Assembly (NCBI GenBank): GCA_963836435.1 | Contig: CAWIJI010000006.1 | Span: 62,956-126,955 of the forward strand | Direction of reading: 5' to 3' | Source of the DNA: an uncultured Acidobacteriota bacterium | GTDB lineage: Bacteria; Acidobacteriota; Terriglobia; 20CM-2-55-15 | DNA: 64,000 nt | In this document: one piece after another, positions 1 through 64,000 of the stretch | How positions within the stretch are numbered: position 1 is the stretch's first letter | How the letters are laid out: each line of letters begins with the position of its first letter | Program-made: the position numbers and the translations under genes | Notes under the pieces: model-generated | Told to the model about the DNA's origin: nothing | Seen by the model: the letters and a program-made list of their open reading frames with translations, nothing else | Databases searched by the model: none

Positions 1-1
1 C

Positions 2-229
2 GGACACAAAACACTGGAACGGATCGGCCTGGTTCCTATCGACAGCCGCGTTTTAAATGACGCCGCCCTGCTCAAACCCGCGACACTGCGGTCACTCGAC
101 GCGATTCATCTGGCAACCGCAATCTCATTGCGCCATGAACTGGGTGGCGTTGTCACCTATGACGTTCGCTTATCGGCTGCCGCGTCAGCTTCCAAATTGA
201 CTGTTCTGGCTCCAGGCTCGGAGCCCTGA
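2..229 (+). CDS. PIN-domain (VapC-like) toxin, C-terminal fragment truncated by the window start
   Basis: Frame +2 translation ...LRSLDAIHLATAISLRHELGGVVTYDVRLSAAA... is typical of the C-terminal half of a VapC PIN domain. The 5' end lies outside the window. Confidence 0.45.
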   Translation, partial: GHKTLERIGLVPIDSRVLNDAALLKPATLRSLDAIHLATAISLRHELGGVVTYDVRLSAAASASKLTVLAPGSEP

Positions 230-427
230 CGTGTGCGCCCCCGTCGCCCCTCGTCTCCTCAGCGGTTGCACCGATTCCGGAGCATCGAGGGCGAACTGCA
301 GCGCCAGGTTCCCGCTATTGGAGTGACAAAAGATGCCGGCATGCACCAGCACGACCGGCTCCCCGTCTCCGCGCACGGCATATTCAAGTTCGATGTATTC
401 AAGCACCGCCCGCTCGATTCGGTTCAT
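185..427 (-). pseudogene. alpha/beta-hydrolase N-terminal remnant
   Basis: The ORF begins with ...PVVLVHAGIF..., which resembles an alpha/beta hydrolase N-terminus, but then degenerates after about 35 aa. It overlaps neighbouring genes. Confidence 0.2.
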
Positions 428-2010
428 CGGGCCCCACTCGCCTGGTCGTCGGCCACACGGACATCCACAACGAGCGGCTCCGTCTTCTCAATGCGGACAG
501 GCTTACCCGATGCTTCGTACTTCTTCATGAACTCCGCATTCAGATAGGCGGAGCCAGGCAGCTCGGTCCACGCGAATAAGTGATAGGTGCCTGGAGCGAT
601 GCCGCGCAGCTCGAAGAGGCCATTGATGTCTGTCGGCCCGGCTTTGTAGAGCGGTGCTGCACCGCGCAGGGGCGCATCCGGAACAAGAGCGACGACACCG
701 TGCGCCACTGCCTCGCCTTTCGAGTTGGTCGCGGTGCCGCGAAGTTCGGCGCCATGGCTTCCGAGTCGGATATCGAACTCGGTGTCGCTCGAGATCTGGA
801 TGCCATTGGCGAGGATGTCACGGCCTGCAACCGTTGCGGATTTGACGTACGCATCCGGCTGCATCCCCTGCAGTCCGAAGCTGAAATGGCCCGGGGCAAC
901 CGCGTTATTGTTGCATGCCGCCAGACTAAAAGGCTCGCTGCCAACGAGCCGGCACGCCAGCGGGCGAGGTTGCACCAACGGAACTTCATCCATGCTGAAA
1001 TTTCCCTTGAGCCTCACCCCAGGTCTCATTTCGACATCCTGTGTTACTTCCTCAGTTCCCACCACAACCTGGGTGCGGCCCCAGTCTCCGGCGGTACTAC
1101 CCAGCCCCGAGCTCACGACGACGTCGTAGGTCCCGGGAGCAAGCGTAAAGGAGAACTCACTCCTCTCGGAGGTGCCGAGGAGTAATCGGGACGGCAATAC
1201 GGTGACCTGAGAGATGCCCATGACGAACGGAGCGCCGTCGCGCACATAGTGCAGCGTCACTTTCGTTGTCAGCGGCGGTGGCGGCAACGCGATGGTGCCC
1301 AGCCGCATTTCTTCGCCCGATTCGACATGGATCGGAGTCGCGTGCGCCTCGTCCGTGTTCCCGGGCACGAAGGTAGTGGAGCCTCCGCCGGTGACGCTCA
1401 CGTAGTAGTCGCCGGGCGATAACCCATAGAGCCGGAACTCGCCGAGGTCGTTGCCGCGCGTGAAAGACCAGGCAGTTCCGGGATAGGAGAGGCCGGGGAC
1501 GCCGGCCAGGCTGCGCTTGCCGTAGTCGTCATACCTGTAGATCTGGAGGCTGACGCTCCCGGAGGTTCCCGGAAACGCGTTGCCTTTGCTGTCAATCACC
1601 CGCCCGCTGATAACGGCTTCGCGCTCTACCTGAAGTTGCAGATCTCGAATTGTCTGCTGCGCTGTCAAGTCCACCCAGGTGCCCGGCTCGCGCGGGTATT
1701 GCAGGGGCACAGGAGGCGCAAAAACGAAGCCGTCCTTTGAAGGGACAACGCGATAGCGCCCGGGTTTTGCCGCAACGGTGAAGCGCCCCTCCGCATCCGC
1801 TACACCTTCACCGGACGTTGGCAAGGCACCAAATTGAAACGTCGGCATCGACTCTGCATACAGCGTCACCTTCGCTCCCCCGACGGGCCGGGCGGTCCCT
1901 TTCTCCCGGACGATTCCCTCAATCGCTGAAGTGGATTCCGGGGTTTGAGCGCGAAACCGGGTCGGTTGAAGCGATAGAGCCAAAACGATTACAAGAGCTG
2001 AACGTTTCAC
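424..2010 (-). CDS. secreted carboxypeptidase regulatory-like (CarboxypepD_reg) domain protein
   Basis: It has a signal peptide (MKRSALVIVLALSLQ...AQT). It carries repeated CarboxypepD_reg motifs (GRYRVVPSKDGFVF, EFRLYGLSPGDYYVSV) and a conserved C-terminal ...YHLFAWTELPG... region. This family is heavily expanded in Acidobacteria. Confidence 0.75.
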   Translation of the reverse strand: MKRSALVIVLALSLQPTRFRAQTPESTSAIEGIVREKGTARPVGGAKVTLYAESMPTFQFGALPTSGEGVADAEGRFTVAAKPGRYRVVPSKDGFVFAPPVPLQYPREPGTWVDLTAQQTIRDLQLQVEREAVISGRVIDSKGNAFPGTSGSVSLQIYRYDDYGKRSLAGVPGLSYPGTAWSFTRGNDLGEFRLYGLSPGDYYVSVTGGGSTTFVPGNTDEAHATPIHVESGEEMRLGTIALPPPPLTTKVTLHYVRDGAPFVMGISQVTVLPSRLLLGTSERSEFSFTLAPGTYDVVVSSGLGSTAGDWGRTQVVVGTEEVTQDVEMRPGVRLKGNFSMDEVPLVQPRPLACRLVGSEPFSLAACNNNAVAPGHFSFGLQGMQPDAYVKSATVAGRDILANGIQISSDTEFDIRLGSHGAELRGTATNSKGEAVAHGVVALVPDAPLRGAAPLYKAGPTDINGLFELRGIAPGTYHLFAWTELPGSAYLNAEFMKKYEASGKPVRIEKTEPLVVDVRVADDQASGAR

Positions 2011-2117
2011 TGGAACTTCCTCTGGGCAATGCCGGGTTCAATCAGGTTTTTGACATTGTACGGCGGAATGTAACCGTTTGGAGGTAGTTGATTCGACAAT
2101 CGGACACTCTCGACCTA

Positions 2118-2933
2118 TTACTCCCCGGGCTTCAGCCCTGGCCGCTCCACAATCTCGATGCGAGTTCCGCCGGGCCCGAGGATAAAGAAGAAATTGGCGC
2201 CGGGGCCATTCGGCAGAGTGAGCGGACGCGGCTGGCTCGTGATTTGAACCTGCTTTCCCTCGAGCATCGTTTTCGTGTCGTTGATCGGCGCTGTTGAGCG
2301 CCAGCCGAGGTGATCGATCGTCCGTCCCTGGCTCGCCACGGATTCTCCGGGCGCAATCAGAACGTAGACCGTCGAGAAGCCGCCGCCACCATACTTCACA
2401 GCGTCCATCTGGCCTTTCAGCTTCGTGCGCTCGCCACCGAACTTGTCGAGAAGCCATGCGTAACCGGTCTCCGGGTCCGGCATGCGCAACTGCACATGGT
2501 GAAAGCCGAGCAAGTCCGGGTCCTGCACGAGCTGGATCTGGGTACCCCACGGATCCTCGATGAGAGCGGTTTTGTAGAGACCCGGCACATTCCTTACCGG
2601 CTCGACGACCTTCGTGTCGATCGCCGCAAGCTCCCGCATCTTTGCGTCGAGGTCCGCAACAGAAAAGCCGAGATGTTCGGTCACGGTGCCCTGACTGCCG
2701 CCGGTGGCACGCCCGCCCTGAAACAAAAGACGCACGGCGCCATAGATGAGGCGATCCGGACCTTCAGGATGGCGCCGGCCGCCCGGGATGTTCTTCTCCC
2801 ACCAGGCGCTGGCCTCGGCTGCCGGCTCGATCAGATGGATGTGGTCGTAGGGCATCATCGTCTTCGATTGCGCGGTGAGGCCGGCTACGGCGCCCACAAG
2901 CAGAACGACGGCAAACATGGAAGTGGATTTCAT
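2118..2933 (-). CDS. secreted VOC (glyoxalase/bleomycin-resistance fold) family protein, two tandem VOC domains
   Basis: Signal peptide MKSTSMFAVVLLVGAVAGLTAQS. Two glyoxalase-like halves are present (HIHLIEP..., HHVQLRMPDPE..., IDHLGWRS...). The start is taken at the Met preceding the signal peptide rather than the ORF-track start at 2984. Confidence 0.65.
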   Translation of the reverse strand: MKSTSMFAVVLLVGAVAGLTAQSKTMMPYDHIHLIEPAAEASAWWEKNIPGGRRHPEGPDRLIYGAVRLLFQGGRATGGSQGTVTEHLGFSVADLDAKMRELAAIDTKVVEPVRNVPGLYKTALIEDPWGTQIQLVQDPDLLGFHHVQLRMPDPETGYAWLLDKFGGERTKLKGQMDAVKYGGGGFSTVYVLIAPGESVASQGRTIDHLGWRSTAPINDTKTMLEGKQVQITSQPRPLTLPNGPGANFFFILGPGGTRIEIVERPGLKPGE

Positions 2934-3058
2934 GCGCGGAAGAATACTCCGTCTTCCCATCAAGTCCTCCGGAGAATTCGTCATCCCTTGAATTCGGATC
3001 CCCGAGTTCTGTTCGGTTCAGGCGAGTAGTCCCGGCTCCGAGCCGGATCTCGGCTAGA

Positions 3059-5341
3059 ATGGACCGCATGAAACCCGTGATCACGACGCTTTTTGGACTT
3101 GCACTCGCCCTGGCAGGCGCTGCGCAAAATACGTCGCCCGAATCGAACTTCGCGGCAACGCTGAGTTTCGAAAGCACTCCGCCCGGCGTGTATCCGAACG
3201 GATGGAGCGGCGGCCCGGCGGACACGATCCACCTGGATCAACAAATCGTTCACGAAGGGAAATCGGCGGTCCGGATCGAGCGAACTCCTTCCAGCGCGAA
3301 CGGGTTCAGCACGCTGACGCGAATGATTCCGCTGGACTTCAGTGGAACGCGACTCGAGTGGCGGGGTTTTCTGCGAACAGAGGGTGTGACCGGATACGTG
3401 GGACTGTGGATGCGCGAGGATGGCGAAACGCCGAATCTTGCATTCGACAACATGCAGCAGCGCCAGGTGAGTGGCACCCGCGACTGGAAAGAGTATTCCA
3501 TCACGCTGCCCATCCACCGCAACGCCCGCCAACTCTACTTTGGCGTTCTGCTTTCAGGCACCGGAAAGGCCTGGGCGGACGATCTGCAACTGCTTGTCGA
3601 TGGGAAACCCGTATGGGACGCGCCCAGAGCCGTTCGCCCGCTCACATCGATCGAGAAAGACCACGAGTTCGATTCGGGCTCCCGGATCGTGGTCACAGAC
3701 CTGTCGAAGAGTCAGATCGAGAACCTCAGCCTGTTGGGCAAGGTGTGGGGTTTCTTGAAATATCACCATCCCGCGGTCGTCGCAGGGGAGCGTCACTGGG
3801 ATTACGATTTGTTTCGCATCTTGCCGAAGGTGGTCGCGGCAAGCGACCGGCCGGCCGCCCAGCGCGTACTGGTCGACTGGATTCGCAGTCTTGGGGACAT
3901 CCCCGCGTGCAGCGCGTGCCTTGCCCTGCCCGCGGTCAACCTCCAAAAGGTTCCCTCGCTCGACTGGATCCGCCAGGAATCGCTCGTCGGGCGCGATCTC
4001 GCGGCATTGTTGTACCGGATCTACAGGGGCCGCACGCGCACGGAACAGTTCTACGTCTCTCTGGCGCCGAACGTCGGGAATCCGGTTTTCGATCACGAAT
4101 TGGGATACCTCGCGTTGCACTTCCCGGAGGCCGGATACCAGATTCTTTCTCTCTACCGCCTCTGGAATATCGTGGAGTATTGGTATCCGAACCGCGACAT
4201 TCTGGGCGAGAAATGGGATGACGTGCTGAGCGAGTTCATTCCCAGGATGGCGCTTGCGAAGACGCGCGAGGCCTATGAAATGGAAACCCTGCAGCTTATT
4301 GGCCGCATCACGGATACCCACGCCAACCTCTGGAGCTTGCCTGCGGCACGACGCCCGCCCGCGGGCCCTTGTCAACTCCCGGTGGTGACGCGGTTCGTCG
4401 AAGACACGGCCGTCGTCACAGGATTTTCGGAATCCGTCCTGGGTCCGGCCACTGGGCTGAAACGCGGCGACATCATTGAGAGTCTCGACGGCGCGTCCGT
4501 CAAGGACCTCGTCGAAAGGTGGATCCCCTACTATCCCGCCTCGAACCGCCCGACGCAGTTGCGCGATATCGGGCGGGCGCTGACACGCGGGAGCTGCGGC
4601 ACGGTACATGTCGGCATCCGACGCGAAAGTGAAGGCACGATGCTAGAGACATCGAGGGTGCCGGTCGCCGGTCTCGACGCCATGGCAGGGCTGACGCACG
4701 ATCTTCCCGGCGCCACATTCAGGTTATTCTCGAACGACGTCGCCTACCTGAAACTGTCTTCCGTCCAGGCCCAGCAAGCAAGATCGTACGTTCAGCAGGC
4801 GTTGGGAACCAAGGGTCTGATCGTCGACATACGCAACTATCCCGCCGAGTTTGTCGTCTTTGCCCTCGGAAGCCTTCTGGTCGACCGGCCCACGCCGTTC
4901 GTTCGTTTCTCATCCGCGGACCTGGAAAATCCCGGTGCTTTCGGGTGGGGCGCGCCTATTCAGCTCCTGCCGCAACAGCCCCATTACCCGGGCAAGATCG
5001 TCATCCTCACCGACGAAGTTTCCCAGAGTCAGGCCGAATACACCGCGATGGCCCTTCGGTCCGCGCGCAATGCCATCGTCGTGGGCAGCACCACGGCAGG
5101 AGCCGATGGCGATGTTTCGCAAATCCCGCTTCCCGGAGGGCTGACCACGATGATCAGCGGCCTGGGCGTGTTCTACCCGGATTTGAAACCGACACAGCGT
5201 GTCGGCATCATCCCGGACATTGAAGTCCGTCCGACCGCGGCAGGTCTGGGAGCCGGCCGGGACGAAGTCCTCGAGCGCGCACTGCGCGAGATCCTCGGCA
5301 CCGAGATTCCCGCTGCCGAGATCGAAAGACTGGCGCGCTGA
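3059..5341 (+). CDS. S41-family C-terminal processing peptidase with PDZ domain
   Basis: Signal peptide, a PDZ-like GLKRGDIIESLDGASVKDL segment, and an S41 core (IVDIRNYPAE...ILTDEVSQSQAEYTAMALRSARNAIVVGSTTAG). Confidence 0.8.
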   Translation: MDRMKPVITTLFGLALALAGAAQNTSPESNFAATLSFESTPPGVYPNGWSGGPADTIHLDQQIVHEGKSAVRIERTPSSANGFSTLTRMIPLDFSGTRLEWRGFLRTEGVTGYVGLWMREDGETPNLAFDNMQQRQVSGTRDWKEYSITLPIHRNARQLYFGVLLSGTGKAWADDLQLLVDGKPVWDAPRAVRPLTSIEKDHEFDSGSRIVVTDLSKSQIENLSLLGKVWGFLKYHHPAVVAGERHWDYDLFRILPKVVAASDRPAAQRVLVDWIRSLGDIPACSACLALPAVNLQKVPSLDWIRQESLVGRDLAALLYRIYRGRTRTEQFYVSLAPNVGNPVFDHELGYLALHFPEAGYQILSLYRLWNIVEYWYPNRDILGEKWDDVLSEFIPRMALAKTREAYEMETLQLIGRITDTHANLWSLPAARRPPAGPCQLPVVTRFVEDTAVVTGFSESVLGPATGLKRGDIIESLDGASVKDLVERWIPYYPASNRPTQLRDIGRALTRGSCGTVHVGIRRESEGTMLETSRVPVAGLDAMAGLTHDLPGATFRLFSNDVAYLKLSSVQAQQARSYVQQALGTKGLIVDIRNYPAEFVVFALGSLLVDRPTPFVRFSSADLENPGAFGWGAPIQLLPQQPHYPGKIVILTDEVSQSQAEYTAMALRSARNAIVVGSTTAGADGDVSQIPLPGGLTTMISGLGVFYPDLKPTQRVGIIPDIEVRPTAAGLGAGRDEVLERALREILGTEIPAAEIERLAR

Positions 5342-5873
5342 GCCCGGAGCGGACTGGTGAATTCGGGCCCGGGTTCATCTGGGTCATCAGGGAGATAACG
5401 CTACCTCACCCGAAATGAATCCAATGTCACCCGAATCAACGCCGCCCGAATCAAACGAATCGCGTGAACGGAGAACCGGGTTTTTGGTGCGGTTATCGGC
5501 TGTTACGTTGAATCCCGTAAGGTTTTCAGCCCACCGCGGAGCGGTGCCACGGGAAAAACCTTGTGGCATTGCCCTCGCCGCTAGCGGAAATCCTGCCACC
5601 GCGGCTGGCTGACAACTGCGGAGGTGACGAATTCCGAATAACTCCGAAGTCCGGCCGGCACAGCATTGGCCTTGAGATGGGCATCGAGAATGGCCGATTG
5701 GACATGGCCGGCGATCGGGATTTCGTTATCCCGAAGACGCTTCGCTACTCGCGATGTAGGTGAGCCACGGGGGGCAGGCAGAACCCGAGCGAAATTTCGG
5801 CAACACGCTGTTGATTATAAACGGCTCCGCGTGTTGCGCCTGATATCGACCGATTCCCAACCCTCCTGCGTTT

Positions 5874-6815
5874 TCAGCGGCGAATTTGAACGCGATAATC
5901 CGGCGGACCGGCTCGCACGCTGATCACCTTGGTCCCGGGATCGCCCGGCGTTGTGGAGTTATAGGTCAGGACATATTGGCCGCGAAGTTCGACGGCGATC
6001 TGCTGCACGAAATCGATCATGCGTTCAATGGTGTAATCGCTCAGCAAATCGGGAATATCGACCACGATCGAATACCCTCCGCTGTCTGCCGCAATCATCC
6101 GAAGAACGGACTCCTCGTAGGTGCTCTTGCCGGGCTCGGCGTCTTCACCCGGAACGCCCCACGCGTCCCATCGCATCCCAAAGGTATATACCGGGGTTTC
6201 CTGTTCGCGCACTATCGCCTGCAAGTCTTCGATCTTGTCGCCGCTCGTGTCGTGGACGTCCGTAATGACGACGAGAGCGCGGTTTCGATTCCTGGCCTTC
6301 CTGCGGATTTCTTTCAGCGCATCGCCGACGGCCTTGTAGAGATGTGTGGCGCCGCCAACGACGTTATTCCTGTTCAGCAGGTCGGTCACTTTCTTCTTGT
6401 CGGACGTGAATCCCTGTTTGACGGTCATCTTATCGTCGAACGTCATGAAGAGGTATTCGTCCCCGGGTTTCGTCAACGTCACGACGACCCGCGCCGCGCC
6501 GTCAGCGGCAAGCAAAGCTGCTGGAACCCTTTCTCTGCCTTGAACGGCGACGGGCAGCCTCATGCTCGTGCTCTTATCGAGAAGAATCCCCAGGCTGATC
6601 GGAATGTCCGGATCCGCGCTGAAGTTCGTCACCTGCTGCGCAACGCCGTTTTCTTCGATCGCGAAATCGGTTTGCGTCAGGTTCGCCACGTACTGTCCTG
6701 CGGGGTTGGTGACGGTGACGATCAGACTTTGCGGGACGCCCTGCGGCGTCGGCGCCGGTCTTGCAGCCTGCGCCAGGGTCGCCGCGAACATGAGGGTAAA
6801 CGCCGTCGATTTCAT
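5874..6815 (-). CDS. secreted VWA (von Willebrand factor A)-related domain protein, Acidobacterial type
   Basis: Signal peptide plus a VWA MIDAS-like ...ISLGILLDKSTSM... segment. The architecture matches Acidobacterial 'VWFA-related' proteins. Confidence 0.65.
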   Translation of the reverse strand: MKSTAFTLMFAATLAQAARPAPTPQGVPQSLIVTVTNPAGQYVANLTQTDFAIEENGVAQQVTNFSADPDIPISLGILLDKSTSMRLPVAVQGRERVPAALLAADGAARVVVTLTKPGDEYLFMTFDDKMTVKQGFTSDKKKVTDLLNRNNVVGGATHLYKAVGDALKEIRRKARNRNRALVVITDVHDTSGDKIEDLQAIVREQETPVYTFGMRWDAWGVPGEDAEPGKSTYEESVLRMIAADSGGYSIVVDIPDLLSDYTIERMIDFVQQIAVELRGQYVLTYNSTTPGDPGTKVISVRAGPPDYRVQIRR

Positions 6816-6893
6816 TGCGAGCGATCATACATGCTCCCGAATGACGACGCCAAGACGTCTCGAAGCAACGATTCGGGATAGAATACCGCCACC

Positions 6894-7943
6894 TTGAAGA
6901 CCACATCCGCACTACGGCTGGCAATCATTGTCCTTATCAGCGTCGACCTCACATGCGTTGTGCTATCTCAGGGACGCGGAGGCGGAGGCGGAGGCGGGGG
7001 CGGCGCGCGGGGGCAAGCGCCGGCGCGCGGCGCGGGGACGGCGCGCGGGGCCGCCCGGGGCGCGGCTGGAAACCGAGGCGGACCGGCTCGCGGAGAAAGG
7101 CGTGGGCCGAGGCCTCAGGAGCTTCGGCCGGACGACGGACTGGTGACGATGTACGTCACGGTGACCGGCAAGGATCATCGCGCAACCCCAGGGCTGGGGC
7201 GGTCGAATTTCCAGGTTCTTGAAGATGGCGTCGAACAGAAAATCGAGGCGTTTTCCGTGGAAGCCGGCACCATAACAGCTGGATTCATTGTCGGCGGCGA
7301 TCCGAGTGAATTTCGCGGCATCGCTCCCGCTTTCCTGAAAGCAACGCCCTGGGAAGACGAGTATTTCGTGCTGGTGGACACTGGGAGGCCGCCAGGGGGA
7401 ACGGTGATTCAGAACTTCACGACGGATGCGCAGAGGATTCCCCGTAATTTTTTTGTTGGGGGCGTCACGCCGGATTCCATCTACGTCGGCATCGACTACA
7501 TGAAGGAGGCGGCAAATCGCCGCAAGGTTTTGCTCCTGTTCGGTGGATCGTTGAATACGGACGGCTCTCCGCGAAACGGTCTGGACCCTAATTACGTTGT
7601 CCGGATGGCCACCAGGGAAGGCGTTCAGGTGTACTCGATTCTCACGAACAACGACGGGGGGACCACGTTCGACGACGGCGGAACGTCCGATATCGCGCCG
7701 CTTACCGGAGGGCGTTCCTACACAACGTACGCTTCTTCCGGCGCACTCGAAACCATCGCGGAAGAAATTGCTGCGGGACTCGGAGTGCAGTATTTCATCG
7801 CCTATCGCACCACGAATCCGGAGAAGGACGGAAAGTGGCGAAGCATCAAGGTTCAGTTAACCGGCGTCCCGGAGGAACTCGGAAAACTTGCTGTGCAAAC
7901 GCGGTCCGGCTACTACGCGGAAAAAGACAAGAAATCCAGATAG
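6894..7943 (+). CDS. secreted VWA-related domain protein with N-terminal Gly/Arg-rich low-complexity segment
   Basis: Signal peptide, then the low-complexity run QGRGGGGGGGGGARGQAPARGAGTARGAARGAAGNRGGPARGERRGP, then a VWA-like body (MYVTVTGKDH...LLLFGGS...). It is divergent from the 5874..6815 paralog. Confidence 0.55.
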   Translation: MKTTSALRLAIIVLISVDLTCVVLSQGRGGGGGGGGGARGQAPARGAGTARGAARGAAGNRGGPARGERRGPRPQELRPDDGLVTMYVTVTGKDHRATPGLGRSNFQVLEDGVEQKIEAFSVEAGTITAGFIVGGDPSEFRGIAPAFLKATPWEDEYFVLVDTGRPPGGTVIQNFTTDAQRIPRNFFVGGVTPDSIYVGIDYMKEAANRRKVLLLFGGSLNTDGSPRNGLDPNYVVRMATREGVQVYSILTNNDGGTTFDDGGTSDIAPLTGGRSYTTYASSGALETIAEEIAAGLGVQYFIAYRTTNPEKDGKWRSIKVQLTGVPEELGKLAVQTRSGYYAEKDKKSR

Positions 7944-8147
7944 GCCGGCCAGCCCGGAAAATAGCGTCCCCCGGCGTCATTTCGGAGACATCCTTCACGG
8001 AACGCCCCCCGGACTGAACATAACAGGCGTTGAACAATACCAACGCCAGAATGAGGGACGCCGCAAAGCAAAGAAGATTCCTATCTACGGTCCACCGAAG
8101 CCGCCTAATCGTGTAGTTGTGTCCACGACGAATTCCTGGATATTACA

Positions 8148-9368
8148 TTAGTTTTTTGGATAAGTCGGCAAAAGCACGCGATTACCAAACACGGCCTTCA
8201 AACCTTCGATTGCGCAATTCTCGTCAGCACCGGCGCCGGGTAGGCCGCCCACACCAATGGCTCCGATCATTTCGCCATCGACGACAATCGGAAGCCCGCC
8301 GGAGTTGGTGAAGAAACCGAATTGGACCAGCTGCCGCGGCAGTCCGCTCGGATCATTGCTCAGTTGGGCGTCGCGAATCGAAGTAGGTTGCCGGGTTTGC
8401 AGCGCGGTCTGGGCTTTGAGCATGCTCGTGTGCATGTTGTTATAGAGCATGCCGTCGCCGCGTTCCTGGTGGACGAGCGTGCCGTGAGTATCAAAGATAT
8501 AAATCGAAACGGCGCCGCCTCTTCCTGCGCCCCAATCGCGACAGGTTCGCGCGATCTTCCTGGCCGCTTCGCCTGAAATCTGATTGCCGTCAAAGATCGC
8601 GGCTGCAGCGCGGCCGGATACGACAAATTCCGGAGGAAGAGAAGATTTTGGCGTCGCATCTTGCGGCAGATTGAAGGTCGGAACCGGGGCGTTTCCGCGG
8701 TTGACTGGCGCGCGAGGCGGCAAATCTTGAATCAACGGCGGCTGAGGGCCTACCACTTCGGTGAGCGCTTTGTGAGCGCAAATCTCGTCGCTCCATCCTC
8801 CCTCCAGACGTGGCGGCGAGCCACCCACGCCGATCGCGCCGATCATCTGATCGTTGACAATAATCGGCAATCCCCCCGCGTTCGGGTACAACCCGATTTG
8901 TATTTGCTGCAGCTCGGTATCCGGATTCTGAACGACGCGATTCATGCGTGCCTTGCTCGGCTGGTGTGTCAGCACCGCCGTGCGCGCCTTCATTTCGGCA
9001 GTCACGATGCTGATGTAACCCTGACCATCCATGCGATGCATGTATACGTGATTGCCCTCGTTATCGAGGATGTAAATGCTGATCCCGACATTCTCTTTTC
9101 GCGCAAAATTCTCGCATGCTTCCACAATGCGCTCGGCAGTCGCAAGATTGATCATCGAGAAATCATGAATGCGCTTCGCTGCTTCGCCGCTGACGACAAA
9201 TGGTGACGTCGGTGCGGTCTGCGCGGAAGCGGTGGCAGTGAAAATCAACGCACCAAGCAAACTGGCAGCCCATCGTGGGAGGACCCGACACGTGTGAAAA
9301 GGCCGCCGAAGGCGGTGTACCGAACTGATGGGGACGGTGGGCCCGACGCCAAAATGGATACGTCTCAT
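8148..9368 (-). CDS. tandem GlcG/HbpS-like (DUF336) heme-binding domain protein, secreted
   Basis: Two DUF336 modules are present, each ending in ...MIGAIGVGG(S/L)P.... The start is placed at MRRIHF rather than the ORF-track Met at 9500. Confidence 0.6.
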   Translation of the reverse strand: MRRIHFGVGPTVPISSVHRLRRPFHTCRVLPRWAASLLGALIFTATASAQTAPTSPFVVSGEAAKRIHDFSMINLATAERIVEACENFARKENVGISIYILDNEGNHVYMHRMDGQGYISIVTAEMKARTAVLTHQPSKARMNRVVQNPDTELQQIQIGLYPNAGGLPIIVNDQMIGAIGVGGSPPRLEGGWSDEICAHKALTEVVGPQPPLIQDLPPRAPVNRGNAPVPTFNLPQDATPKSSLPPEFVVSGRAAAAIFDGNQISGEAARKIARTCRDWGAGRGGAVSIYIFDTHGTLVHQERGDGMLYNNMHTSMLKAQTALQTRQPTSIRDAQLSNDPSGLPRQLVQFGFFTNSGGLPIVVDGEMIGAIGVGGLPGAGADENCAIEGLKAVFGNRVLLPTYPKN

Positions 9369-9448
9369 CGATCCTCCTCTGGGCCGCCAGCAATCAGCAC
9401 CGGCGCAGTCCCGATCTTGGCCGCGCTGGGCATGCCCTCCGTGGCTGC

Positions 9449-11134
9449 TTAACGTTGGCCCGAGGTACCGAACTTCGCGCCCTCCGCCGTCCGCCGCCAC
9501 GTGAAGTATTCGTCGAGAACTTTCATCGACGGCAAGCTGGGCACCGATCCGACGTGCGCGGTCTGTGAGAAATACATGGACCGTGGATCGCGGTCGTCAT
9601 ACGCCGGCCATGCAGGCATACCCGGTCCGTTGGGGTCGCCGTTCTTCGCGAAGTTTGTCCAGTAGACCGCCATCGCCTCGGAGATCGCCTTGTCGGACTC
9701 TGTCGCGCTGGCAGGCAGATGCTGGAAAACATACGCAATCTCGGAACCGTGTGGGGAACCGCGGCCGGCGTTCGGGGAGTCCGCCGGGTAGTCCGGATGC
9801 TGATCGAAGTAGTAGAGGTACGCCTTGCCCTTGCCGTGACTGGCTTGCAGACGCGCCCAGCTCCAGGTCGCCCATCCGAAGGCGGCGTCACGCGTGAGAT
9901 CGCGCGCCGTCTTGGAGACTTTGTCGGGATCCGTGGGATAGGCAGTCAGCAGCCGGTCCGCGTACGGGCCGTAGCGCTGCCGCGTGGCCTGACGATACGC
10001 GTCCGGCGTGGGGGGTACGCCGAAGCTGAGACCCTCGTCGGAGTTGTAACCCACCAGGATGGGCGTGTCGTTGAAGCGCTTGGTCTCATACATCTTGTAC
10101 TGGTCATCGGGGAGCACATGTCCATCGATAACGGGCCAGGTGATACCTTCGCTGCCCGCGGCAGCGGCCACGACTTCCGCGGCGGAGAGCTTGCGCAGAT
10201 CCGCGACGGATGCCGCGCCCGCCTTGGCTGCAAACTCCTGGCCCAGCCGCTCGGCGTCTTTCATCAAGAGCATGTTCTCACCAGGCAACGCGGGCAGGCT
10301 CGGCGGGCCGAACGATCCGCCGCTTTCCGAGATCGCACCGTGAAACAATCCCTTGGCCAGAGGAGACGCCGACAGCATGCTGACCGCGATGCCTCCAGCG
10401 GATTCACCGAAGATGGTCACCTTTCCCGGATCGCCTCCAAAAGCAGCGATGTTTTTCTTCACCCATTGCAGGCCGGCGATCAAGTCCAGCACACCGTAGT
10501 TCCCGGAAACGCGATCCTTCGATTCCGCCGACAATCCAGGGTGGGCCAGGTAGCCCAAGGGGCCCACGCGATAGGCCACGCTCACCACAATGACGCCCTT
10601 GCTGGCCAACCGTTCTCCCGTGGTGAGAGCACCCGCTGTGGAGCCGCCAACAAAGCCTCCTCCATAGATCCACACCATCACCGGCAGCCGCTCGTTGGCC
10701 GCCTTGGCGGGAGTCCAAACGTTGAGGTACAGGCAGTCTTCGCTGCTACCTCCGCCCTGGGGGCCGCCTTGCCTTCCCCTCGCTTGGGCGGGAGCCGGTG
10801 TCGGCGCGGCGCCTCTCCCCCTCCCCCTCCCAGTGGCCTGCGTCCGAATGCCGGAAGGCGATCCGCCCCCGGTGCAGGCGGGCGCAAAGGCGCTCGCCGA
10901 CTTTACGCCGGTCCACTTGGCAGCGGCCTGGGGAGCCCGCCAGCGCAGATCCCCAACCGGGGGAGCAGCGAACGGGATCCCGAGGTAAACGGTCATGCCG
11001 TCGCGCGCCGTTCCTTCCAACTGACCCGTTTCAATCGTGATGGCCGCATTCGCGAGGCTGGCGCACAGTAGGCCGAGCAGCGCGGAAACCACAGCCTGCC
11101 GCCCAGCGCGCTTCCGTGTCATGAAGCGCTTCAT
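9449..11134 (-). CDS. type-B carboxylesterase/lipase family protein, secreted
   Basis: Oxyanion-hole and nucleophile motifs (VWIYGGGFVGGS, FGESAGG) and a signal peptide (MKRFMTRKRAGRQAVVSALLGLLCASLANA). A GR-rich insert GRGRGRGAAPTPAPAQARGRQGGPQGGG sits before the EDCLYLNV motif. Confidence 0.85.
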   Translation of the reverse strand: MKRFMTRKRAGRQAVVSALLGLLCASLANAAITIETGQLEGTARDGMTVYLGIPFAAPPVGDLRWRAPQAAAKWTGVKSASAFAPACTGGGSPSGIRTQATGRGRGRGAAPTPAPAQARGRQGGPQGGGSSEDCLYLNVWTPAKAANERLPVMVWIYGGGFVGGSTAGALTTGERLASKGVIVVSVAYRVGPLGYLAHPGLSAESKDRVSGNYGVLDLIAGLQWVKKNIAAFGGDPGKVTIFGESAGGIAVSMLSASPLAKGLFHGAISESGGSFGPPSLPALPGENMLLMKDAERLGQEFAAKAGAASVADLRKLSAAEVVAAAAGSEGITWPVIDGHVLPDDQYKMYETKRFNDTPILVGYNSDEGLSFGVPPTPDAYRQATRQRYGPYADRLLTAYPTDPDKVSKTARDLTRDAAFGWATWSWARLQASHGKGKAYLYYFDQHPDYPADSPNAGRGSPHGSEIAYVFQHLPASATESDKAISEAMAVYWTNFAKNGDPNGPGMPAWPAYDDRDPRSMYFSQTAHVGSVPSLPSMKVLDEYFTWRRTAEGAKFGTSGQR

Positions 11135-11654
11135 TTCCTCGATCGCTTTCCGTCCGGACATATCTTGCCCTCCTCCCGCGTATCCGAATACCCCTTCGTT
11201 AGCCAAAAGTCAATGAGGCTCCTTCGCGGTCCTGGATCGACGGCAGAGCTCTCAAGCAGCAATTGCACGTCGGGGCTTTTGGTTGTGCATCCTAATCACG
11301 ATCTGCGAAACCGCGGTCAATTTCGAGGGTGTACCGCCTAAAACGCGGGGATTGCCGACGCCGAAACGCGCCGGCAATTCTCCGCTCTTCCCTGCCCCCA
11401 CAACCGTTCGTTCAGAAGTGGATCGCCGCAACCGTCTAGCCGCTTGGATCCTTGTCGGACTCAAGGCGTTCTAAAACGGGCTGCGTTTGAGCAGCCGCGC
11501 TTTTCAGCGGCCCGTTCCAGCCGCTTGTTGAACTGCACCCCGGGCCAACTAACCGAAGAACAAGTGCGGGAGTATCTCGGAGAGTATCGACTCTTTTCTT
11601 TGGTTTGACGCCTGGCCGTTACTATGCTGCGGCGGCGCCGGAGAACTAGATGTC

Positions 11655-11692
11655 TTGACAGCGACGATTAATTCCTTACTATAGAATAAATG
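11655..11692 (+). promoter_or_regulatory. candidate sigma70-type promoter giving a leaderless padR transcript
   Basis: TTGACA at 11655-11660, a 17-nt spacer, then TACTAT at 11678-11683. The padR ATG lies at 11690, so the predicted start site coincides with the start codon. Confidence 0.3.
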
Positions 11693-12028
11693 CCGCGACC
11701 AAACGACGCATTAAGTAATTTCGAACTGATGGTAATGCTGGCTGTGATTCGCCTTGAAAGCAGCGCCTACGGCGTTCCGATCGCCGAGGAAATCGAAAGC
11801 CATAGAGGAAAGGCCGTGTCGATCGGTAGCGTTTACGCCGCGCTGGAGCGACTGGAAGCCAAAGCCTTTGTGAACTCCGAGTTGGGAGAATCGACGGCGG
11901 AACGTGGTGGCCGGGCCAAGCGATATTTCCGGATTACGAGTAAAGGGCTGAGCGAAGTTCAGGAAACGCGACGCACGTTGGTCGAGCTATGGAGCCGTTT
12001 GCCTCGCCTTCAGGGGAAGAAGGCATGA
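11690..12028 (+). CDS. PadR family transcriptional regulator
   Basis: Winged-helix PadR signature (...SNFELMVMLAVIRLESSAYGVPIAEEI...SIGSVYAALERLEAKAFV...). Confidence 0.85.
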   Translation: MPRPNDALSNFELMVMLAVIRLESSAYGVPIAEEIESHRGKAVSIGSVYAALERLEAKAFVNSELGESTAERGGRAKRYFRITSKGLSEVQETRRTLVELWSRLPRLQGKKA

Positions 12029-12711
12029 GCGCGAGGAGGCGCCCGTCGAAGATGGGCGAATGGTTATGGCGGCTTTTCAATGGCAGCCCTCACCGCGACG
12101 CAATCCTGGGAGACATAAACGAACGTTTCGGCCAAGGCAGGTCTCATCTCTGGTATTGGAAAGAGATCATCGTAGCCCTCGTCGCGGGAACCGGAAGTCT
12201 TCCGGGAAGATTCTTTCCTGGTTCGGGAGGACTGATGCTGAAGGACTGCCGCTATGGTTTGTGGATGGGCGCTTTCTTCGCGCCATGTGTTGTCTTTGTG
12301 ACGTTCGTCTTCCCCGCCAACCGCTCTGATGACGAATTCGGCGGGCTGATCCTCGCTGTGTATCTCGCGACGTTTGTGTATTACGCAGCAGCCGGTGTCT
12401 TTTCCGTCCGAAAAAGCAATCGCATACGCGACGGTGTGCGGGTCGGCGCCATCACGGCGGTGATCGGCATGGGCCTCATCTTGGCGGTCTTTGCGCTGAT
12501 GAACAACATCTTTCTGGAGACCGTGTCCCAGCAAGTGGATAAGATTCGCGGGTTTCAATTGCACCATAGCCAGTATTCATCGATGCGCGCCTATATCAAT
12601 TGGGGCATGCTGGGGGGCGCGGTCTTTGGGTTGCCTGTTTTCGGCCTGATCGGTGCCGCCTGCGGTGGACTCGGCGGCATTCTGGCAAAGAACACTGGTG
12701 TTCCAGAATAA
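12025..12711 (+). CDS. PadR-associated membrane protein with 'permease prefix'-like N-terminus
   Basis: ATGA overlap with the padR stop. The N-terminus (EWLWRLFNGSPHRDAILGDINERFGQ) resembles the prefix domain of Acidobacterial PadR-linked permeases. It is followed by 4-5 TM helices. Confidence 0.45.
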   Translation: MSARRRPSKMGEWLWRLFNGSPHRDAILGDINERFGQGRSHLWYWKEIIVALVAGTGSLPGRFFPGSGGLMLKDCRYGLWMGAFFAPCVVFVTFVFPANRSDDEFGGLILAVYLATFVYYAAAGVFSVRKSNRIRDGVRVGAITAVIGMGLILAVFALMNNIFLETVSQQVDKIRGFQLHHSQYSSMRAYINWGMLGGAVFGLPVFGLIGAACGGLGGILAKNTGVPE

Positions 12712-12719
12712 GATCGGAG

Positions 12720-12938
12720 ATCGGAGTTGCATTGAGCATCGAACGCTATATTCAGCAGTTGGACGACATCAAGCGCGACGCCGATGACTTGCTGTCCGAA
12801 ATGACGGATGACCAAGTCAACCGGCAGCCCCGTACAGGACAATGGTCGATCGGACAGTGCTTCAGCCACTTGGTTGTAAGCGGTCACCGCCTCGACACAC
12901 GAAGCGAAAGCCGGCCGCTCCGTGGTTCATGCAGATGA
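12720..12938 (+). pseudogene. DinB-family (DinB_2) protein, N-terminal fragment only
   Basis: ...IERYIQQLDDIKRDADDLLSEMTDDQVNRQPRTGQWSIGQCFSHLVVSGHRLD... matches the DinB_2 N-terminus. The ORF then hits a stop and no continuation is found. Confidence 0.35.
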
Positions 12939-13216
12939 CCGTCAATGTATGCCGCGACATCGGACGCCTCCGGCAGCGGCGGGAGCGGACGTTCCCCGCC
13001 ATCGAAATGGACTGCAAGGATCCCCGGGACGAATAAGTCTGAGCAGCACCGTCTGCTGTTGCGTGAAGCACTCGAGGCGCTTGCCGGCGCTGAACTGCTG
13101 CGCGTTCGGACAGGTATCTGCCAGGTATCAGACAGGTATCTTTTGGGGCATTCAAAAACCTGCCCAGCGACATTGTAGCGCCCAACCATCAACGGCAAAT
13201 CGCACGGAAGTTTGGA

Positions 13217-13657
13217 TTATTGACGGCGAACCGGAGCTGGCATATTGTAGATACAACGTATCTCTGCCTCGACAGTCTCCACAACCAAGTCCTCGCTGCG
13301 ATTGACGAATGATCGCGTTTTCGGATCGTAGCCCCCGAGCAGTTCTCCGATCCGGCGGTCTTGAAGGTTCGGGTCTTTTTCATAGTCGGACAGGCGTCCG
13401 CCCGGCAATCGTTCGAGCCGGTCGGTGGCAAAGGGAGGACGGGCCGCGTAACAGAGCAATCGTTCCAAACGAATCCGATCGTTTTGCGGGATAACAATGG
13501 CGGCATGGAGGGTTGAAACCGGCGGCGGCGGCGCACAACGAGAGGATCTCTCTTCGATCGCCTCCGGTTCAATTGCGCCTCCAGCCAGCGTGACGCGCCG
13601 GCCCAGCCCGGAAACGGGACGGCTCCAACGTGTCGCACTCGACGATTCTACAAGCAT
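13217..13657 (-). mobile_element. IS91-family transposase internal fragment
   Basis: The translation (...RVTLAGGAIEPEAIEERSS...NDRIRLERLLCYAARPPFATDRLERLPGGRL...) is near-identical to residues of the 45256..46521 IS91-family transposase. A second frame matches the neighbouring part of the same protein. Confidence 0.6.
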
Positions 13658-13918
13658 GCGTCAAGGCAAACCACACCGGCAGAAGTGCTCAAGATCGGGG
13701 AGCGCGTAATTCGTTGGCCGAATTGCGGTTTCGATAGACGCTGTGACGTTAGTCGAATGCTCAGAGGGGTTCGCGTATACTACTGAAACCAAGACAGACC
13801 AGATTCGGGTGTGTTTGGAGCGACCTTCCTTACCAACATGGTCGGCAAGACGATCGAAGTGGAGGGTGAAACCCAGAGCGGCGGGGATAAGTACGCCGCA
13901 GCCACCCTGACTTAACTC

Positions 13919-15047
13919 ATGAAGTGGAAACCAGTGAATTTCATCGTGATGATTTCGATCCTTCTGCCGTTGATCCTGTCGGCCCAGGAGGATCCGAATT
14001 CGCTTCCGCGGAGAGGTTACTTCGGCGTTGGACTGGAGCAAGGCGAGCACGCGCCCGGATCTTCAGCGTCGCTCCGGATTCCACGGCTGCCGCGGCAGGA
14101 ATCCTGATTGGCGATGCGATCATCAGCGTCGATGGTCGCGCAACGGAGACGCCCAATTCCGTTATCGCTGCCATTGGTCTCCACCGAGCCGGTGACACGG
14201 CCTCCATCGGCGTGATTCGGAACGGGGAGTCGCAAACAATCAGAGCCACTCTGAAGGAATATCCCCGCGAGCACATGTCGAATGCGACGGTGTACTACTC
14301 CTCAGTTGAAGCCCCGCCTGGCGTTCGCCTGGGACCATTCTTTCGGTACCGGCGGCTGCAGCAGACAAGCGGTTTCCGGCAGTGCTTCTGATTCAAGGTG
14401 GTGGTTGCGGCAGAATCGATACGCCGATCGGGCCTCAGGTGGCTCAGCCTGAACTCATGCATGCAACCGGATCCCAGGGCTTCGTTACCATGCGCGTCGA
14501 GAAGTCCGGTGTGGGTGACAGTGAGGGGCCTCCGTGCGCATCGATTGGCTTCAAAGAAGAATTCGAGGGGTACAAAGCCGCGTTCCAGGCTCTTCGATCT
14601 CATCCGGCCGTGGAGAAAGACCGTATCTACCTTCTCGGAATATCGTTGGGAGGCGTTTTTGCGCCACTCCTTGCGGCTGAGACCAGAGTCGCCGGCATCA
14701 TCGTCTATGGAACCTTGGATTCCGCACCCCCTCCCTACGCTGGGCGCAGCGACAGGTTCTTCGAGGAGTTTTCAACGGTTGATGTTGCTGCGGCGTGGAG
14801 GAGGGTGAGTACGCGAGTTCTTGTACTGCGCGGCGAGTACGATGCAGTCGCAAACCGGGCGGACCAGGAAGCCATCGCGAGAACGGTCAATGCGTCCCCG
14901 GGCGGGTCTGCGGAATTCGTCGAACTTCGCGGTCTGGATCACTGTTGGACGCGTCAGCCTTCGGCTACTGCAGGTGAAGAAGCTTGCGGCCGAGGGGAGC
15001 CGACGACGGACCTTGAGGAGACAATCCTCGCGTTCCTTCGATCGTAA
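13919..15047 (+). pseudogene. signal peptide-PDZ-alpha/beta hydrolase gene disrupted by two frameshifts
   Basis: The 13919 frame gives a signal peptide (MKWKPVNFIVMISILLPLILSAQ). The 13924 frame gives a PDZ domain (VAPDSTAAAAGILIGDAIISVDGR...). The 14382 frame gives an alpha/beta hydrolase with a GISLGG nucleophile elbow. The frames join at about 14050 and about 14385. Confidence 0.5.
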
Positions 15048-15204
15048 GGAGTAATGCCCCGCTGACCTGATGTGACCGTTCACACTTCCTGAAGCCAATC
15101 GGCTCGAACGCACTGTTCATGCGTCGATCGGCGCTGACGGCTCGCTGACGGCGTCCATTCTGGAGACATCGATTGGGAGCGGGGCGGCGGGTGTTCCGCT
15201 CCCT

Positions 15205-15966
15205 GTGATCGTTTCTCGACGCGCCTCCCTGTTCCTGACCGGCGCGGAGCGAAAGCATTCCATCGTGCTTTCCTCGCAGGCATACGGCAGCGTTCGTGAT
15301 CTCGAGGGCCGCGCCGTGCCAGGTATCAACGTCGCCGCCATGCGTCTGAGCTACTCCTACGGGCGTCCACAGTTTGCTGAGGCTCTTTCAAAGACGACGG
15401 ATGATCGAGGGGAGTTTCGGATCTTCCCTCTCCCACCCGGAGAGTACTACGTCGGTGTGACGCCCGCCGCGACAGCTGTGCTTCCCGGCCCTACGAATAA
15501 CTGGGTAAAGACTTTCTTCCCTGGTGTGACGGACCCTTTGGCAGCGGCGGCCCTTGTCGTGAGCGACGGAGCGGAAGTCCCTGGAATCGATTTTTCGATC
15601 CAGCCGATTGCCTCGATCCCCACGTTCAAAATCAGCGGTACGGCCACCAATCCACTCGCAGTGCCGGACGCGACAACAGGCGCAGTCAATCCATTCGTGA
15701 ACTATCGCCTTGTTCCAGCGCCCGCTCACGCTGAAATCCGGCGCGACACAGAATTCGCCCTGGGCTGGAAGGTTGACACGATTCCGCTTGCCGGCGCGCA
15801 GGTACGTGCCCTTCGCCATAGAGCGACTCCGTTTGGCGGCGCCGTCACCCTGACAATAATTCCACAGCGCAATCTGGTGTTCGCCGCGGAATCCAACGGT
15901 TCGGACCTCAGTACGATTGACCCCTTCGCCCTGAAGATCGTAGAAGCGTTCGCGTCGAGCCGTTAG
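15205..15966 (+). CDS. CarboxypepD_reg-like domain protein fragment, no signal peptide
   Basis: Motifs TDDRGEFRIFPLPPGEYYVGV and VPGINVAAMRL are present, but there is no signal peptide, so it is probably truncated. Confidence 0.4.
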   Translation: MIVSRRASLFLTGAERKHSIVLSSQAYGSVRDLEGRAVPGINVAAMRLSYSYGRPQFAEALSKTTDDRGEFRIFPLPPGEYYVGVTPAATAVLPGPTNNWVKTFFPGVTDPLAAAALVVSDGAEVPGIDFSIQPIASIPTFKISGTATNPLAVPDATTGAVNPFVNYRLVPAPAHAEIRRDTEFALGWKVDTIPLAGAQVRALRHRATPFGGAVTLTIIPQRNLVFAAESNGSDLSTIDPFALKIVEAFASSR

Positions 15967-16108
15967 TGCCGGCGCGCAAAAGTTTGTCACGCAAACGCCT
16001 GCTTCCCGGACATTCGTTCCAAATCACATAGGGACAAACTGGCACTCCAAGTTTCCCTCCGCGCTTAGTCCAATCGATTTTTAGCTCACCGCCGCGGCAC
16101 TCTACAAT

Positions 16109-16205
16109 TCGGCCCAGGTATGATTCTTCCGTTTTTTTGCTTCTTTCCCGGACTCCGGGGCGTCAGGTGTTTCCTTGTCGGGGGACCTCGCTTCCGAAGG
16201 AGCCC
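16109..16205. repeat. about 95-bp fragment of the IS91-family transposase 3' coding region (solo copy)
   Basis: It is near-identical to 33417-33515 and 45447-45540. The latter lies inside the IS91 tnpA C-terminus, encoding ...KEARKRKNHTWAELIQRVF. Confidence 0.55.
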
Positions 16206-16298
16206 CTCACGATTCTCATTCCTGCCGCCGGCGCGGCGGTCTGCGGCAAGAAAAAGGGTGCCTATGCTATTCTTCGCATCGTGAATATAGAGGAAACA

Positions 16299-16583
16299 AT
16301 GCGGTTCATCCTCGAAAGCCAGGCGCGAGCGGAAGCCCGTGCGGACAGAGCAGATGCCCGTATGGACAGGATGGAGAAAAAGGCCGAACGAGAGATGACG
16401 GCCATACGCAAACTTCTCCACCAGGGTATGAAATCTCTGGCGGAGTTGGCCGAGGCCCAGAAGGAGCTGGCGCAGGCGCAGAAGGAATTGGCCGAGGCGC
16501 AGAAGGATACAGACCGAACTTTGAAGGCGTTCATCAAGAGTCTGAATAACGGACGGCGCCACAATGGAAAGAGCGGCCACTGA
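16299..16583 (+). CDS. hypothetical coiled-coil protein
   Basis: MRFILESQARAEARADRADARMDRMEKK...QKELAQAQKELAEAQKD... A heptad-like low-complexity sequence. No recognisable family. Confidence 0.25.
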   Translation: MRFILESQARAEARADRADARMDRMEKKAEREMTAIRKLLHQGMKSLAELAEAQKELAQAQKELAEAQKDTDRTLKAFIKSLNNGRRHNGKSGH

Positions 16584-16918
16584 CTTTTTTCTCCCGCCCG
16601 GTATGTGGGCAATCCGGCCGCATCGTGCGTGCAGGTCCGAATCCCGCTGATGGATGAGAGCTTACGGACCGCGCAAAAATAACGCGGCATTTGGGGTTCT
16701 GCCGGCACCGCGGAGCGGAGAACGTGGCCGGCACAGCTTCGCCGCGCACTCCATATCGGTCTTGAGGAAGGCCTGCTATGCCTCCGAACCAGATTTACTG
16801 GAGTCGCGCCGCCGCCGGTGGCACCGTCCTTCTCCCTGTCGGCCGGGCGCGCCCGCCCGAAAGCTTCTACGTTCCGACGAAAAGGCACTCGATGTGCAAC
16901 AAGTATGGAGAGGGCACG

Positions 16919-17515
16919 ATGACGACTCAAATCTTTGCTTCCGGTGTGTTCTTCATCCTTGCCGGGCTTGTCGTTTGGCTGTTCGGCTACGGCATATGGC
17001 GCATTCTGCTGGCTTTGACGGGGGCGGTTTACGGGTTCGTGATTGGAACCACGCTTGTCGAGCCTGTACAAGGACTGCCATCTGTTGTCTTTGGAATCGC
17101 TGGAGCCATCCTTCTGGCGCTGCTTGCGTATTTTCTCTGGAGCGTGGCAGCCCTGATCTATGGAATGTTCCTGGGCGTCGGCCTCGGCGTGTGGGCCGCC
17201 AGGCTCTCGAACGCGCCGGAAAGCACCCAGACGATGACCGTGTTTGTGATCGCCGGTGCGATTGCCGGCATTGTTCTCGCATATTTCCTCAAAGACCAGG
17301 TCATCATGCTGGCAACCGCGCTCTCCGGCGCCGCCGCAATTCTCTATGGCGCACAGATGACAATGCCGGGCGCAGCCCGTCTCACGACCGGCAATAACGC
17401 GGTCCTCGGCTTTTTCATCTGGGTTGTCGGCGGACTCCTTGGTTATGCCATCCAGAACTCGATATTCAATCGACGTCTTACCGGTTCTCTTGGAGGCTAC
17501 CGGCGCGCCGCCTGA
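16919..17515 (+). CDS. integral membrane protein (DUF4203-like, 6-7 TM helices)
   Basis: Hydrophobic helices run from MTTQIFASGVFFILAGLVVWLFGYGIWRILLAL... to the C-terminus. The start is taken at the Met that precedes the first helix. Confidence 0.45.
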   Translation: MTTQIFASGVFFILAGLVVWLFGYGIWRILLALTGAVYGFVIGTTLVEPVQGLPSVVFGIAGAILLALLAYFLWSVAALIYGMFLGVGLGVWAARLSNAPESTQTMTVFVIAGAIAGIVLAYFLKDQVIMLATALSGAAAILYGAQMTMPGAARLTTGNNAVLGFFIWVVGGLLGYAIQNSIFNRRLTGSLGGYRRAA

Positions 17516-17516
17516 T

Positions 17517-17600
17517 GGTTAAGTTGGGGTGCTTTACCCTGAAGGATGGGCTCCGAAGCGGGCCGGGCAGGCCGCTATTTTTCCGGACTGGCGCATCGGC
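17517..17600. repeat. structured about 80-bp repeat family, copy A
   Basis: The core gttaagttggggtgcttcaccc.gaaggatgg.ctccgaagcgggccgggcaggccgctattttccgg.ctgg contains hairpins GGGTGcttCACCC and GGCCgggcaGGCC. Four copies occur in the window. Confidence 0.6.
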
Positions 17601-17780
17601 ATTTCGAATCACTCGATTCGAAATCTGTGGCGAAGCGCCACGAAGGAAGCGCCGCTCCTGCAAGTTCAGGATCGCCAATCAGCGGCAGATCGTCAAACTG
17701 GACAACCTCACCCTCTTTGATGGAGAACCGACGGCCTTGCGATGCGTACTGCAACGTAAACATTTGCTGGAAGGTGTGTG

Positions 17781-18230
17781 TCACTCAACCCAGAGGACTT
17801 CCAGCCCGAGTAGTTGAGCGACATCTCTCTGGCGGGAATCGGAGGTGATGAATGGCAGACCTCTGGGAAATCGATCGAGCAAGACGGTGGCGCTCGCGAG
17901 ATGTATTGCGTCGAGAGCGCGGACGTCAAAATCCGCCACGTAGCGTTCGGCTTTCTCCAGAACAGATTCGGCCAGCTCTACCAGGCGGAACTTCAAACGA
18001 TGCTGAGAGAATCGCTTCGCCAACGCCGCATGCGATCTTTCATCAATGGCGCCGGATGTCAGATTGCGGCGGAACGCGGACGTCAATTCCACGCCCGCTA
18101 TCGACGACGTCATTACCAGGTGCGTGCGAACAAGTCGCCGGGCTTTATCGGATCCAGCTTCACGGACATAGTTCTTTGCAAGAACGCTGCTGTCAAAGTA
18201 GGCGGCCGATGGGGCTTTCTCATTGATCAC
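17781..18230 (-). CDS. vapC: type II toxin-antitoxin system VapC-family toxin (PIN domain)
   Basis: PIN signature (AYFDSSVLAKNY...LDAIHLASA...) and an overlap with the upstream antitoxin gene. Confidence 0.8.
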   Translation of the reverse strand: MINEKAPSAAYFDSSVLAKNYVREAGSDKARRLVRTHLVMTSSIAGVELTSAFRRNLTSGAIDERSHAALAKRFSQHRLKFRLVELAESVLEKAERYVADFDVRALDAIHLASATVLLDRFPRGLPFITSDSRQRDVAQLLGLEVLWVE

Positions 18231-18498
18231 GCAGTTCCCTCAAGGTTTTTGACAGCAACACGCCCTTCAAACTCAGGGGCTTCCATGAGTCACGGATGAG
18301 CCCAGCCTTCATGTTCGGTCTTAATAGGCCTTCCTGCTCAAGCTCCAGCAGAGTTTCTTCCTCCGAAGCCGCTTTCGAATATGGTTGAATTGTCGCGATA
18401 GGATTGCCTCTCTCCGTTAAAACAACAATTTTCCCCGCTTTGACCGCTTTAATGGCCTTGGAAAAACTCTGATTGGCTTCCCGTAGCCCCATTCTCAT
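18220..18498 (-). CDS. type II antitoxin (Phd/YefM-like) partner of VapC
   Basis: A 92-aa protein whose gene overlaps vapC by 11 nt. The N-terminal ...LREANQSFSKAIKAVKAGKIVVLTERGNPIATIQPY is typical of Phd/YefM-type antitoxins. Confidence 0.65.
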   Translation of the reverse strand: MRMGLREANQSFSKAIKAVKAGKIVVLTERGNPIATIQPYSKAASEEETLLELEQEGLLRPNMKAGLIRDSWKPLSLKGVLLSKTLRELRDQ

Positions 18499-19210
18499 GT
18501 TTTCAACCTCACTACGTCACTACATTACCATTACAGCAGCAAAAGCTGAACTTGATTCCGGGGTTCGCACGATTCGGATCAATCGAAACTGGCTCCGGGC
18601 CGTAGATGGTGCCTTCCAGCGTGACCAGAGCGTTCCGCGCCTTCGTGATTCTCAGCAACTCCTTCATACGCACCTATGGATTCCGGGGATCATTCAACAA
18701 TTGTTCAGCACGTCAGTCATGCGGCCATCGGCCTTAATCGTTGCGACGAAATCCTGACGATCCGCGGCATGACTTCCTTCATGCGCTACCGTCTCTTTGT
18801 TCTTAATGTTGTCTCTTTGAATCCAAACCTTCATTGTGGCCGTGAAACAATCGTTAGCGAAAGCGAGCGGTCCGCGAACAACTTCTCCAGCTCGATCGCG
18901 CAATTTATCGGCGAAACCCACCGTTACCCCGTTGTCCTTCCCGCGCTCCCCATAAGCTCTCGCAAACAGGGAGGGCGGATTATTGAGACATGAGGAAACG
19001 GGCGGATTTCTGATGCTTTGGATTGAACCGTTTGCGGCCTCCGCCCTTCACCTTGTGGAAACATGTTGAAACATGGTGCTTTCGCATCTACAAATTTATC
19101 TACAGTCCGACTTCGTCAGCATCTACAAATTCGCCTACAGCCCAAAGAACGCAGGTAGAAAAAAACTCCAGGTTTTTTCTGGCTTATGCGCTAGGGAATG
19201 AACTCAGAAG

Positions 19211-19459
19211 TTACGTGTTCGAACGGCCGCGTCGCATCTTTTCAGCCTCTTCTTTCGTAAGCGCTATGGCCGGAGCACTCTGTCGTTCCTGCTCAACTTG
19301 AACAACCGTGAGTTGGCGGCCAAGCCTCTTTTCAATAGTAGGAATCATCTCGTCGAAGTCCGGCACTGTAACGATCTCAAGCCCTTCAGGGTTCGGCCTC
19401 GCCGTCAACTCTCCGTAGGCACCGACTTCATAAATCTCGATGGATTTGTTTGGCGGCAT
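19211..19459 (-). CDS. hypothetical small protein
   Basis: An 82-aa ORF between two TA modules with no recognisable family. It lies in a lower-GC stretch. Confidence 0.2.
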   Translation of the reverse strand: MPPNKSIEIYEVGAYGELTARPNPEGLEIVTVPDFDEMIPTIEKRLGRQLTVVQVEQERQSAPAIALTKEEAEKMRRGRSNT

Positions 19460-19528
19460 GACGGGAACCAGGATCGGCAGAAACTCATATCCGTCCCGAG
19501 GAGTTTTTCGGTCGCAGACCTTCCGCCT

Positions 19529-19942
19529 TTAAACCTTTCCCCAGTCTTCCCAATCGAGCCCCTTCACGCGGCTGAACTCTCTCGCGTTTGCGGTTACGAG
19601 CGTCACCCTGTGGCGTAGCGCCTGCCCTGCCATCAACAAATCGTAAGCACCGATGGGGCGGCCTGCTGATTCCAAAGACGCACGCACTGCCCCAGCCGTC
19701 TTAGCGTCTTCTTCCTCGAAGTTCATCAAAACCATCGGCCCTGAAAAAAACGTTCGCAGTCGGTCACGGTTTTGTTCCTTTTGAGTGCTCTTTTCGGCTC
19801 CGTACCAGAGTTCGAAAGCAGCGATCGAGGATACGTGCACAATATCTCCCGTATTAATTGCCTTTTGAAACCGGCTGCGTACGTTGGCAGGCTTACCGTT
19901 AATTAAAGCGATACACGCATTCGTATCGAGGAGATACCTCAA
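19529..19942 (-). CDS. vapC: type II toxin-antitoxin system VapC-family toxin (PIN domain)
   Basis: Begins (M/L)[13 protein letters not shown] with a TTG start. Classic VapC acidic residues are present. Confidence 0.85.
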
Positions 19943-20178
19943 TCGAATATCTCACGACGTGGCGGCGCTGGTTGCTTGCGGTTCCCTTTCTTCATGAACT
20001 CGCCCTTGAATTGATCAAGTTTGCCGAACCATTGACGGACATCTGTCAGCTTCGGCTCAAGAAGTACTCCATTACCCACTTGGCGGATGAGAACCTCATC
20101 CCCTTCAAACCGAAACTCACGAGGGAGCCGAACAGCTTGGCTACGACCGTTTCGAAACAGTTTTGCAGTTTTCGACAC
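19939..20178 (-). CDS. vapB: VapB antitoxin (AbrB/MazE/SpoVT fold)
   Basis: ...[41 protein letters not shown]... overlapping the vapC start. The start is moved to the in-frame GTG (V17 of the ORF-track translation). Confidence 0.75.
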
Positions 20179-20385
20179 AGGCACTCCTATGGTCGATATA
20201 TACCACAAATATATACCAGAACGCATCTTTGAGCAGCAAGTCGACCGAACTTTGAAGCATCGCGCCTCGCCCGACTTCTGGGCTTGTTTCTCCGCATTAC
20301 CTCAACACATCCAAGAACAGGCGCGAAAGAATTTCGAATTACTCAAACAGGATCTTCGGGCTGTGCCACCGCGTCTTTGGTAACT

Positions 20386-20700
20386 ATTGTGCGTACCGTA
20401 TCAGCACTTTTCCCATCGGCCCTTCGGCGAGCCGGGCGAAGGCGGCCGGAAGCTGATCGAAGGAAAACACATGGTCAATGAGCGGCCTCGCTCCGGTCTT
20501 GTTGAGAAGACCCAGCGATGCGTTCCAGGCCTGACGGCTCTCCGAATTCGTGTAGGCGCCGACGGCGACACCGCCGATGCGCAGGCGGCGGAAGAACAGC
20601 GTCGCGGTGTTGAATTGCGGGGCTTCACCGGCCAGACGCCCGACGACGCTGATGCGTCCATGGTCGGAACATAGCCAGTTAAGAGGCCGGTCGAGAGTAT
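20386..20700 (-). pseudogene. MDR-family Zn-dependent oxidoreductase (quinone oxidoreductase-like), C-terminal fragment
   Basis: The minus-strand translation ends ...NASLGLLNKTGARPLIDHVFSFDQLPAAFARLAEGPMGKVLIRYAQ*. The 5' part of the gene is replaced by repeat copy B at 20740. Confidence 0.45.
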
Positions 20701-20739
20701 CGGCTTGTAGAAACCGGGATTTCGGTGTCGTATAAGAGC

Positions 20740-20830
20740 GATTACGTTAAGTTGGGGTGCATCACCCTGAAGGATGGTCTCCGAGGCGGGCCGGGCAGGC
20801 CGCTATTTTCCGGGCTGGCGGCCGAACAAC
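20740..20830. repeat. structured repeat family, copy B
   Basis: Same core as copy A, with the upstream extension tgtcgtataagagcgattac shared with copy D. Confidence 0.6.
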
Positions 20831-20854
20831 CGATACTCCCCGCGATCATCCGTG

Positions 20855-21370
20855 ATCCTGGGAGCCGGAACGACAAAGGCTGTCGCGGCCGACACTGCCA
20901 GAAGGCTGAACAATGGCCCACACGCTCGCATTGGCCAGCAAATTTCCGTCCGCATCACGCACGCGGCCTGAAATCGCCCCGCCACGAACCCACGACAGGG
21001 AGACATCGGCGGCCGGCGGCCGCGGATCGACCGTCACCGTTTGAGTAACGAAGGCCGGATAGACTCCGTTTGAGAGCGCGCCGAAATAACCTTCCAGCTC
21101 CGTCCCGAGGCCGCGGCGGCCTCATGTCGGTGTTCCGCGAGAATTGGCGGATCCAGACACAATGTGGCACGATGTCCCCCACGAAGGAGGGATCTCCCTG
21201 AACTCCAACTCCGGCTCTAATTGCTGAAAGGGTTCCGCCTCACCGAAAAGAATACGCCGTCCCCCAAAGATCGACGGTTCCGTCTGGGCCACTCTATAAC
21301 GGAACACCCGTTATACCGCCCCATCGGTCATACTCTCTCGACACCGCGGTTAAACCGCTTATCCGTCCTA
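20855..21370. repeat. segmental duplication copy 1 (about 510 bp, near-identical to 24233-24745)
   Basis: Aligns base-for-base with 24233-24745 apart from a few mismatches. It contains a CarboxypepD_reg N-terminal remnant (MTVDPRPPAADVSLSWVRGGAISGRVRDADGN). Confidence 0.75.
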
Positions 21371-21382
21371 CAGGCTCCTAGA

Positions 21383-22932
21383 CTAGAAGGCCGTAACGTC
21401 AATCGACCGTCGACCGAGTTCCTCAATTCTCACAGCCTGACCTTTATCTTCGAAGTCTCTAAGAAACAGCTCATTGCGGTAAGCGGCTCCTGCAAGTTCA
21501 CTCCATGCGAACAAGTGATAGGAACCGGGCGCTATACCGCGAAGCTGATACCGCCCGTTGATATCGCTGACAATTGACCGATACAAAACCCCTGCCGATC
21601 GAAGCGGAGCATCAGGCACTAGGGCAACAACAGCGTTTGATAGTTTCTCACCGCTCGAGTTGCGTACCAGCCCCTCGATGACACTGCCCGGCGTGCGAAG
21701 CACGATCTTGAGTTCGGTATCCGTCGTCAACTGCAGACCAGCCGCACGCACATCTTGTCTGTCAGCCTGCGCAGATTCGACATAGGCATCCGGCGGCATA
21801 CCGACAATCTCCAGTTCATAGAGCGCCGGCGAGAATAGCCCGCCAAAGCAACTATAATTCGTGAAAGCTCCGACTCTTTCGGCATGTGGGGCGTCCGTGT
21901 AGAGCTTGCACAGCAGGTCAGGAGGGTCGGAATGGTTGCCGGACGCATCCTCTAATTCAAGGCCCCCTGTTATGCGTAACCCGGGTGACACAGGTATATC
22001 TACCTTGACGTCAGCGTTTCCCACATCGAACGTGGCATGACCGTAATATAGCTCGGCGCTGCCCGCCACGGCGAAAACCTGATCATACCGCCCAAGAGTC
22101 AGTTCCACTGAGGTGCGACCTGGCCCCAGGGTCAGGTCCAGGTTGGGCAAAGCGACCAAAAACGAGCGAGCGATAGTTTCTCCCAGATCTTTTCCATCCG
22201 TGTCGAGAAAACGAAAACTAACCTTCACTGGATTCTGCACCGGCGCAGGCAGCGTGATAGTTGAGAGGCGCATCTCCTCGCCGGCATTTACATGGATGGG
22301 CTGCGCCAGACTTTCGTCCTCTGTTCCCGGATAAAACAGGCGCACCCGACCGACGCGCCCAGAAACGTAGTAGTCTCCTGGCTGTAATCCATAAAGGCGA
22401 TAGGTTCCGCGATCATCCATGCGCCCAAACACTCCGGAGTGTCGGTCACCACCGGCACGCTAATAAGCTTTCGTTTGCCGTGTTCGTCATAGCCGGAACG
22501 AAACAAGTCGACCTTCGCTTGCGTGCCTGGAAACACTTTGCCATTGGAATCCATGACCTGTCCGGTAATGACGGCCTCTCGGCTCATCCGAAGTTCCACA
22601 TCCTGAACAGGTTCAGAAGAAAGTTCCACCCACACCCCCGGTTCACTAGGGAACTTTAGGGCCGCGGGCCTCGAATAAACCATACCGTTACGGGCGGGCC
22701 TGAAGAAGTACCGACCGGGAGGAACGTCAACCGTAAAGTGTCCAGCGGAATCCGTCAGAGCCTGGTAACTGTACCCCGATGAAACAGCGGAGACAGACAC
22801 GCCTTCGAGCGGCAGACCTTTGTCGGCCTCGACAACGACTCCTTGAACTGAACGGATGGTTTGCGCGAAGTTGGATCGCGGCAGCATGAAAATCGCAGTC
22901 GTCAACGTAACTATGAAAATAACTAACCGCAA
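21383..22932 (-). pseudogene. secreted CarboxypepD_reg-like protein (paralog of 424..2010) disrupted by a frameshift near 22400-22440
   Basis: The N-terminal ORF 22288..22932 has a signal peptide and the motif ...DLFRSGYDEHGKRKLISVP.... The C-terminal ORF 21383..22432 has ...DDRGTYRLYGLQPGDYYVSGRV.... The two are collinear with the 424..2010 protein but lie in different frames. Confidence 0.6.
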
Positions 22933-22994
22933 ACTTCCTCCTGGTCACATGGGCTACAATTCACGTTGGTGCCGCCAACTTGAGCGTCTAAATC

Positions 22995-24235
22995 AACACG
23001 ATAAAATCTTAAATGTACTTTCCAAACCGGACAGGCGTGAGTTTGGCGCGGTCGCAACTAACTTCATCATAGAGATCAACTTGTCTAACATCTCATGGAT
23101 CACACTATCCGTGAATTTATTGGTATGGAATGCTCCTCCAACATTTATTGAGCCGTCCCTGAAATCAAGACACAAGATCCTTAAGGGGCGCGGAAACTCA
23201 GGAAGGTGATCAAGCAACCCCATGCGGCTAATGGTTAGATCATTAACTACATCGGGATTCTCGTTCGTCATCAATTCACATGTTACGACCGGGGTTGAGA
23301 ACTCTTGGATAACGTCTGTTTTCGCCGGGTCGACTGCCGTATTATGAGGTCGCTTAGCATACTCCATGGCATCTCTTGAAAAATACTTGCCTCGGATATG
23401 GCATCCTTAACTCGCACGGTAATGTCTCCTAAGGTTTCACGCGATGAAATATCGACTCCCAGGACGCGGAAAGTCGAAAAATCGCCAATCAACAATTCAG
23501 TATGCCTCTGATCGCGATTTGCAAAATAGACGCCAAACGTGGACTCGTGGAATTGCCGACCAAAGATGAAATAGACAGACCGTAGCGGTGGCGAGCACGG
23601 TATACAAAGTCGACTTGTTGCCTGCAATGGCGTTGCGAAGATTCTCGCAGTCGAAGCTTGAAAGTGCTTTCCGTATGACTCTCCCACTCCCATTTCGGTC
23701 TGCTGGTCTTGAATAGAAAGACCGAATCCGGTCGCCCCTACTATGGTCGGTGATCGCCTGATTTCGTTTCGCAGCTGGGCTAGAGGTAGCGCCTCTTGGC
23801 TGATTGAAGGAAACAATATACCGCTTCGGGCCACTTCCGGAATCGATACAATGGGATCAGGATTTTGGAGCGATCGTAACTCAACGATTCTCGCGGCAAG
23901 TGTCTTGATAGTTGGCGTTTTTGAGAATTGCGCCGGGCTCACACTCACGGCAAAGTGTTCTTCCACGAGGTGAAGAAGTTGCGTGAGAAGCAAAGAGTCG
24001 CCCTCAAGTTCCCAGAACCCGTCGTCGCCCCCCAGTTGATCCTTCTTCAGTATTTCTTCCCAGATTCGCGCAAGCTTGAACTCTTCAGGCGTACTACAAG
24101 GTTTGTAGGCCGCATCCAAATTGGGGCGACTCCGACTCTCGGCAGGCAAGGCCGCTGTATTCACCTTGCCATTAAAACCTCGGGGGATCTCGTTCAGAAC
24201 AATGAAGGAAGCGGGAATCATGTGACTTGGAAGTC
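22995..24235 (-). pseudogene. decayed NRPS fragment: adenylation-domain A10 motif, a PCP (thiolation) domain, and condensation-domain pieces
   Basis: A10-like motif LPSHMIPASFIVLNEIPRGFNGKVNTAALP. PCP core DDGFWELEGDSLLLTQL with the Ser attachment site. A C-domain segment FGVYFANRDQRHTELLIGDFSTFRVLGVDIS...ASIFQEMPWSML. The C-domain C-terminus (HTNKFTDSVIHEMLDKL) lies in another frame, so the gene has internal deletions and frameshifts. Confidence 0.55.
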
Positions 24236-24745
24236 TGGGAGCCGGAACGACAAAGGCTGTCGCGGCCGACACTGCCAGAAGGCTGAACAATGGCCCACAC
24301 GCTCGCATTGGCCAGCAATTTCCGTCCGCATCACGCACGCGGCCTGAAATCGCCCCGCCACGAACCCACGACAGGGAGACATCGGCGGCCGGCGGCCGCG
24401 GATGGACCGTCACCGTTTGAGTAACGAAGGCCGGATAGACTCCGTTTGAGAGCGCGCCGAAATAACCTTCCAGTTCCGTCCCGAGGCCGCGGCGGCCTCA
24501 TGTCGGTGTTCCGCGAGAATTGGCGGATCCAGACACAATGTCGCACGATGTCCCCCACGAAGGAGGGATCTCCCTGAACTCCAACTCCGGCTCTAATTGC
24601 TGAAAGGGTTCCGCCTCACCGAAAAGAATACGCCGTCCCCCAAAGATCGACGGTTCCGTCTGGGCCACTCTATAACGGAACACCCGTTATACCGCCCCAT
24701 CGGTCATACTCTCGACACCGCGGTTAAACCGCTTAGACATCGGCC
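24233..24745. repeat. segmental duplication copy 2 (see 20855-21370)
   Basis: Near-identical to 20855-21370. Here its CarboxypepD remnant is fused in-frame to the NRPS fragment. Confidence 0.75.
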
Positions 24746-24786
24746 TTCTCGCATTCATGCTTCGACAGGGGATGCCTGGCTTCAGG

Positions 24787-25326
24787 CTAGGGAATAACCT
24801 CAGCAGCGAGCAGGTTCTCGAGCACGGCGGTTTCACTGATTCCCTCTTTACGTGCCAGTGCTCGCAGCCGCTCAATCGAGCGTGGCGTCAAGCGGAATGT
24901 CTTGGGTACTTTTTTTTCGCCCACCGGTTTCACACGGCGATCACTCAACGGAATGTCCGCCCAAAGCCTGATCTTTGCGTAAGGAACTCCCCTGAATTCG
25001 TTTCCGTCGGCTTTGGAAGCCCGGAGATTGGCGACAACATGCGCCAGATCCTTGTGTCGTTCGGGGTCCAGATCGAAGTGGCGGCCCAGGCGAAGAACCG
25101 CAGCGGGCAGGACTTCCAGAATTCGAGGCTCCACATGCTCCCCCGCCCACAACGCATCATCGAGCCTCAGTCGCTTGTTCGGTTCCGGGCGCAGAGGCAG
25201 GTTCGTCTTGAGAAGACCCTTGGCAACAAGGAACCCCATCGTGTCCAGATAACGCGGATCTTTCCGATTGTTCTCGTCCGTTTTGGCCCGCTTTCGAATC
25301 TGGGCCAGAAGCGCCGCTCGATTCAT
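24787..25326 (-). CDS. hypothetical protein with C-terminal ribbon-helix-helix-like segment
   Basis: The C-terminus KKVPKTFRLTPRSIERLRALARKEGISETAVLENLLAAE resembles an RHH/CopG-like segment. The gene is translationally coupled (ATGA) to the upstream gene. Confidence 0.4.
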   Translation of the reverse strand: MNRAALLAQIRKRAKTDENNRKDPRYLDTMGFLVAKGLLKTNLPLRPEPNKRLRLDDALWAGEHVEPRILEVLPAAVLRLGRHFDLDPERHKDLAHVVANLRASKADGNEFRGVPYAKIRLWADIPLSDRRVKPVGEKKVPKTFRLTPRSIERLRALARKEGISETAVLENLLAAEVIP

Positions 25327-25823
25327 GCGAACTCCTCCAACGTGCCTCCATGTTTGACGATCCGATCCACCAGCGAAGGGAATTGATTCGAAGCAATTGC
25401 CTGACGCAGCAGTTGACGATTCTTCTGTGGCGCCTTCACAGCCTTGCTGACCAGCGCCGACTCGGGATCTAGAACTTCGACTGTCAGGTGTGGAAGGTCC
25501 ATCAATAACAAAAACTTGGCGCCATCCGGAATCCAGATGAGATGACTGTCCTCGTCATAGACAAGCCCGTCGTTTCTCAAGAGCACCTTCAATTCTTCTT
25601 TGACCAGGTAATCCATGACGAGCTCTGCATCAACGTCTACGGTTTGCGTCAAGGCGAGAGAAACCGACTCCTGAACCAGCAAACTAATTTGCCCGAGAAG
25701 CCGAATCCTTGACTTCGGCAAAGGAACCAATCCGTCCATCCGCAGTTTGTGGTTCATCGCCTCGATTCGAGCATCCAAGGCTTGAAACAGTGAAAGAAAG
25801 CGGTCCCTGTGCGACTCCATCAT
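25323..25823 (-). CDS. hypothetical protein (possible nucleotidyltransferase-fold), first gene of a two-gene module
   Basis: A 166-aa protein with a ...LTQTVDVDAELVMDYLV... segment that is weakly reminiscent of minimal nucleotidyltransferase motifs. No confident family assignment. Confidence 0.35.
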   Translation of the reverse strand: MMESHRDRFLSLFQALDARIEAMNHKLRMDGLVPLPKSRIRLLGQISLLVQESVSLALTQTVDVDAELVMDYLVKEELKVLLRNDGLVYDEDSHLIWIPDGAKFLLLMDLPHLTVEVLDPESALVSKAVKAPQKNRQLLRQAIASNQFPSLVDRIVKHGGTLEEFA

Positions 25824-25966
25824 TTAAGTCATTGCATTTAAACATATTTAAATCGTACATACAATGACTATTTTGGGAAAATCGCAGTCGGGTGAATTCG
25901 ATGGGGACGCCCCAAAGACCTCGAAGACGCCTGCGATGTCCTGCGGTCCAGGGGGACGATCTCGAA

Positions 25967-26221
25967 ATGAAATATATAAAGAGGTGGTGCCAGGAGCAGG
26001 GCACACTCGAATCGGCAAAGTTGACGACCACCGTCGAACGGGTCACGACCGAGAACCTCAAGGCAGGATTCATTTTGAAAGTGGATGCAGACACCACGAT
26101 CCGCCTGGCGCGATATTCGGGGATTGGGCGTCTCGACAGCGCGCCGCAATTTCGGCGTGTCGTGCCAATTCCGGTTGAACCTCCGGCCGGCATGGAAGGT
26201 CTTTCAAGGAGACAAACATGA
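25967..26221 (+). CDS. hypothetical small protein
   Basis: MKYIKRWCQEQGTLESAKLTTTVERVTTENLKAGFILKVDADTTIRLARYSGIGRLD... The start is chosen at an internal Met. No family assignment. Confidence 0.2.
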   Translation: MKYIKRWCQEQGTLESAKLTTTVERVTTENLKAGFILKVDADTTIRLARYSGIGRLDSAPQFRRVVPIPVEPPAGMEGLSRRQT

Positions 26222-26586
26222 GCGTCCCCTTCGGCAATCTCGCGACCCTGGTCTTCTTTCTGATTCTCGTCCGAGTGTGGTTTCGGTTCGCCCCAAGGTT
26301 CCTGTCACGTTCATCGCCATGTGGATCGTGCTGTACTTCACGGCTCCCCTGTTGCCGAAAGTCCATATTCCGTTCGGGTTGTACGTCTGCTTCCTGGCGC
26401 TCGCTCTGCTGCTGGTGGAGCGCGTGAAATCCACACCCTGGCACAAATGACACTGGCGCTGAATTCGTCCTACGCCGCGGGTCTCCGCATCGACACTCAC
26501 TCAGCCCTTCTCTCCTCAATGAAGACCCGGGGACGCCGCGACAATCCTCGGCCACCTCGCCGAGTACTTCGGGAAAGAGACGCAGG

Positions 26587-26730
26587 ATGACAAACCCCAC
26601 GACGACCGCAGAGCCTGACTTCGAAAAAATCGAAAGAACCTGCCCGAATTGCGGGGCACGTCTCGAAGAGCGCAAGTGCGAGCTCAAGTGCCCCGTCTGC
26701 TCTTATTTCAAGTCCTGCAGCGACTATTGA
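26587..26730 (+). CDS. 47-aa zinc-ribbon protein (CxxC-x12-CxxC)
   Basis: MTNPTTTAEPDFEKIERTCPNCGARLEERKCELKCPVCSYFKSCSDY. Two CxxC pairs are spaced as in a zinc ribbon. It is below the ORF-track length cutoff, so coordinates were derived by hand. Confidence 0.35.
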   Translation: MTNPTTTAEPDFEKIERTCPNCGARLEERKCELKCPVCSYFKSCSDY

Positions 26731-26900
26731 AGGAGGGCTGACGCACCGCTATCGTGCGAGCCCCTGAATTCGAGCACGTCTTCCGGGAACACCATCACAT
26801 GGTGTACCGGACCGCCTAGGGCATCATGGGAACGCCGAAGATGCGGAGGACGTGGTTCAGGCCATCTTTCTCCGGCGTGCCGAATTCCGGCCTGATACTC

Positions 26901-28301
26901 CTACCTGGCGCGCGCGGCGCACGCCTCACCGACCAGCCAGGTTCGCCAACCCTGAACAAGGCCCTGGATTTCGGAGTCGCCGGGGCCCAGAGGGCGATTG
27001 GCACGACGACAGGCGCGATCGCGGAGGGCCGCCGGTTCAATGTGCCACGTGTAGTATCGCGCGAGAGGCTCGTTAGAGTCGGATGCCAGCGTGACGAGGT
27101 CGCCGTCGGGAGTGAACCGGTTGGCAAGCGTTTCTCTCGGGATTGCCCGCTGGGTGACATCTTCCAGCGAGCCGATGACTTCGTGGGTTGCACGACTCTG
27201 GAGCGTGAGCGTGGTTTTCAGTTCGCAGCCGGGCGCGAGAACTGCGTCTTCACACCCGGATGATTGCTCCGACACCGTGGCGGTAATCTGCCCATTCGGG
27301 CTGACAGCTTCCTTTTCGGCAGCTTCCGAGGCGACAACGGCTTCGGCCTTTTCGTCAGACGCGGCCCGCTCAACCAGCGGCGCGCCCTTAACGTCCCACA
27401 CCATGACCTTGCCCTGGGCGTCCGCAGTTGCAAGCATGCTGTTGTCCGCACTGAATTGCAGAAACTGCGGCGCTCCGGCATGGCCCGTGAGGCGCAGAGG
27501 CTTGAGCAGGCCAAGTTGGAAACGGAGGTCCTCTTCCTCGATGAGGTTGTCTCCTTCGCGAATCAGTTGGAAGAGATTCCGGCGCTCCGAGACATTGGTC
27601 AGGAGAACATCCGTTCCATCCTGCGATGCGAGATACGCCGCGTCAAAACTCAGCTTGTGCAGGTAACCGTTGACCGGTGCTGTCAGGACCTGGAGCGGCC
27701 GGCGCTCCGGGACGCCCAGGGACAAGTCCCATTCCGATGTCGTGCTGTCCGCCATGATCGCAATCAGGAACTGCCCGGAGGCGTCGAAAGCGACGTCCTG
27801 GCTTTCCTGGTAGTAGAACTGCCGGGTATTGCAGTCGGCCGTATCGACGACGTAGATCCGGCCGGATCCCGTGGCCAGCGCAAGGCGTCGTCCGTCCGCC
27901 GAGAAGCGTATCGCCAGGATCGGGGAATTCCAGATATCGCCGCAGCGGCGTCCCGCGCCCCTGGCGAACAGCTTGAACTCGCTACTGGGCCGGTCACCGT
28001 CACGTAGTGCGACAACATAGAGCCCTCCATGGCGGCTTACCGCGACACCGGTGATGGTTTGGTTGCCACTATAGAGTTGCTCGGGCTCGGGGGAGGCCTG
28101 GGCGAGATCGAGCGAAACCAGCTTGTGCTCGCGTTCGGTCGAAAGAACGGCTAAAAGGCGTTCCGTTGCGGGATAGAAGTGGAGGTCGGTGACTTGTCCC
28201 GAATGGAGCGCGATCGGGGCGCGGCTCAAACGATTCGCTTCGAGGTCGTAGACCAGGATCGACGGTTCCGCGCATCCTGCAGGCCTGCAGCCCGCGACGG
28301 C
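26901..28301 (-). pseudogene. WD40 beta-propeller portion of an IS-split TIR-TM-WD40 gene
   Basis: WD40 blades are present (e.g. GHAGAPQFLQFSADNSMLATADAQGKVMVWDV). The open frame runs up to the IS1182 left inverted repeat at 28302 with no start codon. It is collinear and apparently in frame with the 29979..30905 fragment on the far side of the IS. Confidence 0.6.
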
Positions 28302-29978
28302 TAGGAGCCTGTAGGGGATAGATTTCTAGATTTCGATCAAAAACGGGACCAGTGTTGACGGGCGGGCAGGTAAAAGACGAAGGCATGACCAAATGCTTTG
28401 TTGATGACGAAATCGATCAGATATTGATGATGCCGCCGTCGCTGCACGATTGGCTCCCGGAAGACCATTTGGCGCGATTCGTGGCGGATTTGGTGCCGAG
28501 CCTAGATCTGTCGGCGTTCTACGCTTCCTATGAAGAGAAAGATGGACGAGGCAATGCTGCCTATCATCCGGTGATGATGGTGCGGTTGCTGGTCTATGGC
28601 TACTGCATCGGAGTCGTGAGTTCGCGGCAGATCGAGAAACGGACATACGAGGATGTGGCGTTCCGGTATTTGAGCGCGGATGAACATCCGCACTACACGA
28701 CGATCAACGAATTTCGGAAACGGCATTTGAAAGCATTGGAGGGATTGTTCCTGCAGGTGCTGGAGCTATGTCAGGCAGCGGGTCTGGTGAAGATGGGGCA
28801 TGTGGCCCTGGACGGGACGAAGAAGCAGGCGAACGCCAGCAAGCACAAGGCGATGAGCTATGGGCGGATGGGAGAAGCGGAAGAAAGGCTCAGAGCGCAG
28901 GTGAAGGAACTGCTCGATCGCGCTGAAGCCGTCGACGCGGCCGAAGATGAAATGGAGCGGCAAGGTTACAGCGACAAGTTGCCTGCGGAATTGGCGCGGC
29001 GGGAGAGCCGGTTGAAAAAAATCGCCGAGGCGAAGGCGGCGCTGGAAGCGGAAGCGCGGCGGAAAGCGGAAGAGAAGAAAGCTCAAGCCGAGGCGCGAAT
29101 TGCCGAGCGGCAGCAGCAGGAGCAGGAGACGGGAAAGAAGATCGGCGGGCGGGCGCCGCAGATTCCCGATCCGGAGCAGGCCAAGCCAGAGGATTGCGCG
29201 CAACGCAATTTCACCGATCCTGACAGCCGGATTATGGTCGACGGAGCGAACAAAGGCAGCTTCGTACAAGCCTACAACGCGCAGATCGCGGTGGATGCCG
29301 AAGCGCAAATCATCGTTGCCGCCGACGTCACGCAGGAAGTCAACGACAAGCAGCAATTGGCGCCGATGTTCGAGCAGGTCGAAAAGAATACAGGAGCCAA
29401 ACCAGTGGCGGGCAGCGCCGATAATGGTTATTGGGCTCCAGAACAAATTGCCGACAAGCACGTCGAAGGCATCGATCTCCACATAGCCACCGGGCGGGAT
29501 AAGCATGGAGCATCGGAGCAAACCGCGCCGTCAGCGGAGTCCGCAAAAGCGGCGACAGCTCTGGAGCAGATGAAGCAGAAACTGCAAACGGAGGCGGGGC
29601 GCGCCATTTACAAAATGCGCAAGGCGATCGTCGAACCAGTGTTTGGCCAGATCAAGGAATGCCGTCATTTTCGACGCTTCAGTCTTCGAGGCTTGGAAAA
29701 CGTCAGAGCGGAGTGGAAACTTGTCTGCGCGACACACAACCTTCTGAAGTTATTTCGATCGGGACGCGGATTTCAGGCTGCGGCGGCATGAAGAGGATGC
29801 AGGAACCTCAGAAAACATGATGAGACCGAACTTCTCTCGCCAGTCTCCCCGTGTTCTCGTGCGTCAAGCCTCAAACGCAATGTCGACGGTTCCCGAACGG
29901 CGACCTGCGGAATTTTTCGACACGGAAAATTTCGAATTTTGGGAACGGCGACCTGCCTTATCCCCTACAGGCTCCTAG
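28302..29978 (+). mobile_element. IS1182-family (IS5-like) insertion sequence with about 20-bp terminal inverted repeats
   Basis: Perfect inverted repeats CTAGGAGCCTGTAGGGGATA at 28302-28321 and its reverse complement at 29959-29978. Between them lies a single transposase gene. Confidence 0.75.
28385..29791 (+). CDS. IS1182-family transposase (DDE)
   Basis: N-terminal MTKCFVDDEIDQILMMPPSLHDWLPEDHLARFV... and the DDE region (...VALDGTKKQANASKHKAMSY...FVQAYNAQIAVDAEAQII...) are typical of IS1182-family transposases. The start is taken at M12 of the ORF-track translation. Confidence 0.8.
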   Translation: MTKCFVDDEIDQILMMPPSLHDWLPEDHLARFVADLVPSLDLSAFYASYEEKDGRGNAAYHPVMMVRLLVYGYCIGVVSSRQIEKRTYEDVAFRYLSADEHPHYTTINEFRKRHLKALEGLFLQVLELCQAAGLVKMGHVALDGTKKQANASKHKAMSYGRMGEAEERLRAQVKELLDRAEAVDAAEDEMERQGYSDKLPAELARRESRLKKIAEAKAALEAEARRKAEEKKAQAEARIAERQQQEQETGKKIGGRAPQIPDPEQAKPEDCAQRNFTDPDSRIMVDGANKGSFVQAYNAQIAVDAEAQIIVAADVTQEVNDKQQLAPMFEQVEKNTGAKPVAGSADNGYWAPEQIADKHVEGIDLHIATGRDKHGASEQTAPSAESAKAATALEQMKQKLQTEAGRAIYKMRKAIVEPVFGQIKECRHFRRFSLRGLENVRAEWKLVCATHNLLKLFRSGRGFQAAAA

Positions 29979-30905
29979 TTTCTTTCCGTCGCCCCTAAGC
30001 GTCAGGGCGCGGACTTCGGACAGGTCATGAAAGCTGGTCGCAAGATGTTCCGTGGCGTTGACTGCGGCCAGCAGACTGCCGTAAGCCGCCGCAGTCGGCG
30101 AGGTGTTATAGGCTGCAACGCTCAACAGCAGCGCCGTGTCGGGCGCACTGCGCAACGCGACCGTGGCTTGTTGGGCCAGGCGCGCCGACAACTCGATGCG
30201 AGTGGCATTGATGCCGGTCCTGATGAGGCTGAAGAGAACCATCGCGGCTACCAGAGCGGCCGTGCCCACCGCAAGCCGTTGCCGGCGGCGTCTTTGTCTA
30301 TCCCGCTGCCAGAGTTCGTCGAATTCGACATCGATAATTCGCGCGATGAGCTTCAGCAGCGCCTTGCGGCGCGCAACGCGCGGCCGGCTGTCCTCGCGCA
30401 GGAGGTCGGCCGCAACGGGCTCGACGCGCTTGTCCGTGATCTGGCCTGCCGCATCGACTTCATAGCGGAGCGCTTTGGGGAAACATTCCTGCGCTTCGTC
30501 GCCCGGATGATCCGAGGCGTGAGGCGCCCCGCCGACGATCAGTGCCAGGATATCCGTTTCCCGGCCGGATGCCTTGAACTTCACGACCTCCTTGTTGACC
30601 CACGAGTCAGGCCGCGCGGAGTTCGGCGAACAGAGGACGATCAGGTTGCGCGCCTGGTCCAGTGCATGGCCCAGCGCTGCTTCCAGATTGGGGTCCGAAC
30701 GTAATTCGTCGCGATCGCGGAATACAGGTTCCAGGCGCTTCGGCACGGGGCCCCGACCGGTTTGCCGGCCCACGAGGTTCGAGGGAATGCGGTAGGTCTC
30801 CAGCGCCCCGATCAACCATTTCGCGTGCTTCTGGTCCCGGCTGCTGTAGCTGATGAACGCCCAGTATTTGCGGGTCATCCTGCTGCGGGAATCTTCCGAA
30901 GACAT
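29979..30905 (-). pseudogene. TIR domain plus transmembrane helix: N-terminal part of the IS-split TIR-TM-WD40 gene
   Basis: Bacterial TIR signature (KYWAFISYSSRDQKHAKWLIGALE...LEPVFRDRDEL...LIVLCSPNSARPDSWVNKEV). One TM helix follows (LAVGTAALVAAMVLFSLI). The reading frame then runs straight into the IS1182 right inverted repeat. Confidence 0.65.
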
Positions 30906-31086
30906 GGTCAGATACCTTCGTTCAGATCAGAAAATACGTCCGGATACCGGTTTGCTGAAAACCTCGAAGCGTAACTATCACCCTAAGAACTCATCCGCGC
31001 AGATTTGAAGCCTTCAAACTATCAATTCAGGCGGACTAAATGGAAGTTCGAAGAAATTTAGTAATGAGGCTCGCCGCAACCCACAC

Positions 31087-33237
31087 GTGTGTGAAATCCA
31101 TCATCCTGCGTTTATCAACGTCCCGCAAATTGGCTATGATGTCCACTCCATGCAACAGGCGCTGCTGAAATCAGCCCGTGAATGCCGGTTTTTTCGCGCC
31201 AGCCTTTCCCGGCTTGCGGAAGAACTGCCGGCTGACGACGAGGCGCTCGACGAACTGATTGCTGCGGCGGTTGCCGAGCGGGACAATGACGCTTTTGTCC
31301 GGATCGTTTTCGCGGCTCTGGGCGCAGGACGGCGCGTCGATGCCCGCCACCTCGAGCAGGGTGCTCTTCTTTTTGATGGTCCCGACCAGTTGTCGGCCGC
31401 CGCTCTGCATGCGTCGGGAGATGTTGCGGGATCCCTGATCGCGGCCGTCCAACGCGAGGGTTTGGGCGATGAGCGGGCCGCGGGAGCCCTGCTCCTGGCG
31501 GGTGTGTGGTGCAAGGACCATGGTGTTGAACCGGTTCCATCCGAATTGATCGCGCAGGCTCGGATCCGGGCGCGCCGATTTGGGCGAAGCCTTTTGGTGG
31601 ATCTTCAGATCGCGCTGCTGTCCGACTTGCTTCACGACGAAGGACTCACCACGCTGCTCCAGTCGCTGGGTGTTGCCCCGCCTCCAGCCGCCCTGGCAAA
31701 GAGCTTCCTCGATGGCTTCGTCGACGCCATGAGGGCATCGCCTCTGGCCGTTGTTCCTGAGCGGCCGGGCCCGATTATCCATTCCGGATTCACTTTGCGG
31801 CGGGCGGTCGCGCGAGTTGGACGGAACGAACCCTGCCCGTGTGGAAGCGGCAAGAAATACAAGAAGTGCTGCATGGAAAGGGACGAGGAACGGCTACAGG
31901 CATCTTCGTCAATCGCGGGTATGACCGTCGGCGAACTTCGCGAGCAACGAGAGCGTTTTCTGACCAGTGACGAACTGCTTCAGATGCGTTCCCATGAACT
32001 GGCCCGTCTCGATCCGGCGAAGGTGGCGGCATCTCTCCGGCCGCTTCTGATCAACCGCCTGTTGCTCTTCGGCGAGCGCGAAGCCGCAGTGGAGTTATTC
32101 GAGAAGACTGGCGTACCGGAGGAACTACGCGGTCATTGGCTGGATTGCATCGACACCGTGGTCGCCGCAGGCCGGAAAGATCTGCTGGCACGCCTCCAGC
32201 CGCTTCGTGACCCCTCCGAACTCCAATCCGAGGACTTCCCCTTGGCTGCGAAACTTCTCACGGCAGATCCGGCCGACGTCCTTCACCTGATCGAAAAGGC
32301 TGCCCGGACGCGGCTGGAGCGTGCGGATCAAAGCGACGCCATCGATCTGGCGTATGCACTCCTGGACAGCCCATGGCGCGCGTTGGGGATCCTGGTGGCG
32401 CGAGGATTGATCGCCCACTGCGGATTGTTTGACGCCGAGACCCTGCTGGACGCGATACTGGAAACACGGGATAAGCTGCATGTGCCTCCGGGCGATCCGA
32501 TTCAGGCGGTATTCGACGCGCGGCTCGAAACCTCGCTCGAAGCCCATCGCGATTCCACTGAGCTTCAGGACGCGCACGAAAAACTCCTTGCCAGCGGCGA
32601 GGAACTGAACGCTGCTCGATCGAAGCTGGCGCGCCTGCAGGCCGAACTGGATAAGGCCGAACGCGAGAAGAAGGATCGAGAGCAGCAGACCGTCCCGCTA
32701 TCCTCGGTCAATTCCGCTCCGGTCCAGCCCCTCATCGACGAATCGGCCCTTCAGGAGTTAAGACGCCGCGTCGCTTTCCTGCGCGACGAACTGCAGGAGA
32801 GGCACAGGGAACGGAATCAACTGAGAGGCGACTTGAATCTGGCCCTTGACCGGCTTGAAGAACTGAGCCGAAAAGAACCGGTTCCCGTGGCCGTGGACGA
32901 AATCGAGGACTCGGAGACGGACTGGAGCGACGAGGCGGAACCATCGGGAACACAACCCGTTCGCATCCCCGAGTTTTCCTCGAAGTTCAGGTCATCGCTC
33001 GAGGAGTTGCCCGCACGGATCGTTCGCCAGGCCATGTTATCGATCGGACGGATGGCGGCCGGGGAAAGCGGCGCGTTCGTGGGAATCAAACGATTGACGA
33101 GAAGTCGTGATATCGTCCGGCAGCGGATAGCGGACCATCGCCTCCTGTTCCGCCTTCACCCCCAAGCGATCGAACTCCTGGCTCTGATCCCCCGTCGCGA
33201 CCTCGAGCGAAGAATCAAAAGCCTGATCTCAAGCTGA
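31087..33237 (+). CDS. large SEC-C-motif, coiled-coil protein with C-terminal RelE/ParE-like toxin fold
   Basis: SEC-C metal-binding motif [17 protein letters not shown] at about residue 250. A long helical and coiled-coil region (...[24 protein letters not shown]...[21 protein letters not shown]). An acidic linker. A C-terminal roughly 90 aa ([81 protein letters not shown]) matching the ParE/RelE pattern. The start may instead be the Met at 31150. Confidence 0.5.
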
Positions 33238-33416
33238 GAACGACTATTGCTTTGAAGGCGGCTGCTGAAGGTTTTGGAGTTCGATTCCCTCACACGCGTG
33301 ACCAGAGCCTGAAAAAGCTGTTGGAGATGGGGAAGGTCGCTGCATCACCGCGCTTGAGACGGGTTCAGGACCTAGAATCCCGATGTCGATGTCCGAGCAG
33401 CGATCCGTTGGATCAA

Positions 33417-33515
33417 TTCGGCCCAAGTATGATTCTTCCGTTTTCTTGCTTCTTTCCCGGACTCCGGGGCGCCAGGTGTTTCCTTGTCGGGGGACCTCGC
33501 TTCCGAGCGTCAGTT
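33417..33515. repeat. about 95-bp IS91-transposase 3' fragment (solo copy)
   Basis: Near-identical to 16109-16205 and 45447-45540. Confidence 0.55.
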
Positions 33516-33549
33516 ATTCTCTTTGGCAGGCTTCGTGGGAGGGATTCCG

Positions 33550-34252
33550 ATGAAATACGCCAACCTCGGTGGCACCGGTATCAGCGTGTCGCGCATCTGC
33601 CTCGGCATGATGACGTATGGTTCCAGGCAATGGCGCGACTGGGTTCTGGAGTACCCGGAGGCGAAACCGTTCGTCACACGCGCGCTCGAAGCCGGCGTCA
33701 ATTTCTTTGACACGGCGGACGTCTATTCCAACGGCGCGTCGGAGGAAGTATTGGGCCGCGCACTGCGGGAGATCGGCGTGGACCGTAACGACGTCGTCAT
33801 CGCGACGAAATGCAACTTCGGTGCAGAACCACTACAACCTGCTGTACCGCGAAGAGGAGCGGGAAATGATTCCGCTGTGCGCCGATCAGAAGGTGGGGCT
33901 GATCCCGTGGAGTCCTCTTGCCCGCGGATACCTGGCACGTGATCGCGGGACGCTGAAGGCGACCACGCGTGCGAACTCCGATGAGTTCACGAAGGTCCTG
34001 TATGACCCGGAGTTCGATGGCGCCCTCATCCAGCGCAATGCCGAAACGGCGGCGCGGCTGGGCGTCAAGCCGGCGCAGACGGCGCTCGCCTGGCTGCTCG
34101 CCAAACCCGGTGTGGTCGCCCCGATTGTCGGCGCTTCCAAGCTCCCGCATCTGGATGACGCGATCGCCGCCGTCGATCTGGAACTCTCCGCAGACGACGT
34201 TAAACAACTTGAATCGCTGTACGCGCCGCGCGCCGTTGCCGGACATTCGTAG
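33550..34252 (+). pseudogene. aldo/keto reductase with internal deletion and frameshift
   Basis: AKR N-terminus (MKYANLGGTGISVSRICLGMMTYG...NFFDTADVYSNGASEEVLGRAL...VIATK). It then jumps at about 33820 into a different frame carrying the AKR C-terminal half (QNHYNLLYREEERE...LIPWSPLARGYL...IVGASKLPHLDDAI). The central catalytic part is missing. Confidence 0.55.
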
Positions 34253-34373
34253 TAAACCGCTGACGCAGTAGTTGCAGCCCACAACGTTTGTAGCCCGCAC
34301 AGGCAGGAAGAGCGCTCTTTGGCTGAAGGATACAGACCGGAGATCTCAATAGGGACACTGGATGGGGGCTTTT

Positions 34374-34529
34374 TTACGGTTTCTTCGCGACAACCTTCCC
34401 GTTTTCCCAGACGATGAGCCGCGTGCCGTGCATGCGGGCTGCTTTTCTGGCAGCGCGAGGGACGCGTTTCATTGCCCTGGCAACGGATTCGAAGAACCGT
34501 TTGTCTTCAGCAGACATCTTCTTTTTCAT
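34374..34529 (-). CDS. 51-aa basic protein translationally coupled downstream of the zeta-like ATPase gene
   Basis: MKKKMSAEDKRFFESVARAMKRVPRAARKAARMHGTRLIVWENGKVVAKKP. Its ATG overlaps the ATPase stop (ATGA). Coordinates were derived by hand. Confidence 0.3.
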   Translation of the reverse strand: MKKKMSAEDKRFFESVARAMKRVPRAARKAARMHGTRLIVWENGKVVAKKP

Positions 34530-35053
34530 GTGCGGCCTTGATCGATCAGCTTCGGTGCTCCGGCATTATCGTAAACCATCCAGGCATCGGCCAGGGGGCG
34601 ATAAACGTCTACAAAGTTGTCCCAGCTTCGCTGAAATCTGCGAACGACATCTTCTGCAGCGACATTGTGGCCTCCCTGTTGAACCCGTGCAGCAATGCGC
34701 CGGAGTGCTACTTGAGGTGAGGGAATCGTCAGGTAGATGATTTCGACGCGATATCCTTGAGCCTTCCAGCGCTGCAGACGAAACGCATAGGTCCGTCCGC
34801 TCAACGTGCTTTCGAAGGCGAAGCTGGCGCCACTCGTCGCCAGGCGATCCATCTCTCGAAGGAATAACCGGCCCGCCGCGACGGCCGCCAGTTCAGGGCG
34901 CAGGGGGGAAAGCCCCCCTGCAATCAGATCGGCGTTAACAAAGTGAACGATATTTGATTCCCGCGTGAGGTACTCGCGGGCAAAGGTTGTCTTGCCCGCT
35001 CCATTTGGACCCGCAATGACAAGACATCGCGGTTGTCCATTTCCCTTGGACAT
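34526..35053 (-). CDS. zeta-toxin-like / AAA_33 P-loop kinase-fold ATPase
   Basis: Walker A GPNGAGKTT near the N-terminus. A 175-aa protein with overall similarity to zeta toxin / UNAG-kinase-fold proteins. Confidence 0.55.
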   Translation of the reverse strand: MSKGNGQPRCLVIAGPNGAGKTTFAREYLTRESNIVHFVNADLIAGGLSPLRPELAAVAAGRLFLREMDRLATSGASFAFESTLSGRTYAFRLQRWKAQGYRVEIIYLTIPSPQVALRRIAARVQQGGHNVAAEDVVRRFQRSWDNFVDVYRPLADAWMVYDNAGAPKLIDQGRT

Positions 35054-35309
35054 AGGGAGATGTTACGGGAATTGAGGGACCTTGACCGATTTTTTCCAAA
35101 CAACTTGAATCGCTGTAGGCGCCGCGCGCCGTTGCCGGACATTCGTAGTCTCGGAACGTTGGAGCTGAATCGTTACTGCACGGACTGGGGCACGCCTGTC
35201 TCGAAGAACTTCACCAGCGCATTCTGGCTGGCGGATTGGTCGCCGGCCTCGTGATGGACGTTGGAGAAGCTGCGACGCAGGAAAGGGGGCCCGCGCTTCC
35301 CTATGCCCG

Positions 35310-36935
35310 CTAACGCGCGTTGCTGCTCTTCAGCGACACCGTTGCCGCCGCCCGGGGTTTGATCTCGATCGGCGTGCCCTGGCCGCGATTGGCCAGGAAG
35401 AACTCCACCCAGTCCGCCGTTCCGGCAGGCATCGCCACAGCAAAGTATCGGTCCGGCCGCAGCAGGATCGAAGCGGACGTTGTTCCGGGCTCGATGGGTG
35501 AACACGTTCCTGTCAAAGCGATCTCTTCACGAGTTACCGAAGAACTGGAAGCCACACACACCGAGGCGTTCACTTCGTTCCTGTTGTCCTTGTCGAGAAC
35601 GGTAGCGGTCAGTTTTCCCATGTCGGTACCCACAGTGATGCGAAGCCCGCAATCGCTGTTGTCCAGTTTCAGGGTGTTGCGGGAGACCGTGCCGCCACAG
35701 GAAACATCCTTGAGATACCCATCCGAAGGGCCGCTGAACCTGCCCAGGTTGATCCTGTAGTCTGTGGAGGGCAGCAGGGAAACCGAAAACCGCGAAGGCA
35801 CGGCCACATCCATCGCGTTCAGCAGGAACGGCTGGCTTTCGAAAGCGACCCGGTTCAACGGAGTGAACGACAAGCGATAGGTGTTTTGCGGCGGTGTTTC
35901 TCCGCCGTCGTAGCGAATCTCCGCAGCCAGACTCACGGGGGAGTGCACACTCAACTTCAAGTCATGCACGTCGCGATCGAGAACGGAAAGGGTCGTGCGT
36001 CCATACGAATCCGCAGTAAACAGGAACTGAGTTGTCCGGGGCTCGGGGCCCGGATTGTTCATCCCCGCAGCAAGCAGGAACTCGCCCGGCCAAAGCCCGC
36101 ATGCTTGAAAATGACCCGACGCATCGGATTCTCCGCGGGCAATCACTCCCTGGGTGCCTCCCGTGGTTCCCCGGTATCCCGCGACTTCAGGAATCGCGAT
36201 CTCAAAGCCGCGAACGGCCAGTTCGCCGCCGGCGGTCAGCATTCCGTCGACGCAGTAGCTCGGCTTTCTTTCCATCATGAAGTCGAGATGCTTCTTTTCG
36301 GCGGAGCGGATCACGAAGGGTTGCGCGAGGCCGGGACGGCCGGGATACCAAATCGCCTCCAACGTCGGCGTGCCGGATAAGGTCGGCCGGGGCGTCGCGG
36401 GAGGTAAAACCAGCACGTAATACGGCAGCCCGGTTTCCACTCTGGCCGAAAGGTTGTAACGGCCGCGGTCATCGGTCGGTCTTGCGGCGGTGAAGACCCT
36501 GTACGGTTTCTGTCCCGGGAGATACTCCATGGTGACCAGCAACACATCGGCGCCTTGTACGGGTTCGCCGGCCTCGTCGAGAACGGCGCCCGTGATCTCA
36601 CCCGGGATCCGTAGAAAAATGTCAGCGGGAGTTGCCGGCGGCGGATCGGTAATCTGGACGAAGCGGAGAGTCCCGGTTTCTATCCCCTTGTACCGAAACT
36701 GGATCTGATATCGTCCCGGCGTCAGATCCGAGACAACGAATTCTCCTTTAACGTCGATCACCCGGCGTGTTGCGGCGGACGCCCCTTCCTTCGTGACGAC
36801 GATCGTGACTTCCTCGGTGGCCGTCTGTCCCGTGTCCGCATCGACGATTCGGCCGTGGAACGATACCGGGGTCTGTGCAACGGACGTGACCGCGATCGCA
36901 GCGAGAGCCACTAAGGACGCCAATGAGAGTCTCAT
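35310..36935 (-). CDS. secreted CarboxypepD_reg-like domain protein
   Basis: Signal peptide MRLSLASLVALAAIAVTSVAQ. Repeated CarboxypepD_reg motifs (FHGRIVDADTGQ..., GAVLDEAGEPVQGADVLL). The start is moved to the Met before the signal peptide. Confidence 0.7.
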   Translation of the reverse strand: MRLSLASLVALAAIAVTSVAQTPVSFHGRIVDADTGQTATEEVTIVVTKEGASAATRRVIDVKGEFVVSDLTPGRYQIQFRYKGIETGTLRFVQITDPPPATPADIFLRIPGEITGAVLDEAGEPVQGADVLLVTMEYLPGQKPYRVFTAARPTDDRGRYNLSARVETGLPYYVLVLPPATPRPTLSGTPTLEAIWYPGRPGLAQPFVIRSAEKKHLDFMMERKPSYCVDGMLTAGGELAVRGFEIAIPEVAGYRGTTGGTQGVIARGESDASGHFQACGLWPGEFLLAAGMNNPGPEPRTTQFLFTADSYGRTTLSVLDRDVHDLKLSVHSPVSLAAEIRYDGGETPPQNTYRLSFTPLNRVAFESQPFLLNAMDVAVPSRFSVSLLPSTDYRINLGRFSGPSDGYLKDVSCGGTVSRNTLKLDNSDCGLRITVGTDMGKLTATVLDKDNRNEVNASVCVASSSSVTREEIALTGTCSPIEPGTTSASILLRPDRYFAVAMPAGTADWVEFFLANRGQGTPIEIKPRAAATVSLKSSNAR

Positions 36936-36939
36936 CCTT

Positions 36940-38367
36940 CTAAAATCCTTTCGACTCGCCGGGTGCGAGTTCGATCGCGGTTTGCTCACAATCGGCCGCG
37001 GAGAGCCAGCGTGGACTAAGATCCGTTGCGGATTTTTTCGTGAAGCAATACCGGCCGGGCGTGAGGCCCTCGAAGCGAAACTCCGGCGAGCCTGGAAACA
37101 CGGCCTGCACCGGCGCTTCACGACCCGGAGTCACGTCACGCAGCAGGATCACGTTCGCGCCTCGAGCGTCGCCATGAATCATGCCGGGCGGCTGAAATCC
37201 CAGGATCACGCGCTGCGGAGGAACGTTGCCCCGCATATCGAACAGGGGCTCGGTCACGCCCGTGCATCCGCCGCTCGTGCTTTGCGCGCTGACGGCGAAC
37301 AACGTCGGTCCGACGTTCTCGATGCGCGTGGGAGCCTGCTGCGTAGCAATGTGCGCGATGATCTTCTGATCGCGGACGAGCGGCCAGAATCCGAGAGACT
37401 GAAGCGTCAGGGTCCCGTCCGGGGAGCAGCCGGCATGGGGGCTGTCTGGTGCCACCACGAACTCCACGGTACGCCCCGGTTGCAGTCGAATATCCAGGTT
37501 CTCGACGTTCTGGCCATGCAGATCCAGGTGCACGTGTTCAAAGAACGACGGCGGCATGACCGGCCCTGATGCGTACAACTCGTAGGCGCCGGGTTGGAAG
37601 TTATCCAGCTTGAAGGCGCCGTCTGCAGCCGTCAGCGTGAGTTGCGCCCGGACTGACGGATAGTCCGAGGGCGTGATCGTCAGGGTGTAAGTCTGCTGGC
37701 CCGCCGGCGAAGAGATCCTGCCGCTGATCGTGGACGTTCCTTGAGGCTGCACGACAAAGTCAGGAACGTCGTATTGCTCACCCCCGGCGATTTCAAACTC
37801 GCGAGGCCGTGCGTTGGCCGGATAGAGCGCGAATCCGCGGGCCACGCCCGGAAGTGTATTCGCACTGATGAACGGCGCGGACAGCACGTAACGGCCGGGA
37901 GGAATGCCGTAGACACGGAAGTCGCCGGCCGCGTCGATCATTCCCGAATAGGTGCGCGGGATCCGATGCAGCGGCACCTGTTCAATGACGAGCACGGCGC
38001 CGCCGTTTCGGGGAGGGGTGATGTGTCCGGCGATAACGCCGTATTTGACGAGACGCAAAACGGGAATTGCCGTTGAAGCCTGGGTCGCCGTCATAGCCGC
38101 GTCCAGGCTCGCGTAGTTTGCCTTGGTGATGCTGACCCGATAGACGCCGGCAGCGACGTCCAGGAATTCGAAACCGCCGCTTCGGCCGGTTTGCGTTTCC
38201 TTCACGGTGACTCCGGCGGCGGTCTTCAATCGCACGGACGCTGCGAGCACCGCGGCGTCCGAGTGGTCTTCGAGAACTGTGCCGCGAAGCACTTCAGCGC
38301 GCGCGACTCCGGTCCAGGTGGTCAGGAAACTCAGGGCCAATAGACATCGGGCGTTCACGGTTTTCAA
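36940..38367 (-). CDS. secreted CarboxypepD_reg-like domain protein (tandem with 35310..36935)
   Basis: Signal peptide MKTVNARCLLALSFLTTWTGVARA and CarboxypepD_reg modules (LRGTVLEDHSDAAVLAASVRLKT...). Confidence 0.7.
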   Translation of the reverse strand: MKTVNARCLLALSFLTTWTGVARAEVLRGTVLEDHSDAAVLAASVRLKTAAGVTVKETQTGRSGGFEFLDVAAGVYRVSITKANYASLDAAMTATQASTAIPVLRLVKYGVIAGHITPPRNGGAVLVIEQVPLHRIPRTYSGMIDAAGDFRVYGIPPGRYVLSAPFISANTLPGVARGFALYPANARPREFEIAGGEQYDVPDFVVQPQGTSTISGRISSPAGQQTYTLTITPSDYPSVRAQLTLTAADGAFKLDNFQPGAYELYASGPVMPPSFFEHVHLDLHGQNVENLDIRLQPGRTVEFVVAPDSPHAGCSPDGTLTLQSLGFWPLVRDQKIIAHIATQQAPTRIENVGPTLFAVSAQSTSGGCTGVTEPLFDMRGNVPPQRVILGFQPPGMIHGDARGANVILLRDVTPGREAPVQAVFPGSPEFRFEGLTPGRYCFTKKSATDLSPRWLSAADCEQTAIELAPGESKGF

Positions 38368-38747
38368 ACACTATAACCGCCAGCCGGGATCCTGCAATGT
38401 TATTTTTATAACGGATGTGTTGTCACGCCGCTGCTTAACTCGGTTTACCTTTCACCGCCCGCAATCCCCCAGATCCGGCGCCGCGATGGCACCCTCCGAA
38501 CATCCTGAGCCTCGGGAGTAAGTGTCGCATAAAGCAGAACGTTTTTAGCGTAGCGACGCGGCGAGTCAAGATCAGCATGGAAAGCTCCTTTGCGAATTGG
38601 AATTTGCTGCGATCAGCAGCCTCCATGGTTTCGCAAGGAACTTGTACGAGGAAGAACTCCGTTAGATTCTCATGACGCGGGAAACTGGCAGGCCCATCGA
38701 CAACCCATCGGCCAGCAACCTACCGCAGCAGCGGTTTAGTCCAAGAG

Positions 38748-38830
38748 CGATTACGTTAAGTTGGGGTGCTTCACCCTTGAAGGATGGTCTCCGAAGCGGG
38801 CCGGGCAGGCCGCTATTTTCCGGGCTGGGC
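38748..38830. repeat. structured repeat family, copy C
   Basis: Same core as copies A, B and D. Confidence 0.6.
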
Positions 38831-38926
38831 TTCTGGTGACGTTGACATCAGCGGGTTGCGGGACGACGTTGGCGGAGGCCTTTTGCCTTGCACGGCTCGC
38901 GCGTACGCACCTATATTGGGCCGTCC

Positions 38927-39448
38927 ATGAATCCTGTGGATAACCTTCACGTTTTGGCGTTCCTCTGGTTCGCGGGCGCGGCGACCTTTTTTTTCATAAT
39001 CGCTCAGCGCTTCTTCGCCCGGTCGCAGGAGACCTGGCTGGTGGCTGTTGTGCTGGCCGTGCTGCCTGGCCTCCTGATCCCGCTCATGTGTCACTACAGT
39101 TTGCTGCTTGGCCGCACGCCCGCCTTGATCTACCTCGGATTTGCGGGGCTCGTGACACTCTGGGGCGTCTTGCGAAACGGCAAGACACCTGGTAACCCGC
39201 CTGCAATCCCTCCGGGGACACTCGTCAGTCTGGCTGCGATACCGCTTTCCGGAACACTGGTAGCGTTCATCCTCATGGAGGACGACGTCAGCCAGTGGTG
39301 GAGCTGGCTTCCTTTCGTGATGACGCTCGCTCATGGAGTTGCGATCGGGATTGCGCGGCTGGTGGTGGGACGGCGCGCGCCGGCTGCGGGGGAATCCTCA
39401 GACATGGTTGCAGCGCCCCATGCATCCGTTTGCGAAGGTCTTGCTTGA
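38927..39448 (+). CDS. hypothetical integral membrane protein (4-5 TM)
   Basis: A hydrophobic ORF with TM segments (LHVLAFLWFAGAATFFFII..., WLVAVVLAVLPGLLIPL...). It overlaps the decayed RT fragment on the opposite strand. Confidence 0.3.
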   Translation: MNPVDNLHVLAFLWFAGAATFFFIIAQRFFARSQETWLVAVVLAVLPGLLIPLMCHYSLLLGRTPALIYLGFAGLVTLWGVLRNGKTPGNPPAIPPGTLVSLAAIPLSGTLVAFILMEDDVSQWWSWLPFVMTLAHGVAIGIARLVVGRRAPAAGESSDMVAAPHASVCEGLA

Positions 39449-39722
39449 TCCGTAGCAGCGTCCTCTGTATCCGCTTCCTATCCGTCCGACGTAGTATCGT
39501 GAACGCCCCCGTTTTCGCGTTCTTCCCACAGATATGCGTGAAGCCGAGAAAGGTGAACGATTCCGGTTTTCCTTCTCCACGTTTGGCGCGGTTCGCTTCG
39601 GCGAACCGACCAAACTCGATGAGCCGGGTTTTCTCGCCATGAAGCTCCAGTCCAAACTTCGCCAGCCGTTCCTTGAACTCCGTCAGGAACTGCTCGGCTT
39701 CCTGCTTGTGCTGAAATCCCAC
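39400..39722 (-). pseudogene. group II intron reverse-transcriptase fragment (RT domains 6-7) lying 3' of another intron's domain V
   Basis: ...LELHGEKTRLIEFGRF...ESFTFLGFTHICGKNAKTGAF... carries the FLGF signature of the group II intron-encoded protein RT domain 7. The sequence degenerates after about 39400. Confidence 0.5.
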
Positions 39723-39768
39723 GACAAGGTGAGTAAGGCCCGGGGAGTTTCACCCCGAGCCTCTCGCA

Positions 39769-39802
39769 GAACCGTACTTGAACGTCTCCGCTCATACGGC
39801 TC
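39769..39802 (-). ncRNA. group II intron catalytic domain V
   Basis: The minus-strand sequence is GAGCCGTATGAGCGGAGACGTTCAAGTACGGTTC. It matches the group II domain-V consensus GAGCCGUAUG...CGUACGGUUC, including the AGC triad and the bulged stem. Confidence 0.55.
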
Positions 39803-40787
39803 CCGCCATGGAACCTCTCCGCACGCCCATAGTCCAATGGGCAAACACCTGCGGAGCGCGCCGTGAAATTCGGGCGATCCAATGTGCGGCGCGCCGCTTG
39901 TGACGGCGCAGTTTCTTGTATTTCCGTGACGCCCAGCGCGTCAACGCGCGGTCCAGCGTGCGCATGGACGGATACATTGCCGAGCGGTAGTACCGCCCGT
40001 AGTACTGGAGCCAACCTCGAACGATCGGGTTAAACATCCGGGAGAGATCTTCGATGGACTTATCACTGCATCTGGCCAGGTGCCAGCTCCGAATCTCCGA
40101 CCGTATGGCTTTCGCGGCTTTGTTTGAAACCGCCGGCGTGAAATTGATGAAGAACTTTCCCGCTCCAGTATCCAGTTCACTCGCTTGCTCGCGATTCCCA
40201 CGCTTAACGCATCCAGCGCTCGATGGAAATTTCTTCCGGGACGAAACCCATAGGAGAATCCCGGAAACTCGGCCTCGTAGATTTCGTTGAGGATTGACGC
40301 CACTGCCTGTTGAACAAAATTTGTCCGCCAGTGCAGCAATGCCAATCGGACGTTTCCGTCCGTCCGGCTTTGGGATGTAAATTCTCAGTGAGGATTGTGC
40401 CCGCTAGGCTCCGCGATGCACTCGGCCGTGTAGATCCTTCAAGCGATCTTCCACTCCTTTTTCGTACTCCCTCCACGTCATCTCATCGACTCCCGCGGCT
40501 GCTGTCTTCTTCAGATGCAGAAAACTGCTCCGCAGCAAATCGACCGTCAGGTGGTGGAGTAGGCTCGTGAACCGTTCCTGCTTCTTTTCCTTTGCAGTAC
40601 GGCGCACACGTTGAAGCCCCGTTGACACGTCTTTGTCCCCGCTCGGCGTCGTGGACGTGTGTTGCTCCATCATGTTCTCCTTGTTCGGCGGCCTTCCCTC
40701 CGGACTTCTCCTCCCGTGCTTCATGCCACGTTCGTTCGAATCCTTCATCGGTACTACGCCGCTGTCCGACTCCTCGCCTCCGTTCAT
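39792..40787 (-). pseudogene. group II intron-encoded RT/maturase (IEP), nonsense- and frameshift-disrupted
   Basis: RT domain 0/1 (40404..40787: ...FTSLLHHLTVDLLRSSFLHLKKTAAAGVDEMTWREY...) ends at an in-frame TAG. RT domains 1-2 (39941..40345: QQAVASILNEIYEAEFPGFSYGFRPGRNFHRALDAL) lie in another frame. Maturase domain X (39792..40037: ...IVRGWLQYYGRYY...) is in a third frame. RT domains 3-7 are missing. Confidence 0.6.
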
Positions 40788-41173
40788 GTCCGTCGTGCGG
40801 CCTTGGCCTTCACGGACCGGCCTGATCTCTCAGGCGGCGACGAGGCCTCCCGGTTCTCGTGCATGTTGTTTCTTTGCGTGCGCGGGGTCTACGACTACGG
40901 AGGACTCGACCGACGCTCGCTTAGCGCGCCAGCCAATGGTGCCTTCTCCCTCAGCCTAAAAGATCGGCGTCCCCAATTGGGTTTTCGAAGCTCAATACCC
41001 GGCCCGCAAATGCCTCTGTCTACGCTTCAGTTCTGGCCTCGCGGCCAGCGCTGCAAGACTCAAGGTCAGGATGGTTTGCTACTCCTTTCCTGTAGGACTC
41101 TTTCATTCCCTACAAGATGCCGGTTTATCCCGGCGCACAGGCTGTCCCCAGAACTCCAACTTGAACTGGGAAC

Positions 41174-41533
41174 TTATTTGGCGTCTCTGCCGGAAACCCC
41201 TGAGGATTGCCGAATCCAGCCTAGTAGGGCGGCACGCATCGCTTGGTGAACGTTGAGAGACTTCTTGCGAGCGATGTTTTCCAGGTCTTTCCAAAGGGCC
41301 TCAGGCAATCGGACCGATCGCACCGTTGAAGTTTGCTTCCTGCCTTTGCGGGGTCGTCCGCGGCGGAGTAGTACCGCATCCGTGGTGAGCTCAGGCATTT
41401 CCCAAAGGGCTAGCAGTCCTGGACCGCCTTCTTCTCCAGATCCGGCGAACGCATTGCGGCGTACCGGTCCGAAGCGAGTGAAATCGATTTGTCGATCCAG
41501 AGGATCAGTCGTTTTCGTAGTGGCTTTTTTCAT
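41174..41533 (-). CDS. brnA: BrnA-like ribbon-helix-helix antitoxin
   Basis: ...RGRPRKGRKQTSTVRSVRLPEALWKDLENIARKKSLNVHQAMRAALLGWI... immediately downstream of and overlapping brnT. Confidence 0.55.
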   Translation of the reverse strand: MKKATTKTTDPLDRQIDFTRFGPVRRNAFAGSGEEGGPGLLALWEMPELTTDAVLLRRGRPRKGRKQTSTVRSVRLPEALWKDLENIARKKSLNVHQAMRAALLGWIRQSSGVSGRDAK

Positions 41534-41771
41534 GTTTCGTTGCCCGTCTCGCGCTGATTATCCGAATTTCATTCTGCAAAACTTCGGCATGGACGACATA
41601 GAGAAGCCGGCCTTGCTCTGAGTATCCGATCAGGATGAAGCGATCCTTGTGCAGCGTATCGGGATAGTAGGCGCCTAAGGGATCGCCGAATGCGGATGAA
41701 GCCTCGTCAAACGACACTCCATGTTTCCTGAGATTCGATTTGGCTTTTCTTTCGCTCCAGACAAATCGCAC
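41505..41771 (-). CDS. brnT: BrnT-family toxin
   Basis: (V/M)RFVWSERKAKSNLRKHGVSFDEASSAFGDPLG...EDRFILIGYSEQGRLLYVVHAEV...IRIISARRATKHEKSHYE matches the BrnT signature. The start is taken at the internal GTG, residue 48 of the ORF-track translation. Confidence 0.7.
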   Translation of the reverse strand: MRFVWSERKAKSNLRKHGVSFDEASSAFGDPLGAYYPDTLHKDRFILIGYSEQGRLLYVVHAEVLQNEIRIISARRATKHEKSHYEND

Positions 41772-41844
41772 GCAGAATATTGTATTACATTTATAAGTTC
41801 GAGCGATGATGAGATGAAGATGAGACGGACTCCATGCGGAATTC

Positions 41845-43062
41845 TTAAACAGAAGCGACCGGTGTGTCGAAGTAATGGATCGTTCGATGCTCGGTGCACC
41901 AGATCTGGCCATCGGGCGCTGTAACGATCTTTTCGATCCAGTTGCCGTGGTTGTCGTATTTATAGCGGGTCAGAGTTTCCGAATGACGGCCGCGCGCACT
42001 CTCAGGCGCGGTTACAAGAGAGCCGTCTTCGGCCAAAGTGTATTCGCTGTTTAAGGCTTCGGAGATCTCCAGAACGACGTCGCCATGATCGTTGTATGCG
42101 AAGGTGGTGTTGTCGTGATCGTTCGCAACCCGGCGTCCGGACGTTTCGATGCGGCGGTTATGATCGTCGTATCGATGGCGTCGGCCGAAGATAAAAAACT
42201 GGGTCAATGCAGCCACCTGCTCCGCATTACACTGCGCCACGATCTCTGGAGGGAGTCTCTGCGGAATCGAAGTTTCTTCGATGAGATTGCCCCGATCGTC
42301 ATAGAGAAGATCAATCCGCGAGATCCGCTCGCCGCTGCTGTCGTAGGCGAGATGTTCGGCCGGCCGGCCAAGTTCGTCGTAATTGCAAGTGATGCTCACG
42401 ACGCCGGGCATCCCGAAACCCATCTCCGATCCTTCGACTCCGATAAAGACGCCGCAGTTTTCGCGTGCCGGAATTGGTTCGAGGTGAACTACTTTGTGTT
42501 TCTTGCCGTCAGGATTGTAACTGTAGGCCTCCGCGACGCGCGAAAAGCCGTCTTTGTCCGGCACGTTGACACGAACGAGTCTACCCGTAGAGTCGTATTC
42601 AAGTTTTCTCACGACTGTCGACTTTCCGTCCTGTTCGATGCGTTCCGCAATCAAACGATCGCTGTCGTTGTCGTATTCGTAGAAGCAGGTCCATTCAGGG
42701 TGCGGAGGCGGGTCTTTGTGATACCGCCGGTAGAGCAGACCATCCGGACGGAACTCCACCGTCGTCCAATCGATTCGCTCGGTTGTGTCGCACGCTTGCG
42801 GACCGCATCCCCGCGAATACGAGACCCGTTGAAGTTCGCAGAGTTTTACAGCGCCACGTAACGAGAATCGGTGACGATCCGTCATGTTCTCGGAGTCTTG
42901 CATCAATAGGGAGAGGCCGTCAAACGATTCAGTTTGCTGTTTTTCATGCGGGATCGGTCGCGCTGGAAGACGTGATGAAATCCACAAGACCAGGGTGAGC
43001 GTTGGACTCTCCGGGCGCCGGGAAAGAAAGCGGATCTCTCCCGGTTGCGGGAGGTCTGGCAT
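41845..43062 (-). CDS. YD-repeat (RHS-like) protein, no signal peptide
   Basis: Multiple YD-type repeats (YEYDNDSDRLIAE, EYDSTGRLVRV, YSYNPDGKK, YDSSGERISRIDLLYDDRGNLIEE, AYNDHGDVV, YKYDNHGNWIEK). The start is uncertain (internal Mets at about 42885-42900). There is no RHS core or toxin tip. Confidence 0.45.
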   Translation of the reverse strand: MPDLPQPGEIRFLSRRPESPTLTLVLWISSRLPARPIPHEKQQTESFDGLSLLMQDSENMTDRHRFSLRGAVKLCELQRVSYSRGCGPQACDTTERIDWTTVEFRPDGLLYRRYHKDPPPHPEWTCFYEYDNDSDRLIAERIEQDGKSTVVRKLEYDSTGRLVRVNVPDKDGFSRVAEAYSYNPDGKKHKVVHLEPIPARENCGVFIGVEGSEMGFGMPGVVSITCNYDELGRPAEHLAYDSSGERISRIDLLYDDRGNLIEETSIPQRLPPEIVAQCNAEQVAALTQFFIFGRRHRYDDHNRRIETSGRRVANDHDNTTFAYNDHGDVVLEISEALNSEYTLAEDGSLVTAPESARGRHSETLTRYKYDNHGNWIEKIVTAPDGQIWCTEHRTIHYFDTPVASV

Positions 43063-43204
43063 ATGTCACATTGTGCATGTAGATCGGGGCCGGATTACCC
43101 CGAAGCTTCGAGAGCACGTGCCGAAGTTAAATGCTGCTGGTGTCATCTATCTATTTCTACATGGCCCTTATGCTCGCGGCACGACAGTTTGTGACGAGAC
43201 GCGA

Positions 43205-43262
43205 GAACATAGGAGTTTTAAGAGGCCGGTCGGGAGTGTACTCCGATGCGCGATCCCGGCCT
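43205..43262. repeat. about 55-bp direct repeat (copy 1) derived from a tyrosine-integrase coding segment; left boundary of a low-GC island
   Basis: ataggagttttaagaggccggtcgggagtgtactccgatgcgcgatcccgg recurs at 45025-45080. It encodes NIGVLR(G/D)RSGV(Y/C)SDARSR. Confidence 0.5.
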
Positions 43263-43391
43263 GACTCAACGTCGTACATGCCAATTGCGTTGTTTTTTTC
43301 ATCTGTAACCGCTACAGCTCTCCCGGAAAAGATGAACTGTGGAATCGCATCGCTGGAGACTGAAAGCGTGCGCTTTGGTATTAGTTTCAAA

Positions 43392-43736
43392 TCACTCCCT
43401 CCTGTGCCTTGGGCAAAGTGATAGAGCAGTAATTGCAAAGAGCACTCCGAATAGCCTCACCATGAGATCCCCTTCCTTTAGTAGCCGCATGAGTAGAGCC
43501 GCACCCATTTTAGCCTTATCCATCATTTGTCGTACTTGGTAGGGATTACTGCCTCCTCTTACAACGTCAATGATATGGCCTAGACCGCGATGAGGGTCGA
43601 TATCGACATCGACTCGCTTGCCATCTGCGCTGAATGAAAACTGAAGAGACCCGCCCCCGAAGTTTTTCTTGAAACTCTTGGTGTATCCCGGATGTAATCC
43701 CCCGCTGACCTTGCTGAAGCCGTTCTTCTTGGTCAT
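43392..43736 (-). CDS. hypothetical protein in low-GC island
   Basis: A 114-aa ORF (…FGGGSLQFSFSADGKRVDVDIDPHRGLGHIIDVV…) in a stretch of about 50% GC. No family assignment. Confidence 0.25.
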   Translation of the reverse strand: MTKKNGFSKVSGGLHPGYTKSFKKNFGGGSLQFSFSADGKRVDVDIDPHRGLGHIIDVVRGGSNPYQVRQMMDKAKMGAALLMRLLKEGDLMVRLFGVLFAITALSLCPRHRRE

Positions 43737-43867
43737 CTGGTGTGTGTTGCATTGGAGTTTGTGGCGGGAGGAGTAATCGATATAACGATTCCAATGGGCG
43801 TTGTGGGAATCCAGAGTTACGATGCCGGACGCAGGTCAGAGTCTTCACCACGACGCGGAGCAAGGAT

Positions 43868-44287
43868 ATGGACTGGGAAACTGTGATTAAAATCGCGGTA
43901 GCTGTCGTACCGGTTGTGATCGCGTGGGCGGCCAACGAATTCAGCAAACGACGTTCGGAAGAATATCTACGCAGAGAAGCAAACTACAGAGCACTCGTAC
44001 TTGCGCTCAAGGGCTTCTACGTTGGTGGAAGTGAGGAGGACAAGGCGGCATTTCTGGAGCAGCTAAACCTTGGCTGGCTTTACTGCCCTGATGATGTCAT
44101 TCGTAAAGCCTACTCATTCCTCGATACGGTGCACACTGACGCAGGTATAAACGATGATGGCGCTAAGGAGCGTGCGCTGGGCGATTTCGTTGCCGCCGTT
44201 CGGGAGGATCTGATCTCACGCGAGCCTGTCAGAGAAACTGGCCTGACTGGTCGTGACTACAGACTTCTCACAGTTAATCGTCGTTGA
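43868..44287 (+). CDS. hypothetical membrane-anchored protein in low-GC island
   Basis: MDWETVIKIAVAVVPVVIAWAANEF... One N-terminal TM helix followed by a soluble domain. The start is taken at M43 of the ORF-track translation. Confidence 0.25.
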   Translation: MDWETVIKIAVAVVPVVIAWAANEFSKRRSEEYLRREANYRALVLALKGFYVGGSEEDKAAFLEQLNLGWLYCPDDVIRKAYSFLDTVHTDAGINDDGAKERALGDFVAAVREDLISREPVRETGLTGRDYRLLTVNRR

Positions 44288-44513
44288 AGGCGGAACCGAG
44301 AGCGACCGCCTGCAATCACTTTCGTAGCTATCCCCCATGTAACTGAGGTGTTGGACACAGCTTTGTCTAAGACATGAACTGCAACATCCCCTTACAGGAT
44401 TCGAACCCGCGTCTTCCGGTGTTACCCGGAGATCCTGACCACCCTCTGTGCCAATGTAGCTGAGACACCTTACCCCTGATAATTACTGAGCAGGGCGGAA
44501 GGAAAAAAACAAA

Positions 44514-45092
44514 ATGCAGAACGAAGTTCAACCACTGTCCCCGACCCCTCTTTCGGCCTTGGTTGAGGCGGGACGGAGTGAGGGCGAGCATAGCGAGACC
44601 GAGCGGAGTGCCGCCTCAACCAAAGCCGGCGCCGACGCGGCCGGCGTGGCCCGGCCCGATCCGGAGGTCGTCGCGAAAGCAAAGCGGCGGCGATTCACCG
44701 CCAAGTACAAGCAGCAGGTTTTGGCAAAGGCCGACGCGGCGGCGTCTGACCCTGGCGCCATCGGAGCGCTGTTGCGGCGCGAGAGACTCTACTCCTCGCA
44801 CCTGGTAGCGTGGCGTCGACAACGGGACGCCAGCACTCGACAAGGCCTCGAGCCCCGGAGACGCGGCCCGAAGCCGAAGCGGAATCCCATGGCTGAACAA
44901 ACGGGGGATTTGATCGGAAAAATCCGCGTCATGAAGGTTAGGGTGATGGTCGCGATGGCGATCACGGTCGGCCTTCGCCGCGGAGAATTGATCGGCCTTT
45001 GTTGGAGGCATCTCGACCTGAACATAGGAGTTTTAAGAGACCGGTCGGGCGTATGCTCCGATGCGCGATCCCGGGTTTTCAGTGTCGTATAA
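44514..45092 (+). mobile_element. composite remnant: IS3-family OrfA-like transposase N-terminal fragment fused to a tyrosine-integrase fragment
   Basis: ...PDPEVVAKAKRRRFTAKYKQQVLAKADAAASDPGAIGALLRRERLYSSHLVAWRRQRDAS... is IS3/IS911 OrfA-like. The tail ...ITVGLRRGELIGLCWRHLDLNIGVLRDRSG... resembles a tyrosine-recombinase catalytic-domain segment and runs into the 55-bp direct repeat. Confidence 0.5.
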
Positions 45093-45094
45093 GA

Positions 45095-45180
45095 GCGATT
45101 ACGTTAAGTTGGGGTGCTTCACCCGGAAGGATGGTCTCCGAAGCGGGCCGGGCAGGCCACTATTTTCCGGGCTGGCGGCG
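45095..45180. repeat. structured repeat family, copy D (immediately 3' of the IS91 tnpA stop)
   Basis: Same core as copies A-C. It sits between the integrase fragment and the IS91 transposase stop at 45256, so it may be the IS91 oriIS-side terminus. Confidence 0.55.
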
Positions 45181-45255
45181 AAAACAAGAGCCGTGGTGTT
45201 TGTTTTTTCGCTCTGGCGTGCAGACGAATCCTTCGGTCGCGCAGAAGCGGCCAAG

Positions 45256-46521
45256 TCAGGCCCAGTCGAAAGTGCTGGCGAGGTCGGCGCTGCGCGCCGC
45301 GGGAGCGAGCGGCGGCGGTCGGCAGGGCAAGCCGAGGTGGTCAAGAATCTTCCGGGTGGCGGCCGGCGGATGGATCGGGGAAATCAGGCGCAGCTTGCCG
45401 CCGCATTTTCCGCAGACGGTCGCATCCGCTGCGAACACGCGTTGGATCAATTCGGCCCAAGTATGATTCTTCCGTTTTCTTGCTTCTTTCCCGGACTCCG
45501 GGGCGCCAGGTGTTTCCTTGTCGGGGGACCTCGCTTCCGAAGGAGCGGATTTGGCCTCCTCAAAAGAAAGTGTGGCCGCGGTCGTCTCCGAACTGGATTC
45601 GGCGGCAGGCACGATCTGGGCCCGCCATTTCGCGGCGGGGCCAAGCACGCCGGAGAACCGAATCAAATGAGCGCGGGGCGTGGGGATCAGCGCCGCAAGA
45701 CGTTCAATAAATTCCAGCGGGGTAAATACGGCGTGCGTCGTGCCGTCACGCCACGGCGTCTTCAGGCGGTAGCAGAGGCGTCCGTCCGGCAATCGTTCGA
45801 GCCGGTCGGTGGCAAAGGGAGGACGGGCCGCGTAACGGAGCAATCGCTCCAAACGAATCCGATTGTTTTGCGGGACAACAACGGCGGCATGGAGGTTGAA
45901 ACCGTCGACGGCGGCGCACAGCGGAGAGGATCTCTCTTCGATCGCCTCCGGTTCAATTGCGCCTCCAGCCAGCGTGACGCGCCGGCCGGCGTTCGGGCCG
46001 TCAGCGATCCGGTTCGAGACGGAAGCCGCATAAAGTCCCGCCAGCCAGGGTTGCTCCCGCGACAGCGGGTCTTCTTCACCACAAGATTCTCCGAACCGGC
46101 GCTGGACCAGGGTCGTGATTCGAGAAGCCAGCGTCTCGGTCAGTTGCCGAATTTCGCTGTCCTCAATGCGCCTCAACGGATAAAAACGCGGACGGCCGTC
46201 CACATCCGGAGCATATACCCCATCGATGCAAACCATGTGGATATGAACATTAAGATTGAGGCTCCCTCCATAGCGCTGTACGAACGAGACCGCGCCGCAT
46301 TGCGTTTGATGGATGCCGCACGCCAATATGCCGCATTCGAGGACCCCGCGAAGTTCGAGTTCCACGAATCTGGGCACATCTCTCCCCTTCTCTTTCTGCC
46401 GAGCCAGAAACGTTTCGAGATTCTCCTGAAGCAGGCGGTAGACGAGCGATTGCCCGGGATCACGCGGGCGATACTCTCCGGCCGGATTGTTTCTCGCACC
46501 ACATCCGGCGTGGTTCAACAC
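45256..46521 (-). CDS. IS91-family (rolling-circle, HUH) transposase, possibly internally deleted
   Basis: N-terminal zinc-finger region (...RPRDPGQSLVYRLLQENLETFLARQKE...LECGILACG...). HUH region (LNLNVHIHMVCIDGVY). C-terminal ...HTWAELIQRVFAADATVCGKCGGKLRLISPIHPPAATRKILDHLGLP typical of IS91 TnpA. The 491-aa ORF on the opposite strand is taken as an antisense artefact. Confidence 0.7.
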   Translation of the reverse strand: MLNHAGCGARNNPAGEYRPRDPGQSLVYRLLQENLETFLARQKEKGRDVPRFVELELRGVLECGILACGIHQTQCGAVSFVQRYGGSLNLNVHIHMVCIDGVYAPDVDGRPRFYPLRRIEDSEIRQLTETLASRITTLVQRRFGESCGEEDPLSREQPWLAGLYAASVSNRIADGPNAGRRVTLAGGAIEPEAIEERSSPLCAAVDGFNLHAAVVVPQNNRIRLERLLRYAARPPFATDRLERLPDGRLCYRLKTPWRDGTTHAVFTPLEFIERLAALIPTPRAHLIRFSGVLGPAAKWRAQIVPAAESSSETTAATLSFEEAKSAPSEARSPDKETPGAPESGKEARKRKNHTWAELIQRVFAADATVCGKCGGKLRLISPIHPPAATRKILDHLGLPCRPPPLAPAARSADLASTFDWA

Positions 46522-46840
46522 GGAGTTCGTCCATGACCGTCATGCCGCACACGTGGTCGTGCGCAAACGCGCCGCCAAAGACGCTCCAAGGGAAACGAAA
46601 ACACTTACGGCGGCGGCTTTCCGGAACTGCGCAAAAGGTCCAGCAAAACACGGAAATGTTTGTCGCGTTTTCTACGACATCCTTCTAATCCCGCTGACTG
46701 CGGTATGCCTGCGACGAATAAAGGTCCGCGAAGTCGACCTTGTTCTATATGCAGAACCTTCAGCGACCCGGAAACCGCGGCAGCAATGCTGCAACGATGG
46801 TGATAAGCTGCGGGACCGCCGCCCGCAGGCGGGTCAAGCC

Positions 46841-48145
46841 ATGAAGATCACCAATGTTGTCGTACGCGACATCCGGTTTCCGACATCTCTGCGGCAGGAC
46901 GGGTCCGACGCCCTCAACCTCGGCGACTACTCCGCCACCTACGTCGTGCTCGAAACGGGAACGGGCCTCGAGGGGCACGGTCTGACGTTCACCAACGGCC
47001 GCGGCAACGAAATCGTCGTGGCCGCCGTTCACGCCTTGAAGCATCTGGTCCTCGATAGAAGACTCGACGACATCGTGGCAGACATGCGGTCGTTCTATCG
47101 CGACCTTGCGGTCGACAAACAACTGCGCTGGCTCGGGCCGGAGAAAGGGGTTCTTCATATGGCGACCGGCGCGCTCCTGAACGCGGTCTGGGACCTATGG
47201 GCCAAGCGCAAGAGCAAACCGATGTGGAAGCATCTGGTGGACCTTTCGCCCGAAGACCTCGTCTCCACGATCGACTTCTCTTACATCACGGACGCCCTCA
47301 AGCCTGAGGAAGCGATCGAAATGCTGCGGGCATGCCGCGCGGGCAGGGATGTGCGCGAGGCGGAAATCCGCGCGGAAGGTTACCCCGCCTACACGACCTC
47401 CACCGGCTGGCTGGGCTATCCCGACGAAAAAGTGCGGCGCCTGTGCAGAGAAGCGATCGCCGAAGGCTGGACCGCCTTCAAGATGAAGGTCGGACCGAAT
47501 CTCGAAGACAACATCCGCCGCGCCGCAATTATGCGCGAGGAAATCGGCCCGGAACGCAAGCTGATGATGGATGCCAATCAATGCTGGGACGTGGACGAGT
47601 CCATCACACAGATGAAGGTTCTGGCCCGCTTCGATCCCTGGTGGATCGAAGAGCCGACGAGCCCTGATGACGTGCTGGGCCACGCGCGGATTGCCCGGGA
47701 AATCTCCCCCATCGCGGTCGCCACCGGCGAAGTCTGCCAGAACCGCGTGATGTTCAAACAATTCCTGCAGGCCGACGCGCTTCGCTACGTTCAAGTCGAC
47801 TCGTGCCGCATGGGCGGCGTGAACGAAGCGGTCGCCGTGATCCTGATGGCCAACAAGTTCAGGAAGGCGGTGTGTCCGCACGCCGGCGGCGTCGGTCTGT
47901 GCGAGTACGTCCAGCACCTCGCAATCTTCGACTACATTGCGGTCAGCGGGTCGCTGGAAAACCGGCTGTGCGAGTACGTCGATCACCTTCACGAGCACTT
48001 CGTCGATCCCTGCATCACGAGGAACGCTCGCTACGTGACGCCGCTCCGTCCGGGCTACAGTATCGACATCAAGCCGGAGTCGATCGCAGAGTTTGAGTTC
48101 CCGGGCGGCGGATTCTGGCGACAGCCGGAGCGACACTCGAGATGA
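46841..48145 (+). CDS. fucD: L-fuconate dehydratase (enolase superfamily, mandelate racemase subgroup)
   Basis: Begins MKITNVVVRDIRFPTS.... Enolase-superfamily metal ligands are in context (KMKVGPNLEDN..., MMDANQCWD..., WIEEPTSPDD..., RMGGVNE...). The start is taken at M119 of the ORF-track translation. Confidence 0.65.
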   Translation: MKITNVVVRDIRFPTSLRQDGSDALNLGDYSATYVVLETGTGLEGHGLTFTNGRGNEIVVAAVHALKHLVLDRRLDDIVADMRSFYRDLAVDKQLRWLGPEKGVLHMATGALLNAVWDLWAKRKSKPMWKHLVDLSPEDLVSTIDFSYITDALKPEEAIEMLRACRAGRDVREAEIRAEGYPAYTTSTGWLGYPDEKVRRLCREAIAEGWTAFKMKVGPNLEDNIRRAAIMREEIGPERKLMMDANQCWDVDESITQMKVLARFDPWWIEEPTSPDDVLGHARIAREISPIAVATGEVCQNRVMFKQFLQADALRYVQVDSCRMGGVNEAVAVILMANKFRKAVCPHAGGVGLCEYVQHLAIFDYIAVSGSLENRLCEYVDHLHEHFVDPCITRNARYVTPLRPGYSIDIKPESIAEFEFPGGGFWRQPERHSR

Positions 48146-49416
48146 CGGAAAAAATGATCGGGAAAATCGGTCGTGTCCGGTGGGGCATCTGCGCTCTGCT
48201 GTTCTTCGCCACGACGATTAACTATGTGGATCGCTCGGTCCTCGGCATTCTTGCGCCAACCCTGCGGACGGAGATTGGATGGACCGATGGGCAGTACGGC
48301 GAGATCAGTGCGGCGTTCACGCTCGCCTATGCCATCGGTTTCCTGTTTGCAGGCTGGTTCATTGATCGGTTCGGAACCCGTATCGGCTACGCCTTGTACC
48401 TGATCGTTTGGTCGCTGGCAGCCGCAGGTCATGCCCTGGTCGCAACGGCATTCGGTTTCGGCGCTGCGCGGTTCGCCCTGGGTCTCGGCGAGTCGGGCAA
48501 CTTCCCTGCCGCAATCAAGACCGTCGCAGAATGGTTCCCGCGCCGGGAGAGGGCCTTTGCAACCGGTATCTTCAATGCCGGATCGAACGTCGGGGCCGTC
48601 GTAGCCCCACTGGTCGTGCCCTGGCTGACCCTCTATTGGAGCTGGCGGGCTTCCTTCGCGATCACCGGCCTGATCGGACTCGTGTGGGTGCTGTTCTGGT
48701 GGCCCCTTTACCGCAAACCCGCAGAACATCCGAACCTCAGCCGTGAGGAACTGAAGTACATTGAGAGCGACCCGCCTGAACCGGCCATCGTGGTTTCCTG
48801 GCTTGAATTGCTGCAGCACCGCCAGGCCTGGGCCTTCGCCGTGGGCAAGTTCCTGACCGACTCGGTGTGGTGGTTCTACCTGTTCTGGTTTCCCCTGTTC
48901 ATGGCCGACACCTTCGGATTCGATTTGAGGAACATCGGCTTGCCGCTGATCACCGTCTACCTGCTCGCCGATGTGGGCTCGGTTGCCGGGGGGTGGCTGA
49001 GTTCAAATCTCCTGAAGCGAGGCTGGACGCCCAACGCCGCACGCAAGACCGCGATGCTCGTATGTGCGGTATTGATCCTCCCGGTCGCGATGGCGCCTCG
49101 AGTCCTGAATCCATGGATTGCGGTCTGGCTTGTGGGAATCGCAGCGGCAGCCCACCAGGGTTTCTCCGCCAACATCTTCACGATCACCTCCGACATGTTC
49201 CCGAAAAATGCCATCGGGTCCGTGGTCGGCTTTGGCGGTTTCGCAGGCGCGATCGGAGGATTCCTCATGAATCTGGGCGCCGGCTGGTTTCGAGAGAATC
49301 AGGGAAGTTACGTCACCATGTTTGCGATCGCCGGAGCGGCCTACCTGGTGGCCCTGGCAGCGATTCACATACTTGCACCGCGCCTCGCCCCCGTACGCCT
49401 GCGTGCCGCATCTTGA
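48142..49416 (+). CDS. MFS transporter (hexuronate/sugar-acid type)
   Basis: 12 TM helices with an ACS-family-like N-terminus (...INYVDRSVLGILAPTLRTEIGWTDGQYGEISAAFTLAYAIGFLFAGWFIDRFGTR...). ATGA overlap with fucD. Confidence 0.8.
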   Translation: MTEKMIGKIGRVRWGICALLFFATTINYVDRSVLGILAPTLRTEIGWTDGQYGEISAAFTLAYAIGFLFAGWFIDRFGTRIGYALYLIVWSLAAAGHALVATAFGFGAARFALGLGESGNFPAAIKTVAEWFPRRERAFATGIFNAGSNVGAVVAPLVVPWLTLYWSWRASFAITGLIGLVWVLFWWPLYRKPAEHPNLSREELKYIESDPPEPAIVVSWLELLQHRQAWAFAVGKFLTDSVWWFYLFWFPLFMADTFGFDLRNIGLPLITVYLLADVGSVAGGWLSSNLLKRGWTPNAARKTAMLVCAVLILPVAMAPRVLNPWIAVWLVGIAAAAHQGFSANIFTITSDMFPKNAIGSVVGFGGFAGAIGGFLMNLGAGWFRENQGSYVTMFAIAGAAYLVALAAIHILAPRLAPVRLRAAS

Positions 49417-49429
49417 TTAAAGCGGGCAG

Positions 49430-50134
49430 TCACTTTGGGGGCGCTGCCACCTTTTTCTGCGCCGCGATGACGGCGGTCATGTTTGCAGATTCGACCTGGT
49501 TCCTCTCCACGCGGAAAGTGCTGCAACCAGAGCCAAGGACTGTGCCGGTCAGGGTGTTGGAATCAAACACTCCATCCAACCCCACCATGCTGAAATTCGC
49601 GGGATGTTCGGTCTCCCATCGCACGGGCACCAGAGAGAATTTCTCCGTCTGAGGAACGAACTGGCCGTGAAGGCTGTAGGTGTATCCCTGCTTCCCGGTG
49701 CCCGCCGGAAGATAAAAAGTGAAGAGCGCGGAAATCTGGGTACCGGTCACCACGAGCGAGAGCTTCAGATCTGTGCTCCCTTGTCCGCAGTTGTACGTGC
49801 CATTGAATACGCCGTTCAGCGCTGCTGCGCTCTGTTGCGCACCTGCCTCGGGAACAAAGGCAAACACCATCCACAGCGCGAGAAGAAACCCGGAAGGTCC
49901 AGGTTGGAGATTTGAGAGCAACTTAGTTAGACGGGGCTCTGCCCCGGTCCCCGGCTCGGGCGCTTGCGCGGCCACGCCAGCGGCGCCTGGGGAGGATCGC
50001 TCACGCCAGGGGGCGTCGAAGACTTCATTTGCCGAGAAGTTCCGGCTTCGAGCCAAAGCCTGTGCGCGCTCCCTTGTTATCGCGCTCCAGGACGCGATCC
50101 GTGCTCGCGATGGAGAAACCTGTTTCATAGACAA
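49430..50134 (-). CDS. hypothetical secreted protein (true start probably internal, about 49900)
   Basis: The signal-peptide-like FLLALWMVFAFVPEAGAQQ precedes a Gly/Thr/Asn-rich beta-type domain. The upstream 90 aa of the ORF-track call look non-coding. Confidence 0.3.
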   Translation of the reverse strand: MSMKQVSPSRARIASWSAITRERAQALARSRNFSANEVFDAPWRERSSPGAAGVAAQAPEPGTGAEPRLTKLLSNLQPGPSGFLLALWMVFAFVPEAGAQQSAAALNGVFNGTYNCGQGSTDLKLSLVVTGTQISALFTFYLPAGTGKQGYTYSLHGQFVPQTEKFSLVPVRWETEHPANFSMVGLDGVFDSNTLTGTVLGSGCSTFRVERNQVESANMTAVIAAQKKVAAPPK

Positions 50135-51998
50135 GCTGGGCGATCCGGGTCATCTTCGGGAACTTGATCTTGTCCACCGTGTCGGTGATGCGGTGATAGT
50201 CCGGATGCAAGCCGGTGGTGAAGAACGCAATGGGAATGCCTTTCGACGCATAGCTGTAATGATCGCTGCGCGTGTAGACGCCTTCCGGGTCATTGACGTC
50301 GTTCAATTCATAGTCCAGGGTCAGCGGTTCCGCAAGCATGGCATTTTGCTCGATGATGAGGTTGTGAAGATCCGTGCTGATTCTGTCGGCGCCGACGAGA
50401 AAGAGCGTATTACTGAAGTCGCCTTCGATATCGTCGCAGTCATCGCGGCCGACCATGTCCATGTTGAGTTGCACCTGAACTTTGTCGAGCGGCACAATCG
50501 GGAAATCGGCATTGTAGCGCGAGCCGTAGAGACCGGCCTCTTCGCCCGCGTGCCACACAAACACGACCGATCTCCTGGGTTTCGGCCCCAACGCGAAAGC
50601 CTTGGCGACCCCAAGCAGCGCTGTGCTTCCGGAACCATCGTCATCTGCGCCGTTGCTGATGAGGTCGCGTTCGTCGATCGGCCCGGTCGGGACGGCTCCC
50701 CGCCCACCAGGCGGTGTTCCGCGCGTGGGTCGCTGAACCACTTTGCCTGCAGCGACGATTGCGGCTTGCGCTGCAGGGCTGCGCCGCCGGCATGCATCCG
50801 TGGATCCTCCGCGTCCGGTTCCGGTCGTGCTGTACCCCACATGATCGAGGTGGGCGCCCAACAGCACATAGGTATCTTTCAGCATCGGATCGCTGCCCTC
50901 GATCATTCCGACCACGTTGTGCGTGATCTGTTCTGAAGCGACTTCATATGTGTTATCGATGTTGACCGTGACCTTCGCGGGAATCGACATCGGCGGCACC
51001 GCCTCTCCTCTGTCGACCTTGTCGCGAATCGCCTCAAAAGTGGTGCCGCTTCCGGCAAACAAGGCCTCATAGAAGGTTTCGTCTCCGGAAAACTGCGGGC
51101 TGACCTTCGCCCCGATGTTCTGAACGGTGGTGAAAGTGGGGAGTTGGGGACCGCCACGTCCTGCTGCCGGGGCGCCCCCTCTGCCACGGTTGTTCCCGCC
51201 GCGGGCATTGTTCCCGTTGTTTCCCCGCAGAGCAGCCTGCGCCTGTGTGACCGCCTGCGTCGCCTCAGTCAAAGCGGTTTGCGCCTGAGCCAATGCCCGT
51301 TCCGCCGTTGTCGGAGGCGCCGGTGCCGCAACGAAGGCAATGATGGTCTGGGCTCCCGCCGAAAGAATGGACGCCGGAGTCCCTCGCGCCGGCGCAGGCG
51401 CTGCCTCCGCTGCAGGCGCTCCCCGCCCGCCGCCTCCCCCGCGCGCGGGCGCCCGGGGTGGAACGGTAAGTACCAGCTTGCCCTTCAGATCGCGCCCCTG
51501 AATATCGGAATCCAGCGCGTATCCCAAAAATTCAACGCTGTCGAACGTCAATGTCTGCCGGGCGCCAGCATTCGAGGCAAAGGTAACGTGATCCCCATGC
51601 TTGAAAGTCTTCGTTTGCCCGTTGGTTTCAACCGTGACGGAGGAATTGATTGTCGAACGGTAAGTCTTCACCTGTACAGGCTGAAAATAGGTTCCTTCAG
51701 CACCGAGGGGTTTCACACCAAAGTCCTTCAGAAGGCCCGCGACGTATTGCGTTGCCCGGCCGTATCCCTCCGTGAAGACCTGCCGTCCCTGCATCTGGTC
51801 CGACGACAGATAGGTGAGCCATTCCATCAGATCCGATTCCTTCACCTCGGAATAGCGCACACCCGTGGCAGGTTCAACGGCGGTGGATGCCGGCGACGAC
51901 TGGGCCGCGAGCTTCAGGGATTGCGCCCCGATCACTGTCAGAATTCCCACAATCAGCGCCAGACAGGCTATGGACCGTCGCGAAAATGCCATCTTCAT
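50025..51998 (-). CDS. M28-family metallopeptidase (aminopeptidase) with PA-like domain and Gly/Arg-rich inserts
   Basis: Signal peptide MKMAFSRRSIACLALIVGILTVIGAQS. M28 metal-binding blocks (LLGAHLDHVG, GADDDGSGSTALLGVAKAF, VWHAGEEAGLYGSRYNA). Low-complexity inserts PPRAPARGGGGGRGAPAAEAAPAPARG and NNARGGNNRGRGGAPAAGRGGPQ. Confidence 0.75.
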   Translation of the reverse strand: MKMAFSRRSIACLALIVGILTVIGAQSLKLAAQSSPASTAVEPATGVRYSEVKESDLMEWLTYLSSDQMQGRQVFTEGYGRATQYVAGLLKDFGVKPLGAEGTYFQPVQVKTYRSTINSSVTVETNGQTKTFKHGDHVTFASNAGARQTLTFDSVEFLGYALDSDIQGRDLKGKLVLTVPPRAPARGGGGGRGAPAAEAAPAPARGTPASILSAGAQTIIAFVAAPAPPTTAERALAQAQTALTEATQAVTQAQAALRGNNGNNARGGNNRGRGGAPAAGRGGPQLPTFTTVQNIGAKVSPQFSGDETFYEALFAGSGTTFEAIRDKVDRGEAVPPMSIPAKVTVNIDNTYEVASEQITHNVVGMIEGSDPMLKDTYVLLGAHLDHVGYSTTGTGRGGSTDACRRRSPAAQAAIVAAGKVVQRPTRGTPPGGRGAVPTGPIDERDLISNGADDDGSGSTALLGVAKAFALGPKPRRSVVFVWHAGEEAGLYGSRYNADFPIVPLDKVQVQLNMDMVGRDDCDDIEGDFSNTLFLVGADRISTDLHNLIIEQNAMLAEPLTLDYELNDVNDPEGVYTRSDHYSYASKGIPIAFFTTGLHPDYHRITDTVDKIKFPKMTRIAQLVYETGFSIASTDRVLERDNKGARTGFGSKPELLGK

Positions 51999-52111
51999 TC
52001 CATCTCCCACAGATGAGGTTGATCCACGGAACAGAAATCCTACCCCAGTTGGCACGTGTATTCCACTTGCGAGAGGGATTTCGGTCTTATATAAAGTCCG
52101 CACGTGAAGCG

Positions 52112-53470
52112 ATGTCAAACGTCGATTTAACACGCCGCGCCTTTCTGAAAACGGCTGCCGCGCTGCCGTTGCTCCAACAGCGGCTCGTTCAGAAACGCCT
52201 TGCGGCTGCGGACCCCTGGGATGAGACGCGCACGATTCTGGGCCGGATTCAGGAACCTTCGTTTCCCGACCGCGACTTCGACGCCAAACGTCACGCCTCG
52301 CTTAACGAGGCCATTGCAGCATGCAACGCAGCCGGTGGCGGACGCGTGGTCGTCCCTGAGGGAAATTTCCCGACTGGTCCGATACGCCTCCGAAGCAGGG
52401 TCAATCTGCATCTGTCCGAAGGCGCGGTCCTGAAGTTTTCGACGGATCCCAAAGCCTACCTGCCCGTGGTTTTCACCCGCTATGAAGGCACCGATCTGAT
52501 GAACTACTCCCCGTTCGTCTACGCGCTCGACGAACAGGACATCGCCATCACCGGGCCTGGAACGCTCGACGGTCAGGCCGACGACGCCCATTGGTGGGAC
52601 TGGACACGGAATATGGGCGCATCGCGGCGGCGGCTGGTGGATTTTGGAGCGGACGGGACGCCGGTCGCCCGGCGTGTTTTTGGCGATGGCGCCTTCATGC
52701 GGCCCAATTTTATTCAGCCCTACCGCTGCCGGAACGTCTACATCGAAGGGATCACGGTCAGGAATTCTCCGATGTGGGAGATCCATCCGGTTCTGTGCAC
52801 CAACGTCATCGTCCGCGGCGTCACGATCGACAGCCACGGCCCCAACAACGATGGCTGCGACCCGGAATCCTGCCGCGATGTGTTGATCGAACGCTGCACC
52901 TTCGATACCGGCGATGACTGCATTGCGCTGAAATCAGGCCGCAACAACGACGGCCGCCGTGTTGGTGTCCCCATCGAAAATGTCATTGTCCGCGATTGCA
53001 CCATGAAGGACGGCCACGGCGGCTTAACGATTGGGAGCGAAATCTCCGGTGGCGCACGGAATATCTTCGCGGAGCGCTGCCGGATGGACAGCCCCAACTT
53101 GAACATCGCGCTGCGCCTGAAGACCAACTCGGTGCGCGGCGGCGTAATCGAACATGTGTTTATGCGAGACGTTACCATCGGACAGGTCAGCCAGGCCGTG
53201 GTGACCGTGGACTTCCTCTACGAGGAGGGAGACGCCGGAAAATTTCCGCCGGTGGTCCGCGACATTGAAGTGCGCAACGTCACGAGCCAGAGAAGCCGCA
53301 ACGCAGTTTCGCTCCGCGGCTACGCGCACACTCCGGTGACGAACGTACGGCTGCGCGACTGCAGGTTCGAAAACGTCGCTCAGCCGGATGTGCTGGAAAA
53401 CGTCAAGGATGTCGTGCTGACCAACGTCTCGGTGAATGGCATCGTCCGCAACGAGACGATCACGAAGTGA
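52112..53470 (+). CDS. glycoside hydrolase family 28 (polygalacturonase-like, right-handed beta-helix)
   Basis: Tat-like signal (MSNVDLTRRAFLKTAAALPLLQQ). GH28 catalytic blocks (NDGCDPESCRDVLIERCTFDTGDDCIALKSGR, GHGGLTIGSEISGG, RLKT). The start is taken at M76 of the ORF-track translation. Confidence 0.75.
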   Translation: MSNVDLTRRAFLKTAAALPLLQQRLVQKRLAAADPWDETRTILGRIQEPSFPDRDFDAKRHASLNEAIAACNAAGGGRVVVPEGNFPTGPIRLRSRVNLHLSEGAVLKFSTDPKAYLPVVFTRYEGTDLMNYSPFVYALDEQDIAITGPGTLDGQADDAHWWDWTRNMGASRRRLVDFGADGTPVARRVFGDGAFMRPNFIQPYRCRNVYIEGITVRNSPMWEIHPVLCTNVIVRGVTIDSHGPNNDGCDPESCRDVLIERCTFDTGDDCIALKSGRNNDGRRVGVPIENVIVRDCTMKDGHGGLTIGSEISGGARNIFAERCRMDSPNLNIALRLKTNSVRGGVIEHVFMRDVTIGQVSQAVVTVDFLYEEGDAGKFPPVVRDIEVRNVTSQRSRNAVSLRGYAHTPVTNVRLRDCRFENVAQPDVLENVKDVVLTNVSVNGIVRNETITK

Positions 53471-53546
53471 AACCGGTCGGCTTCGGCAGTCCCCTCCTCT
53501 GGAGACTGGGAGGACGGTGTCGTCACGATTCGGATGACGCTTCGTC

Positions 53547-54902
53547 ATGGATGCTCAAGGAGTTCCAGTGAAGATTGCAAAAACTCTGGTGATCGGCACA
53601 GTCCTGGTGGGTGCAGTGTCGGCATTGCTGGGGATCCCACAAGGCCCTGCTCCAGTCCCGCCGGCACTCTTGTTCGAGGGCGCCCGCCTGATTCCCGGCG
53701 ACGGCAGCCCCCCCGTGGAGAACTCCGCGTTCCTTGTCGAAGGCGATCGCTTTCGCCTTGTCGACAGGAAAGGAGGAATTCGCGCGACGGCCGGAGTTGT
53801 TCGAGTGAACCTCAGCGGCAAGACGGTCATGCCCGCCATCGTCGATCTACACACCCACCTTGGATACACGGTCGTTCGCACGAACCGCACGGAGAAGGAA
53901 ACCTACACGCGGAATAACCTCGAAGACCACCTGAAGCGGCTTGCCTATTACGGCGTCGCCGCGACACTGAGCATGGGTGTTGATCGCGGAGATATTCCCT
54001 TTCAAGTGCGCGCCAACCCACTTCCCGGCGCCGCCCTTTTTTTTACCGCCGGCCAGGGGATCGCGCTGCCCGCCATGGGGCCCGGGGCCGACTATCGCAA
54101 GGATGCGGCGCTGGGAGTGACAACGGAAGCGGAAGCACGAAAGGCTGTTCAGGAACTCGCCGCGAAGAAAGTCGATATCGTGAAGTTCTGGGTGGATGAC
54201 CGGAATGGAACAGTGCAGAAGCTGCCACCCCATCTCTATCGCGCCTTGATCGATGAAGCGCATAAGAACAACCTGCGCGCTGTCGCTCACATCTATTACC
54301 TCGAAGATGCAAAGGAATTGATGCGCGCCGGAGTCGATGGTTTCGCTCACGGCGTACGGGACAAGGATGTCGATGACGAATTCATGGAAATGCTGCGCCA
54401 GAGGAGGGTCTTTTTCACACCGAACCTTCCGGATCGACCGCTGACCTCTGCCGATCTGCCCCTGCTTGCCGAAAGCCTGCCTCCCGATCAGATGCAGCGG
54501 GTGCGCACCGAAATCGCAACCGGCAACCCCAACGCCAATGCCGACCTGTTCGCGATTCAGGCGCGCAATTTGAAGAAGATCAGCGACGCCCGCGTGGCAC
54601 AGATCGGTTTCGGCACGGATTCGGGAGTTTCGATTGGCTGGACCGTTCACGTGGAGATGGCCGACATGGTCGCCGCCGGCATGAGTCCGGATCAGGTGAT
54701 CACGGCCGCCACAAGGACTTCCGCGGATATCCTGAAGCAGCCTGCACTGGGAATGGTCGCCGCCGGACGCAGCGCGGACTTCATCGTCCTCGATGCAAAT
54801 CCCCTGGAGAACATTTTGAATACACGGAAAATCTCACGCGTTTATATCCGCGGCAAGGAAGTGGACCGCCAGGCCCTCAAAGCGGAGTTCACTCGAAAGT
54901 AG
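53547..54902 (+). CDS. amidohydrolase-family protein, secreted
   Basis: Signal peptide. Metal-binding HxH (PAIVDLHTHLGYT). Later ...AHIYYLEDAKELMRAGVDGFAHGVRD... and ...GTDSGVSIGWTVHVEMA... typical of the amidohydrolase superfamily. Confidence 0.7.
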   Translation: MDAQGVPVKIAKTLVIGTVLVGAVSALLGIPQGPAPVPPALLFEGARLIPGDGSPPVENSAFLVEGDRFRLVDRKGGIRATAGVVRVNLSGKTVMPAIVDLHTHLGYTVVRTNRTEKETYTRNNLEDHLKRLAYYGVAATLSMGVDRGDIPFQVRANPLPGAALFFTAGQGIALPAMGPGADYRKDAALGVTTEAEARKAVQELAAKKVDIVKFWVDDRNGTVQKLPPHLYRALIDEAHKNNLRAVAHIYYLEDAKELMRAGVDGFAHGVRDKDVDDEFMEMLRQRRVFFTPNLPDRPLTSADLPLLAESLPPDQMQRVRTEIATGNPNANADLFAIQARNLKKISDARVAQIGFGTDSGVSIGWTVHVEMADMVAAGMSPDQVITAATRTSADILKQPALGMVAAGRSADFIVLDANPLENILNTRKISRVYIRGKEVDRQALKAEFTRK

Positions 54903-54973
54903 ATCAGAAAAACAGCTACTCTTGCATCTTGGCGGATTCTTGAATAGATTCCCCGCAGACTTCGGAGGCGAAA

Positions 54974-55933
54974 ATGAAGATGTTGCTCAACGTGGTCGGC
55001 AGGATTGCCGTCCTCACCGCATTGTCACCGGTACTATTGGCGCAATGGGCGCCTTTCCCCACGCCAGGTGTTCCCAAATTGGCGAATGGAGAACCGGACC
55101 TGAACGCGCCTGCTCCGCGAACTGCCGACGGTAAACCGGATTTTTCCGGAATCTGGCAGAACGGGCGTGGTGGAGGAGGAGCTCCGCGGGGAGGAAACGC
55201 CGCGGCTCCCAATGGCCCCCGCGGGCAACGTGGCGCTGGCGGCCCCAATGGGCAACGCGGGCAGCGCGGTGCCGGACCGGCCGGGCCCAACGCGCAGCGC
55301 GGTACCGGACCGGCCGCAGCGCCGGCCGAGAGCGGCCCTCCCGCGGCAAGTTTCCCAAATGTCGGTCAGGGATTTCCAGGTGGCCAGCTTCCCTATCAAC
55401 CCTGGGCCGCGGAGCTGGTGGCGAAACGCAAGGCGGATAACAGCAAAGACAATCCGGACGCGCATTGCCTTCCCATGGGCTTCATGCAGTTCCATACGCA
55501 TCCGGAACCGCGGAAAATCCTCCAATTGCCCGGCGAGATTGTCATCATCTATGAAGCGAACAACGGGCTCCGGCAAATATTCACCGACGGGCGCTCCCTC
55601 CCAGGCAAGGATGCCGATCCGTGGTGGTATGGCTACTCGGTCGGAAAGTGGGAGGGCGATACCCTGGTCGTCGAAACCACCGGTTTCCTCGACAGAGAAC
55701 CCGGCTGGCTCGACGTTCAGGGCAGTCCCTTCACCGAGGAAGCGAAAGTGACGGAAAAGTTCCGGCGGCCCAACTTCGGTACGCTAGAAATCGAAGTCAC
55801 GGTGGACGACCCCAAGGCCTACACCAAACCATGGACCGTCAAGGTGACCCAGCGCATCATGCTCGACACCGAACTCATCGAATTCATCTGTGAAGACCGA
55901 GACGCCACGCACTACGTCGGCGCAGCCCAGTAA
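54974..55933 (+). CDS. hypothetical secreted protein with long Gly/Arg/Pro/Asn-rich insert
   Basis: Signal peptide MKMLLNVVGRIAVLTALSPVLLAQ. A roughly 90-aa low-complexity run (NGRGGGGAPRGGNAAAPNGPRGQRGAGGPNGQRGQRGAGPAGPNAQRG...). A folded C-terminal domain follows (...HCLPMGFMQFHTHPEPRKILQLPGEIVIIYE...WWYGYSVGKWEGDTLVVETTGF...). Confidence 0.45.
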   Translation: MKMLLNVVGRIAVLTALSPVLLAQWAPFPTPGVPKLANGEPDLNAPAPRTADGKPDFSGIWQNGRGGGGAPRGGNAAAPNGPRGQRGAGGPNGQRGQRGAGPAGPNAQRGTGPAAAPAESGPPAASFPNVGQGFPGGQLPYQPWAAELVAKRKADNSKDNPDAHCLPMGFMQFHTHPEPRKILQLPGEIVIIYEANNGLRQIFTDGRSLPGKDADPWWYGYSVGKWEGDTLVVETTGFLDREPGWLDVQGSPFTEEAKVTEKFRRPNFGTLEIEVTVDDPKAYTKPWTVKVTQRIMLDTELIEFICEDRDATHYVGAAQ

Positions 55934-55952
55934 CGGGATGAAAGGAGCAGTT

Positions 55953-56363
55953 ATGAGAGCAAGAGCCGTCGTTCTTATCGCAGCGGGAATGGCCATAGCT
56001 TGGTGCGCTGTGCCGGTCATGGCACACCATTCTTTCGCCGCTCAGTACGACCGCAACAAGCCGATCACCCTCGTTGGACCGGTGACAAAAGTCGACTGGA
56101 TCAATCCACACGCCCGAATCTTCATGGATGCGAAAGACGCCAGCGGCAACACCGCCAACTGGGAAATCGAACTGGCCGCGCCGGCGATGCTGATCCGGCG
56201 CGGCTGGTCGAAAAGTGCCGTAAAGGTTGGAGAGGTGGTGACCGTCAATGCCTCCCTCGCCAAGGACGGCTCCAGACTTGCCAACGCCAGTACCGTGACG
56301 CTGGCCAATGGGAAACGCGTTTTCGCAGGGTCCTCCGGCGACGACGGCAGTGCGACACCATGA
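55953..56363 (+). CDS. DUF6152-family secreted protein
   Basis: Signal peptide then HHSFAAQYDRNKPITLVGPVTKVDWINPHARIFMDAKDASGNTANWEIELAAPAMLIRRGWSK... (HHSF...W.NPH motif). It lies 20 nt downstream of the previous gene, so it is probably co-transcribed. Confidence 0.5.
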   Translation: MRARAVVLIAAGMAIAWCAVPVMAHHSFAAQYDRNKPITLVGPVTKVDWINPHARIFMDAKDASGNTANWEIELAAPAMLIRRGWSKSAVKVGEVVTVNASLAKDGSRLANASTVTLANGKRVFAGSSGDDGSATP

Positions 56364-56395
56364 AGACCGCCTGTACTGCAAGTGTTTCCTGACCT

Positions 56396-56436
56396 TTGTA
56401 TTCATAAATTATTGATTATTAAAATGTTAAAGTCAT
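56396..56436 (+). promoter_or_regulatory. AT-rich promoter-like leader upstream of the repeat array
   Basis: TTGTAT at 56396-56401, a 17-18 nt spacer, then TTAAAAT at 56419-56425. This sits in a roughly 60-bp stretch of about 25% GC inside a roughly 63% GC region. Confidence 0.3.
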
Positions 56437-56448
56437 TTTTAGAAGCGA

Positions 56449-56960
56449 ATGGGGGTGCGAGGAATCCCTGCACCCCTGCCGGGGTGCAAACCTCTCCGTT
56501 ACGGTAACCCCGGGTTGCGCTCGCTTCGCTCGCTTAACCCGGGGCTAAATTCTCAGCACGCCTCCGGCGTGCTCTGGAGTTTGGACCGAAGTTTAGACAT
56601 TTTCCACGCCGGAGGCGTGAAAGGAATTTAGCCCCGGTGGAGCGCAGCGACACCCGGGGTTCATCTCACCAGCGGCTTGCACCCCGGAGGGGACCCCTGC
56701 CGGGGTGCAACATTCCCGTTACGGTAACCGAAGTTTAGACATTTTCCACGCCGGAGGCGTGAAAGGAATTTAGCCCCGGGTGGAGCGCAGCGACACCCGG
56801 GGTTCATCTCACCAGCGGCTTGCACCCCGGCAGGGGTGCGAGGAATCCCTGCACCCCGGAGGGGACCCCTGCCGGGGTGCAACATTCCCGTTACGGTAAC
56901 CCCGGGTTGCGCCCGCTTCGCTCGCTTAACCCGGGGCTAAATTCTCAGCACGCTCCGGCG
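56449..56960. repeat. about 510-bp intergenic array of nested direct and inverted repeats (non-CRISPR)
   Basis: Unit S (ccgggttgcgc.cgcttcgctcgcttaacccggggctaaattctcagcacgc.tccggcgtg) occurs twice (56502.., 56901..). Unit T (gaagtttagacattttccacgccggaggcgtgaaaggaatttagccccgg.tggagcgcagcgacacccggggttcatctcaccagcggcttgcaccccgg) occurs twice in tandem (56581.., 56730..) and contains an inverted copy of S. Unit R (ccctgccggggtgcaa..t.cccgttacggtaacc) occurs three times. There are no unique spacers. Confidence 0.6.
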
Positions 56961-57019
56961 TGCGATCCGATCGATTGGCGCTGGTGGCGAATCCCCTCCC
57001 CCGATCCTCACCCGGGCCT

Positions 57020-59713
57020 TTAATCCCCTTTTGGTCCGGCCTTCTTCAGTTCGGCGGACCAGTTGAGCACGATGTCGATCTCGTTGGCGGGTCGAGCGGA
57101 TTCAGCGGGCTGGACCATCAGAAAACGTTTGCCGTCTGCAGTAACGTCGTAGCCGGACACCGTGGTGCCGCTGAACTTGTACTTTCCTTCGAAGAGCAAT
57201 CGCGGCAGGGTCGCCGAAAAGTCGGCGGTGGCGGAAATTCCCACCGCCATCATCCTGTCGTTGTTCCTGTAGAACAATTCGTCGCGAGACCATACGGGCT
57301 CGGTCCCGCCGTCGGTGGAAATCTTCCACTTGCCATCGAGCTTCGGAAACGGCCGGACGTAGACTTCTTCGCTGCCCGACTCCGTGGAAACGTACGCAAG
57401 CCATCGGCCGTCACGCGAGATGTGAGGATTCCATTCTCGATAAACCGTGTTCAGGAGCGGCTCGATATTGTGTACGCCTTCCATGGACAGCAGCAGGATA
57501 TCCGTACTGGTCTTGGAGTCCGAAGCCGTAAAGGCGAACAGCCTTCCGTCGGGCGAGAAGGCGCCGGGCGTCTGCAGGCCGTCGCCCATGCTTAATCGCT
57601 CTTCGTCCCTGCTGCCATCGGCCATCCTCTGAAAGATGTTGCGAAAGCCCTTGCGCGTCCCGCGATACACAACGCGTGTTCCATCGGGCGTCCACATGGG
57701 CGCCTGGCTGCTGCCGCTCGAGGTCAGGGGAGTCAACGTCGGCCGCGCCAGATCGAAAATCCACGCGCTGAACGAAGGGCCCGCGATGCTGATGGCGAAA
57801 CGCCGGCCATCCGGAGATAGTACCGGCTCCTGGTAGTCCCGAAGGGGTGCCGACAATGGCTCGATGACGCCGTGCCGGTCCACCCAAACCAGACGGGACT
57901 CGTACCATTCGGGGCTGCTCGGGGTGTAGATGAGCGCGCCGGAATCTGAAAGCGCGAATTCCCCGCCCTCGCTCGTGTCCCGAACCCGTGGAGTGAGTGC
58001 CACTGGCGGGCCTCCGGCAAGTTGCAGGCGATCCAGGTCAAAAGGCGCCGCCAACAAAGAATCGGTGCCCTGACGGTAATAGACCAGGTGACCGCTTTCC
58101 TGGTCGTACCGCCCGTTGCGCGACCCGTGAACGACGGACCGCCGCTCGCCCGTCACCAGATTCACCACTTGCAGTTCTGTTTCTTCCCAACCCGGACCTG
58201 TCCAAACCGTGAACAGTACAGCCCTGGCTCCAGGCAAAACCTGCGGCCAGCGGTGGCTCACTTCGCCTTTATCACGGTCCAGGGTTGTAATTTGCTGCGG
58301 CGTTCCTCCCGCAGCAGAAACTTTCGACAAGCCGGAAGTGTTGAGGGGCGCAAAATAAATAACGTCGTCCGCAGACCAGCTCCCACCCGTTCCACGCGCA
58401 GCATCACACACCGTCTCCACCGCTCCGCCGGTTACAGGGGATTTCTTCAACTTCCCCTGAGCAAAGAACGCAACCCACTGCCCGCTGGGGGAAAAAAAAG
58501 GAAGGGAGGCGCCTTCGGATCCCGTGACCAGCTTCGGCTCCGGGTTGTCCATTGCCCGGAGATACAGCTGGGCAGAACTTCCCGGGCGTGCGCTCACATA
58601 CGCCAGGAGTCTGCCATCCGGAGACAGCGCGGCCGGAGGACCCGGGAAACTGTCCAGCTCGTCTCCGGGCGGCAGGGTGACACTCAACTGAACCAGCTCG
58701 GCTTGCGGTGCTGACGCGTTGGGCTTGAGTGTCCACACCGCGGCCGCACCGATGAGGATCGCGAGTAATGCGATCGTCGCCGCAAGTTCGAGGGATATCC
58801 CTTGCCGCCGTCTCTGTGTGACGAGCCTGGCCTCATGAGGGTCGTTCGAGGCGCCTGGTTCAGCGTCCGCCACCCACTTGAGCTCGCGATACAAATCCCG
58901 CGACGATTGCCAGCGTTCTTCCGGGTCCTTGGCCAGACACGTTGCGATGATACGATCGAGCGATTGTGGCGCCACCGGCAGGACTTCTCTGATGGGCCTG
59001 GGCGTGTCCTTCAAAATCGCGCTCATCAGGCTGACGGAACTCTTCCCCTCAAACGCCTTCTTTCCGGTTACCATTTCGTACAGCGTCGCGCCGAATGCGA
59101 ACAGATCTGTGCGCGCGTCTGCTTCTCGGCCTTCCAGCTGTTCGGGCGCCATATACTGCAGACTGCCGATGATCACTCCCTCCGCCGTCACATCGTGCCG
59201 CGTCGGTGCTTGAGAAAGCGTGGAAGGATCCTTGTTCCCCCGCAGCTTGGCCAGACCGAAATCAAGCAGCTTCACTCCGTTGCCGGTAATCATGATGTTT
59301 CCCGGCTTCAGATCCCGATGGGTCACGCCGCTTCGATGAGCCTTGTCGAGCGCGTCCGCAATCGCCATCGCATATTTCAGCGCCCGATCCAGCGGCAGCG
59401 GCCCCCGTTCAAGCTGTCGCGCCACCGTCTCGCCTTCGATGAGCTCCATCACGAGGAAGTCGATCTGGCCGCTGCAACCGACGTCATAGACCACGCAAAT
59501 GTTCGGATGGTTGAGGGAGGCGATAGTCTGCGTTTCGCGTTCAAACCGCGCGCGTGCATCCGGTCTTCCCGATACGTCCTCCCGCAGCACCTTCACGGCA
59601 ACGGTGCGGTTCAGCCGCGGATCCCTGGCTTTGTACACTTCTCCCATCCCGCCTGAGCCAATCAGTTCGATGATTTCGTAGTGACCTAAGCGGGTTCCGG
59701 GCGTCAATGACAC
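57020..59713 (-). CDS. serine/threonine protein kinase with TM helix and C-terminal TolB-like (PD40/WD40) beta-propeller
   Basis: Hanks kinase motifs (GSGGMGEVYKA, VAVKVL, HRDLKPGNIMI, DFGLAK, APE). One TM helix (ATIALLAILIGAAAVWTL). Repeated SPDG(R/T) PD40-type blades. Confidence 0.85.
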   Translation of the reverse strand: MSLTPGTRLGHYEIIELIGSGGMGEVYKARDPRLNRTVAVKVLREDVSGRPDARARFERETQTIASLNHPNICVVYDVGCSGQIDFLVMELIEGETVARQLERGPLPLDRALKYAMAIADALDKAHRSGVTHRDLKPGNIMITGNGVKLLDFGLAKLRGNKDPSTLSQAPTRHDVTAEGVIIGSLQYMAPEQLEGREADARTDLFAFGATLYEMVTGKKAFEGKSSVSLMSAILKDTPRPIREVLPVAPQSLDRIIATCLAKDPEERWQSSRDLYRELKWVADAEPGASNDPHEARLVTQRRRQGISLELAATIALLAILIGAAAVWTLKPNASAPQAELVQLSVTLPPGDELDSFPGPPAALSPDGRLLAYVSARPGSSAQLYLRAMDNPEPKLVTGSEGASLPFFSPSGQWVAFFAQGKLKKSPVTGGAVETVCDAARGTGGSWSADDVIYFAPLNTSGLSKVSAAGGTPQQITTLDRDKGEVSHRWPQVLPGARAVLFTVWTGPGWEETELQVVNLVTGERRSVVHGSRNGRYDQESGHLVYYRQGTDSLLAAPFDLDRLQLAGGPPVALTPRVRDTSEGGEFALSDSGALIYTPSSPEWYESRLVWVDRHGVIEPLSAPLRDYQEPVLSPDGRRFAISIAGPSFSAWIFDLARPTLTPLTSSGSSQAPMWTPDGTRVVYRGTRKGFRNIFQRMADGSRDEERLSMGDGLQTPGAFSPDGRLFAFTASDSKTSTDILLLSMEGVHNIEPLLNTVYREWNPHISRDGRWLAYVSTESGSEEVYVRPFPKLDGKWKISTDGGTEPVWSRDELFYRNNDRMMAVGISATADFSATLPRLLFEGKYKFSGTTVSGYDVTADGKRFLMVQPAESARPANEIDIVLNWSAELKKAGPKGD

Positions 59714-59902
59714 AGCACTCTCCTAAGAGCCGTCATTATGTGCTATTTGGTTGAGGTGCGCCGGACTTCTTCGCGGCGGCGAACCTTTAGCCTGGGCGCT
59801 TGCCAAGCCTTGAAGGGGCGACAACGTGGTTAATCCCGGCGACTTCCAGGACGTTCCGGACCTGAACCGGTTATCTGCCGCCTAAAATGGTGCCGGGGAA
59901 AC

Positions 59903-60622
59903 ATGTATAAAGAAACGGCGGGACGTTCCATAGCCAAGGCTCTTTCTTATCGTTTGTCCGGCAGCCTTACCACGGTTCTGATTGCCTACCTCTTCATAGG
60001 CCGCGCGGGAATTGCATTCACGATTGGCGCACTGGACGTGGCTTTCAAGTTAACGGTCTATTTCCTTCACGAACGGGTCTGGGACAGAATCCGCTTTGGC
60101 AAGCACGAGGTGAAGCCCGTGGTGATCTGGATCACGGGACTTTCGGGCTCCGGCAAGACGTCCCTTGCGGCGGAAGTCACGCGACGGCTGCAGAGCATGC
60201 ACTACCACGTCGAACATCTCGACGGCGATACCGTCCGTCAACTTTTCCCAGATACAGGTTTCACCAGGCACGACGTCGAAGAACACATTCGTCGCGTGGG
60301 CTATCTGGCGAGCAAGCTGGAACAGCACGGCGTGTTTGTGGTGGCTTCGTTCATCTCTCCTTATCACGAATCGCGCGCTTTTGTGCGGAGCCTGTGCCGC
60401 AACTTTATTCTTGTCCACCTTTCAACTCCGGTCGAGGTCTGCGAACTGCGTGAAACGCGGGGACTTTTCGCGAAGGCGCGCCGCGGCGAACTCTCGAATT
60501 TCCCCGGCGTTGACCTGCAATACGAAACCCCGCCCGATGCCCATCTTGTACTGGACACCTCAAATGTTTCTCTGGGGGATGCCGTCAATAGCCTCATGAA
60601 TGCGGTAACACTCCGGATCTAG
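59903..60622 (+). CDS. cysC: DUF2061 membrane domain fused to adenylyl-sulfate (APS) kinase
   Basis: The N-terminal roughly 65 aa are hydrophobic (DUF2061-like). Then an APS-kinase core: ITGLSGSGKTS P-loop, LDGDTVRQLF, FISPYHESR, ARRGELSNFPGVDLQYETP. Confidence 0.75.
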   Translation: MYKETAGRSIAKALSYRLSGSLTTVLIAYLFIGRAGIAFTIGALDVAFKLTVYFLHERVWDRIRFGKHEVKPVVIWITGLSGSGKTSLAAEVTRRLQSMHYHVEHLDGDTVRQLFPDTGFTRHDVEEHIRRVGYLASKLEQHGVFVVASFISPYHESRAFVRSLCRNFILVHLSTPVEVCELRETRGLFAKARRGELSNFPGVDLQYETPPDAHLVLDTSNVSLGDAVNSLMNAVTLRI

Positions 60623-60687
60623 AAAACGTTTCGCTTGGGCCAGCGTTTTGCTCAAATCCTCGCTTGCCCGCAACCCGCGGGAAACAT

Positions 60688-62538
60688 ATGCTCAGCCACG
60701 TGGCACGTTCGATCAATCGTCGTGAAGCCCTGGCGGCACTGTCTTCGATCACCACGATCCCCTTGATGTCTGCCTGCACCCGGGACACCCAGCCGGCCGC
60801 GATCACGACCACGGCCGACGCGAACGCGCTGCTGGACGATGTTGCCAACAATCTGCTGCGGCTTTCGCCGGAGAGCGCAACGTCGTTGGGCATCGACACG
60901 GGTGCAAGAGCGCCCCTTCGCTCTCAACTTGGCGACCGATCGATTCCAGGGCAGCGCCAAATTGCCGCCCAGCTTCGCAGCGACCTGCAGCGGCTCGATA
61001 CTCTCGAGGCGTTGGATCTCCCACATGCCGCACAAACGACTGTCGAGGTCGTACGAAGTGCTTATGCGAGGGCCATCGAGGGATTCTCGCTGCCTTACGG
61101 CGACGTTGCTGTCGGTGGCTGGCGGAACACGCCCTATGTTGTGATCCAAAACGTCGGCGCCTACCTCGACATCCCGCGTTTTCTCGACAGCGACCATCCC
61201 ATCGAAAACGGCACCGATGCCGAAGCGTATCTCGCGCGGCTGGAGTCGTATCCGAGGCAGCTCGATGGAGAACTCGAACGTATCCAGGCTGCGCGCAGTA
61301 CGGGACTCATCGCTCCGTCTTTCCTGATCGACAAGGCCATCGCACAGATGGCCCTGTCCGTGGAGACCGCCCGAAACGGCGGCTCGCTCGTTGAATCGAT
61401 CGAACGGCGGACGAAAAACATTCCCGGGAATTGGTCCGGGCGCGCCCTCATGATCACCAGACAGAACGTTGCTCCCGCGCTGGATCGTCAACTGCAGGAA
61501 CTGATGGCACAGCGTGCCGTCGCAACAGAAGACGCCGGGATGTGGGCGCGCCCTCACGGCGAAGACTACTACCGATGGGCGCTCCAGGCATCGACCACCA
61601 CGGCCATGTCGCCCGACGAAGTCCACCAAATGGGCCAGGACGAACTGCAGCGCCTGCAGGCGCAGATGGACGACGTGCTCAAGCAGATCGGTTACTCGCA
61701 GGGAAGCGTCGGCGACCGCATGAAAGCACTCGCAAAGGATCCACGATATCAGTTCAGCAAAGGCGACAAGGGCCGCGCCGAGATCATCGACTTCATCCAG
61801 AATCGGCTGGCGTGGATTCGTTCGCAGATGCCGCGAGCTTTCAACACGATCGTGAATCCAAACATGGAAGTGAAGCGGCTCCCGCCCGAAGAAGAACCCG
61901 GCGCACCCGCCGCGTACGGAGGCGCGGGATCCATCGACGGCAAGATCCCGGGAAAGTTCTGGATCAACCTTCGAACCACAAGCCTGCACAGCAAGTACAG
62001 CTTGGCCGATCTGGCGTTTCACGAATCCATTCCTGGACACATATGGCAGGGGGAATACACGCACGACATGCCGCTTATCCGTCAGTTGCTCACGTTCAAC
62101 GCCTTTTCCGAAGGCTGGGCATTGTACGCGGAACAACTCGCTGACGAACTCGGCGCTTACATCGATGACCCTGTAGGCCGGGTCGGCTACTTGCAGTCGA
62201 TTGCTTTCCGCGCCTGCCGTTTGGTCGTGGACACGGGAATCCACGCGAAGCGCTGGACTCGTGAACAGGCCGTCCAGTTTTTTGTCGATGTGAACGGATC
62301 GAATCCGCTGGAAGTCGCCAGCGAAGTCGATCGTTACTGCTCCTGGCCCGGTCAGGCCTGCGGCTATAAGGTTGGACACAGCGAGATCAACCGGCAGCGC
62401 GAGAAAAGTCAAAAGGCGTTAGGCCCGGCATTCGACGTCAAGGCTTTCAATGACACCATGGTGCTCGGCGGGAATGTGCCGCTCGACGTTCTTAGCAAGA
62501 ACGTCGAGGAATATATCCGCAGACTCCAGCCCCGCTGA
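60688..62538 (+). CDS. DUF885-family protein (Tat-signal, HExxH-like motif)
   Basis: Tat-like signal MLSHVARSINRREALAALSSITTIPLMSAC. A DUF885-type body including AFHESIPGHIWQGEY. The 586-aa ORF on the opposite strand is taken as an antisense artefact. Confidence 0.65.
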   Translation: MLSHVARSINRREALAALSSITTIPLMSACTRDTQPAAITTTADANALLDDVANNLLRLSPESATSLGIDTGARAPLRSQLGDRSIPGQRQIAAQLRSDLQRLDTLEALDLPHAAQTTVEVVRSAYARAIEGFSLPYGDVAVGGWRNTPYVVIQNVGAYLDIPRFLDSDHPIENGTDAEAYLARLESYPRQLDGELERIQAARSTGLIAPSFLIDKAIAQMALSVETARNGGSLVESIERRTKNIPGNWSGRALMITRQNVAPALDRQLQELMAQRAVATEDAGMWARPHGEDYYRWALQASTTTAMSPDEVHQMGQDELQRLQAQMDDVLKQIGYSQGSVGDRMKALAKDPRYQFSKGDKGRAEIIDFIQNRLAWIRSQMPRAFNTIVNPNMEVKRLPPEEEPGAPAAYGGAGSIDGKIPGKFWINLRTTSLHSKYSLADLAFHESIPGHIWQGEYTHDMPLIRQLLTFNAFSEGWALYAEQLADELGAYIDDPVGRVGYLQSIAFRACRLVVDTGIHAKRWTREQAVQFFVDVNGSNPLEVASEVDRYCSWPGQACGYKVGHSEINRQREKSQKALGPAFDVKAFNDTMVLGGNVPLDVLSKNVEEYIRRLQPR

Positions 62539-62613
62539 GATCTCATCTGCCCTGGCTCCAGCCGGACGCGGCCGAGAAATAAATTCCGACGAAAGCTCAC
62601 CAAAAACCAGCGC

Positions 62614-63489
62614 TTAACGGCCCTTCAGGTCCTTCGAAGAAGCTCGAGGCACACGAACAAGGCTTCCGTCGGCGCGACGACGCCACCGGATGCCTGCAAC
62701 CGTGAAAGACATCTCCGTCACCGGCCGGTCTCCTTCAGGATCGAAGGAGTCTCGCTCCTCGTTCAGGATATATGGTGTGCTCGTCACGTCGCGTGCCGGA
62801 AGGGTCCCCATGTCGATCTCGTAATCTTTGCCGCCGTTATTGGAGTGGACGCGGACCATCAGATTGTAGGCTGGATACGGGCTTCCATTGCGGGCGTAGA
62901 CTCCCCACCGACGTTCATAGGGCGGAACTCCGATGGAGGCGAGTTCGGCCGGCGCCGCCCACTCGACATGACAAGACACATGTTCCGACTCGCGCGGCTG
63001 GAATGCGGCCAGCGCATTTTCCAGAGCGAGTCGAAGATCGCCCACATTGGTGAAGGGCGCGAAGACGATCTCCTGTGTCTCGCCCAGGCGCGCGCGAAAT
63101 GAGGACTGCGATTGCGCAACGTTATCGCGGGCCTTTCCCGGCGCATTCCACACCAGCAGGATTCGTGGCAGGCAAAACTCACGGGCTACATCGAATTCAA
63201 ACTCCACGAACGAACGGTTGGCAGAGTCGCCACCTACGGGCGTGCCCGGTGCATACCCGATGATTCCGACATAGATGTTGCACGCCGCAAGCCTCCGCCG
63301 ACAAACTTCTGCCGGAGTCCCGTCTTCCGCGGCAAATGTGGTCGTCTGCTCCTCTACCGAAAAACCTGGCAACGCGGCAATCGTACGAATCGCGGCACCG
63401 ACGAAATTCCTCGATGGATCCGAGGGCGTATCCAGGTCACTGGTATGGCTGAGGAACACTCGCAGGTGGTCCATCTCGCTTTTCCCCAT
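62614..63489 (-). CDS. DUF4062-domain protein (TIR-like Rossmann N-domain) with uncharacterised C-terminal domain
   Basis: N-terminus MDHLRVFLSHTSDL...AAIRTIAALPGFSVEEQTTTFAAEDGTPAEVCRRRLAACNIYVGIIGYAPG matches the DUF4062 signature (LSHTS...C...D.YVGI.G.RYG). The C-terminal roughly 150 aa have no recognisable family. Confidence 0.5.
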   Translation of the reverse strand: MGKSEMDHLRVFLSHTSDLDTPSDPSRNFVGAAIRTIAALPGFSVEEQTTTFAAEDGTPAEVCRRRLAACNIYVGIIGYAPGTPVGGDSANRSFVEFEFDVAREFCLPRILLVWNAPGKARDNVAQSQSSFRARLGETQEIVFAPFTNVGDLRLALENALAAFQPRESEHVSCHVEWAAPAELASIGVPPYERRWGVYARNGSPYPAYNLMVRVHSNNGGKDYEIDMGTLPARDVTSTPYILNEERDSFDPEGDRPVTEMSFTVAGIRWRRRADGSLVRVPRASSKDLKGR

Positions 63490-63520
63490 TCCGCGTCGAG
63501 AAGCGGTCGCCCGCCGATTT

Positions 63521-63805
63521 TCAGGAGACGCGCAAGATCTCGCGGCCGCCCGTGATCCAGAGGTCGGTGTAGCCGGCCATTTTCTCGCGATACTCCGGAC
63601 TGGCCATCACCTCCTGGAATCTCTTCTCGAACTCGGCGAGGCTTTCGGCCGAGTGTTCCATGATCACCCGGTTAAAGTCGCCGGTAAGGTCGGTCAAGAT
63701 TCGAGCCCCGGGCATTTGAAACGCCGCAACGGCGACCTTGAGCTGGGCTGCGAGTTTGCCGGCGCATCCCGGTTTTGCAACGAACGTATTTCTGATAACA
63801 AACAT
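63521..63805 (-). CDS. small hypothetical protein (ferredoxin-like alpha+beta barrel, Dabb/NIPSNAP-like guess)
   Basis: A 94-aa protein, MFVIRNTFVAKPGCAGKLAAQLK.... The family assignment is tentative. Confidence 0.25.
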   Translation of the reverse strand: MFVIRNTFVAKPGCAGKLAAQLKVAVAAFQMPGARILTDLTGDFNRVIMEHSAESLAEFEKRFQEVMASPEYREKMAGYTDLWITGGREILRVS

Positions 63806-64000
63806 GGATTTCTCCTTTCAAAAGAGGTGACGATCATAGCCTTGTCCACTGTTCTAGTGCCGAAATTTCCGCTCTGATGGCCCCAGGGTTTACACGTCCC
63901 TGCAAACCAGCTCGGCCCGGCCTCCGGATGACGTTCCCTTCTTCGCAAAGAAGAAGGATGACCTGCCTCCCCTGTTCGACTATCGGTGACCGGGAAAGCC

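Follow-up and report, generated by a model that had tools for sequence, protein, structure and literature searches.

The repeat family of the window, by which we mean the whole 64,000-nucleotide stretch of DNA from an uncultured Acidobacteriota bacterium (GCA_963836435.1 CAWIJI010000006.1:62956-126955), represents, with a probability that we put at about 80%, dispersed copies of a 3′ sub-terminal non-coding segment of an IS91/ISCR-family element that is, or formerly was, active in this genome. This segment, the core, is located about 70-155 nt inside the ori end of the element, and the repeats are an ordinary and already described kind of transposon debris. The original prediction had proposed that the repeat is either the oriIS/terIS end of an IS91-family element left behind by one-ended transposition or an independent MITE. 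The association with IS91, and one-ended transposition in the case of a single copy (B), are retained here while the core does not constitute the ori or ter end itself; the MITE alternative receives no support, since tnpA-bearing relatives carry homologous sequence at that place.

Results

Four-way alignment and nhmmer located four copies of the core, all on the plus strand as the repeat is written, at 17518-17593 (A), 20746-20820 (B), 38755-38829 (C) and 45103-45177 (D), with a length of about 77-85 nt across descriptions and pairwise identities of 92-97%. A 34-nt core pattern, searched with a tolerance of ≤3 mismatches, gave exactly four matches in the window (at 17540, 20768, 38778 and 45125) and was absent from all 100 dinucleotide-preserving shuffles used as controls, thereby substantiating the predicted four-copy family. 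The exact repeat had no copy in two scans of genome contigs or in the first metagenome scan. Sequence sharing beyond the core, which had also been predicted, was confirmed, as B and D have approximately 75 more bases in common, up to ...GAAC^ATAG (the caret marks the junction), while C shares 12-25 more bases. In addition to the four copies reported originally, nhmmer analysis of the window identified a fifth core (F), a solo ori end (E) and three tnpA fragments.

Copy D resides within an IS91/ISCR-family insertion sequence at 45024-46678, whose limits on the minus strand are 46678 on the terIS side and 45024, where the oriIS end reads ...CTAT. The boundaries of this element were established by blastn against metagenome locus L002, nucleotides 568-2494 of which are colinear with window positions 46672 to 45020, core included, the alignment stopping there; the tnpA products of the two loci are 85% identical at the protein level. 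The element is composed of a terIS (tetranucleotide plus palindrome), tnpA, a spacer of approximately 80 nt, the core of approximately 85 nt and an oriIS part of approximately 70 nt that ends in CTAT and is followed by the target GTTC. The original prediction erred in the orientation of tnpA, which occupies the minus strand (45256-46521); the repeat, given in its plus-strand form, accordingly runs opposite to the element, as its reverse complement. In the orientation of the element, all pieces of the insertion sequence described below are on the minus strand, with the exception of copy F. Nor does the core of D (45091-45177) abut the tnpA stop as had been claimed, its end being approximately 80 nt away. 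The intervening spacer (45178-45255) holds a stem, AGAGC...GCTCT, followed by TTGTTTT; the same stem is present in L003, with GGGCC...GGCCC at that place in L004, and it may be considered a candidate tnpA terminator.

The tnpA gene specifies an HUH/Y2 rolling-circle transposase (Pfam Y2_Tnp, E=4.6e-26) in which an HUH-like HIH motif is visible (...NLNVHIHMVCIDG). BLASTP alignment in two blocks revealed that the protein lacks residues 63-151 of P0002, a 505-aa relative, and this internal deletion, which includes the zinc-binding region, is the reason for the absent Zn domain; D is the core inside a resident but defective element. Among 631 tnpA homologues, the closest full-length ones possess Zn_Tnp_IS91 and Y2_Tnp domains, with P0002, P0006 and others carrying both PF14319 and PF04986. 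With 245 bits against the NCBIfam model of ISCR clade Ia and 36 bits against that of IS91 (the transpos_IS91 equivalog), the window transposase stays below both cut-offs, as does P0002 (365 versus 925 bits and 88 versus 125 bits, respectively); it is related to these two clades and a member of neither. Three fragments of the gene are scattered elsewhere in the window: one covering residues 179-256 at 13370-13603 (95% DNA identity to 45776-45987), and two from the C-terminal linker at 16105-16203 (97% identity to 45448-45546) and 33384-33506 (33406-33506 being 100% identical to 45440-45540), the latter two having nearly equal boundaries.

Alignments with relatives place the oriIS part of D at 45024-45090, where a degenerate subterminal palindrome is followed by the terminal CTCTTAAAACTCCTAT. 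The element accordingly ends in ...CTCTTAAAACTCCTAT^GTTC, a canonical oriIS-plus-target arrangement, the target GTTC (GAAC on the plus strand) being assigned to 45020-45023 by junction comparison. The CTAT^GTTC junction recurs in B, in E, in L002 and in L041-L045 with unrelated flanks (two different ones in L041-L045), and takes the form ...CT(C/G)TTAAAAnnnCTAT^GTTC in D, B, E, L002 and L041-L045; variants are CTAT^CTTC in L004 and CTAT^CCTC in L027. L002, L004 and L006 have the palindrome, GGAGTATACTCC, in intact form; in E it is nearly intact, and in D it contains two mismatches. The terminus CTCTTAAAACTCCTAT / CGCTTGAAAAGACTAT resembles GGGCGTTTGAACTTCCTATAC, which in plasmid NZ_CP146289.1 lies downstream of a transposase annotated as IS91-family and adjacent to IS26; we take this element to be ISCR2. 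Known targets of the IS91 family are GTTC/CTTG, and an oriIS in this family is defined by a location 3′ of tnpA, subterminal palindromes, a target of this type and the lack of target duplication (PMC13181058); each of these features was found in the window element.

At the opposite end (46644-46678), alignment with L002 and L003 revealed a terIS-like structure in which GTCG precedes an imperfect palindrome, GAAAACGCG...CGTGTTTTG. The left-end homology of the three loci starts at (G/T/G)(T/T/C)CG, i.e. GTCG/TTCG/GCCG in the window, L002 and L003, respectively, and continues with GAAAAC(G/A)(C/A)G...CGTGTTTT; the L003 palindrome is perfect save for one extra T. The terIS of the IS91 family is described as a single subterminal palindrome beside the cleavage site (PMC13181058), a description matched by the palindrome next to a tetranucleotide observed here, with the exact cleavage position being a presumptive one.

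In L002 (and the near-identical L041-L046), L003, L004 and L036, the interval that separates the stop codon of tnpA from the ori end contains sequence homologous to the core, and the alignments show that the core is homologous with the same position in these related elements. A core-plus-ori unit without tnpA also exists elsewhere, on the 5.8-kb contig of metagenome locus L027.

Copy B is a tnpA-less miniature of 157 bp (20671-20827) adjoining a GAAC target (20667-20670). On the plus (transferred) strand it reads GAAC^ATAG...core...GGCCGAAC^, is colinear with D throughout from ATAG at 20671 to GGCCGAAC at 20827 and terminates on an internal GAAC, so that it is continuous from the ori end to an internal ter-like or target-like tetranucleotide, as are the miniature derivatives previously defined for IS801 (PMC3189936). 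Its subterminal palindrome is degenerate, and its ori part is 84% identical to that of D as compared to 96% for the core, implying that B is mosaic in origin, has undergone gene conversion or has decayed unevenly. As predicted, B adjoins a truncated medium-chain-dehydrogenase gene (minus strand, 20390-20680; ADH_zinc_N_2 positions 45-132 of 134, E=6e-5), a remnant of which forms its left flank, while its right flank is a 504-bp duplicate. The target is thus not contiguous for an insertion of B as a unit, and since the flanks derive from different genes, rearrangement is as possible as transposition.

The remaining cores, A, C and F, are truncated relics, all without the ori end; the actual terminus ...CTAT^GTTC is carried only by B, D and E among the pieces in the window. 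Copy A (17518-17595) is the shortest and comprises the core only, beginning 2 nt past the TGA stop (17513-17515) of a TM7S3/TM198-like gene (16778-17515). Copy C (38732-38829), likewise core only, shows unambiguous homology from 38743 onward, and its upstream flank has no significant similarity to the ori parts. It is preceded by CAAG (38742-38745, plus strand) where D has TAAG. Copy F (7931-8033, plus strand) is a diverged core in the opposite orientation, between the convergent genes 6894-7943 (plus strand) and 8148-9500 (minus strand). Over 91 nt it shows 83.5% identity to the L027 unit that lacks tnpA, with which it has the same inner boundary, and it derives from another sub-lineage of the element. 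Piece E (43205-43259) consists of GAAC^ATAG plus 51 nt with the near-intact palindrome; it may continue in decayed form to about 43291, the similarity over this extension not being significant.

The original prediction of two conserved hairpins held as regards their presence, both stem-loops (GGGTGcttCACCC and GGCCgggcaGGCC) being found, while covariation proved slight and the GGCC hairpin alone is partly conserved. In A, one stem contains a C>T change and in B a loop is altered, neither being compensated. Among relatives, 77% of cells are paired in helix 1, where one change is clearly compensatory (GGCC/GGCC to GACC/GGTC in L003, a double change from G-C to A-U), and 57% in helix 2, with the structure derived from the same sequences; helix 1 is missing from F. 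Folding energies were not lower than those of shuffles (z about +0.6 to -2.0), the region had no match in Rfam even at E≤1, and a simple terminator scan did not flag the hairpin. The hairpin likeness among the copies mainly reflects their recency.

Discussion

The dispersal of the core can be accounted for by the strand transfer established for IS91 and IS801. At the ori junction, the bottom strand would be nicked by the transposase after GAAC, then displaced toward terIS and cut again after a ter-like tetranucleotide. By analogy with those systems, B would have arisen through premature termination at an internal GAAC just beyond the core, rather than through deletion, with insertion beside another GAAC. 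A, C and F would be older or rearranged copies that lost the ori terminus, and E would have retained this terminus alone. A role in cis for the core inside its element would likewise be putative.

We consider it rather unlikely that deletion and rearrangement of a few full-length insertions in a decaying genomic island gave rise to every piece, B among them, without miniature transposition. The region is indeed a patchwork: its MDR, aldo/keto-reductase and integrase-like genes are truncated, a 504-bp stretch is duplicated, and it also contains the three tnpA fragments and a group II intron in which no internal ORF matched Pfam; the flanks of B are non-contiguous, and most genomic fragments of IS801 were concluded to be reorganisations (PMC3189936). 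However, B starts at a GAAC target and its other end falls on an internal GAAC, and another organism has a comparable unit of core plus ori without tnpA (L027), the inner boundary of which is shared by F. We regard as highly improbable the reading that the core is a MITE, a small mobile or REP-like element of independent origin and with ends of its own, which entered the 3′ part of the insertion sequence by chance. Core-only copies with similar ends do exist (A, C, F and L028), and the cores are 92-97% alike versus 84% for the ori parts next to them in B and D, but homology over the full length of the core is found at the same position in L002, L003, L004 and L036, with transposases 54-86% identical. 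Furthermore, A, C and F have neither terminal inverted repeats nor target duplications at their ends, and copy ends vary by up to about 20 nt.

It is also improbable that core-only copies are kept for use by the host, be it as a bottom-strand 3′-end hairpin or terminator (GCGGGCCgggcaGGCCGC followed by TATTTT) or as a small RNA. Such a role would be consistent with the sense orientation of A immediately after a gene stop, of L028 approximately 15 nt past the stop of a 459-aa gene, and of F 3′ of the gene at 8148-9500, with the L028 hairpin (GCCTCcgagGAGGC) being better paired than the element-borne version of L002, and with the compensatory change in L003. The failure of the hairpin to register in the terminator scan or in Rfam, the missing helix 1 of F, the limited pairing of helix 2 and folds no lower than shuffles argue against it, three of three sense orientations are not significant, and B is antisense within a pseudogene. 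The dispersal of an element segment, which we favour, has to contend with the absence of a GAAC/CAAG-type tetranucleotide at the inner ends of A, C, F and L028, and with the core-only ends of A/C, F and L028, from three sub-lineages of the insertion sequence, falling within about 20 nt of each other, which is unexpected under random deletion. We give little credence to the notion that the core, of approximately 85 nt, is a discrete module, either mobilised by the transposase via internal pseudo-ori/pseudo-ter sites (C has CAAG in front of it in place of the parental TAAG) or repeatedly domesticated by hosts (e.g. as a 3′-end hairpin/terminator). Of the core-only copies, A, F and L028 are located shortly past the ends of genes and in the sense orientation.

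The window element has in common with the IS91/ISCR elements (IS91, IS801, IS1294 and ISCR1/2/8) an HUH/Y2 transposase, asymmetric ends, the lack of target duplication, a terIS with one palindrome beside the cleavage tetranucleotide and an oriIS that carries subterminal palindromes and closes in ...CCTAT beside a GTTC/CTTG target. It differs from them in a transposase that falls under the curated NCBIfam cut-offs of both the ISCR clade Ia and IS91 models, in closest full-length relatives that stem solely from soil-type metagenomes and Terriglobia MAGs, and in a long 3′ non-coding region (about 235 nt) with a lineage-specific hairpin-bearing insert. A looser resemblance may be drawn to eukaryotic non-autonomous Helitrons, Y2 HUH rolling-circle elements whose short derivatives have in common just their terminal sequences, a 3′ subterminal hairpin included, and accumulate among gene fragments; Helitrons differ in termini, hosts and transposase architecture.

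A close precedent comes from Pseudomonas syringae pv. phaseolicola, where experiments showed that one-ended transposition of IS801, when terminated prematurely, yields miniature right-end derivatives of 229, 360 and 679 nt (Bardaji et al. 2011, PMC3189936). These lack tnpA, retain the ori (right) end, break off at an internal tetranucleotide similar to the left-end cleavage site, insert beside GAAC-type targets without duplication and transpose actively, while IS801-carrying genomes hold many further fragments attributed to rearrangement (PMC3189936). Copy B (157 bp, GAAC^...GAAC^) and the L027 unit share this architecture, in another host phylum and insertion sequence lineage, the mobility of B being putative; in contrast to the IS801 derivatives, which never lose the ori end, most copies in the window (A, C and F) are devoid of it.

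Copies of the core and their secondary structure

A 34-nt stretch of the core, sought by pattern scanning with up to three mismatches permitted, was found exactly four times in the window, always on the plus strand (at 17540, 20768, 38778 and 45125), and not once in 100 shuffles. Alignment and profile searches place the corresponding cores, all on the plus strand, at 17518-17593 (copy A), 20746-20820 (copy B), 38755-38829 (copy C) and 45103-45177 (copy D), with an identity of 92-97% among them. On the low-coordinate side, approximately 75 extra bases are common to B and D, and 12-25 of these bases are common to C.

Both stem-loops described in the original prediction are present in the four window copies, and the proposed four-copy repeat with two stem-loops is borne out. 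That these hairpins look conserved, as claimed, is on the other hand due mostly to the young age of the copies: in an alignment of 11 core versions, 77% of cells are paired in the GGCC...GGCC helix, where one change is clearly compensatory (GACC/GGTC in the metagenome locus L003), and the GGGTG...CACCC helix is paired in 57% only, being essentially limited to the window copies. Single-strand folding energies of the copies were no better than those of shuffles (z of approximately +0.6 to -2.0), Rfam returned no match to the core even at E<=1, and a simple terminator scan did not flag the core hairpin. A solo core in the metagenome locus L028 (1529-1621), situated just after a 459-aa gene, carries a perfectly paired hairpin, GCCTCcgagGAGGC, of which the element-borne version at locus L002 is mismatched.

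Further pieces were located through sensitive self-comparison with the region around D. These comprise a diverged core, F (7931-8033), on the strand opposite to A-D; a 55-bp piece, E (43205-43259), with a match limited to the outermost stretch beside D; and three fragments of the transposase gene (tnpA) neighbouring D, namely a short piece at 13370-13603 and two of approximately 100 bp, at 16105-16203 and 33384-33506, covering the linker before ...NHTWAELIQRVF. The latter two have near-equal boundaries and are 97-100% identical to the resident tnpA in unrelated intergenic contexts, the second lying approximately 110 nt upstream of a truncated aldo/keto reductase gene (33617-34252, profile positions 157-290 of 291). 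A tblastn search with four more distant transposases revealed no additional tnpA fragments.

The parent element

The minus-strand ORF 45256-46521 matches Pfam Y2_Tnp (E=4.6e-26), so that tnpA runs antisense to the repeat in its originally written form, the end of D's core lying approximately 80 nt beyond the tnpA stop codon. Homologues of the tnpA protein number 631 at E<=1e-10; among the full-length ones, those closest to it measure 505-540 aa and combine Zn_Tnp_IS91 with Y2_Tnp, and those with a name derive from Terriglobia/Acidobacteriia MAGs. In NCBIfam the nearest families are the ISCR clade Ia and IS91 transposases, with scores below both curated cut-offs, so that neither curated model, IS91 or ISCR-Ia, covers the transposase. 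Since residues 63-151 of P0002, the 85% identical transposase of L002, are missing from the window transposase, the latter is probably defective.

The L002 contig encoding P0002 is colinear with window positions 46672→45020, where the alignment stops. The right end of the element reads ...CTCTTAAAACTCCTAT, followed by GTTC. Flanked by unrelated sequence, this CTAT|GTTC junction recurs in B, E and L002 and, in two distinct contexts, among L041-L045 (near-identical to L002); the L004 junction is CTAT|CTTC. At the left end, GTCG in the window, TTCG in L002 and GCCG in L003 precede an imperfect palindrome, GAAAACGCG...CGTGTTTTG. A sequence like the ori terminus, GGGCGTTTGAACTTCCTATAC, is located downstream of an annotated IS91-family transposase beside IS26 in plasmid NZ_CP146289.1, in an element which we take to be ISCR2. 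The IS91/ISCR element thus delimited is a minus-strand unit of 1,655 bp (46678→45024) that carries the internal deletion and is inserted at GTTC inside ORF 44514-45023 (+), the translation of which (...AITVGLRRGELIGLCWRHLDLN) reads by eye like a tyrosine recombinase, with no match in Pfam. In the IS91 family, oriIS lies 3' of tnpA, has subterminal palindromes and adjoins a GTTC/CTTG target, while terIS has one palindrome next to the cleavage tetranucleotide and no target duplication is formed (PMC13181058). The ends of the window element are these published hallmarks; the parent works like an IS91/ISCR-family element and has its defining end structure, and both ends are now defined for a branch of this family that has been little sampled and is apparently acidobacterial.

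At approximately 2941-3160 of L042, L044 and L045, the L002-type ori end abuts GTTC within the C-terminal portion of a different IS91-type tnpA (...RKKDRRQNYSWAELMKRVYEIDV), which is a nested insertion. A different downstream flank follows the same upstream flank in L041, L043 and L002.

Position of the core

In element orientation, the 3' non-coding region consists of approximately 80 nt past the tnpA stop, with a stem and then TTGTTTT; the core of approximately 85 nt, CCAGCCCGGAAAATAG...CTCTTAT; and an ori part of approximately 70 nt. Lying between the spacer and the ori part, the core has a sub-terminal position and is not the terminus. A core homologue occupies the same position in L002 and the near-identical L041-L046, in L003, in L004 and in L036, of which the transposases are respectively 85%, 86%, 72% and 54% identical to the window copy; most of the core is missing in the more distant relatives L037-L039. 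These same-position homologues in tnpA-bearing relatives rule out an independent MITE that merely landed in the window element alone, an option which the original prediction had left standing. Its alternative, a link to IS91 with one-ended transposition, holds, but the core is not itself the ori/ter end.

Related sequences and surrounding region

The exact core pattern had no match in the genome contig collection or the metagenome contig collection, and no similar DNA was found among the PLSDB plasmids. A looser 19-base pattern returned 28 metagenome loci, 26 of which are chance matches, leaving only L027 and L028 as real, and a tnpA-based scan of genome contigs yielded one distant Terriglobia locus only. 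Spurious ORF calls over other copies were sought in the protein database with the ORF running through the core, which gave no candidates. The flank at 37-437 of L002 is 87% identical to the window gene at 10822-11222, indicating that JGI sample 3300046823 contains an organism fairly closely related to the source.

A PIN-domain toxin gene (19529-19942, minus strand), an RHS-repeat protein fragment (41845-43062, minus strand), the interrupted ORF and a lower G+C content (0.54-0.55 at 16-24 kb and 40-44 kb) suggest a decaying mobile island. Rfam identified a group II intron on the minus strand at 39728-41101 (D1-D4 at 40885-41101, 173 bits; D5-D6 at 39728-39804, 54 bits); Pfam has no match for the ORFs inside it (39941-40345 and 40404-40787), so that the protein encoded by the intron seems to be either missing or decayed. 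Other repeats comprise a cluster of direct and inverted repeats at 56452-56963 (approximately 120-175 bp, 76-86% identity) and a 52-bp direct repeat at 34202-34253 and 35098-35149 (98% identity).

Core-only and ori-only copies

Copies A, C and F are without the ori terminus and their flanks hold no ori-part similarity better than shuffles; they are taken to be truncated relics. E retains the terminus only, and its possible extension as ori part was likewise no better than shuffles. The core-only copies of three sub-lineages (A and C, of the type of D; F, of the L027 type; and L028, of the L002 type) have inner and outer ends within approximately 20 nt of each other, A and L028 lie directly after stop codons in sense orientation, and CAAG precedes C where the parent element has TAAG. 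All eight D-type pieces (window 13370-46678) share one orientation and, followed along the window, their in-element positions fall in two runs (756, 428, 83, 0 and then 420, 72, 0). As this order is the reverse of colinear, we reject a single element broken up by insertions as the source of the pieces. GC skew, consulted as a guide to replication direction so as to account for the shared orientation, gave no clear direction. The common orientation and descending order may reflect an insertion-orientation bias, local rearrangement or chance. Taken with the near-coincident ends, gene positions and CAAG junction, they could stem from an internal point at which cleavage or deletion is favoured, from gene conversion or selection, or from chance, the examples being few. 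Just one point would be of wider interest, the repeated occurrence of core-only copies that end alike, provided that it reflects a mechanism or domestication.

Copy B and its likeness to IS801 derivatives

From its ori terminus to the core inclusive, copy B runs colinear with D, and it reads GAAC|ATAG...GGCCGAAC| on the plus strand (20667-20827), the strand which IS91 transposition transfers (PMC13181058). Some features of B call for caution. The palindrome in its ori part is degenerate, and identity to D is 84% in the ori part and 96% in the core. The flanks are non-contiguous: on the left lies a minus-strand MDR dehydrogenase of which the C-terminal part remains (ADH_zinc_N_2, E=6e-5), and on the right (20858-21361) a 504-bp direct duplicate of 24235-24735 (98.8% identity). 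The duplication starts 31 nt from B's inner end and carries a frameshifted CarboxypepD_reg-like coding sequence; it may have been co-mobilised with B or lie there by coincidence. E. coli Qor, used as query for the missing N-terminal half of the MDR gene, failed to pick up even the known MDR fragment. The core-plus-ori unit of L027, on a 5.8-kb metagenome contig without tnpA, ends GACTAT|CCTC and is analogous to B; F is 83.5% identical to this unit and has the same inner boundary.

The architecture of B is that of the IS801 right-end derivatives of 229, 360 and 679 nt, which were trapped experimentally, accounted for approximately 26% of IS801 transposition events and were interpreted as one-ended transposition stopping at an internal tetranucleotide (PMC3189936). 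B would have arisen in the same manner, by one-ended transposition ending at an internal tetranucleotide. For annotation purposes, the repeats and several truncated genes of the window are accounted for as the remains of one IS91/ISCR-type element. As transposon debris, the repeat family belongs to a kind that has been documented before for IS801, and it provides a probable natural case, outside Pseudomonas, of the ori-end miniature derivatives shown experimentally for that element.

Follow-up and report, generated by a model that had tools for sequence, protein, structure and literature searches.

A probable non-ribosomal peptide synthetase relic abutting a duplicated CarboxypepD_reg scrap in an Acidobacteriota genome

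Introduction

How does a piece of a non-ribosomal peptide synthetase (NRPS) come to be fused to a scrap of a CarboxypepD_reg gene, and can the resulting open reading frame still do anything? The question is raised by a minus-strand ORF at 23283..24413 of the window (by which we mean the whole 64-kb stretch of DNA analysed here, from an uncultured soil member of the Acidobacteriota). According to PMC9723581, Acidobacteriota hold large BGC repertoires and some of their lineages are rich in NRPS/PKS clusters, so that an NRPS scrap in a genome of this phylum is in itself unsurprising. An earlier note, made from the letters of the window, had read the ORF as a decayed NRPS remnant joined to a duplicated CarboxypepD_reg remnant. 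Here, we map what is left of the synthetase, locate the joint, and weigh the ways in which this arrangement may have arisen.

The fragment is the tail of one NRPS module

The ORF at 23283..24413 is present as described and encodes 376 aa. Its sole significant Pfam match is PP-binding (PF00550; aa 113-176; E=4.8e-12, 46 bits against a gathering cut-off of 20.8). From LPSHMIP onward, the translation aligns residue by residue to the A10-PCP region of the solved NRPSs LgrA, PvdL, TycC and SrfA-C, with LgrA 652-784 aligned to this stretch at a whole-protein E=8e-24. NCBIfam NRPS models likewise match the fragment (E down to 8e-20), at scores ~fifty times under their full-length cut-offs, as expected because only a fragment is there to be matched. 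The Pfam models AMP-binding and AMP-binding_C gave no match to the fragment at E<=1.

For a finer domain map, we relied on a custom module profile of 600 positions, made from 244 A10-to-C-end segments of the multi-modular NRPSs recovered in the exhaustive search described below (61 of them aligned) and run against all stop-to-stop segments of 20.6-25 kb; tblastn with individual NRPS modules yields the same map. In sum, window 24233→22996, read on the minus strand, is the tail of a single module, in which A10 is followed by a complete PCP and by what remains of a condensation domain, namely a stub with C1 and the C-terminal lobe. Profile positions 1-148 match 24233-23787 in the frame of the long ORF (E=3.5e-34), taking in the NGK of A10, the PCP serine and C1. 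The first part of this match, at 24144..24233, is an adenylation tail whose A10 motif, LPSHMIPASFIVLNEIPRGFNGKVNTAALP, has kept its lysine; the A domain that should precede it is absent, and of a complete adenylation domain (A1-A10), A10 alone is present. A complete PCP, or thiolation domain, follows at 23886..24077, identified by its PF00550 match and the PDB alignments. Its attachment serine, in LEGDSLLL, aligns to the GGDS/GGHS of solved PCPs, the first glycine of GGxS having become E. The PCP-C linker and the start of the condensation domain, with its C1 region SISQEALPLAQL, occupy 23787..23885 (module profile to position 148; tblastn).

Next on the minus strand comes a deletion scar. Between 23786 and 23716, both module profile and tblastn find a mere 71 nt in place of ~200 profile positions (149-348, comprising C2, the catalytic C3 motif HHxxxDG, and C4), amounting to a loss of ~530 bp, and the HHxxxD motif is absent from all six frames. 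Instead of a condensation domain with HHxxxDG in a single frame, there is a C-lobe spread over alternating frames in three pieces. The first of these, in a second frame at 23554..23715, holds the helix region before C5 (…NLRNAIAGNKSTLYTVLATATVCLFHLW…; profile 349-402, E=7e-4; tblastn). The second, back in the long-ORF frame at 23343..23540, carries C5 (IGDFSTF) and C6 (FQEMPWS) and matches profile positions 407-472 (E=9e-6; tblastn E ~1e-6); the stretch from FANRDQRHTELLIGDFSTF to FQEMPWS, which had been assigned to a C domain, belongs to this piece and is indeed a part of one. The third, at 22993..23342 and shifted in frame once more, contains the end of the domain and the stop codon at 22993-22995 (profile 523-572 at 23169-23020, E=9e-3).

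The C-terminus of the C domain had been placed in another frame, at 22993..23367. Taken alone, this ORF gives a weak match to Pfam Condensation (PF00668; E=0.03, 13.4 bits against 30.6, profile 399-445), and no natural ORF rises above the threshold of that model. A frame-joined conceptual translation reaches 41 bits (E=1.4e-10), over the C-terminal lobe only (profile 238-445 of 456). The earlier note had set an absence of PP-binding and condensation matches in any frame against its own reading; what we find is a PP-binding match at 46 bits and the frame-joined condensation match at 41 bits. The order A10-PCP-C is thus upheld by Pfam PP-binding, the PDB and NCBIfam alignments and the module profile. 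The decay is likewise real, and heavier than had been noted: besides the 5′ truncation, the lesions include one large internal deletion, with which HHxxxDG was lost, and at least three frameshifts instead of one.

No further A, C, PCP, E or TE similarity was found in the 64 kb. NRPS similarity is limited to 24242-23020, in agreement with the statement that no intact NRPS exists in the window; all NRPS protein alignments begin at 24233-24242, and nothing upstream matches. Compared to the canonical A-PCP-C boundary, as known from LgrA (PDB 6mfz), PvdL and tyrocidine synthetase, the fragment shows the same order of elements: LPxxMIP...NGK (A10), the four-helix region of the PCP with its serine, C1, the helix ahead of C5, C5 itself, C6 and the strand region at the C-terminus. 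Unlike a canonical module, it lacks A1-A9, C2-C4 including HHxxxDG, and a downstream A or TE domain, it contains at least three frameshifts, and its identity to any known NRPS is only 30-40%. In sequence, then, the fragment is like an NRPS module boundary, yet it cannot work as one, because everything upstream of A10 is missing, ~530 bp with the catalytic motif have been deleted, and the C-lobe is frameshifted. We consider it very probable that the fragment is a non-functional relic, namely the last 1.24 kb of one NRPS module, lying in an island-like, pseudogene-rich Acidobacteriota stretch.

The A10-PCP part (447 bp) is free of frameshifts and stops, and the PCP scores as an intact domain. 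Four lesions would all fall into the C part by chance with p ~0.17, which is not significant; their confinement to this part is therefore no evidence of selection. Purifying selection on the A10-PCP part is conceivable.

The 5′ break coincides with the end of a direct repeat

Where exactly was the synthetase cut? On the minus strand, a repeat copy that we call R′ ends at 24235 and NRPS similarity begins at 24233/24234, so that the 5′ break of the NRPS lies exactly where R′ ends. This upstream copy (24235..24735, minus strand) and its downstream counterpart R (20858..21361, minus strand) form a direct repeat of 504 bp that is 98.8% identical, the differences being four substitutions, one 2-bp GA slip and one 1-bp T indel; relative to R, R′ bears the 2-bp GA indel and a 1-bp deletion near 24321. 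The proposed fusion of the NRPS remnant to a duplicated CarboxypepD_reg remnant is hence confirmed, and the repeat has the marks of a recent segmental duplication: same orientation, high identity, and flanks of its own on either copy that are confirmed in reads.

In each copy, ~320 bp without coding signal precede a scrap from the interior of a CarboxypepD_reg-family gene. The first ~320 bp (21023-21361 and 24399-24735), which start with the perfect 13-nt palindrome GCGGTTTAACCGC, contain no ORF and match neither the CarboxypepD family profile nor any Rfam family. This family profile, made from eight intact homologues of the neighbouring gene X, places its positions 107-137 at 21022-20930 in R and positions 107-136 at 24398-24309 in R′. 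Its positions 174-188 are found at 20853-20809, just past the end of R and in a frame that differs from that of the part in R. The segment in question, Z (20806..20857, minus strand; ITDDRGEYRLFG), is also supported by tblastn, at 73% identity to X, and stops after ~35 bp at a short interspersed repeat. Accordingly, R, as judged by repeat alignment and family profile, is the copy that is still joined to the original continuation of the scrap.

Along the minus strand, the elements follow one another in the order U (ORF166/ORF179, 25823-24787), R′, NRPS fragment, X, R and Z. Since the scrap domain extends beyond R into Z (…AFVVPAPR|ITDDRGEYRLFG) and keeps the spacing that is found in X, R-Z is the original arrangement and R′|NRPS is a derived, illegitimate junction. 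Moreover, both copies require the same frame change between profile positions 137 and 174, so the CarboxypepD scrap was frameshifted, and thus a pseudogene, already before its duplication. The earlier note had spoken of a CarboxypepD-like N-terminal remnant: the family homology holds, by custom profile and by tblastn against X, but the piece is internal (profile 107-137) rather than N-terminal, and Pfam is blind to it.

Both junctions are found in independent contigs

A repeat of this length could lead an assembler astray, two of the differences between R and R′ are indels of the slippage type, and several genes of the window appear frameshifted. One might therefore suspect an assembly or sequencing artefact, in the form of a chimeric join at the repeat or of long-read indel errors in an otherwise intact gene. 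We deem this extremely improbable, as independent k-mer contigs from run ERR11718635 show both junctions and every frameshift at 100% identity. The Logan contig L002 equals window 24264-21308 without a mismatch: from its start, 30 bp inside R′, it runs over the R′|NRPS joint, proceeds through the fragment with all of its lesions, the X frameshift and the X|R joint, and ends 54 bp into R. A second one, L001, equals 26603-24684, likewise at 100% identity, covers U and ends 52 bp into R′. Each of the two carries the repeat variant specific to its copy, and the copy-specific R/R′ variants are each tied to their own upstream flank. In addition, the frameshift sites that we inspected lie outside homopolymer runs, and indel errors could produce neither the 5′ truncation at A10 nor the deletion of ~530 bp. 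With contigs this short, the support concerns the junctions themselves, long-range order (chromosomal versus tandem or circular) being beyond their reach.

A chimeric reading frame created by a 1-bp deletion

What, then, is the long ORF? In the minus-strand 376-codon frame at 23283..24413, deposited publicly as a 341-aa protein (P0001), CarboxypepD scrap comes first and NRPS fragment second. Following the 1-bp deletion in R′ near 24321, the scrap is read out of frame, and the ORF continues straight into the fragment. By the same deletion, the GTG/ATG starts further upstream come into frame with the NRPS fragment, and the 376-codon ORF exists only because of it. Pfam gave no match on the N-terminal 60 residues, with the threshold of CarboxypepD_reg (PF13620) not reached; the homology of this N-terminal part to the family emerges from the custom profile (E ~1e-4) and from tblastn against gene X (E=6e-4).

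Neither candidate start of the chimeric ORF is preceded by a Shine-Dalgarno sequence. A promoter/terminator scan returned nothing above shuffled expectation, and no promoter-like site was seen upstream on the minus strand. No function is expected of the chimeric ORF or of the NRPS fragment, because there is no A core, no catalytic C motif, no continuous frame, no partner genes, no RBS and no promoter-like site above background. The 376-codon ORF would thus be accidental and probably lacks a useful product.

Might it nonetheless be a domesticated stand-alone carrier protein, its PCP being expressed by way of the duplicated DNA upstream and charged in trans by enzymes whose genes lie elsewhere? 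The PCP is complete and retains its serine, the 376-codon frame is open, and the public annotation lists a protein. As in the single-domain carrier proteins of PF00550, PP-binding is also the only intact domain recognised in the chimeric ORF. The ORF, however, is four times longer than such carriers, being padded with out-of-frame and remnant sequence, and has no partner enzymes nearby. Its open frame crosses out-of-frame C-domain and CarboxypepD DNA, both starts are devoid of a Shine-Dalgarno sequence and the upstream minus strand of a promoter-like site, GGxS has degraded to EGDS, homologues of the same architecture were not found, and the window offers no A, C, TE or PPTase gene. This makes a working carrier protein very unlikely. 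It is highly improbable, too, that R′-[NRPS fragment-X]-R constitutes a still-active unit, looping out as a circle or amplifying, in which the chimeric ORF has become a new carrier protein by virtue of the frame-restoring 1-bp deletion.

Our preferred reading of a non-functional relic has a practical side. The deposited 341-aa PP-binding 'protein' is then the product of a pseudogene, and BGC surveys of Acidobacteriota should count it neither as a carrier protein nor as a sign of NRPS capacity. The locus also provides a clean, small example of how a duplication joint and a 1-bp deletion together give rise to a chimeric ORF.

Gene X belongs to the same family as the duplicated scrap

A 60-bp spacer separates the stop codon of the NRPS fragment (22993-22995) from gene X (21383..22932, minus strand), a multi-domain CarboxypepD_reg gene that is full-length except for one frameshift at ~22438-22441. 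X covers positions 9-533 of the family profile with a single change of frame (9-166 and 167-533), and its two halves score 43.8 and 42.2 bits with Pfam CarboxypepD_reg (PF13620; cut-off 32.3). The gene retains a signal peptide and a good Shine-Dalgarno sequence; its frameshift lies outside any homopolymer and recurs in the independent Logan contig. X is a very young pseudogene, or possibly harbours a real recoding site.

Intact homologues of X measure 524-563 aa and are 58-60% identical to it, and an intact paralogue of 528 aa is located at 424-2010 of the window. In the one context that we saw, the nearest homologue (58% identity) is the last of three tandem CarboxypepD_reg genes, with no NRPS around it. 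X and the R+Z scrap are members of one family, as are the secreted CarboxypepD_reg proteins that form tandem arrays in Acidobacteriota. The present locus departs from such arrays through the frameshift in X and through its downstream member, of which ~80 codons in two frames are left and a part is duplicated.

Foreign composition and a tentative history

Where did the NRPS come from? The stretch had been described as lower in GC, and the fragment is indeed at 0.49, against 0.59 for the window; its GC3 is 0.47-0.54, against 0.70-0.75 in core genes, with X intermediate at 0.55. A word-indexed search of 5.8 billion proteins returned the fragment itself and A10-PCP matches of at most 40% identity, and neither a close intact paralogue nor a donor; the idea that a paralogue of more than 90% identity might be found elsewhere thus received no support at the protein level. 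An exhaustive HMMER search of 1.84 billion representatives yielded giant NRPSs only, at 30-39% identity, which score by way of their repeated modules. With its low GC and GC3 and no relative above ~40%, the fragment is compositionally foreign and without a sampled donor, and on these grounds of sequence we take the data to point to horizontally acquired DNA rather than to a long-resident gene.

We found no related genome with the ancestral layout: neither GTDB species representatives, searched with a 32-mer of the repeat, nor JGI metagenome contigs, searched with a 24-mer of it, gave a match, and the context of the nearest X homologue does not show this layout either. As for the host, the DUF885 gene at 60.6 kb has counterparts of 80-85% identity in MAGs of uncultured Acidobacteriota, the closest of these MAGs being MFD05567.bin.1.209 and MFD09730.bin.2.47 (84-85% in DUF885), and the window proteins that we checked are singletons at 90% identity, the transposase excepted.

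For the repeat architecture, we infer the following order of events. An NRPS gene, probably acquired horizontally, would originally have been situated upstream of X. A duplication with a novel joint, by which the end of R became linked to NRPS sequence immediately ahead of A10, would then have generated a partial second copy, fragment-X-R, and the upstream copy together with the remaining NRPS would later have been lost, leaving U-R′. The same layout may also have been reached by a Campbell-type insertion, through homology in R, of a circle carrying R-fragment-X, or by capture of a stray foreign fragment. From then on, the partial NRPS copy would never have been functional and may have decayed at about the rate at which the repeat copies diverged. 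The fragment has at least four lesions in 1.24 kb, versus two indels in the 2x504 bp of the repeat pair; these similar indel loads are compatible with decay that started when the joint was formed.

It is conceivable, if rather unlikely, that the fragment never belonged to a complete NRPS gene in this lineage, and that a short foreign piece, either filler from break repair or a decayed piece of a mobile element, was joined to R′. A GC content 10 points under that of the host, the want of any further NRPS piece in 64 kb, relatives that nowhere exceed ~40% identity and adjoining DNA that is a patchwork of unrelated gene scraps would all fit such an origin. On the other hand, the fragment stops where a C domain naturally ends, its stop codon lies 60 bp ahead of the intact RBS and start of X, and this resembles a native gene boundary more than a random break; the direct-repeat architecture, too, is more simply derived from a duplication that involved a longer resident gene. 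The two accounts diverge in history only, and agree on present function.

Gene relics at recombination junctions of bacterial islands are commonplace. Like other gene remnants at duplication or illegitimate-recombination junctions in islands, the NRPS fragment is a truncated gene at a direct repeat, is foreign in composition and is surrounded by TA modules, an IS and pseudogenes. There is no essential difference from such remnants, and it is the pairing of an NRPS tail with a CarboxypepD_reg scrap that makes a new instance. The locus is an ordinary gene relic of a familiar kind, and represents a new instance rather than a new kind.

Surrounding genes and repeats

Applied to the surrounding ORFs, Pfam detects toxin-antitoxin, transposase, TIR, WD40 and CarboxypepD_reg families only, and neither the genes for tailoring, transport, TE or PPTase nor the additional modules that an NRPS cluster would have. 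The stretch from 17 to 35 kb harbours two PIN/antitoxin pairs, an IS5-like DDE transposase, a TIR and a WD40 gene, a zeta-toxin-like kinase and an aldo-keto reductase pseudogene; the locus marks this stretch as a recombination-prone, horizontally influenced region. The window contains no tRNA gene that might serve as the boundary of a mobile element.

Just downstream of the NRPS fragment, at 17781-18498 and 19529-20226, two type II toxin-antitoxin pairs, the one of PIN and Phd/YefM and the other of PIN and a MazE/AbrB-like antitoxin, are located in a stretch of lower GC (0.49-0.55). A run of genes with an island or defence flavour occupies 26901-33237 and 34526-35053, comprising WD40, transposase, TIR, a 716-aa SEC-C-motif protein and the zeta-toxin-like P-loop kinase. 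Its IS5-like DDE transposase (28352-29791) has an identical protein recorded on a different contig of 150 kb, and its 90% cluster numbers 83 members; the TIR-domain protein is encoded at 29958-30905. In the aldo-keto reductase pseudogene at 33484-34252, Pfam profile positions 1-79 and 157-290 lie in different frames, with ~77 positions missing, and the pseudogene adjoins a copy of an interspersed repeat at 33406-33506.

Directly upstream of R′, at 24787-25823, two overlapping minus-strand ORFs of 166 and 179 aa are singletons in a collection of 15 billion proteins. They match no Pfam or NCBIfam family, save that the C-terminus of the second gives a hint of RHH below the threshold. The pair may be an unrecognised two-gene module.

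Several families of short repeats are dispersed over the window. The one that truncates scrap Z is an element of 75-115 bp with the core GTTAAGTTGGGGTGCTTCACCCTGAAGGATGGTCTCCGAAGCGGGCCGGGCAGGCCGCTATTTTCCGGGCTGG, present in four copies that are 92-97% identical (17518-17593, 20714-20830, 38743-38828 and 45071-45185), all in the same orientation and at or overlapping the 3′ ends of genes. It has no Rfam match, folds no better than shuffled sequences, and exact copies of its core were not found among JGI metagenome contigs. Its GTTAAGT box invited a reading as an integron attC site, which we rejected, as the element lacks a matching inverse box, is not palindromic overall and does not show the spacing of an array. 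Rfam likewise returned no credible structured RNA on 17-27 kb.

A second family, of ~100 bp, has copies of 97-100% identity at 16105-16203, 33406-33506 and 45440-45546, and a further interspersed repeat of ~212 bp occurs at 13392-13603 and 45776-45987 with 95% identity. Finally, downstream of a Ser/Thr kinase gene (57020-59713), positions 56452-56963 are densely filled with nested direct and inverted GC-rich repeats, with units of 32-73 nt and several perfect hairpins, in what looks like a cluster of stacked REP-like palindromic elements.

Follow-up and report, generated by a model that had tools for sequence, protein, structure and literature searches.

A gene for a predicted TIR-transmembrane-propeller protein split by an IS1182-family insertion sequence

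The 64-kb window (the whole stretch of DNA analysed) contains, between positions 26901 and 30905, two open host segments on the minus strand that are separated by an insertion sequence (IS). The first ORF (29958..30905, 315 aa) begins MSSEDSRSRMTRKYWAFISYSS and ends ..GDGKKLGACRG*, its tail being read from IS sequence, in agreement with the initial annotation, which had placed a TIR-transmembrane (TM) ORF here running into the IS repeat. The open WD40 frame described in the same annotation from 28301 downward was also recovered, and continues to a stop at 26901. The named relatives of a neighbouring gene are consistent with an Acidobacteriota origin of the DNA. At 57020-59713 the window also codes for a kinase that carries a TolB-like propeller.

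The IS proper is 1,670 bp long (28305..29974, plus strand), as delimited by its inverted repeats, its transposase match and a repeat search of the window. Its transposase gene (28352..29791, plus strand, 479 aa) is apparently intact and oriented opposite to the host gene. The product scored 378.6 bits against NF033551, the IS1182 transposase model (equivalog cutoff 270), bearing out the family proposed for the element, and matched the Pfam models DUF772, DDE_Tnp_1 and DDE_Tnp_1_6. With its above-cutoff transposase, DDE domains and short terminal inverted repeats, all shared with the IS1182 family and IS5 relatives, the element is simply one more member of the IS1182 family. A 20-bp inverted repeat had been reported at its ends; a perfect 20-bp repeat is present (28301-28320 and 29959-29978), but the outer 4 bp of each copy are the palindrome CTAG, and the inverted repeat proper is 16 bp long. 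The left repeat, GAGCCTGTAGGGGATA (28305..28320, plus strand), and the right repeat (29959..29974, minus strand), its perfect complement, are the only two sites of this 16-bp core in the window, with 0 expected.

The two flanking CTAG copies (28301..28304 and 29975..29978, both unstranded) were assigned as a putative 4-bp target-site duplication from the frame of the host gene and the alignment of its homologs. In IS copies alone such a duplication looks the same as a 4-bp extension of the inverted repeat, because CTAG is palindromic; copies with 96.6% identity in other metagenomes (L087, L088) carry CTAG on their flanks too. CTAG has been reported as the consistent target-site duplication of the related IS5 (PMC10379815), which the flanks of the present element resemble.

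Read on the minus strand, the right CTAG supplies the codon for Leu310 (CTA) and the first base of Ala311. Removal of 28305-29978 (1,674 bp, the IS plus one CTAG copy) yielded a 776-aa ORF without stop or frameshift, in line with the ~775-aa TIR-TM-WD40 product that had been anticipated. Removal of all 1,678 bp frameshifts the gene, and the excision originally suggested (28302-29978) is in frame but drops a conserved leucine. One CTAG was kept because the frame and the homolog alignment both fit only with exactly one. The host segments thus meet in the same frame, as had been proposed, but the restored junction reads ..GDGKK-L-AVAGCRP.. rather than GKK followed directly by AVAG. The motif is conserved in 14 uninterrupted full-length homologs (37-60% identity), with 0 indels across L-A-V-A-x-C and with A311, A313 and C315 invariant (alignment A1). 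The rebuilt 2,331-nt gene contains a single CTAG, at the insertion point, and we conclude that the IS landed in this sole CTAG, duplicated it and split the gene at codon 310.

Since the propeller begins at about aa 288, upstream of codon 310, the IS cuts the first blade and not an inter-domain linker. The 5' host segment (codons 1-309; 29979..30905, minus strand), defined by the ORF, the joined translation and alignment A1, encodes the TIR domain, a conserved extension, the TM helix, a helical linker and the first 1.5 strands of blade 1. The 3' host segment (second base of codon 311 to codon 776 plus stop; 26901..28300, minus strand), defined by the ORF, joined translation, alignment, AF2 model and Foldseek search, encodes the remaining WD40-like propeller (to ~aa 730, nt 27042) and C-terminal helices.

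It is highly improbable that the TIR-TM and WD40 ORFs are separate genes, or that mis-assembly over a repeated IS joined them. The DNA does come from a metagenome-type assembly, and an independent assembly breaks at the IS, which is a repeat: the Logan contig L001 (run ERR11718635) matches 26580-28330 with 100% identity and ends 30 bp inside the IS. However, the flanks correspond to the two parts of a single conserved protein, they are in frame, the 4-bp duplication matches and the fit to the homologs is free of indels, and all 14 of the closest full-length relatives are single genes. The L001 match across the left junction further indicates that this junction is real and that the IS behaves as a repeat. 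The split reported in the initial annotation therefore withstands both a search for stops or frameshifts at the join and the suggestion of two separate genes, and it is almost certain that one gene of TIR-TM-WD40 architecture has been split by an IS1182-family element. A search for an uninterrupted allele of the same species found none, so the pre-insertion state is reconstructed rather than observed. Because the IS is intact and neither half carries any other damage, the insertion is recent. It has left a 315-aa TIR-TM stub without a sensor and an orphan propeller ORF without a start signal or membrane anchor.

The TIR domain core (aa 17-125; 30531..30857, minus strand) was delimited by Pfam TIR_2, ThsB_TIR, the AF2 model and profile A2, and lies within a wider conserved module of TIR plus extension (aa 13-205; 30291-30869, minus strand). 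The HMM searches recommended with the initial annotation returned both expected domains above cutoff on the joined product, with TIR_2 (PF13676) at 33.8 bits (cutoff 28) and WD40 (PF00400) at 34.4 bits (cutoff 27); ThsB_TIR scored 23.9 bits (cutoff 21.2), and propeller models match residues 297-553, a range that includes the junction. For the N-terminal AF2 model (pLDDT 92.1), the top 40 Foldseek PDB matches were all TIR domains (TMt 0.5-0.69), the matched structures including SARM1, TLR1, L7, MAL, RPP1, SPARTA, AbTir and ThsB. Profile A2 likewise matches plant, animal and bacterial TIR chains. The model shows a flavodoxin-like TIR fold, the sequence carries the WxxxE motif of helix alpha-C, and the domain is predicted to be enzymatic.

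The predicted catalytic glutamate is Glu106 (codon 30588..30590, minus strand) in the motif W102-x-x-x-E106. It is invariant in alignments A1 and A2, and alignments A3 (138 sequences) and A4 (58 sequences) each contain one invariant Glu at the corresponding consensus point; W102 is at least 90% conserved. Profile alignment places E106 at the Glu of the plant TIR motif 'SSWCLDEL', and we take the equivalent Glu to be the catalytic residue from work on SARM1, plant TIRs and AbTir. The TIR domain is followed by a family-specific extension of ~80 residues with ECFP and EPxAAD motifs. This extra conserved extension, and the presence of the adaptor TIRs of TLR1/2, MAL and MyD88 besides enzymes among the structural matches, would suit a non-enzymatic scaffold that recruits proteins at the membrane, like the animal adaptor TIRs. 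Such a role has a low probability, however, given an invariant Glu at the catalytic position, with a conserved Trp four residues earlier, across 138 diverse members, and given the RyR/TPR-S nucleotide-binding domains encoded by the partner genes of relatives (described below).

A single TM helix (aa 211-229, LAVGTAALVAAMVLFSLIR; 30219..30275, minus strand) is preceded by the stretch RDRQRRRRQR. The 19-residue Kyte-Doolittle (KD) mean of the segment is 2.08, its position is kept in 15/15 family members aligned, and the AF2 model shows a continuous helix at 195-253. The segment is flanked by 6-8 K/R residues at its N-terminal end and by 0-3 at its C-terminal end, a bias that predicts a cytoplasmic N-terminus for the protein; this N-terminus is hydrophilic, indicating that there is no signal peptide. 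Two conserved cysteines precede the helix and eight follow it, the latter all in the 3' segment (315, 320, 430, 467, 660, 669, 741 and 771). Judged by the positive-inside rule and by cysteine conservation, the product is probably a single-pass type II protein with the propeller outside (periplasmic) and the TIR domain inside (cytoplasmic). There is precedent for this layout in single-pass Ser/Thr kinases with periplasmic WD40 or TPR domains (PMC11032199).

Alternatively, the hydrophobic segment might not span the membrane, in which case the whole protein would be cytoplasmic and the WD40 domain would sense an intracellular ligand as in TIR-STAND-WD40 proteins. The characterised TIR/STAND WD40 and TPR sensors are cytoplasmic (general knowledge; PMC9153377), and the TPR-type and long-WD40 relatives of the present protein have few cysteines after the helix. 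We nevertheless consider a cytoplasmic protein improbable, as the segment contains at least 19 apolar residues (KD 1.7-2.9) and always follows an Arg-rich stretch, and the eight conserved cysteines lie on its C-terminal side. Its position is conserved but its sequence is not: within the subfamily, identity is 19-56% in the TM segment, compared with 58-76% in the TIR region and 26-51% in the propeller. Nor is there an NTPase domain between TIR and repeats: the 25 top-ranking of 31 Pfam matches at E<=1 include no NTPase family and NCBIfam gave none either, and this stretch is occupied by the TM helix and the helical linker.

Only one repeat of the propeller is canonical in sequence. The full AF2 model (pLDDT 85.5) matched 7-bladed WD40 propellers in Foldseek with TMt up to 0.77 (5yzv), and contains at least 7 blades, perhaps 8-9, with a helical insert at 547-575. 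The order in the ancestral protein is thus TIR, extension, Arg-rich juxtamembrane stretch, TM helix, short helical linker and WD40-like propeller. The best overall explanation of the locus, to which we assign a probability of roughly 0.75, is an IS-split gene for a type II TIR-TM-propeller membrane receptor.

Uninterrupted orthologs, which the initial annotation had suggested looking for, were found: P0001, a 773-aa protein from an ENA metagenome with 59% identity and 99% coverage, was aligned together with 13 further homologs. P0001, P0003-P0009 (769-780 aa), P0012 (748 aa; 'MAG: TIR domain-containing protein [Nitrospira sp.]' at NCBI) and L007 (from a Thermoanaerobaculia MAG) are intact, whereas the window copy carries the IS. 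Over their whole length they have the same architecture as the rebuilt protein (TIR, extension, Arg-rich stretch, TM helix, helical linker, Cys-rich propeller, C-terminal helices), and the eight post-TM cysteines are kept. The source names of the homologs are only 'WD40 repeat protein' or 'TIR domain-containing protein', none with a described function. A membrane-anchored version had been thought unusual, which proved wrong: a search at E<=1e-30 retrieved the TIR-TM module, in N-terminal position, in 8,923 clusters (50% identity), and a species-representative genome collection contains it at 422 places. Among 58 sampled relatives, all of which match TIR_2 and ThsB_TIR, WD40 occurs in 29 and TPR in 17 (~30%). 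The TIR-TM-repeat family is very large, extends over many phyla and is uncharacterised.

The protein had also been described as typical of NAD+-depleting abortive-infection proteins, a view that the genomic context does not favour. PADLOC-DB 2.0 gave no significant match of the protein to any system model, Thoeris included (best match SAVED5--SAVED_TIR, E=0.0058, 13.8 bits), and there was no conserved defence neighbourhood across the loci examined. Among 87 flanking ORFs from 22 loci, the PADLOC matches were two RT proteins only; Pfam detected RVT_1 and a group II intron maturase domain in two of these ORFs, probably the same proteins. Individual neighbours include a TIR-nSTAND1-WD40 protein (1,436 aa, L003), a CHAT protein (L005) and a TIR-GAF-cyclase with an IS (L002).

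In 30 of 80 related loci (38%) from many phyla, a gene for a RyR and/or TPR-S protein lies no more than 6 kb away; this is a raw count, and many of the 30 loci belong to genomes of related Pyrinomonadaceae or Verrucomicrobiota and do not count as independent. The partners, which are often cyclases, include RyR-TPR-S-guanylate/adenylate cyclase and RyR-kinase proteins, and are operonic in L037, a Pyrinomonadaceae two-gene operon. No RyR/TPR-S gene is present anywhere in the 64-kb window, nor in L007 or the four distinct loci (L002-L006) of the window subfamily; the window and L002-L006 also have no effector-like neighbour. RyR-domain proteins bind or degrade the cADPR immune signals 2'/3'cADPR (PMC13232231), and in Thoeris VIII a TPR domain is the proposed reader of cADPR (10.64898/2025.12.03.692087). 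The adjacent RyR/TPR-S genes of relatives thus point to signalling by a TIR-made nucleotide, and the pairing speaks at least as strongly for a TIR that signals as for one that depletes NAD+.

As a single-gene abortive-infection protein, the propeller would sense a phage component and the TIR domain would deplete NAD+, killing or arresting the cell, and the IS would have removed a costly or toxic defence gene. We regard this as rather unlikely. The predicted catalytic WxxxE Glu, the solitary gene of the window subfamily with no conserved partner, and the conflict-type genes near some homologs (L003, L005 and L002) are consistent with it, and single-protein TIR systems do defend E. coli (PMC11350192). 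However, the defence searches of protein and flanks returned little, a sensor in the periplasm would have no contact with phage proteins in the cytoplasm, and a nucleotide-sensor partner in over a third of related loci suggests signalling rather than bulk depletion.

For the preferred reading, a type II membrane receptor, we hypothesize a signalling mechanism that is plausible but falls somewhat short of even odds. The TIR domain would be on the cytoplasmic side, where NAD+ is, and the propeller on the periplasmic side; receptor clustering, triggered at the propeller by a ligand or by an event in the envelope, would then turn on NAD+ cleavage, by analogy with the self-association of other TIR enzymes. 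In many relatives the product would probably be a cADPR-type nucleotide, and the RyR/TPR-S-cyclase or RyR-kinase protein encoded next door would read it. The window subfamily has no RyR/TPR-S partner nearby, so its TIR might either signal to a reader encoded elsewhere or simply consume NAD+. More doubtful still is the extension to a huge class of TM-TIR receptors, in which a WD40 or TPR repeat sensor outside the cytoplasm would detect a cue on the envelope side and elicit a TIR nucleotide, and RyR/TPR-S proteins would in response make cNMP or phosphorylate targets; if true, this would be a Toll-like-receptor-style outside-in pathway running on cADPR-type second messengers.

With plant TNLs and bacterial TIR-STAND-WD40/TPR proteins the present protein shares an N-terminal TIR effector and a C-terminal WD40/TPR sensor, and oligomerisation-induced activation is presumed to be common to both. 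The central P-loop NTPase of the TIR-STAND/NLR receptors is absent here, and a TM helix stands in its place; the membrane is thus predicted to separate the sensor from the effector. In comparison with Thoeris, the TIR domain matches the ThsB_TIR model and the adjacent RyR/TPR-S proteins of relatives look like readers of a TIR-made nucleotide, but here the TIR protein would itself be a membrane receptor with a large sensor, and the partner outputs are a cyclase or kinase, not the described Thoeris effectors. Assignment to Thoeris was rejected, there being no adjacent effector gene and no significant PADLOC match. Planctomycetota Ser/Thr kinases (PMC11032199) and PknD-type proteins have in common with the predicted receptor a cytoplasmic enzyme, one TM helix and an extracytoplasmic repeat or propeller sensor; the enzyme is a kinase in those proteins and a TIR domain here.

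Like animal Toll-like receptors, the present protein is predicted to have an ectodomain built of repeats, a single TM helix and a TIR domain on the cytoplasmic side, and its N-terminal model matches the TIR structures of TLR1/2/10. In contrast, the polarity of the present protein is reversed, with the TIR domain N-terminal as in a type II protein, its ectodomain is a WD40 propeller instead of an LRR solenoid, and its TIR domain keeps the catalytic Glu. A Toll-like receptor proper was rejected on the reversed domain order and on the propeller in place of LRRs; the likeness is an analogy of layout, not orthology.

The knockout of a gene by an IS is a routine event, and the insertion matters only as a clean, datable example with a single CTAG target, intact halves and an intact IS. 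The event is ordinary, and the gene is more interesting than its break. To our knowledge, work on bacterial TIR proteins has so far dealt with sensors located in the cytoplasm or with generators of signals. A recent survey comments that the TM-plus-repeat layout of TLRs seems to be lacking in the bacterial TIR systems it covered (PMC11350192), whereas here this layout occurs in thousands of protein clusters from many phyla. If the topology and signalling are true, the family would offer a testable route from an extracellular or periplasmic cue to an NAD+-derived second messenger, with the Pyrinomonadaceae operon L037 as a ready experimental system.

The minus-strand gene at 26901-30905 is broken by an insertion sequence (IS), bounded by a perfect inverted repeat (28301-28320 and 29959-29978) that encloses a transposase ORF of 479 aa (28352..29791, plus strand). 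The transposase matches the NCBIfam model NF033551 'IS1182 family transposase' with 378.6 bits (cutoff 270) and contains the Pfam domains DUF772, DDE_Tnp_1 and DDE_Tnp_1_6; a look-up of the exact protein (P0122) returned no record of it as a called gene. The 16-bp core of the repeat, GAGCCTGTAGGGGATA, is found at only two sites in the 64-kb window, with 0 expected in shuffles. Each '20-bp repeat' has the palindrome CTAG as its outermost 4 bases, and CTAG likewise borders both ends of IS copies of 96.6% identity in other metagenomes (n = 2). Since CTAG is palindromic, these copies alone leave open its assignment to the inverted repeats; the host reading frame and the homolog alignment decide that it is the target-site duplication. 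For the related IS5, a consistent CTAG target duplication is reported (PMC10379815). We conclude that the IS proper occupies 28305-29974 (1,670 bp) and lies at a CTAG target with a 4-bp duplication. There is a hint of a second IS copy on a 150-kb contig.

The 5' ORF of the split gene (29958..30905, minus strand, 315 aa) starts with MSSEDSRSRMTRKYWAFISYSS and ends with ..LRGDGKKLGACRG*, and the minus-strand frame past the left inverted repeat stays open until a stop at 26901. In silico excision of the IS together with one CTAG (28305-29978, 1,674 bp) gave an open ORF of 776 aa, with the reconstructed junction sequence GGAAAGAAACTAGCCGTCGCGG; excision of both CTAGs (28301-29978, 1,678 bp) gave a frameshift and a stop after 333 aa. 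The excision suggested in the initial annotation (28302-29978, 1,677 bp) is in frame, but deletes one residue. Uninterrupted orthologs, which the same annotation had proposed looking for, were found as 14 full-length homologs, and the joined protein aligned with them without an indel at the junction. In this alignment the kept CTA codon encodes Leu310 of a conserved L-A-V-A-x-C motif, in which A311, A313 and C315 are invariant. CTAG occurs once in the rebuilt 2,331-nt gene, at the insertion point. The TIR ORF, inverted repeats, transposase and open downstream frame originally described are thus all present, and the claim that an IS1182-family insertion splits one gene is borne out.

The split is real and not an artefact, because the flanks encode one half each of a single conserved protein, share its frame and have a matching duplication. 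An independent Logan assembly of run ERR11718635 contains a contig that matches 26580-28330 at 100% identity and breaks off 30 bp into the IS. A k=31 assembly graph is expected to end in this way at a repeat. Searches of JGI metagenome contigs for the empty site gave no match, either with the 24-nt joined junction as an exact query or with a degenerate pattern for GDGKKLAVAGC, so the intact allele is reconstructed rather than observed. The insertion is recent, since the IS is undamaged and neither gene half carries another lesion. It leaves a 315-aa TIR-transmembrane (TIR-TM) stub, whose last six residues are encoded by the IS, and a propeller ORF that lacks a membrane anchor, and the receptor is therefore inactivated.

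All tests run identify a TIR domain and a WD40 propeller in the joined protein. Pfam searches identified TIR_2 (33.8 bits, cutoff 28, aa 17-125), ThsB_TIR (23.9 bits, cutoff 21.2) and WD40 (34.4 bits, cutoff 27, aa 581-613), in agreement with the TIR-TM-WD40 product of about 775 aa predicted initially, and a propeller model match at aa 297-553 spans the junction residue 310. A full-length AlphaFold2 model was built with the family alignment (mean pLDDT 85.5). It consists of a TIR-like alpha/beta domain until about residue 170, a helix (175-191), a single long helix holding the hydrophobic segment (195-253), two short helices, and an all-beta domain (288 to about 730) interrupted by a helical insert (547-575), followed by helices at the C-terminal end. 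The strand count is compatible with seven to nine propeller blades, and the insertion point falls between strands 2 and 3 of blade 1, not in an interdomain linker. A Foldseek search of the PDB with the full model retrieved WD40 propellers, such as 5yzv (TMt 0.77 across ~335 columns). With residues 1-245 modelled separately (pLDDT 92.1), the best 40 PDB matches were all TIR domains, including those of SARM1/TIR-1, TLR1/2/10, L7, MAL, RPP1, SPARTA TIR-APAZ, AbTir and ThsB.

A phmmer search of PDB sequences with the N-terminal 210 aa gave no match, so a family profile is needed to find TIRs of known structure by sequence. The profile of the N-terminal module, made from 23 diverse members, matched the plant TIRs 3jrn (1.7e-5), L6 and Roq1, as well as TLR2 and bacterial TIRs, and placed the family 'SxWVxxE' over the plant 'SSWCLDEL'. 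E106 is invariant both in the subfamily alignment and in that of diverse modules, and W102 is at least 90% conserved; larger module alignments (138 and 58 sequences) each have one invariant Glu at the matching consensus point. We take E106 to be the catalytic Glu of enzymatic TIRs (WxxxE motif). The TIR core is separated from the TM helix by an extension (aa 136-205; 30291-30500, minus strand), conserved in 138 diverse members, with an invariant E140-C141 ('ECFP') and an invariant 'EPxAAD' (P163, A165, D167). It received no structural assignment, and no Pfam assignment among the best 25 of 31 matches. TRADD-N, an idea taken from PMC8195603, was considered for this extension and rejected, having neither structural support nor Pfam support among the same best 25 of 31 matches.

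A single strong hydrophobic segment is present in each of the 15 subfamily members, always at the same position (aa 211-229 in the joined protein, Kyte-Doolittle mean 2.08). The 15 residues that precede it contain 6-8 Arg/Lys, compared with 0-3 on its other side, and most of 120 relatives examined show this pattern. The position of the segment is conserved and its sequence is not (identity of 19-56%, compared with 58-76% in the TIR). The hydrophilic N-terminus argues against a signal peptide, and by the positive-inside rule the TIR would be cytoplasmic and the propeller outside. Only 2 cysteines precede the helix and 8 follow it, all 8 conserved across the subfamily, a distribution that fits disulfides in an oxidising compartment; the pairs 315-320, 430-467, 660-669 and 741-771 are guessed from their spacing alone. 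A documented precedent is provided by single-pass Ser/Thr kinases whose WD40 or TPR domains are periplasmic (PMC11032199). The window itself encodes an 897-aa Ser/Thr kinase (57020-59713, minus strand) that is PknB-like at aa 10-289 (306 bits) and has a TolB-like beta-propeller in its C-terminal part (aa 630-786, 81 bits), sharing with the split gene the logic of a cytoplasmic enzyme plus a propeller sensor.

The first homolog search yielded full-length relatives of 744-780 aa, and the same ~230-residue N-terminal module is also fused to longer WD40 arrays (~1,000 aa) and to TPR arrays (~640-760 aa). Searched against 1.84 billion cluster representatives, the module profile matched 8,923 proteins at E≤1e-30 and 15,510 at E≤1e-10, almost always at protein residues 2-240. 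Counting one genome per species, relatives are encoded at 422 places, among them Holophaga foetida DSM 6591, Ralstonia pickettii RAL3, Duganella qianjiadongensis and Sinimarinibacterium flocculans. The membrane-anchored form, initially considered unusual, is thus common. TIR_2 was detected in all of 58 sampled relatives, a WD40 propeller in 29 and TPR in 17. A full-text literature search found no paper describing the TIR-TM-repeat architecture. The propeller half alone, used as a query, retrieved only the same subfamily and generic WD40 proteins, and gave no example of this sensor joined to another effector. Propeller identity across the subfamily is 26-51%, against the higher values for the TIR; this faster divergence fits a ligand-facing sensor and by itself proves nothing.

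In the window, the split gene is surrounded by genes for CarboxypepD_reg-domain proteins, an aldo-keto reductase and, transcribed divergently, a 716-aa protein (31087-33237, plus strand) whose only recognised part is a SEC-C zinc motif (aa 246-263). The SEC-C protein was ruled out as a partner, as it is missing from the homolog loci. Within the closest subfamily, four distinct loci have no neighbour in common with the window or among themselves. The gene of the closest intact homolog (P0001) has upstream a TIR-GAF-guanylate cyclase protein and an IS240-type transposase (L002:2113-4670); other subfamily loci contain a 1,436-aa TIR-nSTAND1-WD40 protein within 5.3 kb of the homolog (L003) and a CHAT protease near it (L005).

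PADLOC gave no significant match for the joined protein to any system model, and for 87 ORFs flanking 22 full-length relatives it identified two reverse transcriptase (RT) proteins and nothing else. By Pfam, two of the same ORFs contain RVT_1 and the domain of group II intron maturases, and the two RT proteins are probably intron maturases. The split gene does not resemble those of defence islands, and the abortive-infection label first attached to it finds no support in PADLOC or the neighbours. The joined protein is not a Thoeris system, having no adjacent effector and no significant PADLOC match, and is not an NLR, since among the best 25 of 31 Pfam matches it lacks the NTPase of TIR-STAND/NLR proteins. 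It resembles TLRs and receptor kinases in layout, but with its reversed domain order and propeller ectodomain it is not a TLR.

In 5 of the 22 loci, the adjacent protein contains RyR and/or TPR-S with MAP3K_TRAF_bd, fused to guanylate/adenylate cyclase, protein kinase or TrkA_N. By tblastn, RyR and/or TPR-S segments lie within 6 kb in 30 of 80 loci, a raw count in which many of the 30 come from related genomes; the taxa include Acidobacteriota, Verrucomicrobiota, NC10, Thermodesulfobacteriota, Planctomycetota and Alpha-, Beta- and Gammaproteobacteria. In a Pyrinomonadaceae locus (L037:5959-10118, plus strand) the TIR-TM-repeat gene (5959-7848) is directly followed on the same strand by a gene (about 7860-10118) for a partner of ~775 aa, with RyR, TPR-S (+MAP3K_TRAF_bd) and a guanylate/adenylate cyclase domain. 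The pair recurs in the fetched loci L015, L016, L018, L024, L025, L031, L042, L047, L051, L053, L067, L071, L077-L080, L084 and L086, and in Holophaga foetida the partner is a RyR-kinase. The RyR/TPR-S gene is absent from the window, from L002-L006 (four distinct subfamily loci) and from the Thermoanaerobaculia locus L007. RyR-domain proteins bind or degrade 2'cADPR and 3'cADPR from Thoeris TIRs (PMC13232231), and in type VIII Thoeris effectors a TPR domain is the proposed reader of cADPR (10.64898/2025.12.03.692087). Together with this literature, the neighbours support the production of a nucleotide signal by TIRs of the wider family.

A second mobile element, a group II intron RNA (39728-41101, minus strand), lies ~10 kb from the IS, with Rfam matches to RF02005 (domains 1-4; 40885-41101, 173 bits) and RF00029 (domain V/VI; 39728-39804, 54 bits). 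With its ends only ~1.37 kb apart it looks short or ORF-less, and it adjoins a 405-aa ORF with a YD repeat (41845-43062, minus strand). The ~1.1 kb downstream of the split gene (25824-26900) has no recognisable ORF or RNA family; GC is 0.48 at 25500-25999, against ~0.60 around it. The named relatives of an MFS transporter gene in the window are from Terriglobia (88%), Thermoanaerobaculia (83%) and Vicinamibacteria (81%), consistent with Acidobacteriota.

The intact protein combines this architecture with a conserved catalytic motif and a single conserved TM segment. We hypothesize that an event at the periplasmic propeller would cluster the receptor, upon which the cytoplasmic TIRs would self-associate and cleave NAD+. 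The outcome may be a product that acts as a signal, which in many relatives is suggested by the partner genes, or a plain lowering of NAD+. For the joined protein, signalling is no less likely than abortive infection. The insertion event is an ordinary one, and the interrupted gene belongs to a very large variant of TIR receptors.

Follow-up and report, generated by a model that had tools for sequence, protein, structure and literature searches.

The question raised by this locus is whether a large protein that joins a SecA-like metal-binding (SEC-C) motif to a RelE/ParE-type domain forms a two-gene system with the TIR-WD40 gene lying divergent from it, or whether it acts on its own. Both genes are located in a 64,000-nucleotide stretch of DNA (the window) from an uncultured Acidobacteriota bacterium (GCA_963836435.1 CAWIJI010000006.1:62956-126955). 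The mechanical ORF of the large gene opens with a GTG codon at 31087 and encodes 716 amino acids, the length reported in a preliminary description of the locus, where the intergenic region was given as 30906-31086. Since homologues, including a 100%-identical 695-aa database protein, begin at the equivalent of Met22 (all 40 of those aligned), the gene is placed here at 31150-33237 (+ strand; 695 aa) and the divergent intergenic region, which has no strand, at 30906-31149 (244 bp). A single sigma-70-like match was identified in this region (31112-31140), not above chance, and an Rfam search of it gave no match.

The SEC-C/RelE protein is real. Its chain carries a zinc knuckle of the SecA type and a RelE/ParE-type domain together with helical repeats and a long coiled coil; the three parts first recognised (SEC-C, helical/coiled-coil and RelE/ParE-fold C-terminus) all lie where they had been proposed. 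AlphaFold (AF2) modelling (mean pLDDT 85.2, pTM 0.65) showed that the helical and coiled-coil part consists of two alpha-solenoid domains and an antiparallel coiled-coil hairpin. The N-terminal solenoid comprises 12 helices (aa 1-200; 31150-31749, + strand). A conserved segment following the SEC-C motif, together with the second solenoid (aa 246-465; 31885-32544, + strand), shows pairwise identities of 36-49% and, with the residue preceding it, contains the invariant positions D245, R248, G257, T259, E262 and E268 as well as an R440-D441...D449-P450 motif.

The SEC-C motif (aa 225-242; 31822-31875, + strand; translation checked) was confirmed by the Pfam search suggested for it, with PF02810 matching at E=3.3e-10 (40.1 bits against a cut-off of 20.4). 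It shows the pattern C-x-C-x8-C-[CH] with flanking G-R-N-[DE]-P and K-K-Y-K, is modelled at pLDDT 71-83, and its four cysteines are kept in 64-65 of 65 homologues. Metal-binding-domain peptides of SecA and YchJ in the PDB are near-identical to it (E about 1e-10), as is the zinc knuckle of YecA (AscA). Outside the knuckle the protein bears no relation to SecA, YecA or YchJ, and the motif is internal here, whereas it is C-terminal in SecA and YecA. It has been described that the metal-binding domain of SecA and AscA/YecA binds SecB and ribosomes (bioRxiv 10.1101/613315; 10.1101/2020.07.21.215244).

The coiled-coil hairpin (aa 470-574; 32557-32871, + strand) is built from helices 470-513 and 531-574, with a disordered loop at its tip (pLDDT below 50). 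Its second helix carries an R-H-x-E-R-N-x-L-R motif (aa 551-559) that is kept in 63-65 of 65 sequences. The hairpin is followed by a disordered acidic linker (aa 575-603; 32872-32958, + strand; pLDDT 30-56) with a net charge of -9 in the window copy and a median of -7 over 31 aa (range -9 to -3) among 65 family members, in which it adjoins a RelE domain of median charge +9. The linker is a candidate cis-acting antitoxin-like segment.

The RelE/ParE-fold domain forms the end of the protein (aa 604-695; 32959-33237 with the stop codon, + strand) and has the elements of the superfamily, namely an N-terminal strand, two helices, a three-stranded antiparallel sheet and a C-terminal helix. Foldseek analysis of the model matched RelE, YafQ, ParE2 and Cami1 at probability 1.0. 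The RelE/ParE assignment made initially is upheld by this fold and by the family, with 31 of 32 members matching Pfam ParE_like (PF24732; best 1.7e-8) and five matching PF05016, but the window copy itself scores below threshold for PF24732 (E=0.26 at full length; E=0.012 for the isolated domain, 16.1 bits against a gathering cut-off of 24.4). RelEs were the sole sequence-level PDB matches, and similarity to these solved proteins is marginal (E 0.15-1.7), so that residue equivalences rest on short motifs and fold. R657, R664 and R682 do not vary among 65 homologues, 63 of which also have R659; R605, R626 and R648 are further invariant arginines of the domain. R664 was placed opposite R61 of E. 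coli RelE by hhalign, at a probability of 1.6%, while the equivalents of K52, K54 and R81 (the other three arginines) were placed by tool alignments with RelE of archaea and Thermus together with corresponding motifs. Using HMMER, the segment R-Q-R-x-G-x-x-R-L-L-F aligned with Y-R-I-R-V-G-N-Y-[R62S] of M. jannaschii RelE3 and with K-Y-R-V-G-D-Y-R-L of Thermus RelE.

RelE uses its basic residues to bind and cleave mRNA at the A site of the ribosome. Given that the four arginines are kept in all or nearly all homologues (63-65 of 65), the C-terminal domain looks RelE-like, that is RNA-directed, rather than ParE-like. It has in common with RelE of type II RelBE systems (E. coli, archaeal and Thermus; also YoeB and YafQ) a strongly basic character and, as far as the short and weak alignments indicate, the constellation K/R-x-R...G-x-Y-R...R, here R657, R659, R664 and R682. 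RelE, however, stands alone at about 90 aa, whereas this putative nuclease constitutes the last 92 residues of a much longer chain, has no adjacent antitoxin gene and lacks an equivalent of E. coli RelE Tyr87, the aligned position in the family being Ile, Leu, Arg or Lys.

Two other roles for this domain were considered. A ParE-like activity, in which it would poison DNA gyrase or act on DNA metabolism, would connect with the restriction-modification (RM) genes that adjoin the gene in part of the family (6/46 locus groups, see below), and the best Pfam model of the family bears the ParE_like name. The gyrase poisons of ParDE systems (PF05016, PF24732) do have the superfamily fold in common with it, but RNase-type members scored higher in both fold searches, no ParD gene is found here, and the arginine pattern favours the RNase branch, as do the top-scoring structures and sequences; every sequence-level match in the PDB was a RelE. 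The arginine of G-x-Y-R-L-L-F aligned with RelE R61 is moreover invariant, and ParE toxins (the RK2 and Caulobacter ParE sequences) are not known to have an arginine at this position; a ParE-type action is considered quite improbable. The domain might otherwise be a non-catalytic protein- or RNA-binding module with a structural or targeting role, the real activity residing elsewhere or in partners. The missing Tyr87 equivalent and the marginal similarity to active RelEs are in line with this, and a non-toxic domain would need no antitoxin. By pairwise identity, though, the predicted effector domain is better conserved (60%, with 63% for the SEC-C region) than the solenoid scaffold (34-36%), and the invariance of the arginines at the RelE-site positions, along with R605, R626 and R648, over so divergent a scaffold argues for a constrained functional surface. 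Pfam, NCBIfam and fold searches detected no other catalytic domain in the protein, and a non-catalytic role appears improbable.

The divergent gene encodes a TIR-TM-WD40 protein and is interrupted. Its 5' part (29979-30905, - strand) specifies a TIR domain (Pfam TIR_2, 4.2e-9; ThsB_TIR, 1.2e-5) and a predicted transmembrane helix, and its 3' part (26901-28300, - strand) a WD40 beta-propeller (Pfam WD40 and beta-propeller families). Between them lies an IS1182-family insertion sequence (28301-29978, + strand) with a transposase gene at 28352-29791 (NCBIfam IS1182 transposase, E=4.8e-113; Pfam DUF772/DDE) and 20-bp perfect terminal inverted repeats (28301-28320 and 29959-29978), the outermost 4 bp of which (CTAG) apparently represent the target-site duplication. 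In silico removal of the element and one CTAG restored a single 776-aa ORF in continuous frame. The TIR ORF (29958-30905) covers no more of this gene than its 5' part, and its last codons lie inside the element; because of the interruption the gene is probably inactive.

It had been proposed that the two genes form a two-gene defence or toxin-antitoxin-like system, toxicity having been relieved by the insertion. The divergent arrangement across a 244-bp spacer and the probable inactivation of the TIR gene by IS1182 agree with this, and the pair also occurs on one other contig, the only one outside the window; the SEC-C/RelE protein there, however, is 100% identical, and the contig therefore stems from the same strain. 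No TIR gene was found beside any of eight individually examined homologues, including the closest relatives at 76, 73, 69 and 68% identity. Neighbourhoods were surveyed in 88 metagenomic loci, dereplicated to 46 locus groups, by a Pfam scan of two genes per side. No TIR family recurred among the 133 neighbours in the 45 groups other than that of the window, and across the 46 groups no neighbour Pfam family, TIR or otherwise, occurred in more than four loci and no neighbour cluster in more than five groups. PADLOC returned only SEC-C-motif-level matches for the large protein and only ThsB (E=0.05) and SAVED_TIR (2e-4) for the TIR protein, with no known Thoeris or other defence system. The pairing is seen only in this genome; the two-gene proposal fails the refuting test put forward with it, whether homologues co-occur with TIR-type genes, and is now highly improbable. 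A TIR-based two-gene system for defence, whether resembling Thoeris or new, was rejected for want of conserved co-occurrence in the loci examined and of a defence-model match. For the single gene, a toxin-antitoxin- or defence-like role is still reasonable.

An antitoxin gene was sought likewise. No small antitoxin gene adjoins the SEC-C/RelE gene within the window, and no ORF of 40-160 aa within 500 nt was conserved in more than four of the 46 groups. A type II toxin-antitoxin system with a separate antitoxin was ruled out on the lack of a conserved adjacent small ORF.

The SEC-C/RelE family comprises 607 clusters at 50% identity with a fixed architecture; the best 150 are all full-length (about 690-710 aa), and none of these 150 is an effector-swapped variant. 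Family members were not found in phage, viral-contig or plasmid collections. That no characterised system of this kind is known, as remarked in the preliminary description, still applies, but the family is not unseen: PF02810 and PF24732 matches are precomputed on many members, and JGI names some of them RelE. The family is large but uncharacterised, and already recognisable in databases.

In several loci of one clade the synteny dnaB - 240-aa ORF - family gene was observed. Neighbourhoods are otherwise unrelated, even among proteins 68-76% identical; the neighbours often include transposases, RM genes and other genes of variable regions, and one locus (L136) carries a tandem duplicate of the gene. 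An unexpected result was that type IIG/IIL/ISP RM genes directly adjoin the SEC-C/RelE gene, on the same strand, in 6 of the 46 locus groups. With the TIR-WD40 gene, IS1182 element, zeta-like kinase and group II intron near the gene in the window, this adjacency is a defence-type context in part of the family.

These features bear on whether the protein is a toxin at all. It could instead be a housekeeping ribosome-associated factor of Verrucomicrobiota and related phyla, using its SEC-C knuckle and a RelE-like, A-site-binding domain in mRNA or ribosome quality control, for example by cutting mRNA on stalled or collided ribosomes. The size and age of the family, its strictly fixed architecture, motifs conserved along the whole chain, the absent antitoxin gene and the ribosome binding of the SecA-type domain would suit such a factor. 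Indeed, the fixed architecture, the dnaB synteny of one clade and the absence of phage or plasmid copies are no less compatible with a conserved cellular function than with a defence toxin. The unrelated neighbourhoods of close relatives, the variable-region genes nearby and the tandem duplicate speak against it, and we regard this explanation as unlikely, if worth keeping in view.

The favoured reading, to which we assign a probability of roughly 0.45, is that of a stand-alone, single-polypeptide, self-regulated RelE-type effector that targets translation independently of the TIR gene. Whereas sequence and model analysis establish the architecture, fold, residue conservation and size of the family and the lack of a conserved partner or a TIR link, we infer RNase activity, cis-inhibition, ribosome tethering and a trigger as elements of this reading. 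RNA-directed translation shut-off would be the likeliest output of the C-terminal domain, as it appears to keep the basic residues with which RelE holds and cuts mRNA. The domain is probably kept off in cis by the acidic linker, the invariant coiled-coil motif or both, a separate antitoxin gene being absent, and may be released once the two helical-repeat domains, the more variable parts of the chain, detect a signal. Recruitment to ribosomes would fall to the zinc knuckle, as has been shown for this motif in SecA and YecA.

Comparable designs are known. Cami1, a CARF-RelE protein of type III CRISPR systems whose structure (8phb) was matched by the model, couples a sensor domain to a RelE nuclease that reportedly cleaves mRNA in the A site (PMC11229360). 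The regulatory part differs, consisting here of SEC-C, solenoids and coiled coil; no CARF domain was detected by Pfam, NCBIfam or PADLOC, and no CRISPR genes were present in the contexts seen. CapRelSJ46 is a fused toxin-antitoxin sensing a phage protein (PMC9712102), and has in common with the SEC-C/RelE protein only the proposed logic, one polypeptide holding a translation-targeting toxin off until triggered. Its toxin is a toxSAS pyrophosphokinase, not RelE, with no sequence or fold relation, and cis-inhibition in the present case is suggested by charge and conservation. The anticodon nucleases PrrC and RloC likewise carry a C-terminal RNase module (putative here) on a large regulatory N-terminal part, RloC also having a coiled coil with a zinc site. 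PrrC is always linked to RM genes and RloC sometimes (PMC1484252, PMC3458546); most SEC-C/RelE members, unlike PrrC, have no RM neighbour. The nuclease fold differs, the adjacent RM enzymes are single-chain type IIG/IIL/ISP rather than type I, and no ABC-ATPase domain, a feature of PrrC and RloC, was found by Pfam, NCBIfam or fold searches.

PrrC monitors the restriction enzyme EcoprrI. A more speculative extension of the favoured reading, which we think doubtful as a whole, is that these proteins represent a new class of RelE nucleases, self-inhibited and tethered to ribosomes, in which the zinc knuckle would park the protein on ribosomes, the linker and coiled-coil motif would mask the nuclease and the solenoids would sense a signal, this being, in RM-linked loci, the state of the adjacent single-chain restriction enzyme. 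In a variant of the same reading, the proteins would be bacterial sensors of collisions or stalls in which RelE takes the place of an SMR domain. If the extension is true, RM-linked SEC-C/RelE loci would provide a second line of defence, shutting off translation when a phage disables restriction.

The large gene lying divergently to the TIR gene was listed as a 716-aa ORF (31087-33237, + strand) facing a 315-aa ORF (29958-30905, - strand). A database protein of 695 aa is 100% identical to the window protein, and all 40 aligned homologs start at the position of Met22. The gene is thus best taken as 31150-33237 (+), which sets the spacer between it and the TIR gene at 30906-31149. The preliminary description had seen three parts in this protein, namely a SEC-C motif, a helical and coiled-coil stretch and a RelE/ParE fold. 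All three are present in the sequence, and this observation is correct and beyond chance. Pfam matches the SEC-C motif (nucleotides 31822-31875, +) at E=3.3e-10 (PF02810), and the sequence of the motif is almost the same as that of PDB peptides representing the metal-binding domains of SecA and YchJ. An AlphaFold model built with 40 homologs (mean pLDDT 85, pTM 0.65) predicts an N-terminal alpha-solenoid (aa 1-200), a second alpha-solenoid reaching to aa 465 with the zinc-knuckle region between the two, an antiparallel coiled-coil hairpin with a disordered tip (helices aa 470-513 and 531-574), a disordered linker (aa 576-600) and a compact alpha/beta domain (aa 604-695). Only for this C-terminal domain were specific structural relatives found. 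PADLOC matches of the protein to PDC-S12, E2, JetC and LmuB covered just the SEC-C motif or the coiled coil and were rejected as evidence of family membership.

Foldseek analysis of the C-terminal domain returned the RelE proteins of Thermus, Methanococcus and Mycobacterium, followed by YafQ, ParE2 and Cami1 (probability 1.0), with target TM scores of 0.70-0.78 in the three best-ranked RelE chains and lower values (to ~0.2-0.6) among later matches such as ParE2 and Cami1. At the level of Pfam, the window copy taken singly falls below the threshold of PF24732 ('ParE_like'); even so, 31 of 32 family members match it (best 1.7e-8). A profile of the domain weakly matches the RelE chains 2khe, 3bpq and 3g5o; its matches to the designed armadillo-repeat proteins 5mfb and 4d4e consist of a repeated short helix match with no stretch passing alone, and were rejected. 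Among 65 full-length family members, R605, R648, R657, R664, R682 and D684 are invariant and R659 is kept in 63. In a short HMMER alignment, R657-x-R659-x-G-x-x-R664-L-L-F lies against the K/R-x-R-V-G-x-Y-R of Thermus RelE and M. jannaschii RelE3, the deposited chain of the latter having a serine instead of the last arginine. Comparison with E. coli RelE by hhalign, which served solely to place R664, set this residue on R61 (an 18-column match at 1.6% probability, against a single RelE sequence). The basic active-site residues of RelE are K52, K54, R61 and R81. A basic residue appears to be kept in the family at each of these positions, the counterparts of R81 and Y87 being those that we take from a manual register instead of a tool alignment; by this register Tyr87 is without an equivalent. 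RNase-type toxins ranked slightly above ParE-type toxins in both fold searches. With moderate confidence, the alignments being short, the domain is considered RelE-like rather than ParE-like.

A word-indexed search identified 187 relatives. Nearly all of those listed are ~690-720 aa long, the exceptions being a small number of shorter fragments; the relatives have PF02810 and, in many cases, PF24732 as well; the few that are named come from Verrucomicrobiota (Chthoniobacteraceae, Prosthecobacter). An exhaustive search (E<=1e-30) yielded 607 representatives of 50%-identity clusters, and the best 150 of these are mostly end-to-end matches, with ~25 shorter ones that look like fragments. The family is large and visible in databases but uncharacterised, and literature searches on SEC-C with ParE-like or RelE domains and on PF24732 found nothing relevant. 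By sequence comparison its architecture is fixed. Variants carrying another C-terminal effector domain were searched for among the family proteins and none was found; the proteins that looked like candidates for such a swap result from a frameshift (P0225, P0252) or an internal deletion (P0204). Mean pairwise identity is 60% in the RelE-like domain, 63% in the SEC-C region, 56% in coiled-coil helix 2 and 34-36% in the two solenoids. The R-H-x-E-R-N-x-L-R motif of coiled-coil helix 2 is invariant. All members have an acidic linker (median charge -7) ahead of the RelE-like domain, which is itself strongly basic (median charge +9). One short contig (L136) carries a tandem pair of family genes (2-1240 and 1499-2739). 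No family copy was found in the collections of phage genomes, viral contigs and plasmids searched. Separately, 80 loci from a genome-contig scan keyed on the SEC-C motif were SecA or other SEC-C proteins and included no family member. The main rival explanation, in which the protein is a housekeeping ribosome-associated factor, would fit equally well with a large and old family whose architecture does not vary and which is missing from the mobile elements searched.

It had been proposed that the large protein and the TIR-WD40 protein form a two-gene defence or toxin-antitoxin-like system, and this pairing failed on comparison of loci. No TIR gene lies beside any of eight homologs checked singly (among them the nearest relatives, with identities of 76, 73, 69 and 68%); the genes around them are of unrelated kinds, including those for Ppx-GppA, LiaF-like, Ser/Thr kinase, Y2 transposase, dienelactone hydrolase, amidase, oxidoreductase and TPR proteins. 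The one other contig with a TIR neighbour encodes an identical family protein and is from the same strain. A metagenome scan with a 271-aa C-terminal alignment added 80 loci; pooled with the window and the contexts checked singly, these gave 46 locus groups after dereplication at 80% identity. No cluster of neighbouring ORFs within 6 kb occurs in more than five of the 46 groups, and no Pfam family in more than four loci when two genes on each side are taken (133 proteins), with TIR absent from the recurrent Pfam families among these. Nor was a conserved small antitoxin-like ORF found within 500 nt of the family gene across the groups. In the window, the TIR-TM-WD40 gene (26901-28300 and 29979-30905, -) is split by an IS1182-family element (28301-29978; transposase E=4.8e-113) with perfect 20-bp terminal inverted repeats, whose outermost 4 bp (CTAG) are apparently the target-site duplication; removing the element in silico restores a single TIR-TM-WD40 ORF of 776 aa. 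The TIR gene is a broken and coincidental neighbour, and the practical message is a negative one: this locus holds no new two-gene system.

Several other features were seen in the window. An aldo/keto-reductase gene (33484-34252) is split over two frames (33484-33942 and 33617-34252), which probably reflects either a pseudogene with a frameshift or an error in sequencing. Its 3' end is duplicated by a 52-nt direct repeat (34202-34253 and 35098-35149, 98% identical) flanking an insert of ~845 bp, which encodes a zeta-toxin/AAA_33-like kinase (34526-35053, -), has a 51-aa ORF that overlaps it (34374-34529, -) and looks like a small inserted cassette. A group II intron RNA (39288-41101, -; Rfam RF02005 at 40885-41101 and RF00029 at 39728-39804) is accompanied by pieces of a reverse-transcriptase-like ORF (39288-40345). 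The segment 18000-24500 has a GC content of 0.52 against ~0.60, contains an isolated PP-binding (NRPS-like) fragment (23283-24413, -) and a CarboxypepD_reg protein (21383-22432, -), and may be foreign or decaying DNA. Two genes of 166 and 179 aa with a 4-nt overlap (24787-25823, -) may be a toxin-antitoxin-like pair; they have no family match save a weak ribbon-helix-helix at the C-terminus of the second.

The commonest neighbour of the family gene is a large single-chain restriction-modification (RM) enzyme, present at 11 of 88 loci (6 of 46 groups). These are of MmeI type (type IIL; L095, L097, L103, L135), type ISP-like (L112, L130, L165) or Eco57I-like (L145, L158, L160, L162). The RM gene is on the same strand as the family gene at all 11 loci and immediately upstream or downstream of it at ten, with gaps of 3-262 nt. 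RM-linked loci are dispersed across the family tree, and subtypes differ even beside family proteins at least 80% identical (L130 and L145; L165 and L158). At one further locus, an AAA/HerA-like ATPase and a DUF559 endonuclease are encoded upstream. One verrucomicrobial clade shows the synteny dnaB, a 240-aa ORF without Pfam match, family gene (L106, L112, L122, L149, L158/L162), with RM genes inserted between or after these in some members. Two readings are compatible with this. On one, the family gene adjoins a hot spot where defence genes collect; on the other, some members of the family are functionally coupled to RM enzymes, which is the inference favoured by the short gaps and the shared strand. 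In MmeI-linked loci, a conserved ORF of ~100 aa follows the family gene by 12-19 nt (L097:3499-3801, L102:1843-2142, L104:3257-3556, L135:10649-10843); it looked ASCH-like by eye and has no Pfam match.

The best-supported reading is that the family protein is a stand-alone, single-chain effector, a regulatory scaffold bearing a RelE-type domain whose basic face is intact. As there is no antitoxin gene, control must be exerted in cis or by partners encoded elsewhere. The obvious candidates are, for masking the basic face, the acidic linker and the invariant motif of the coiled coil, and for sensing, the more variable solenoids. The SecA-type knuckle, which in SecA and AscA/YecA binds SecB and ribosomes (bioRxiv 10.1101/613315, 10.1101/2020.07.21.215244), could bring the protein to where it acts. 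Each step has a precedent: in Cami1 a sensor is joined to a RelE that cleaves mRNA in the A site (PMC11229360), CapRel combines toxin and antitoxin in one chain and detects a phage protein (PMC9712102), and the RNases PrrC and RloC are linked to RM loci or kept latent by them (PMC1484252, PMC3458546). This protein belongs to none of these families; their defining sensor or ATPase domains are absent from it.

The family places a RelE-fold toxin domain inside a multi-domain protein that would regulate it, an arrangement of a kind already known in other forms. The leads worth following are the RM adjacency, whose recurrence with three kinds of single-chain restriction enzyme gives a tangible way of finding a trigger, and the hypothesis of cis-regulation. 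Should the C-terminal domain prove to be an active RelE-type nuclease, the family would be a very large and unstudied one of soil, peat and freshwater Verrucomicrobiota and their relatives, in which a classic type II toxin has lost its antitoxin gene and become part of a 78-kDa regulated machine with a ribosome-binding motif. It would provide a testable case of cis-regulation and the second natural example, after CARF-RelE (Cami1), of RelE as a signal-controlled effector.
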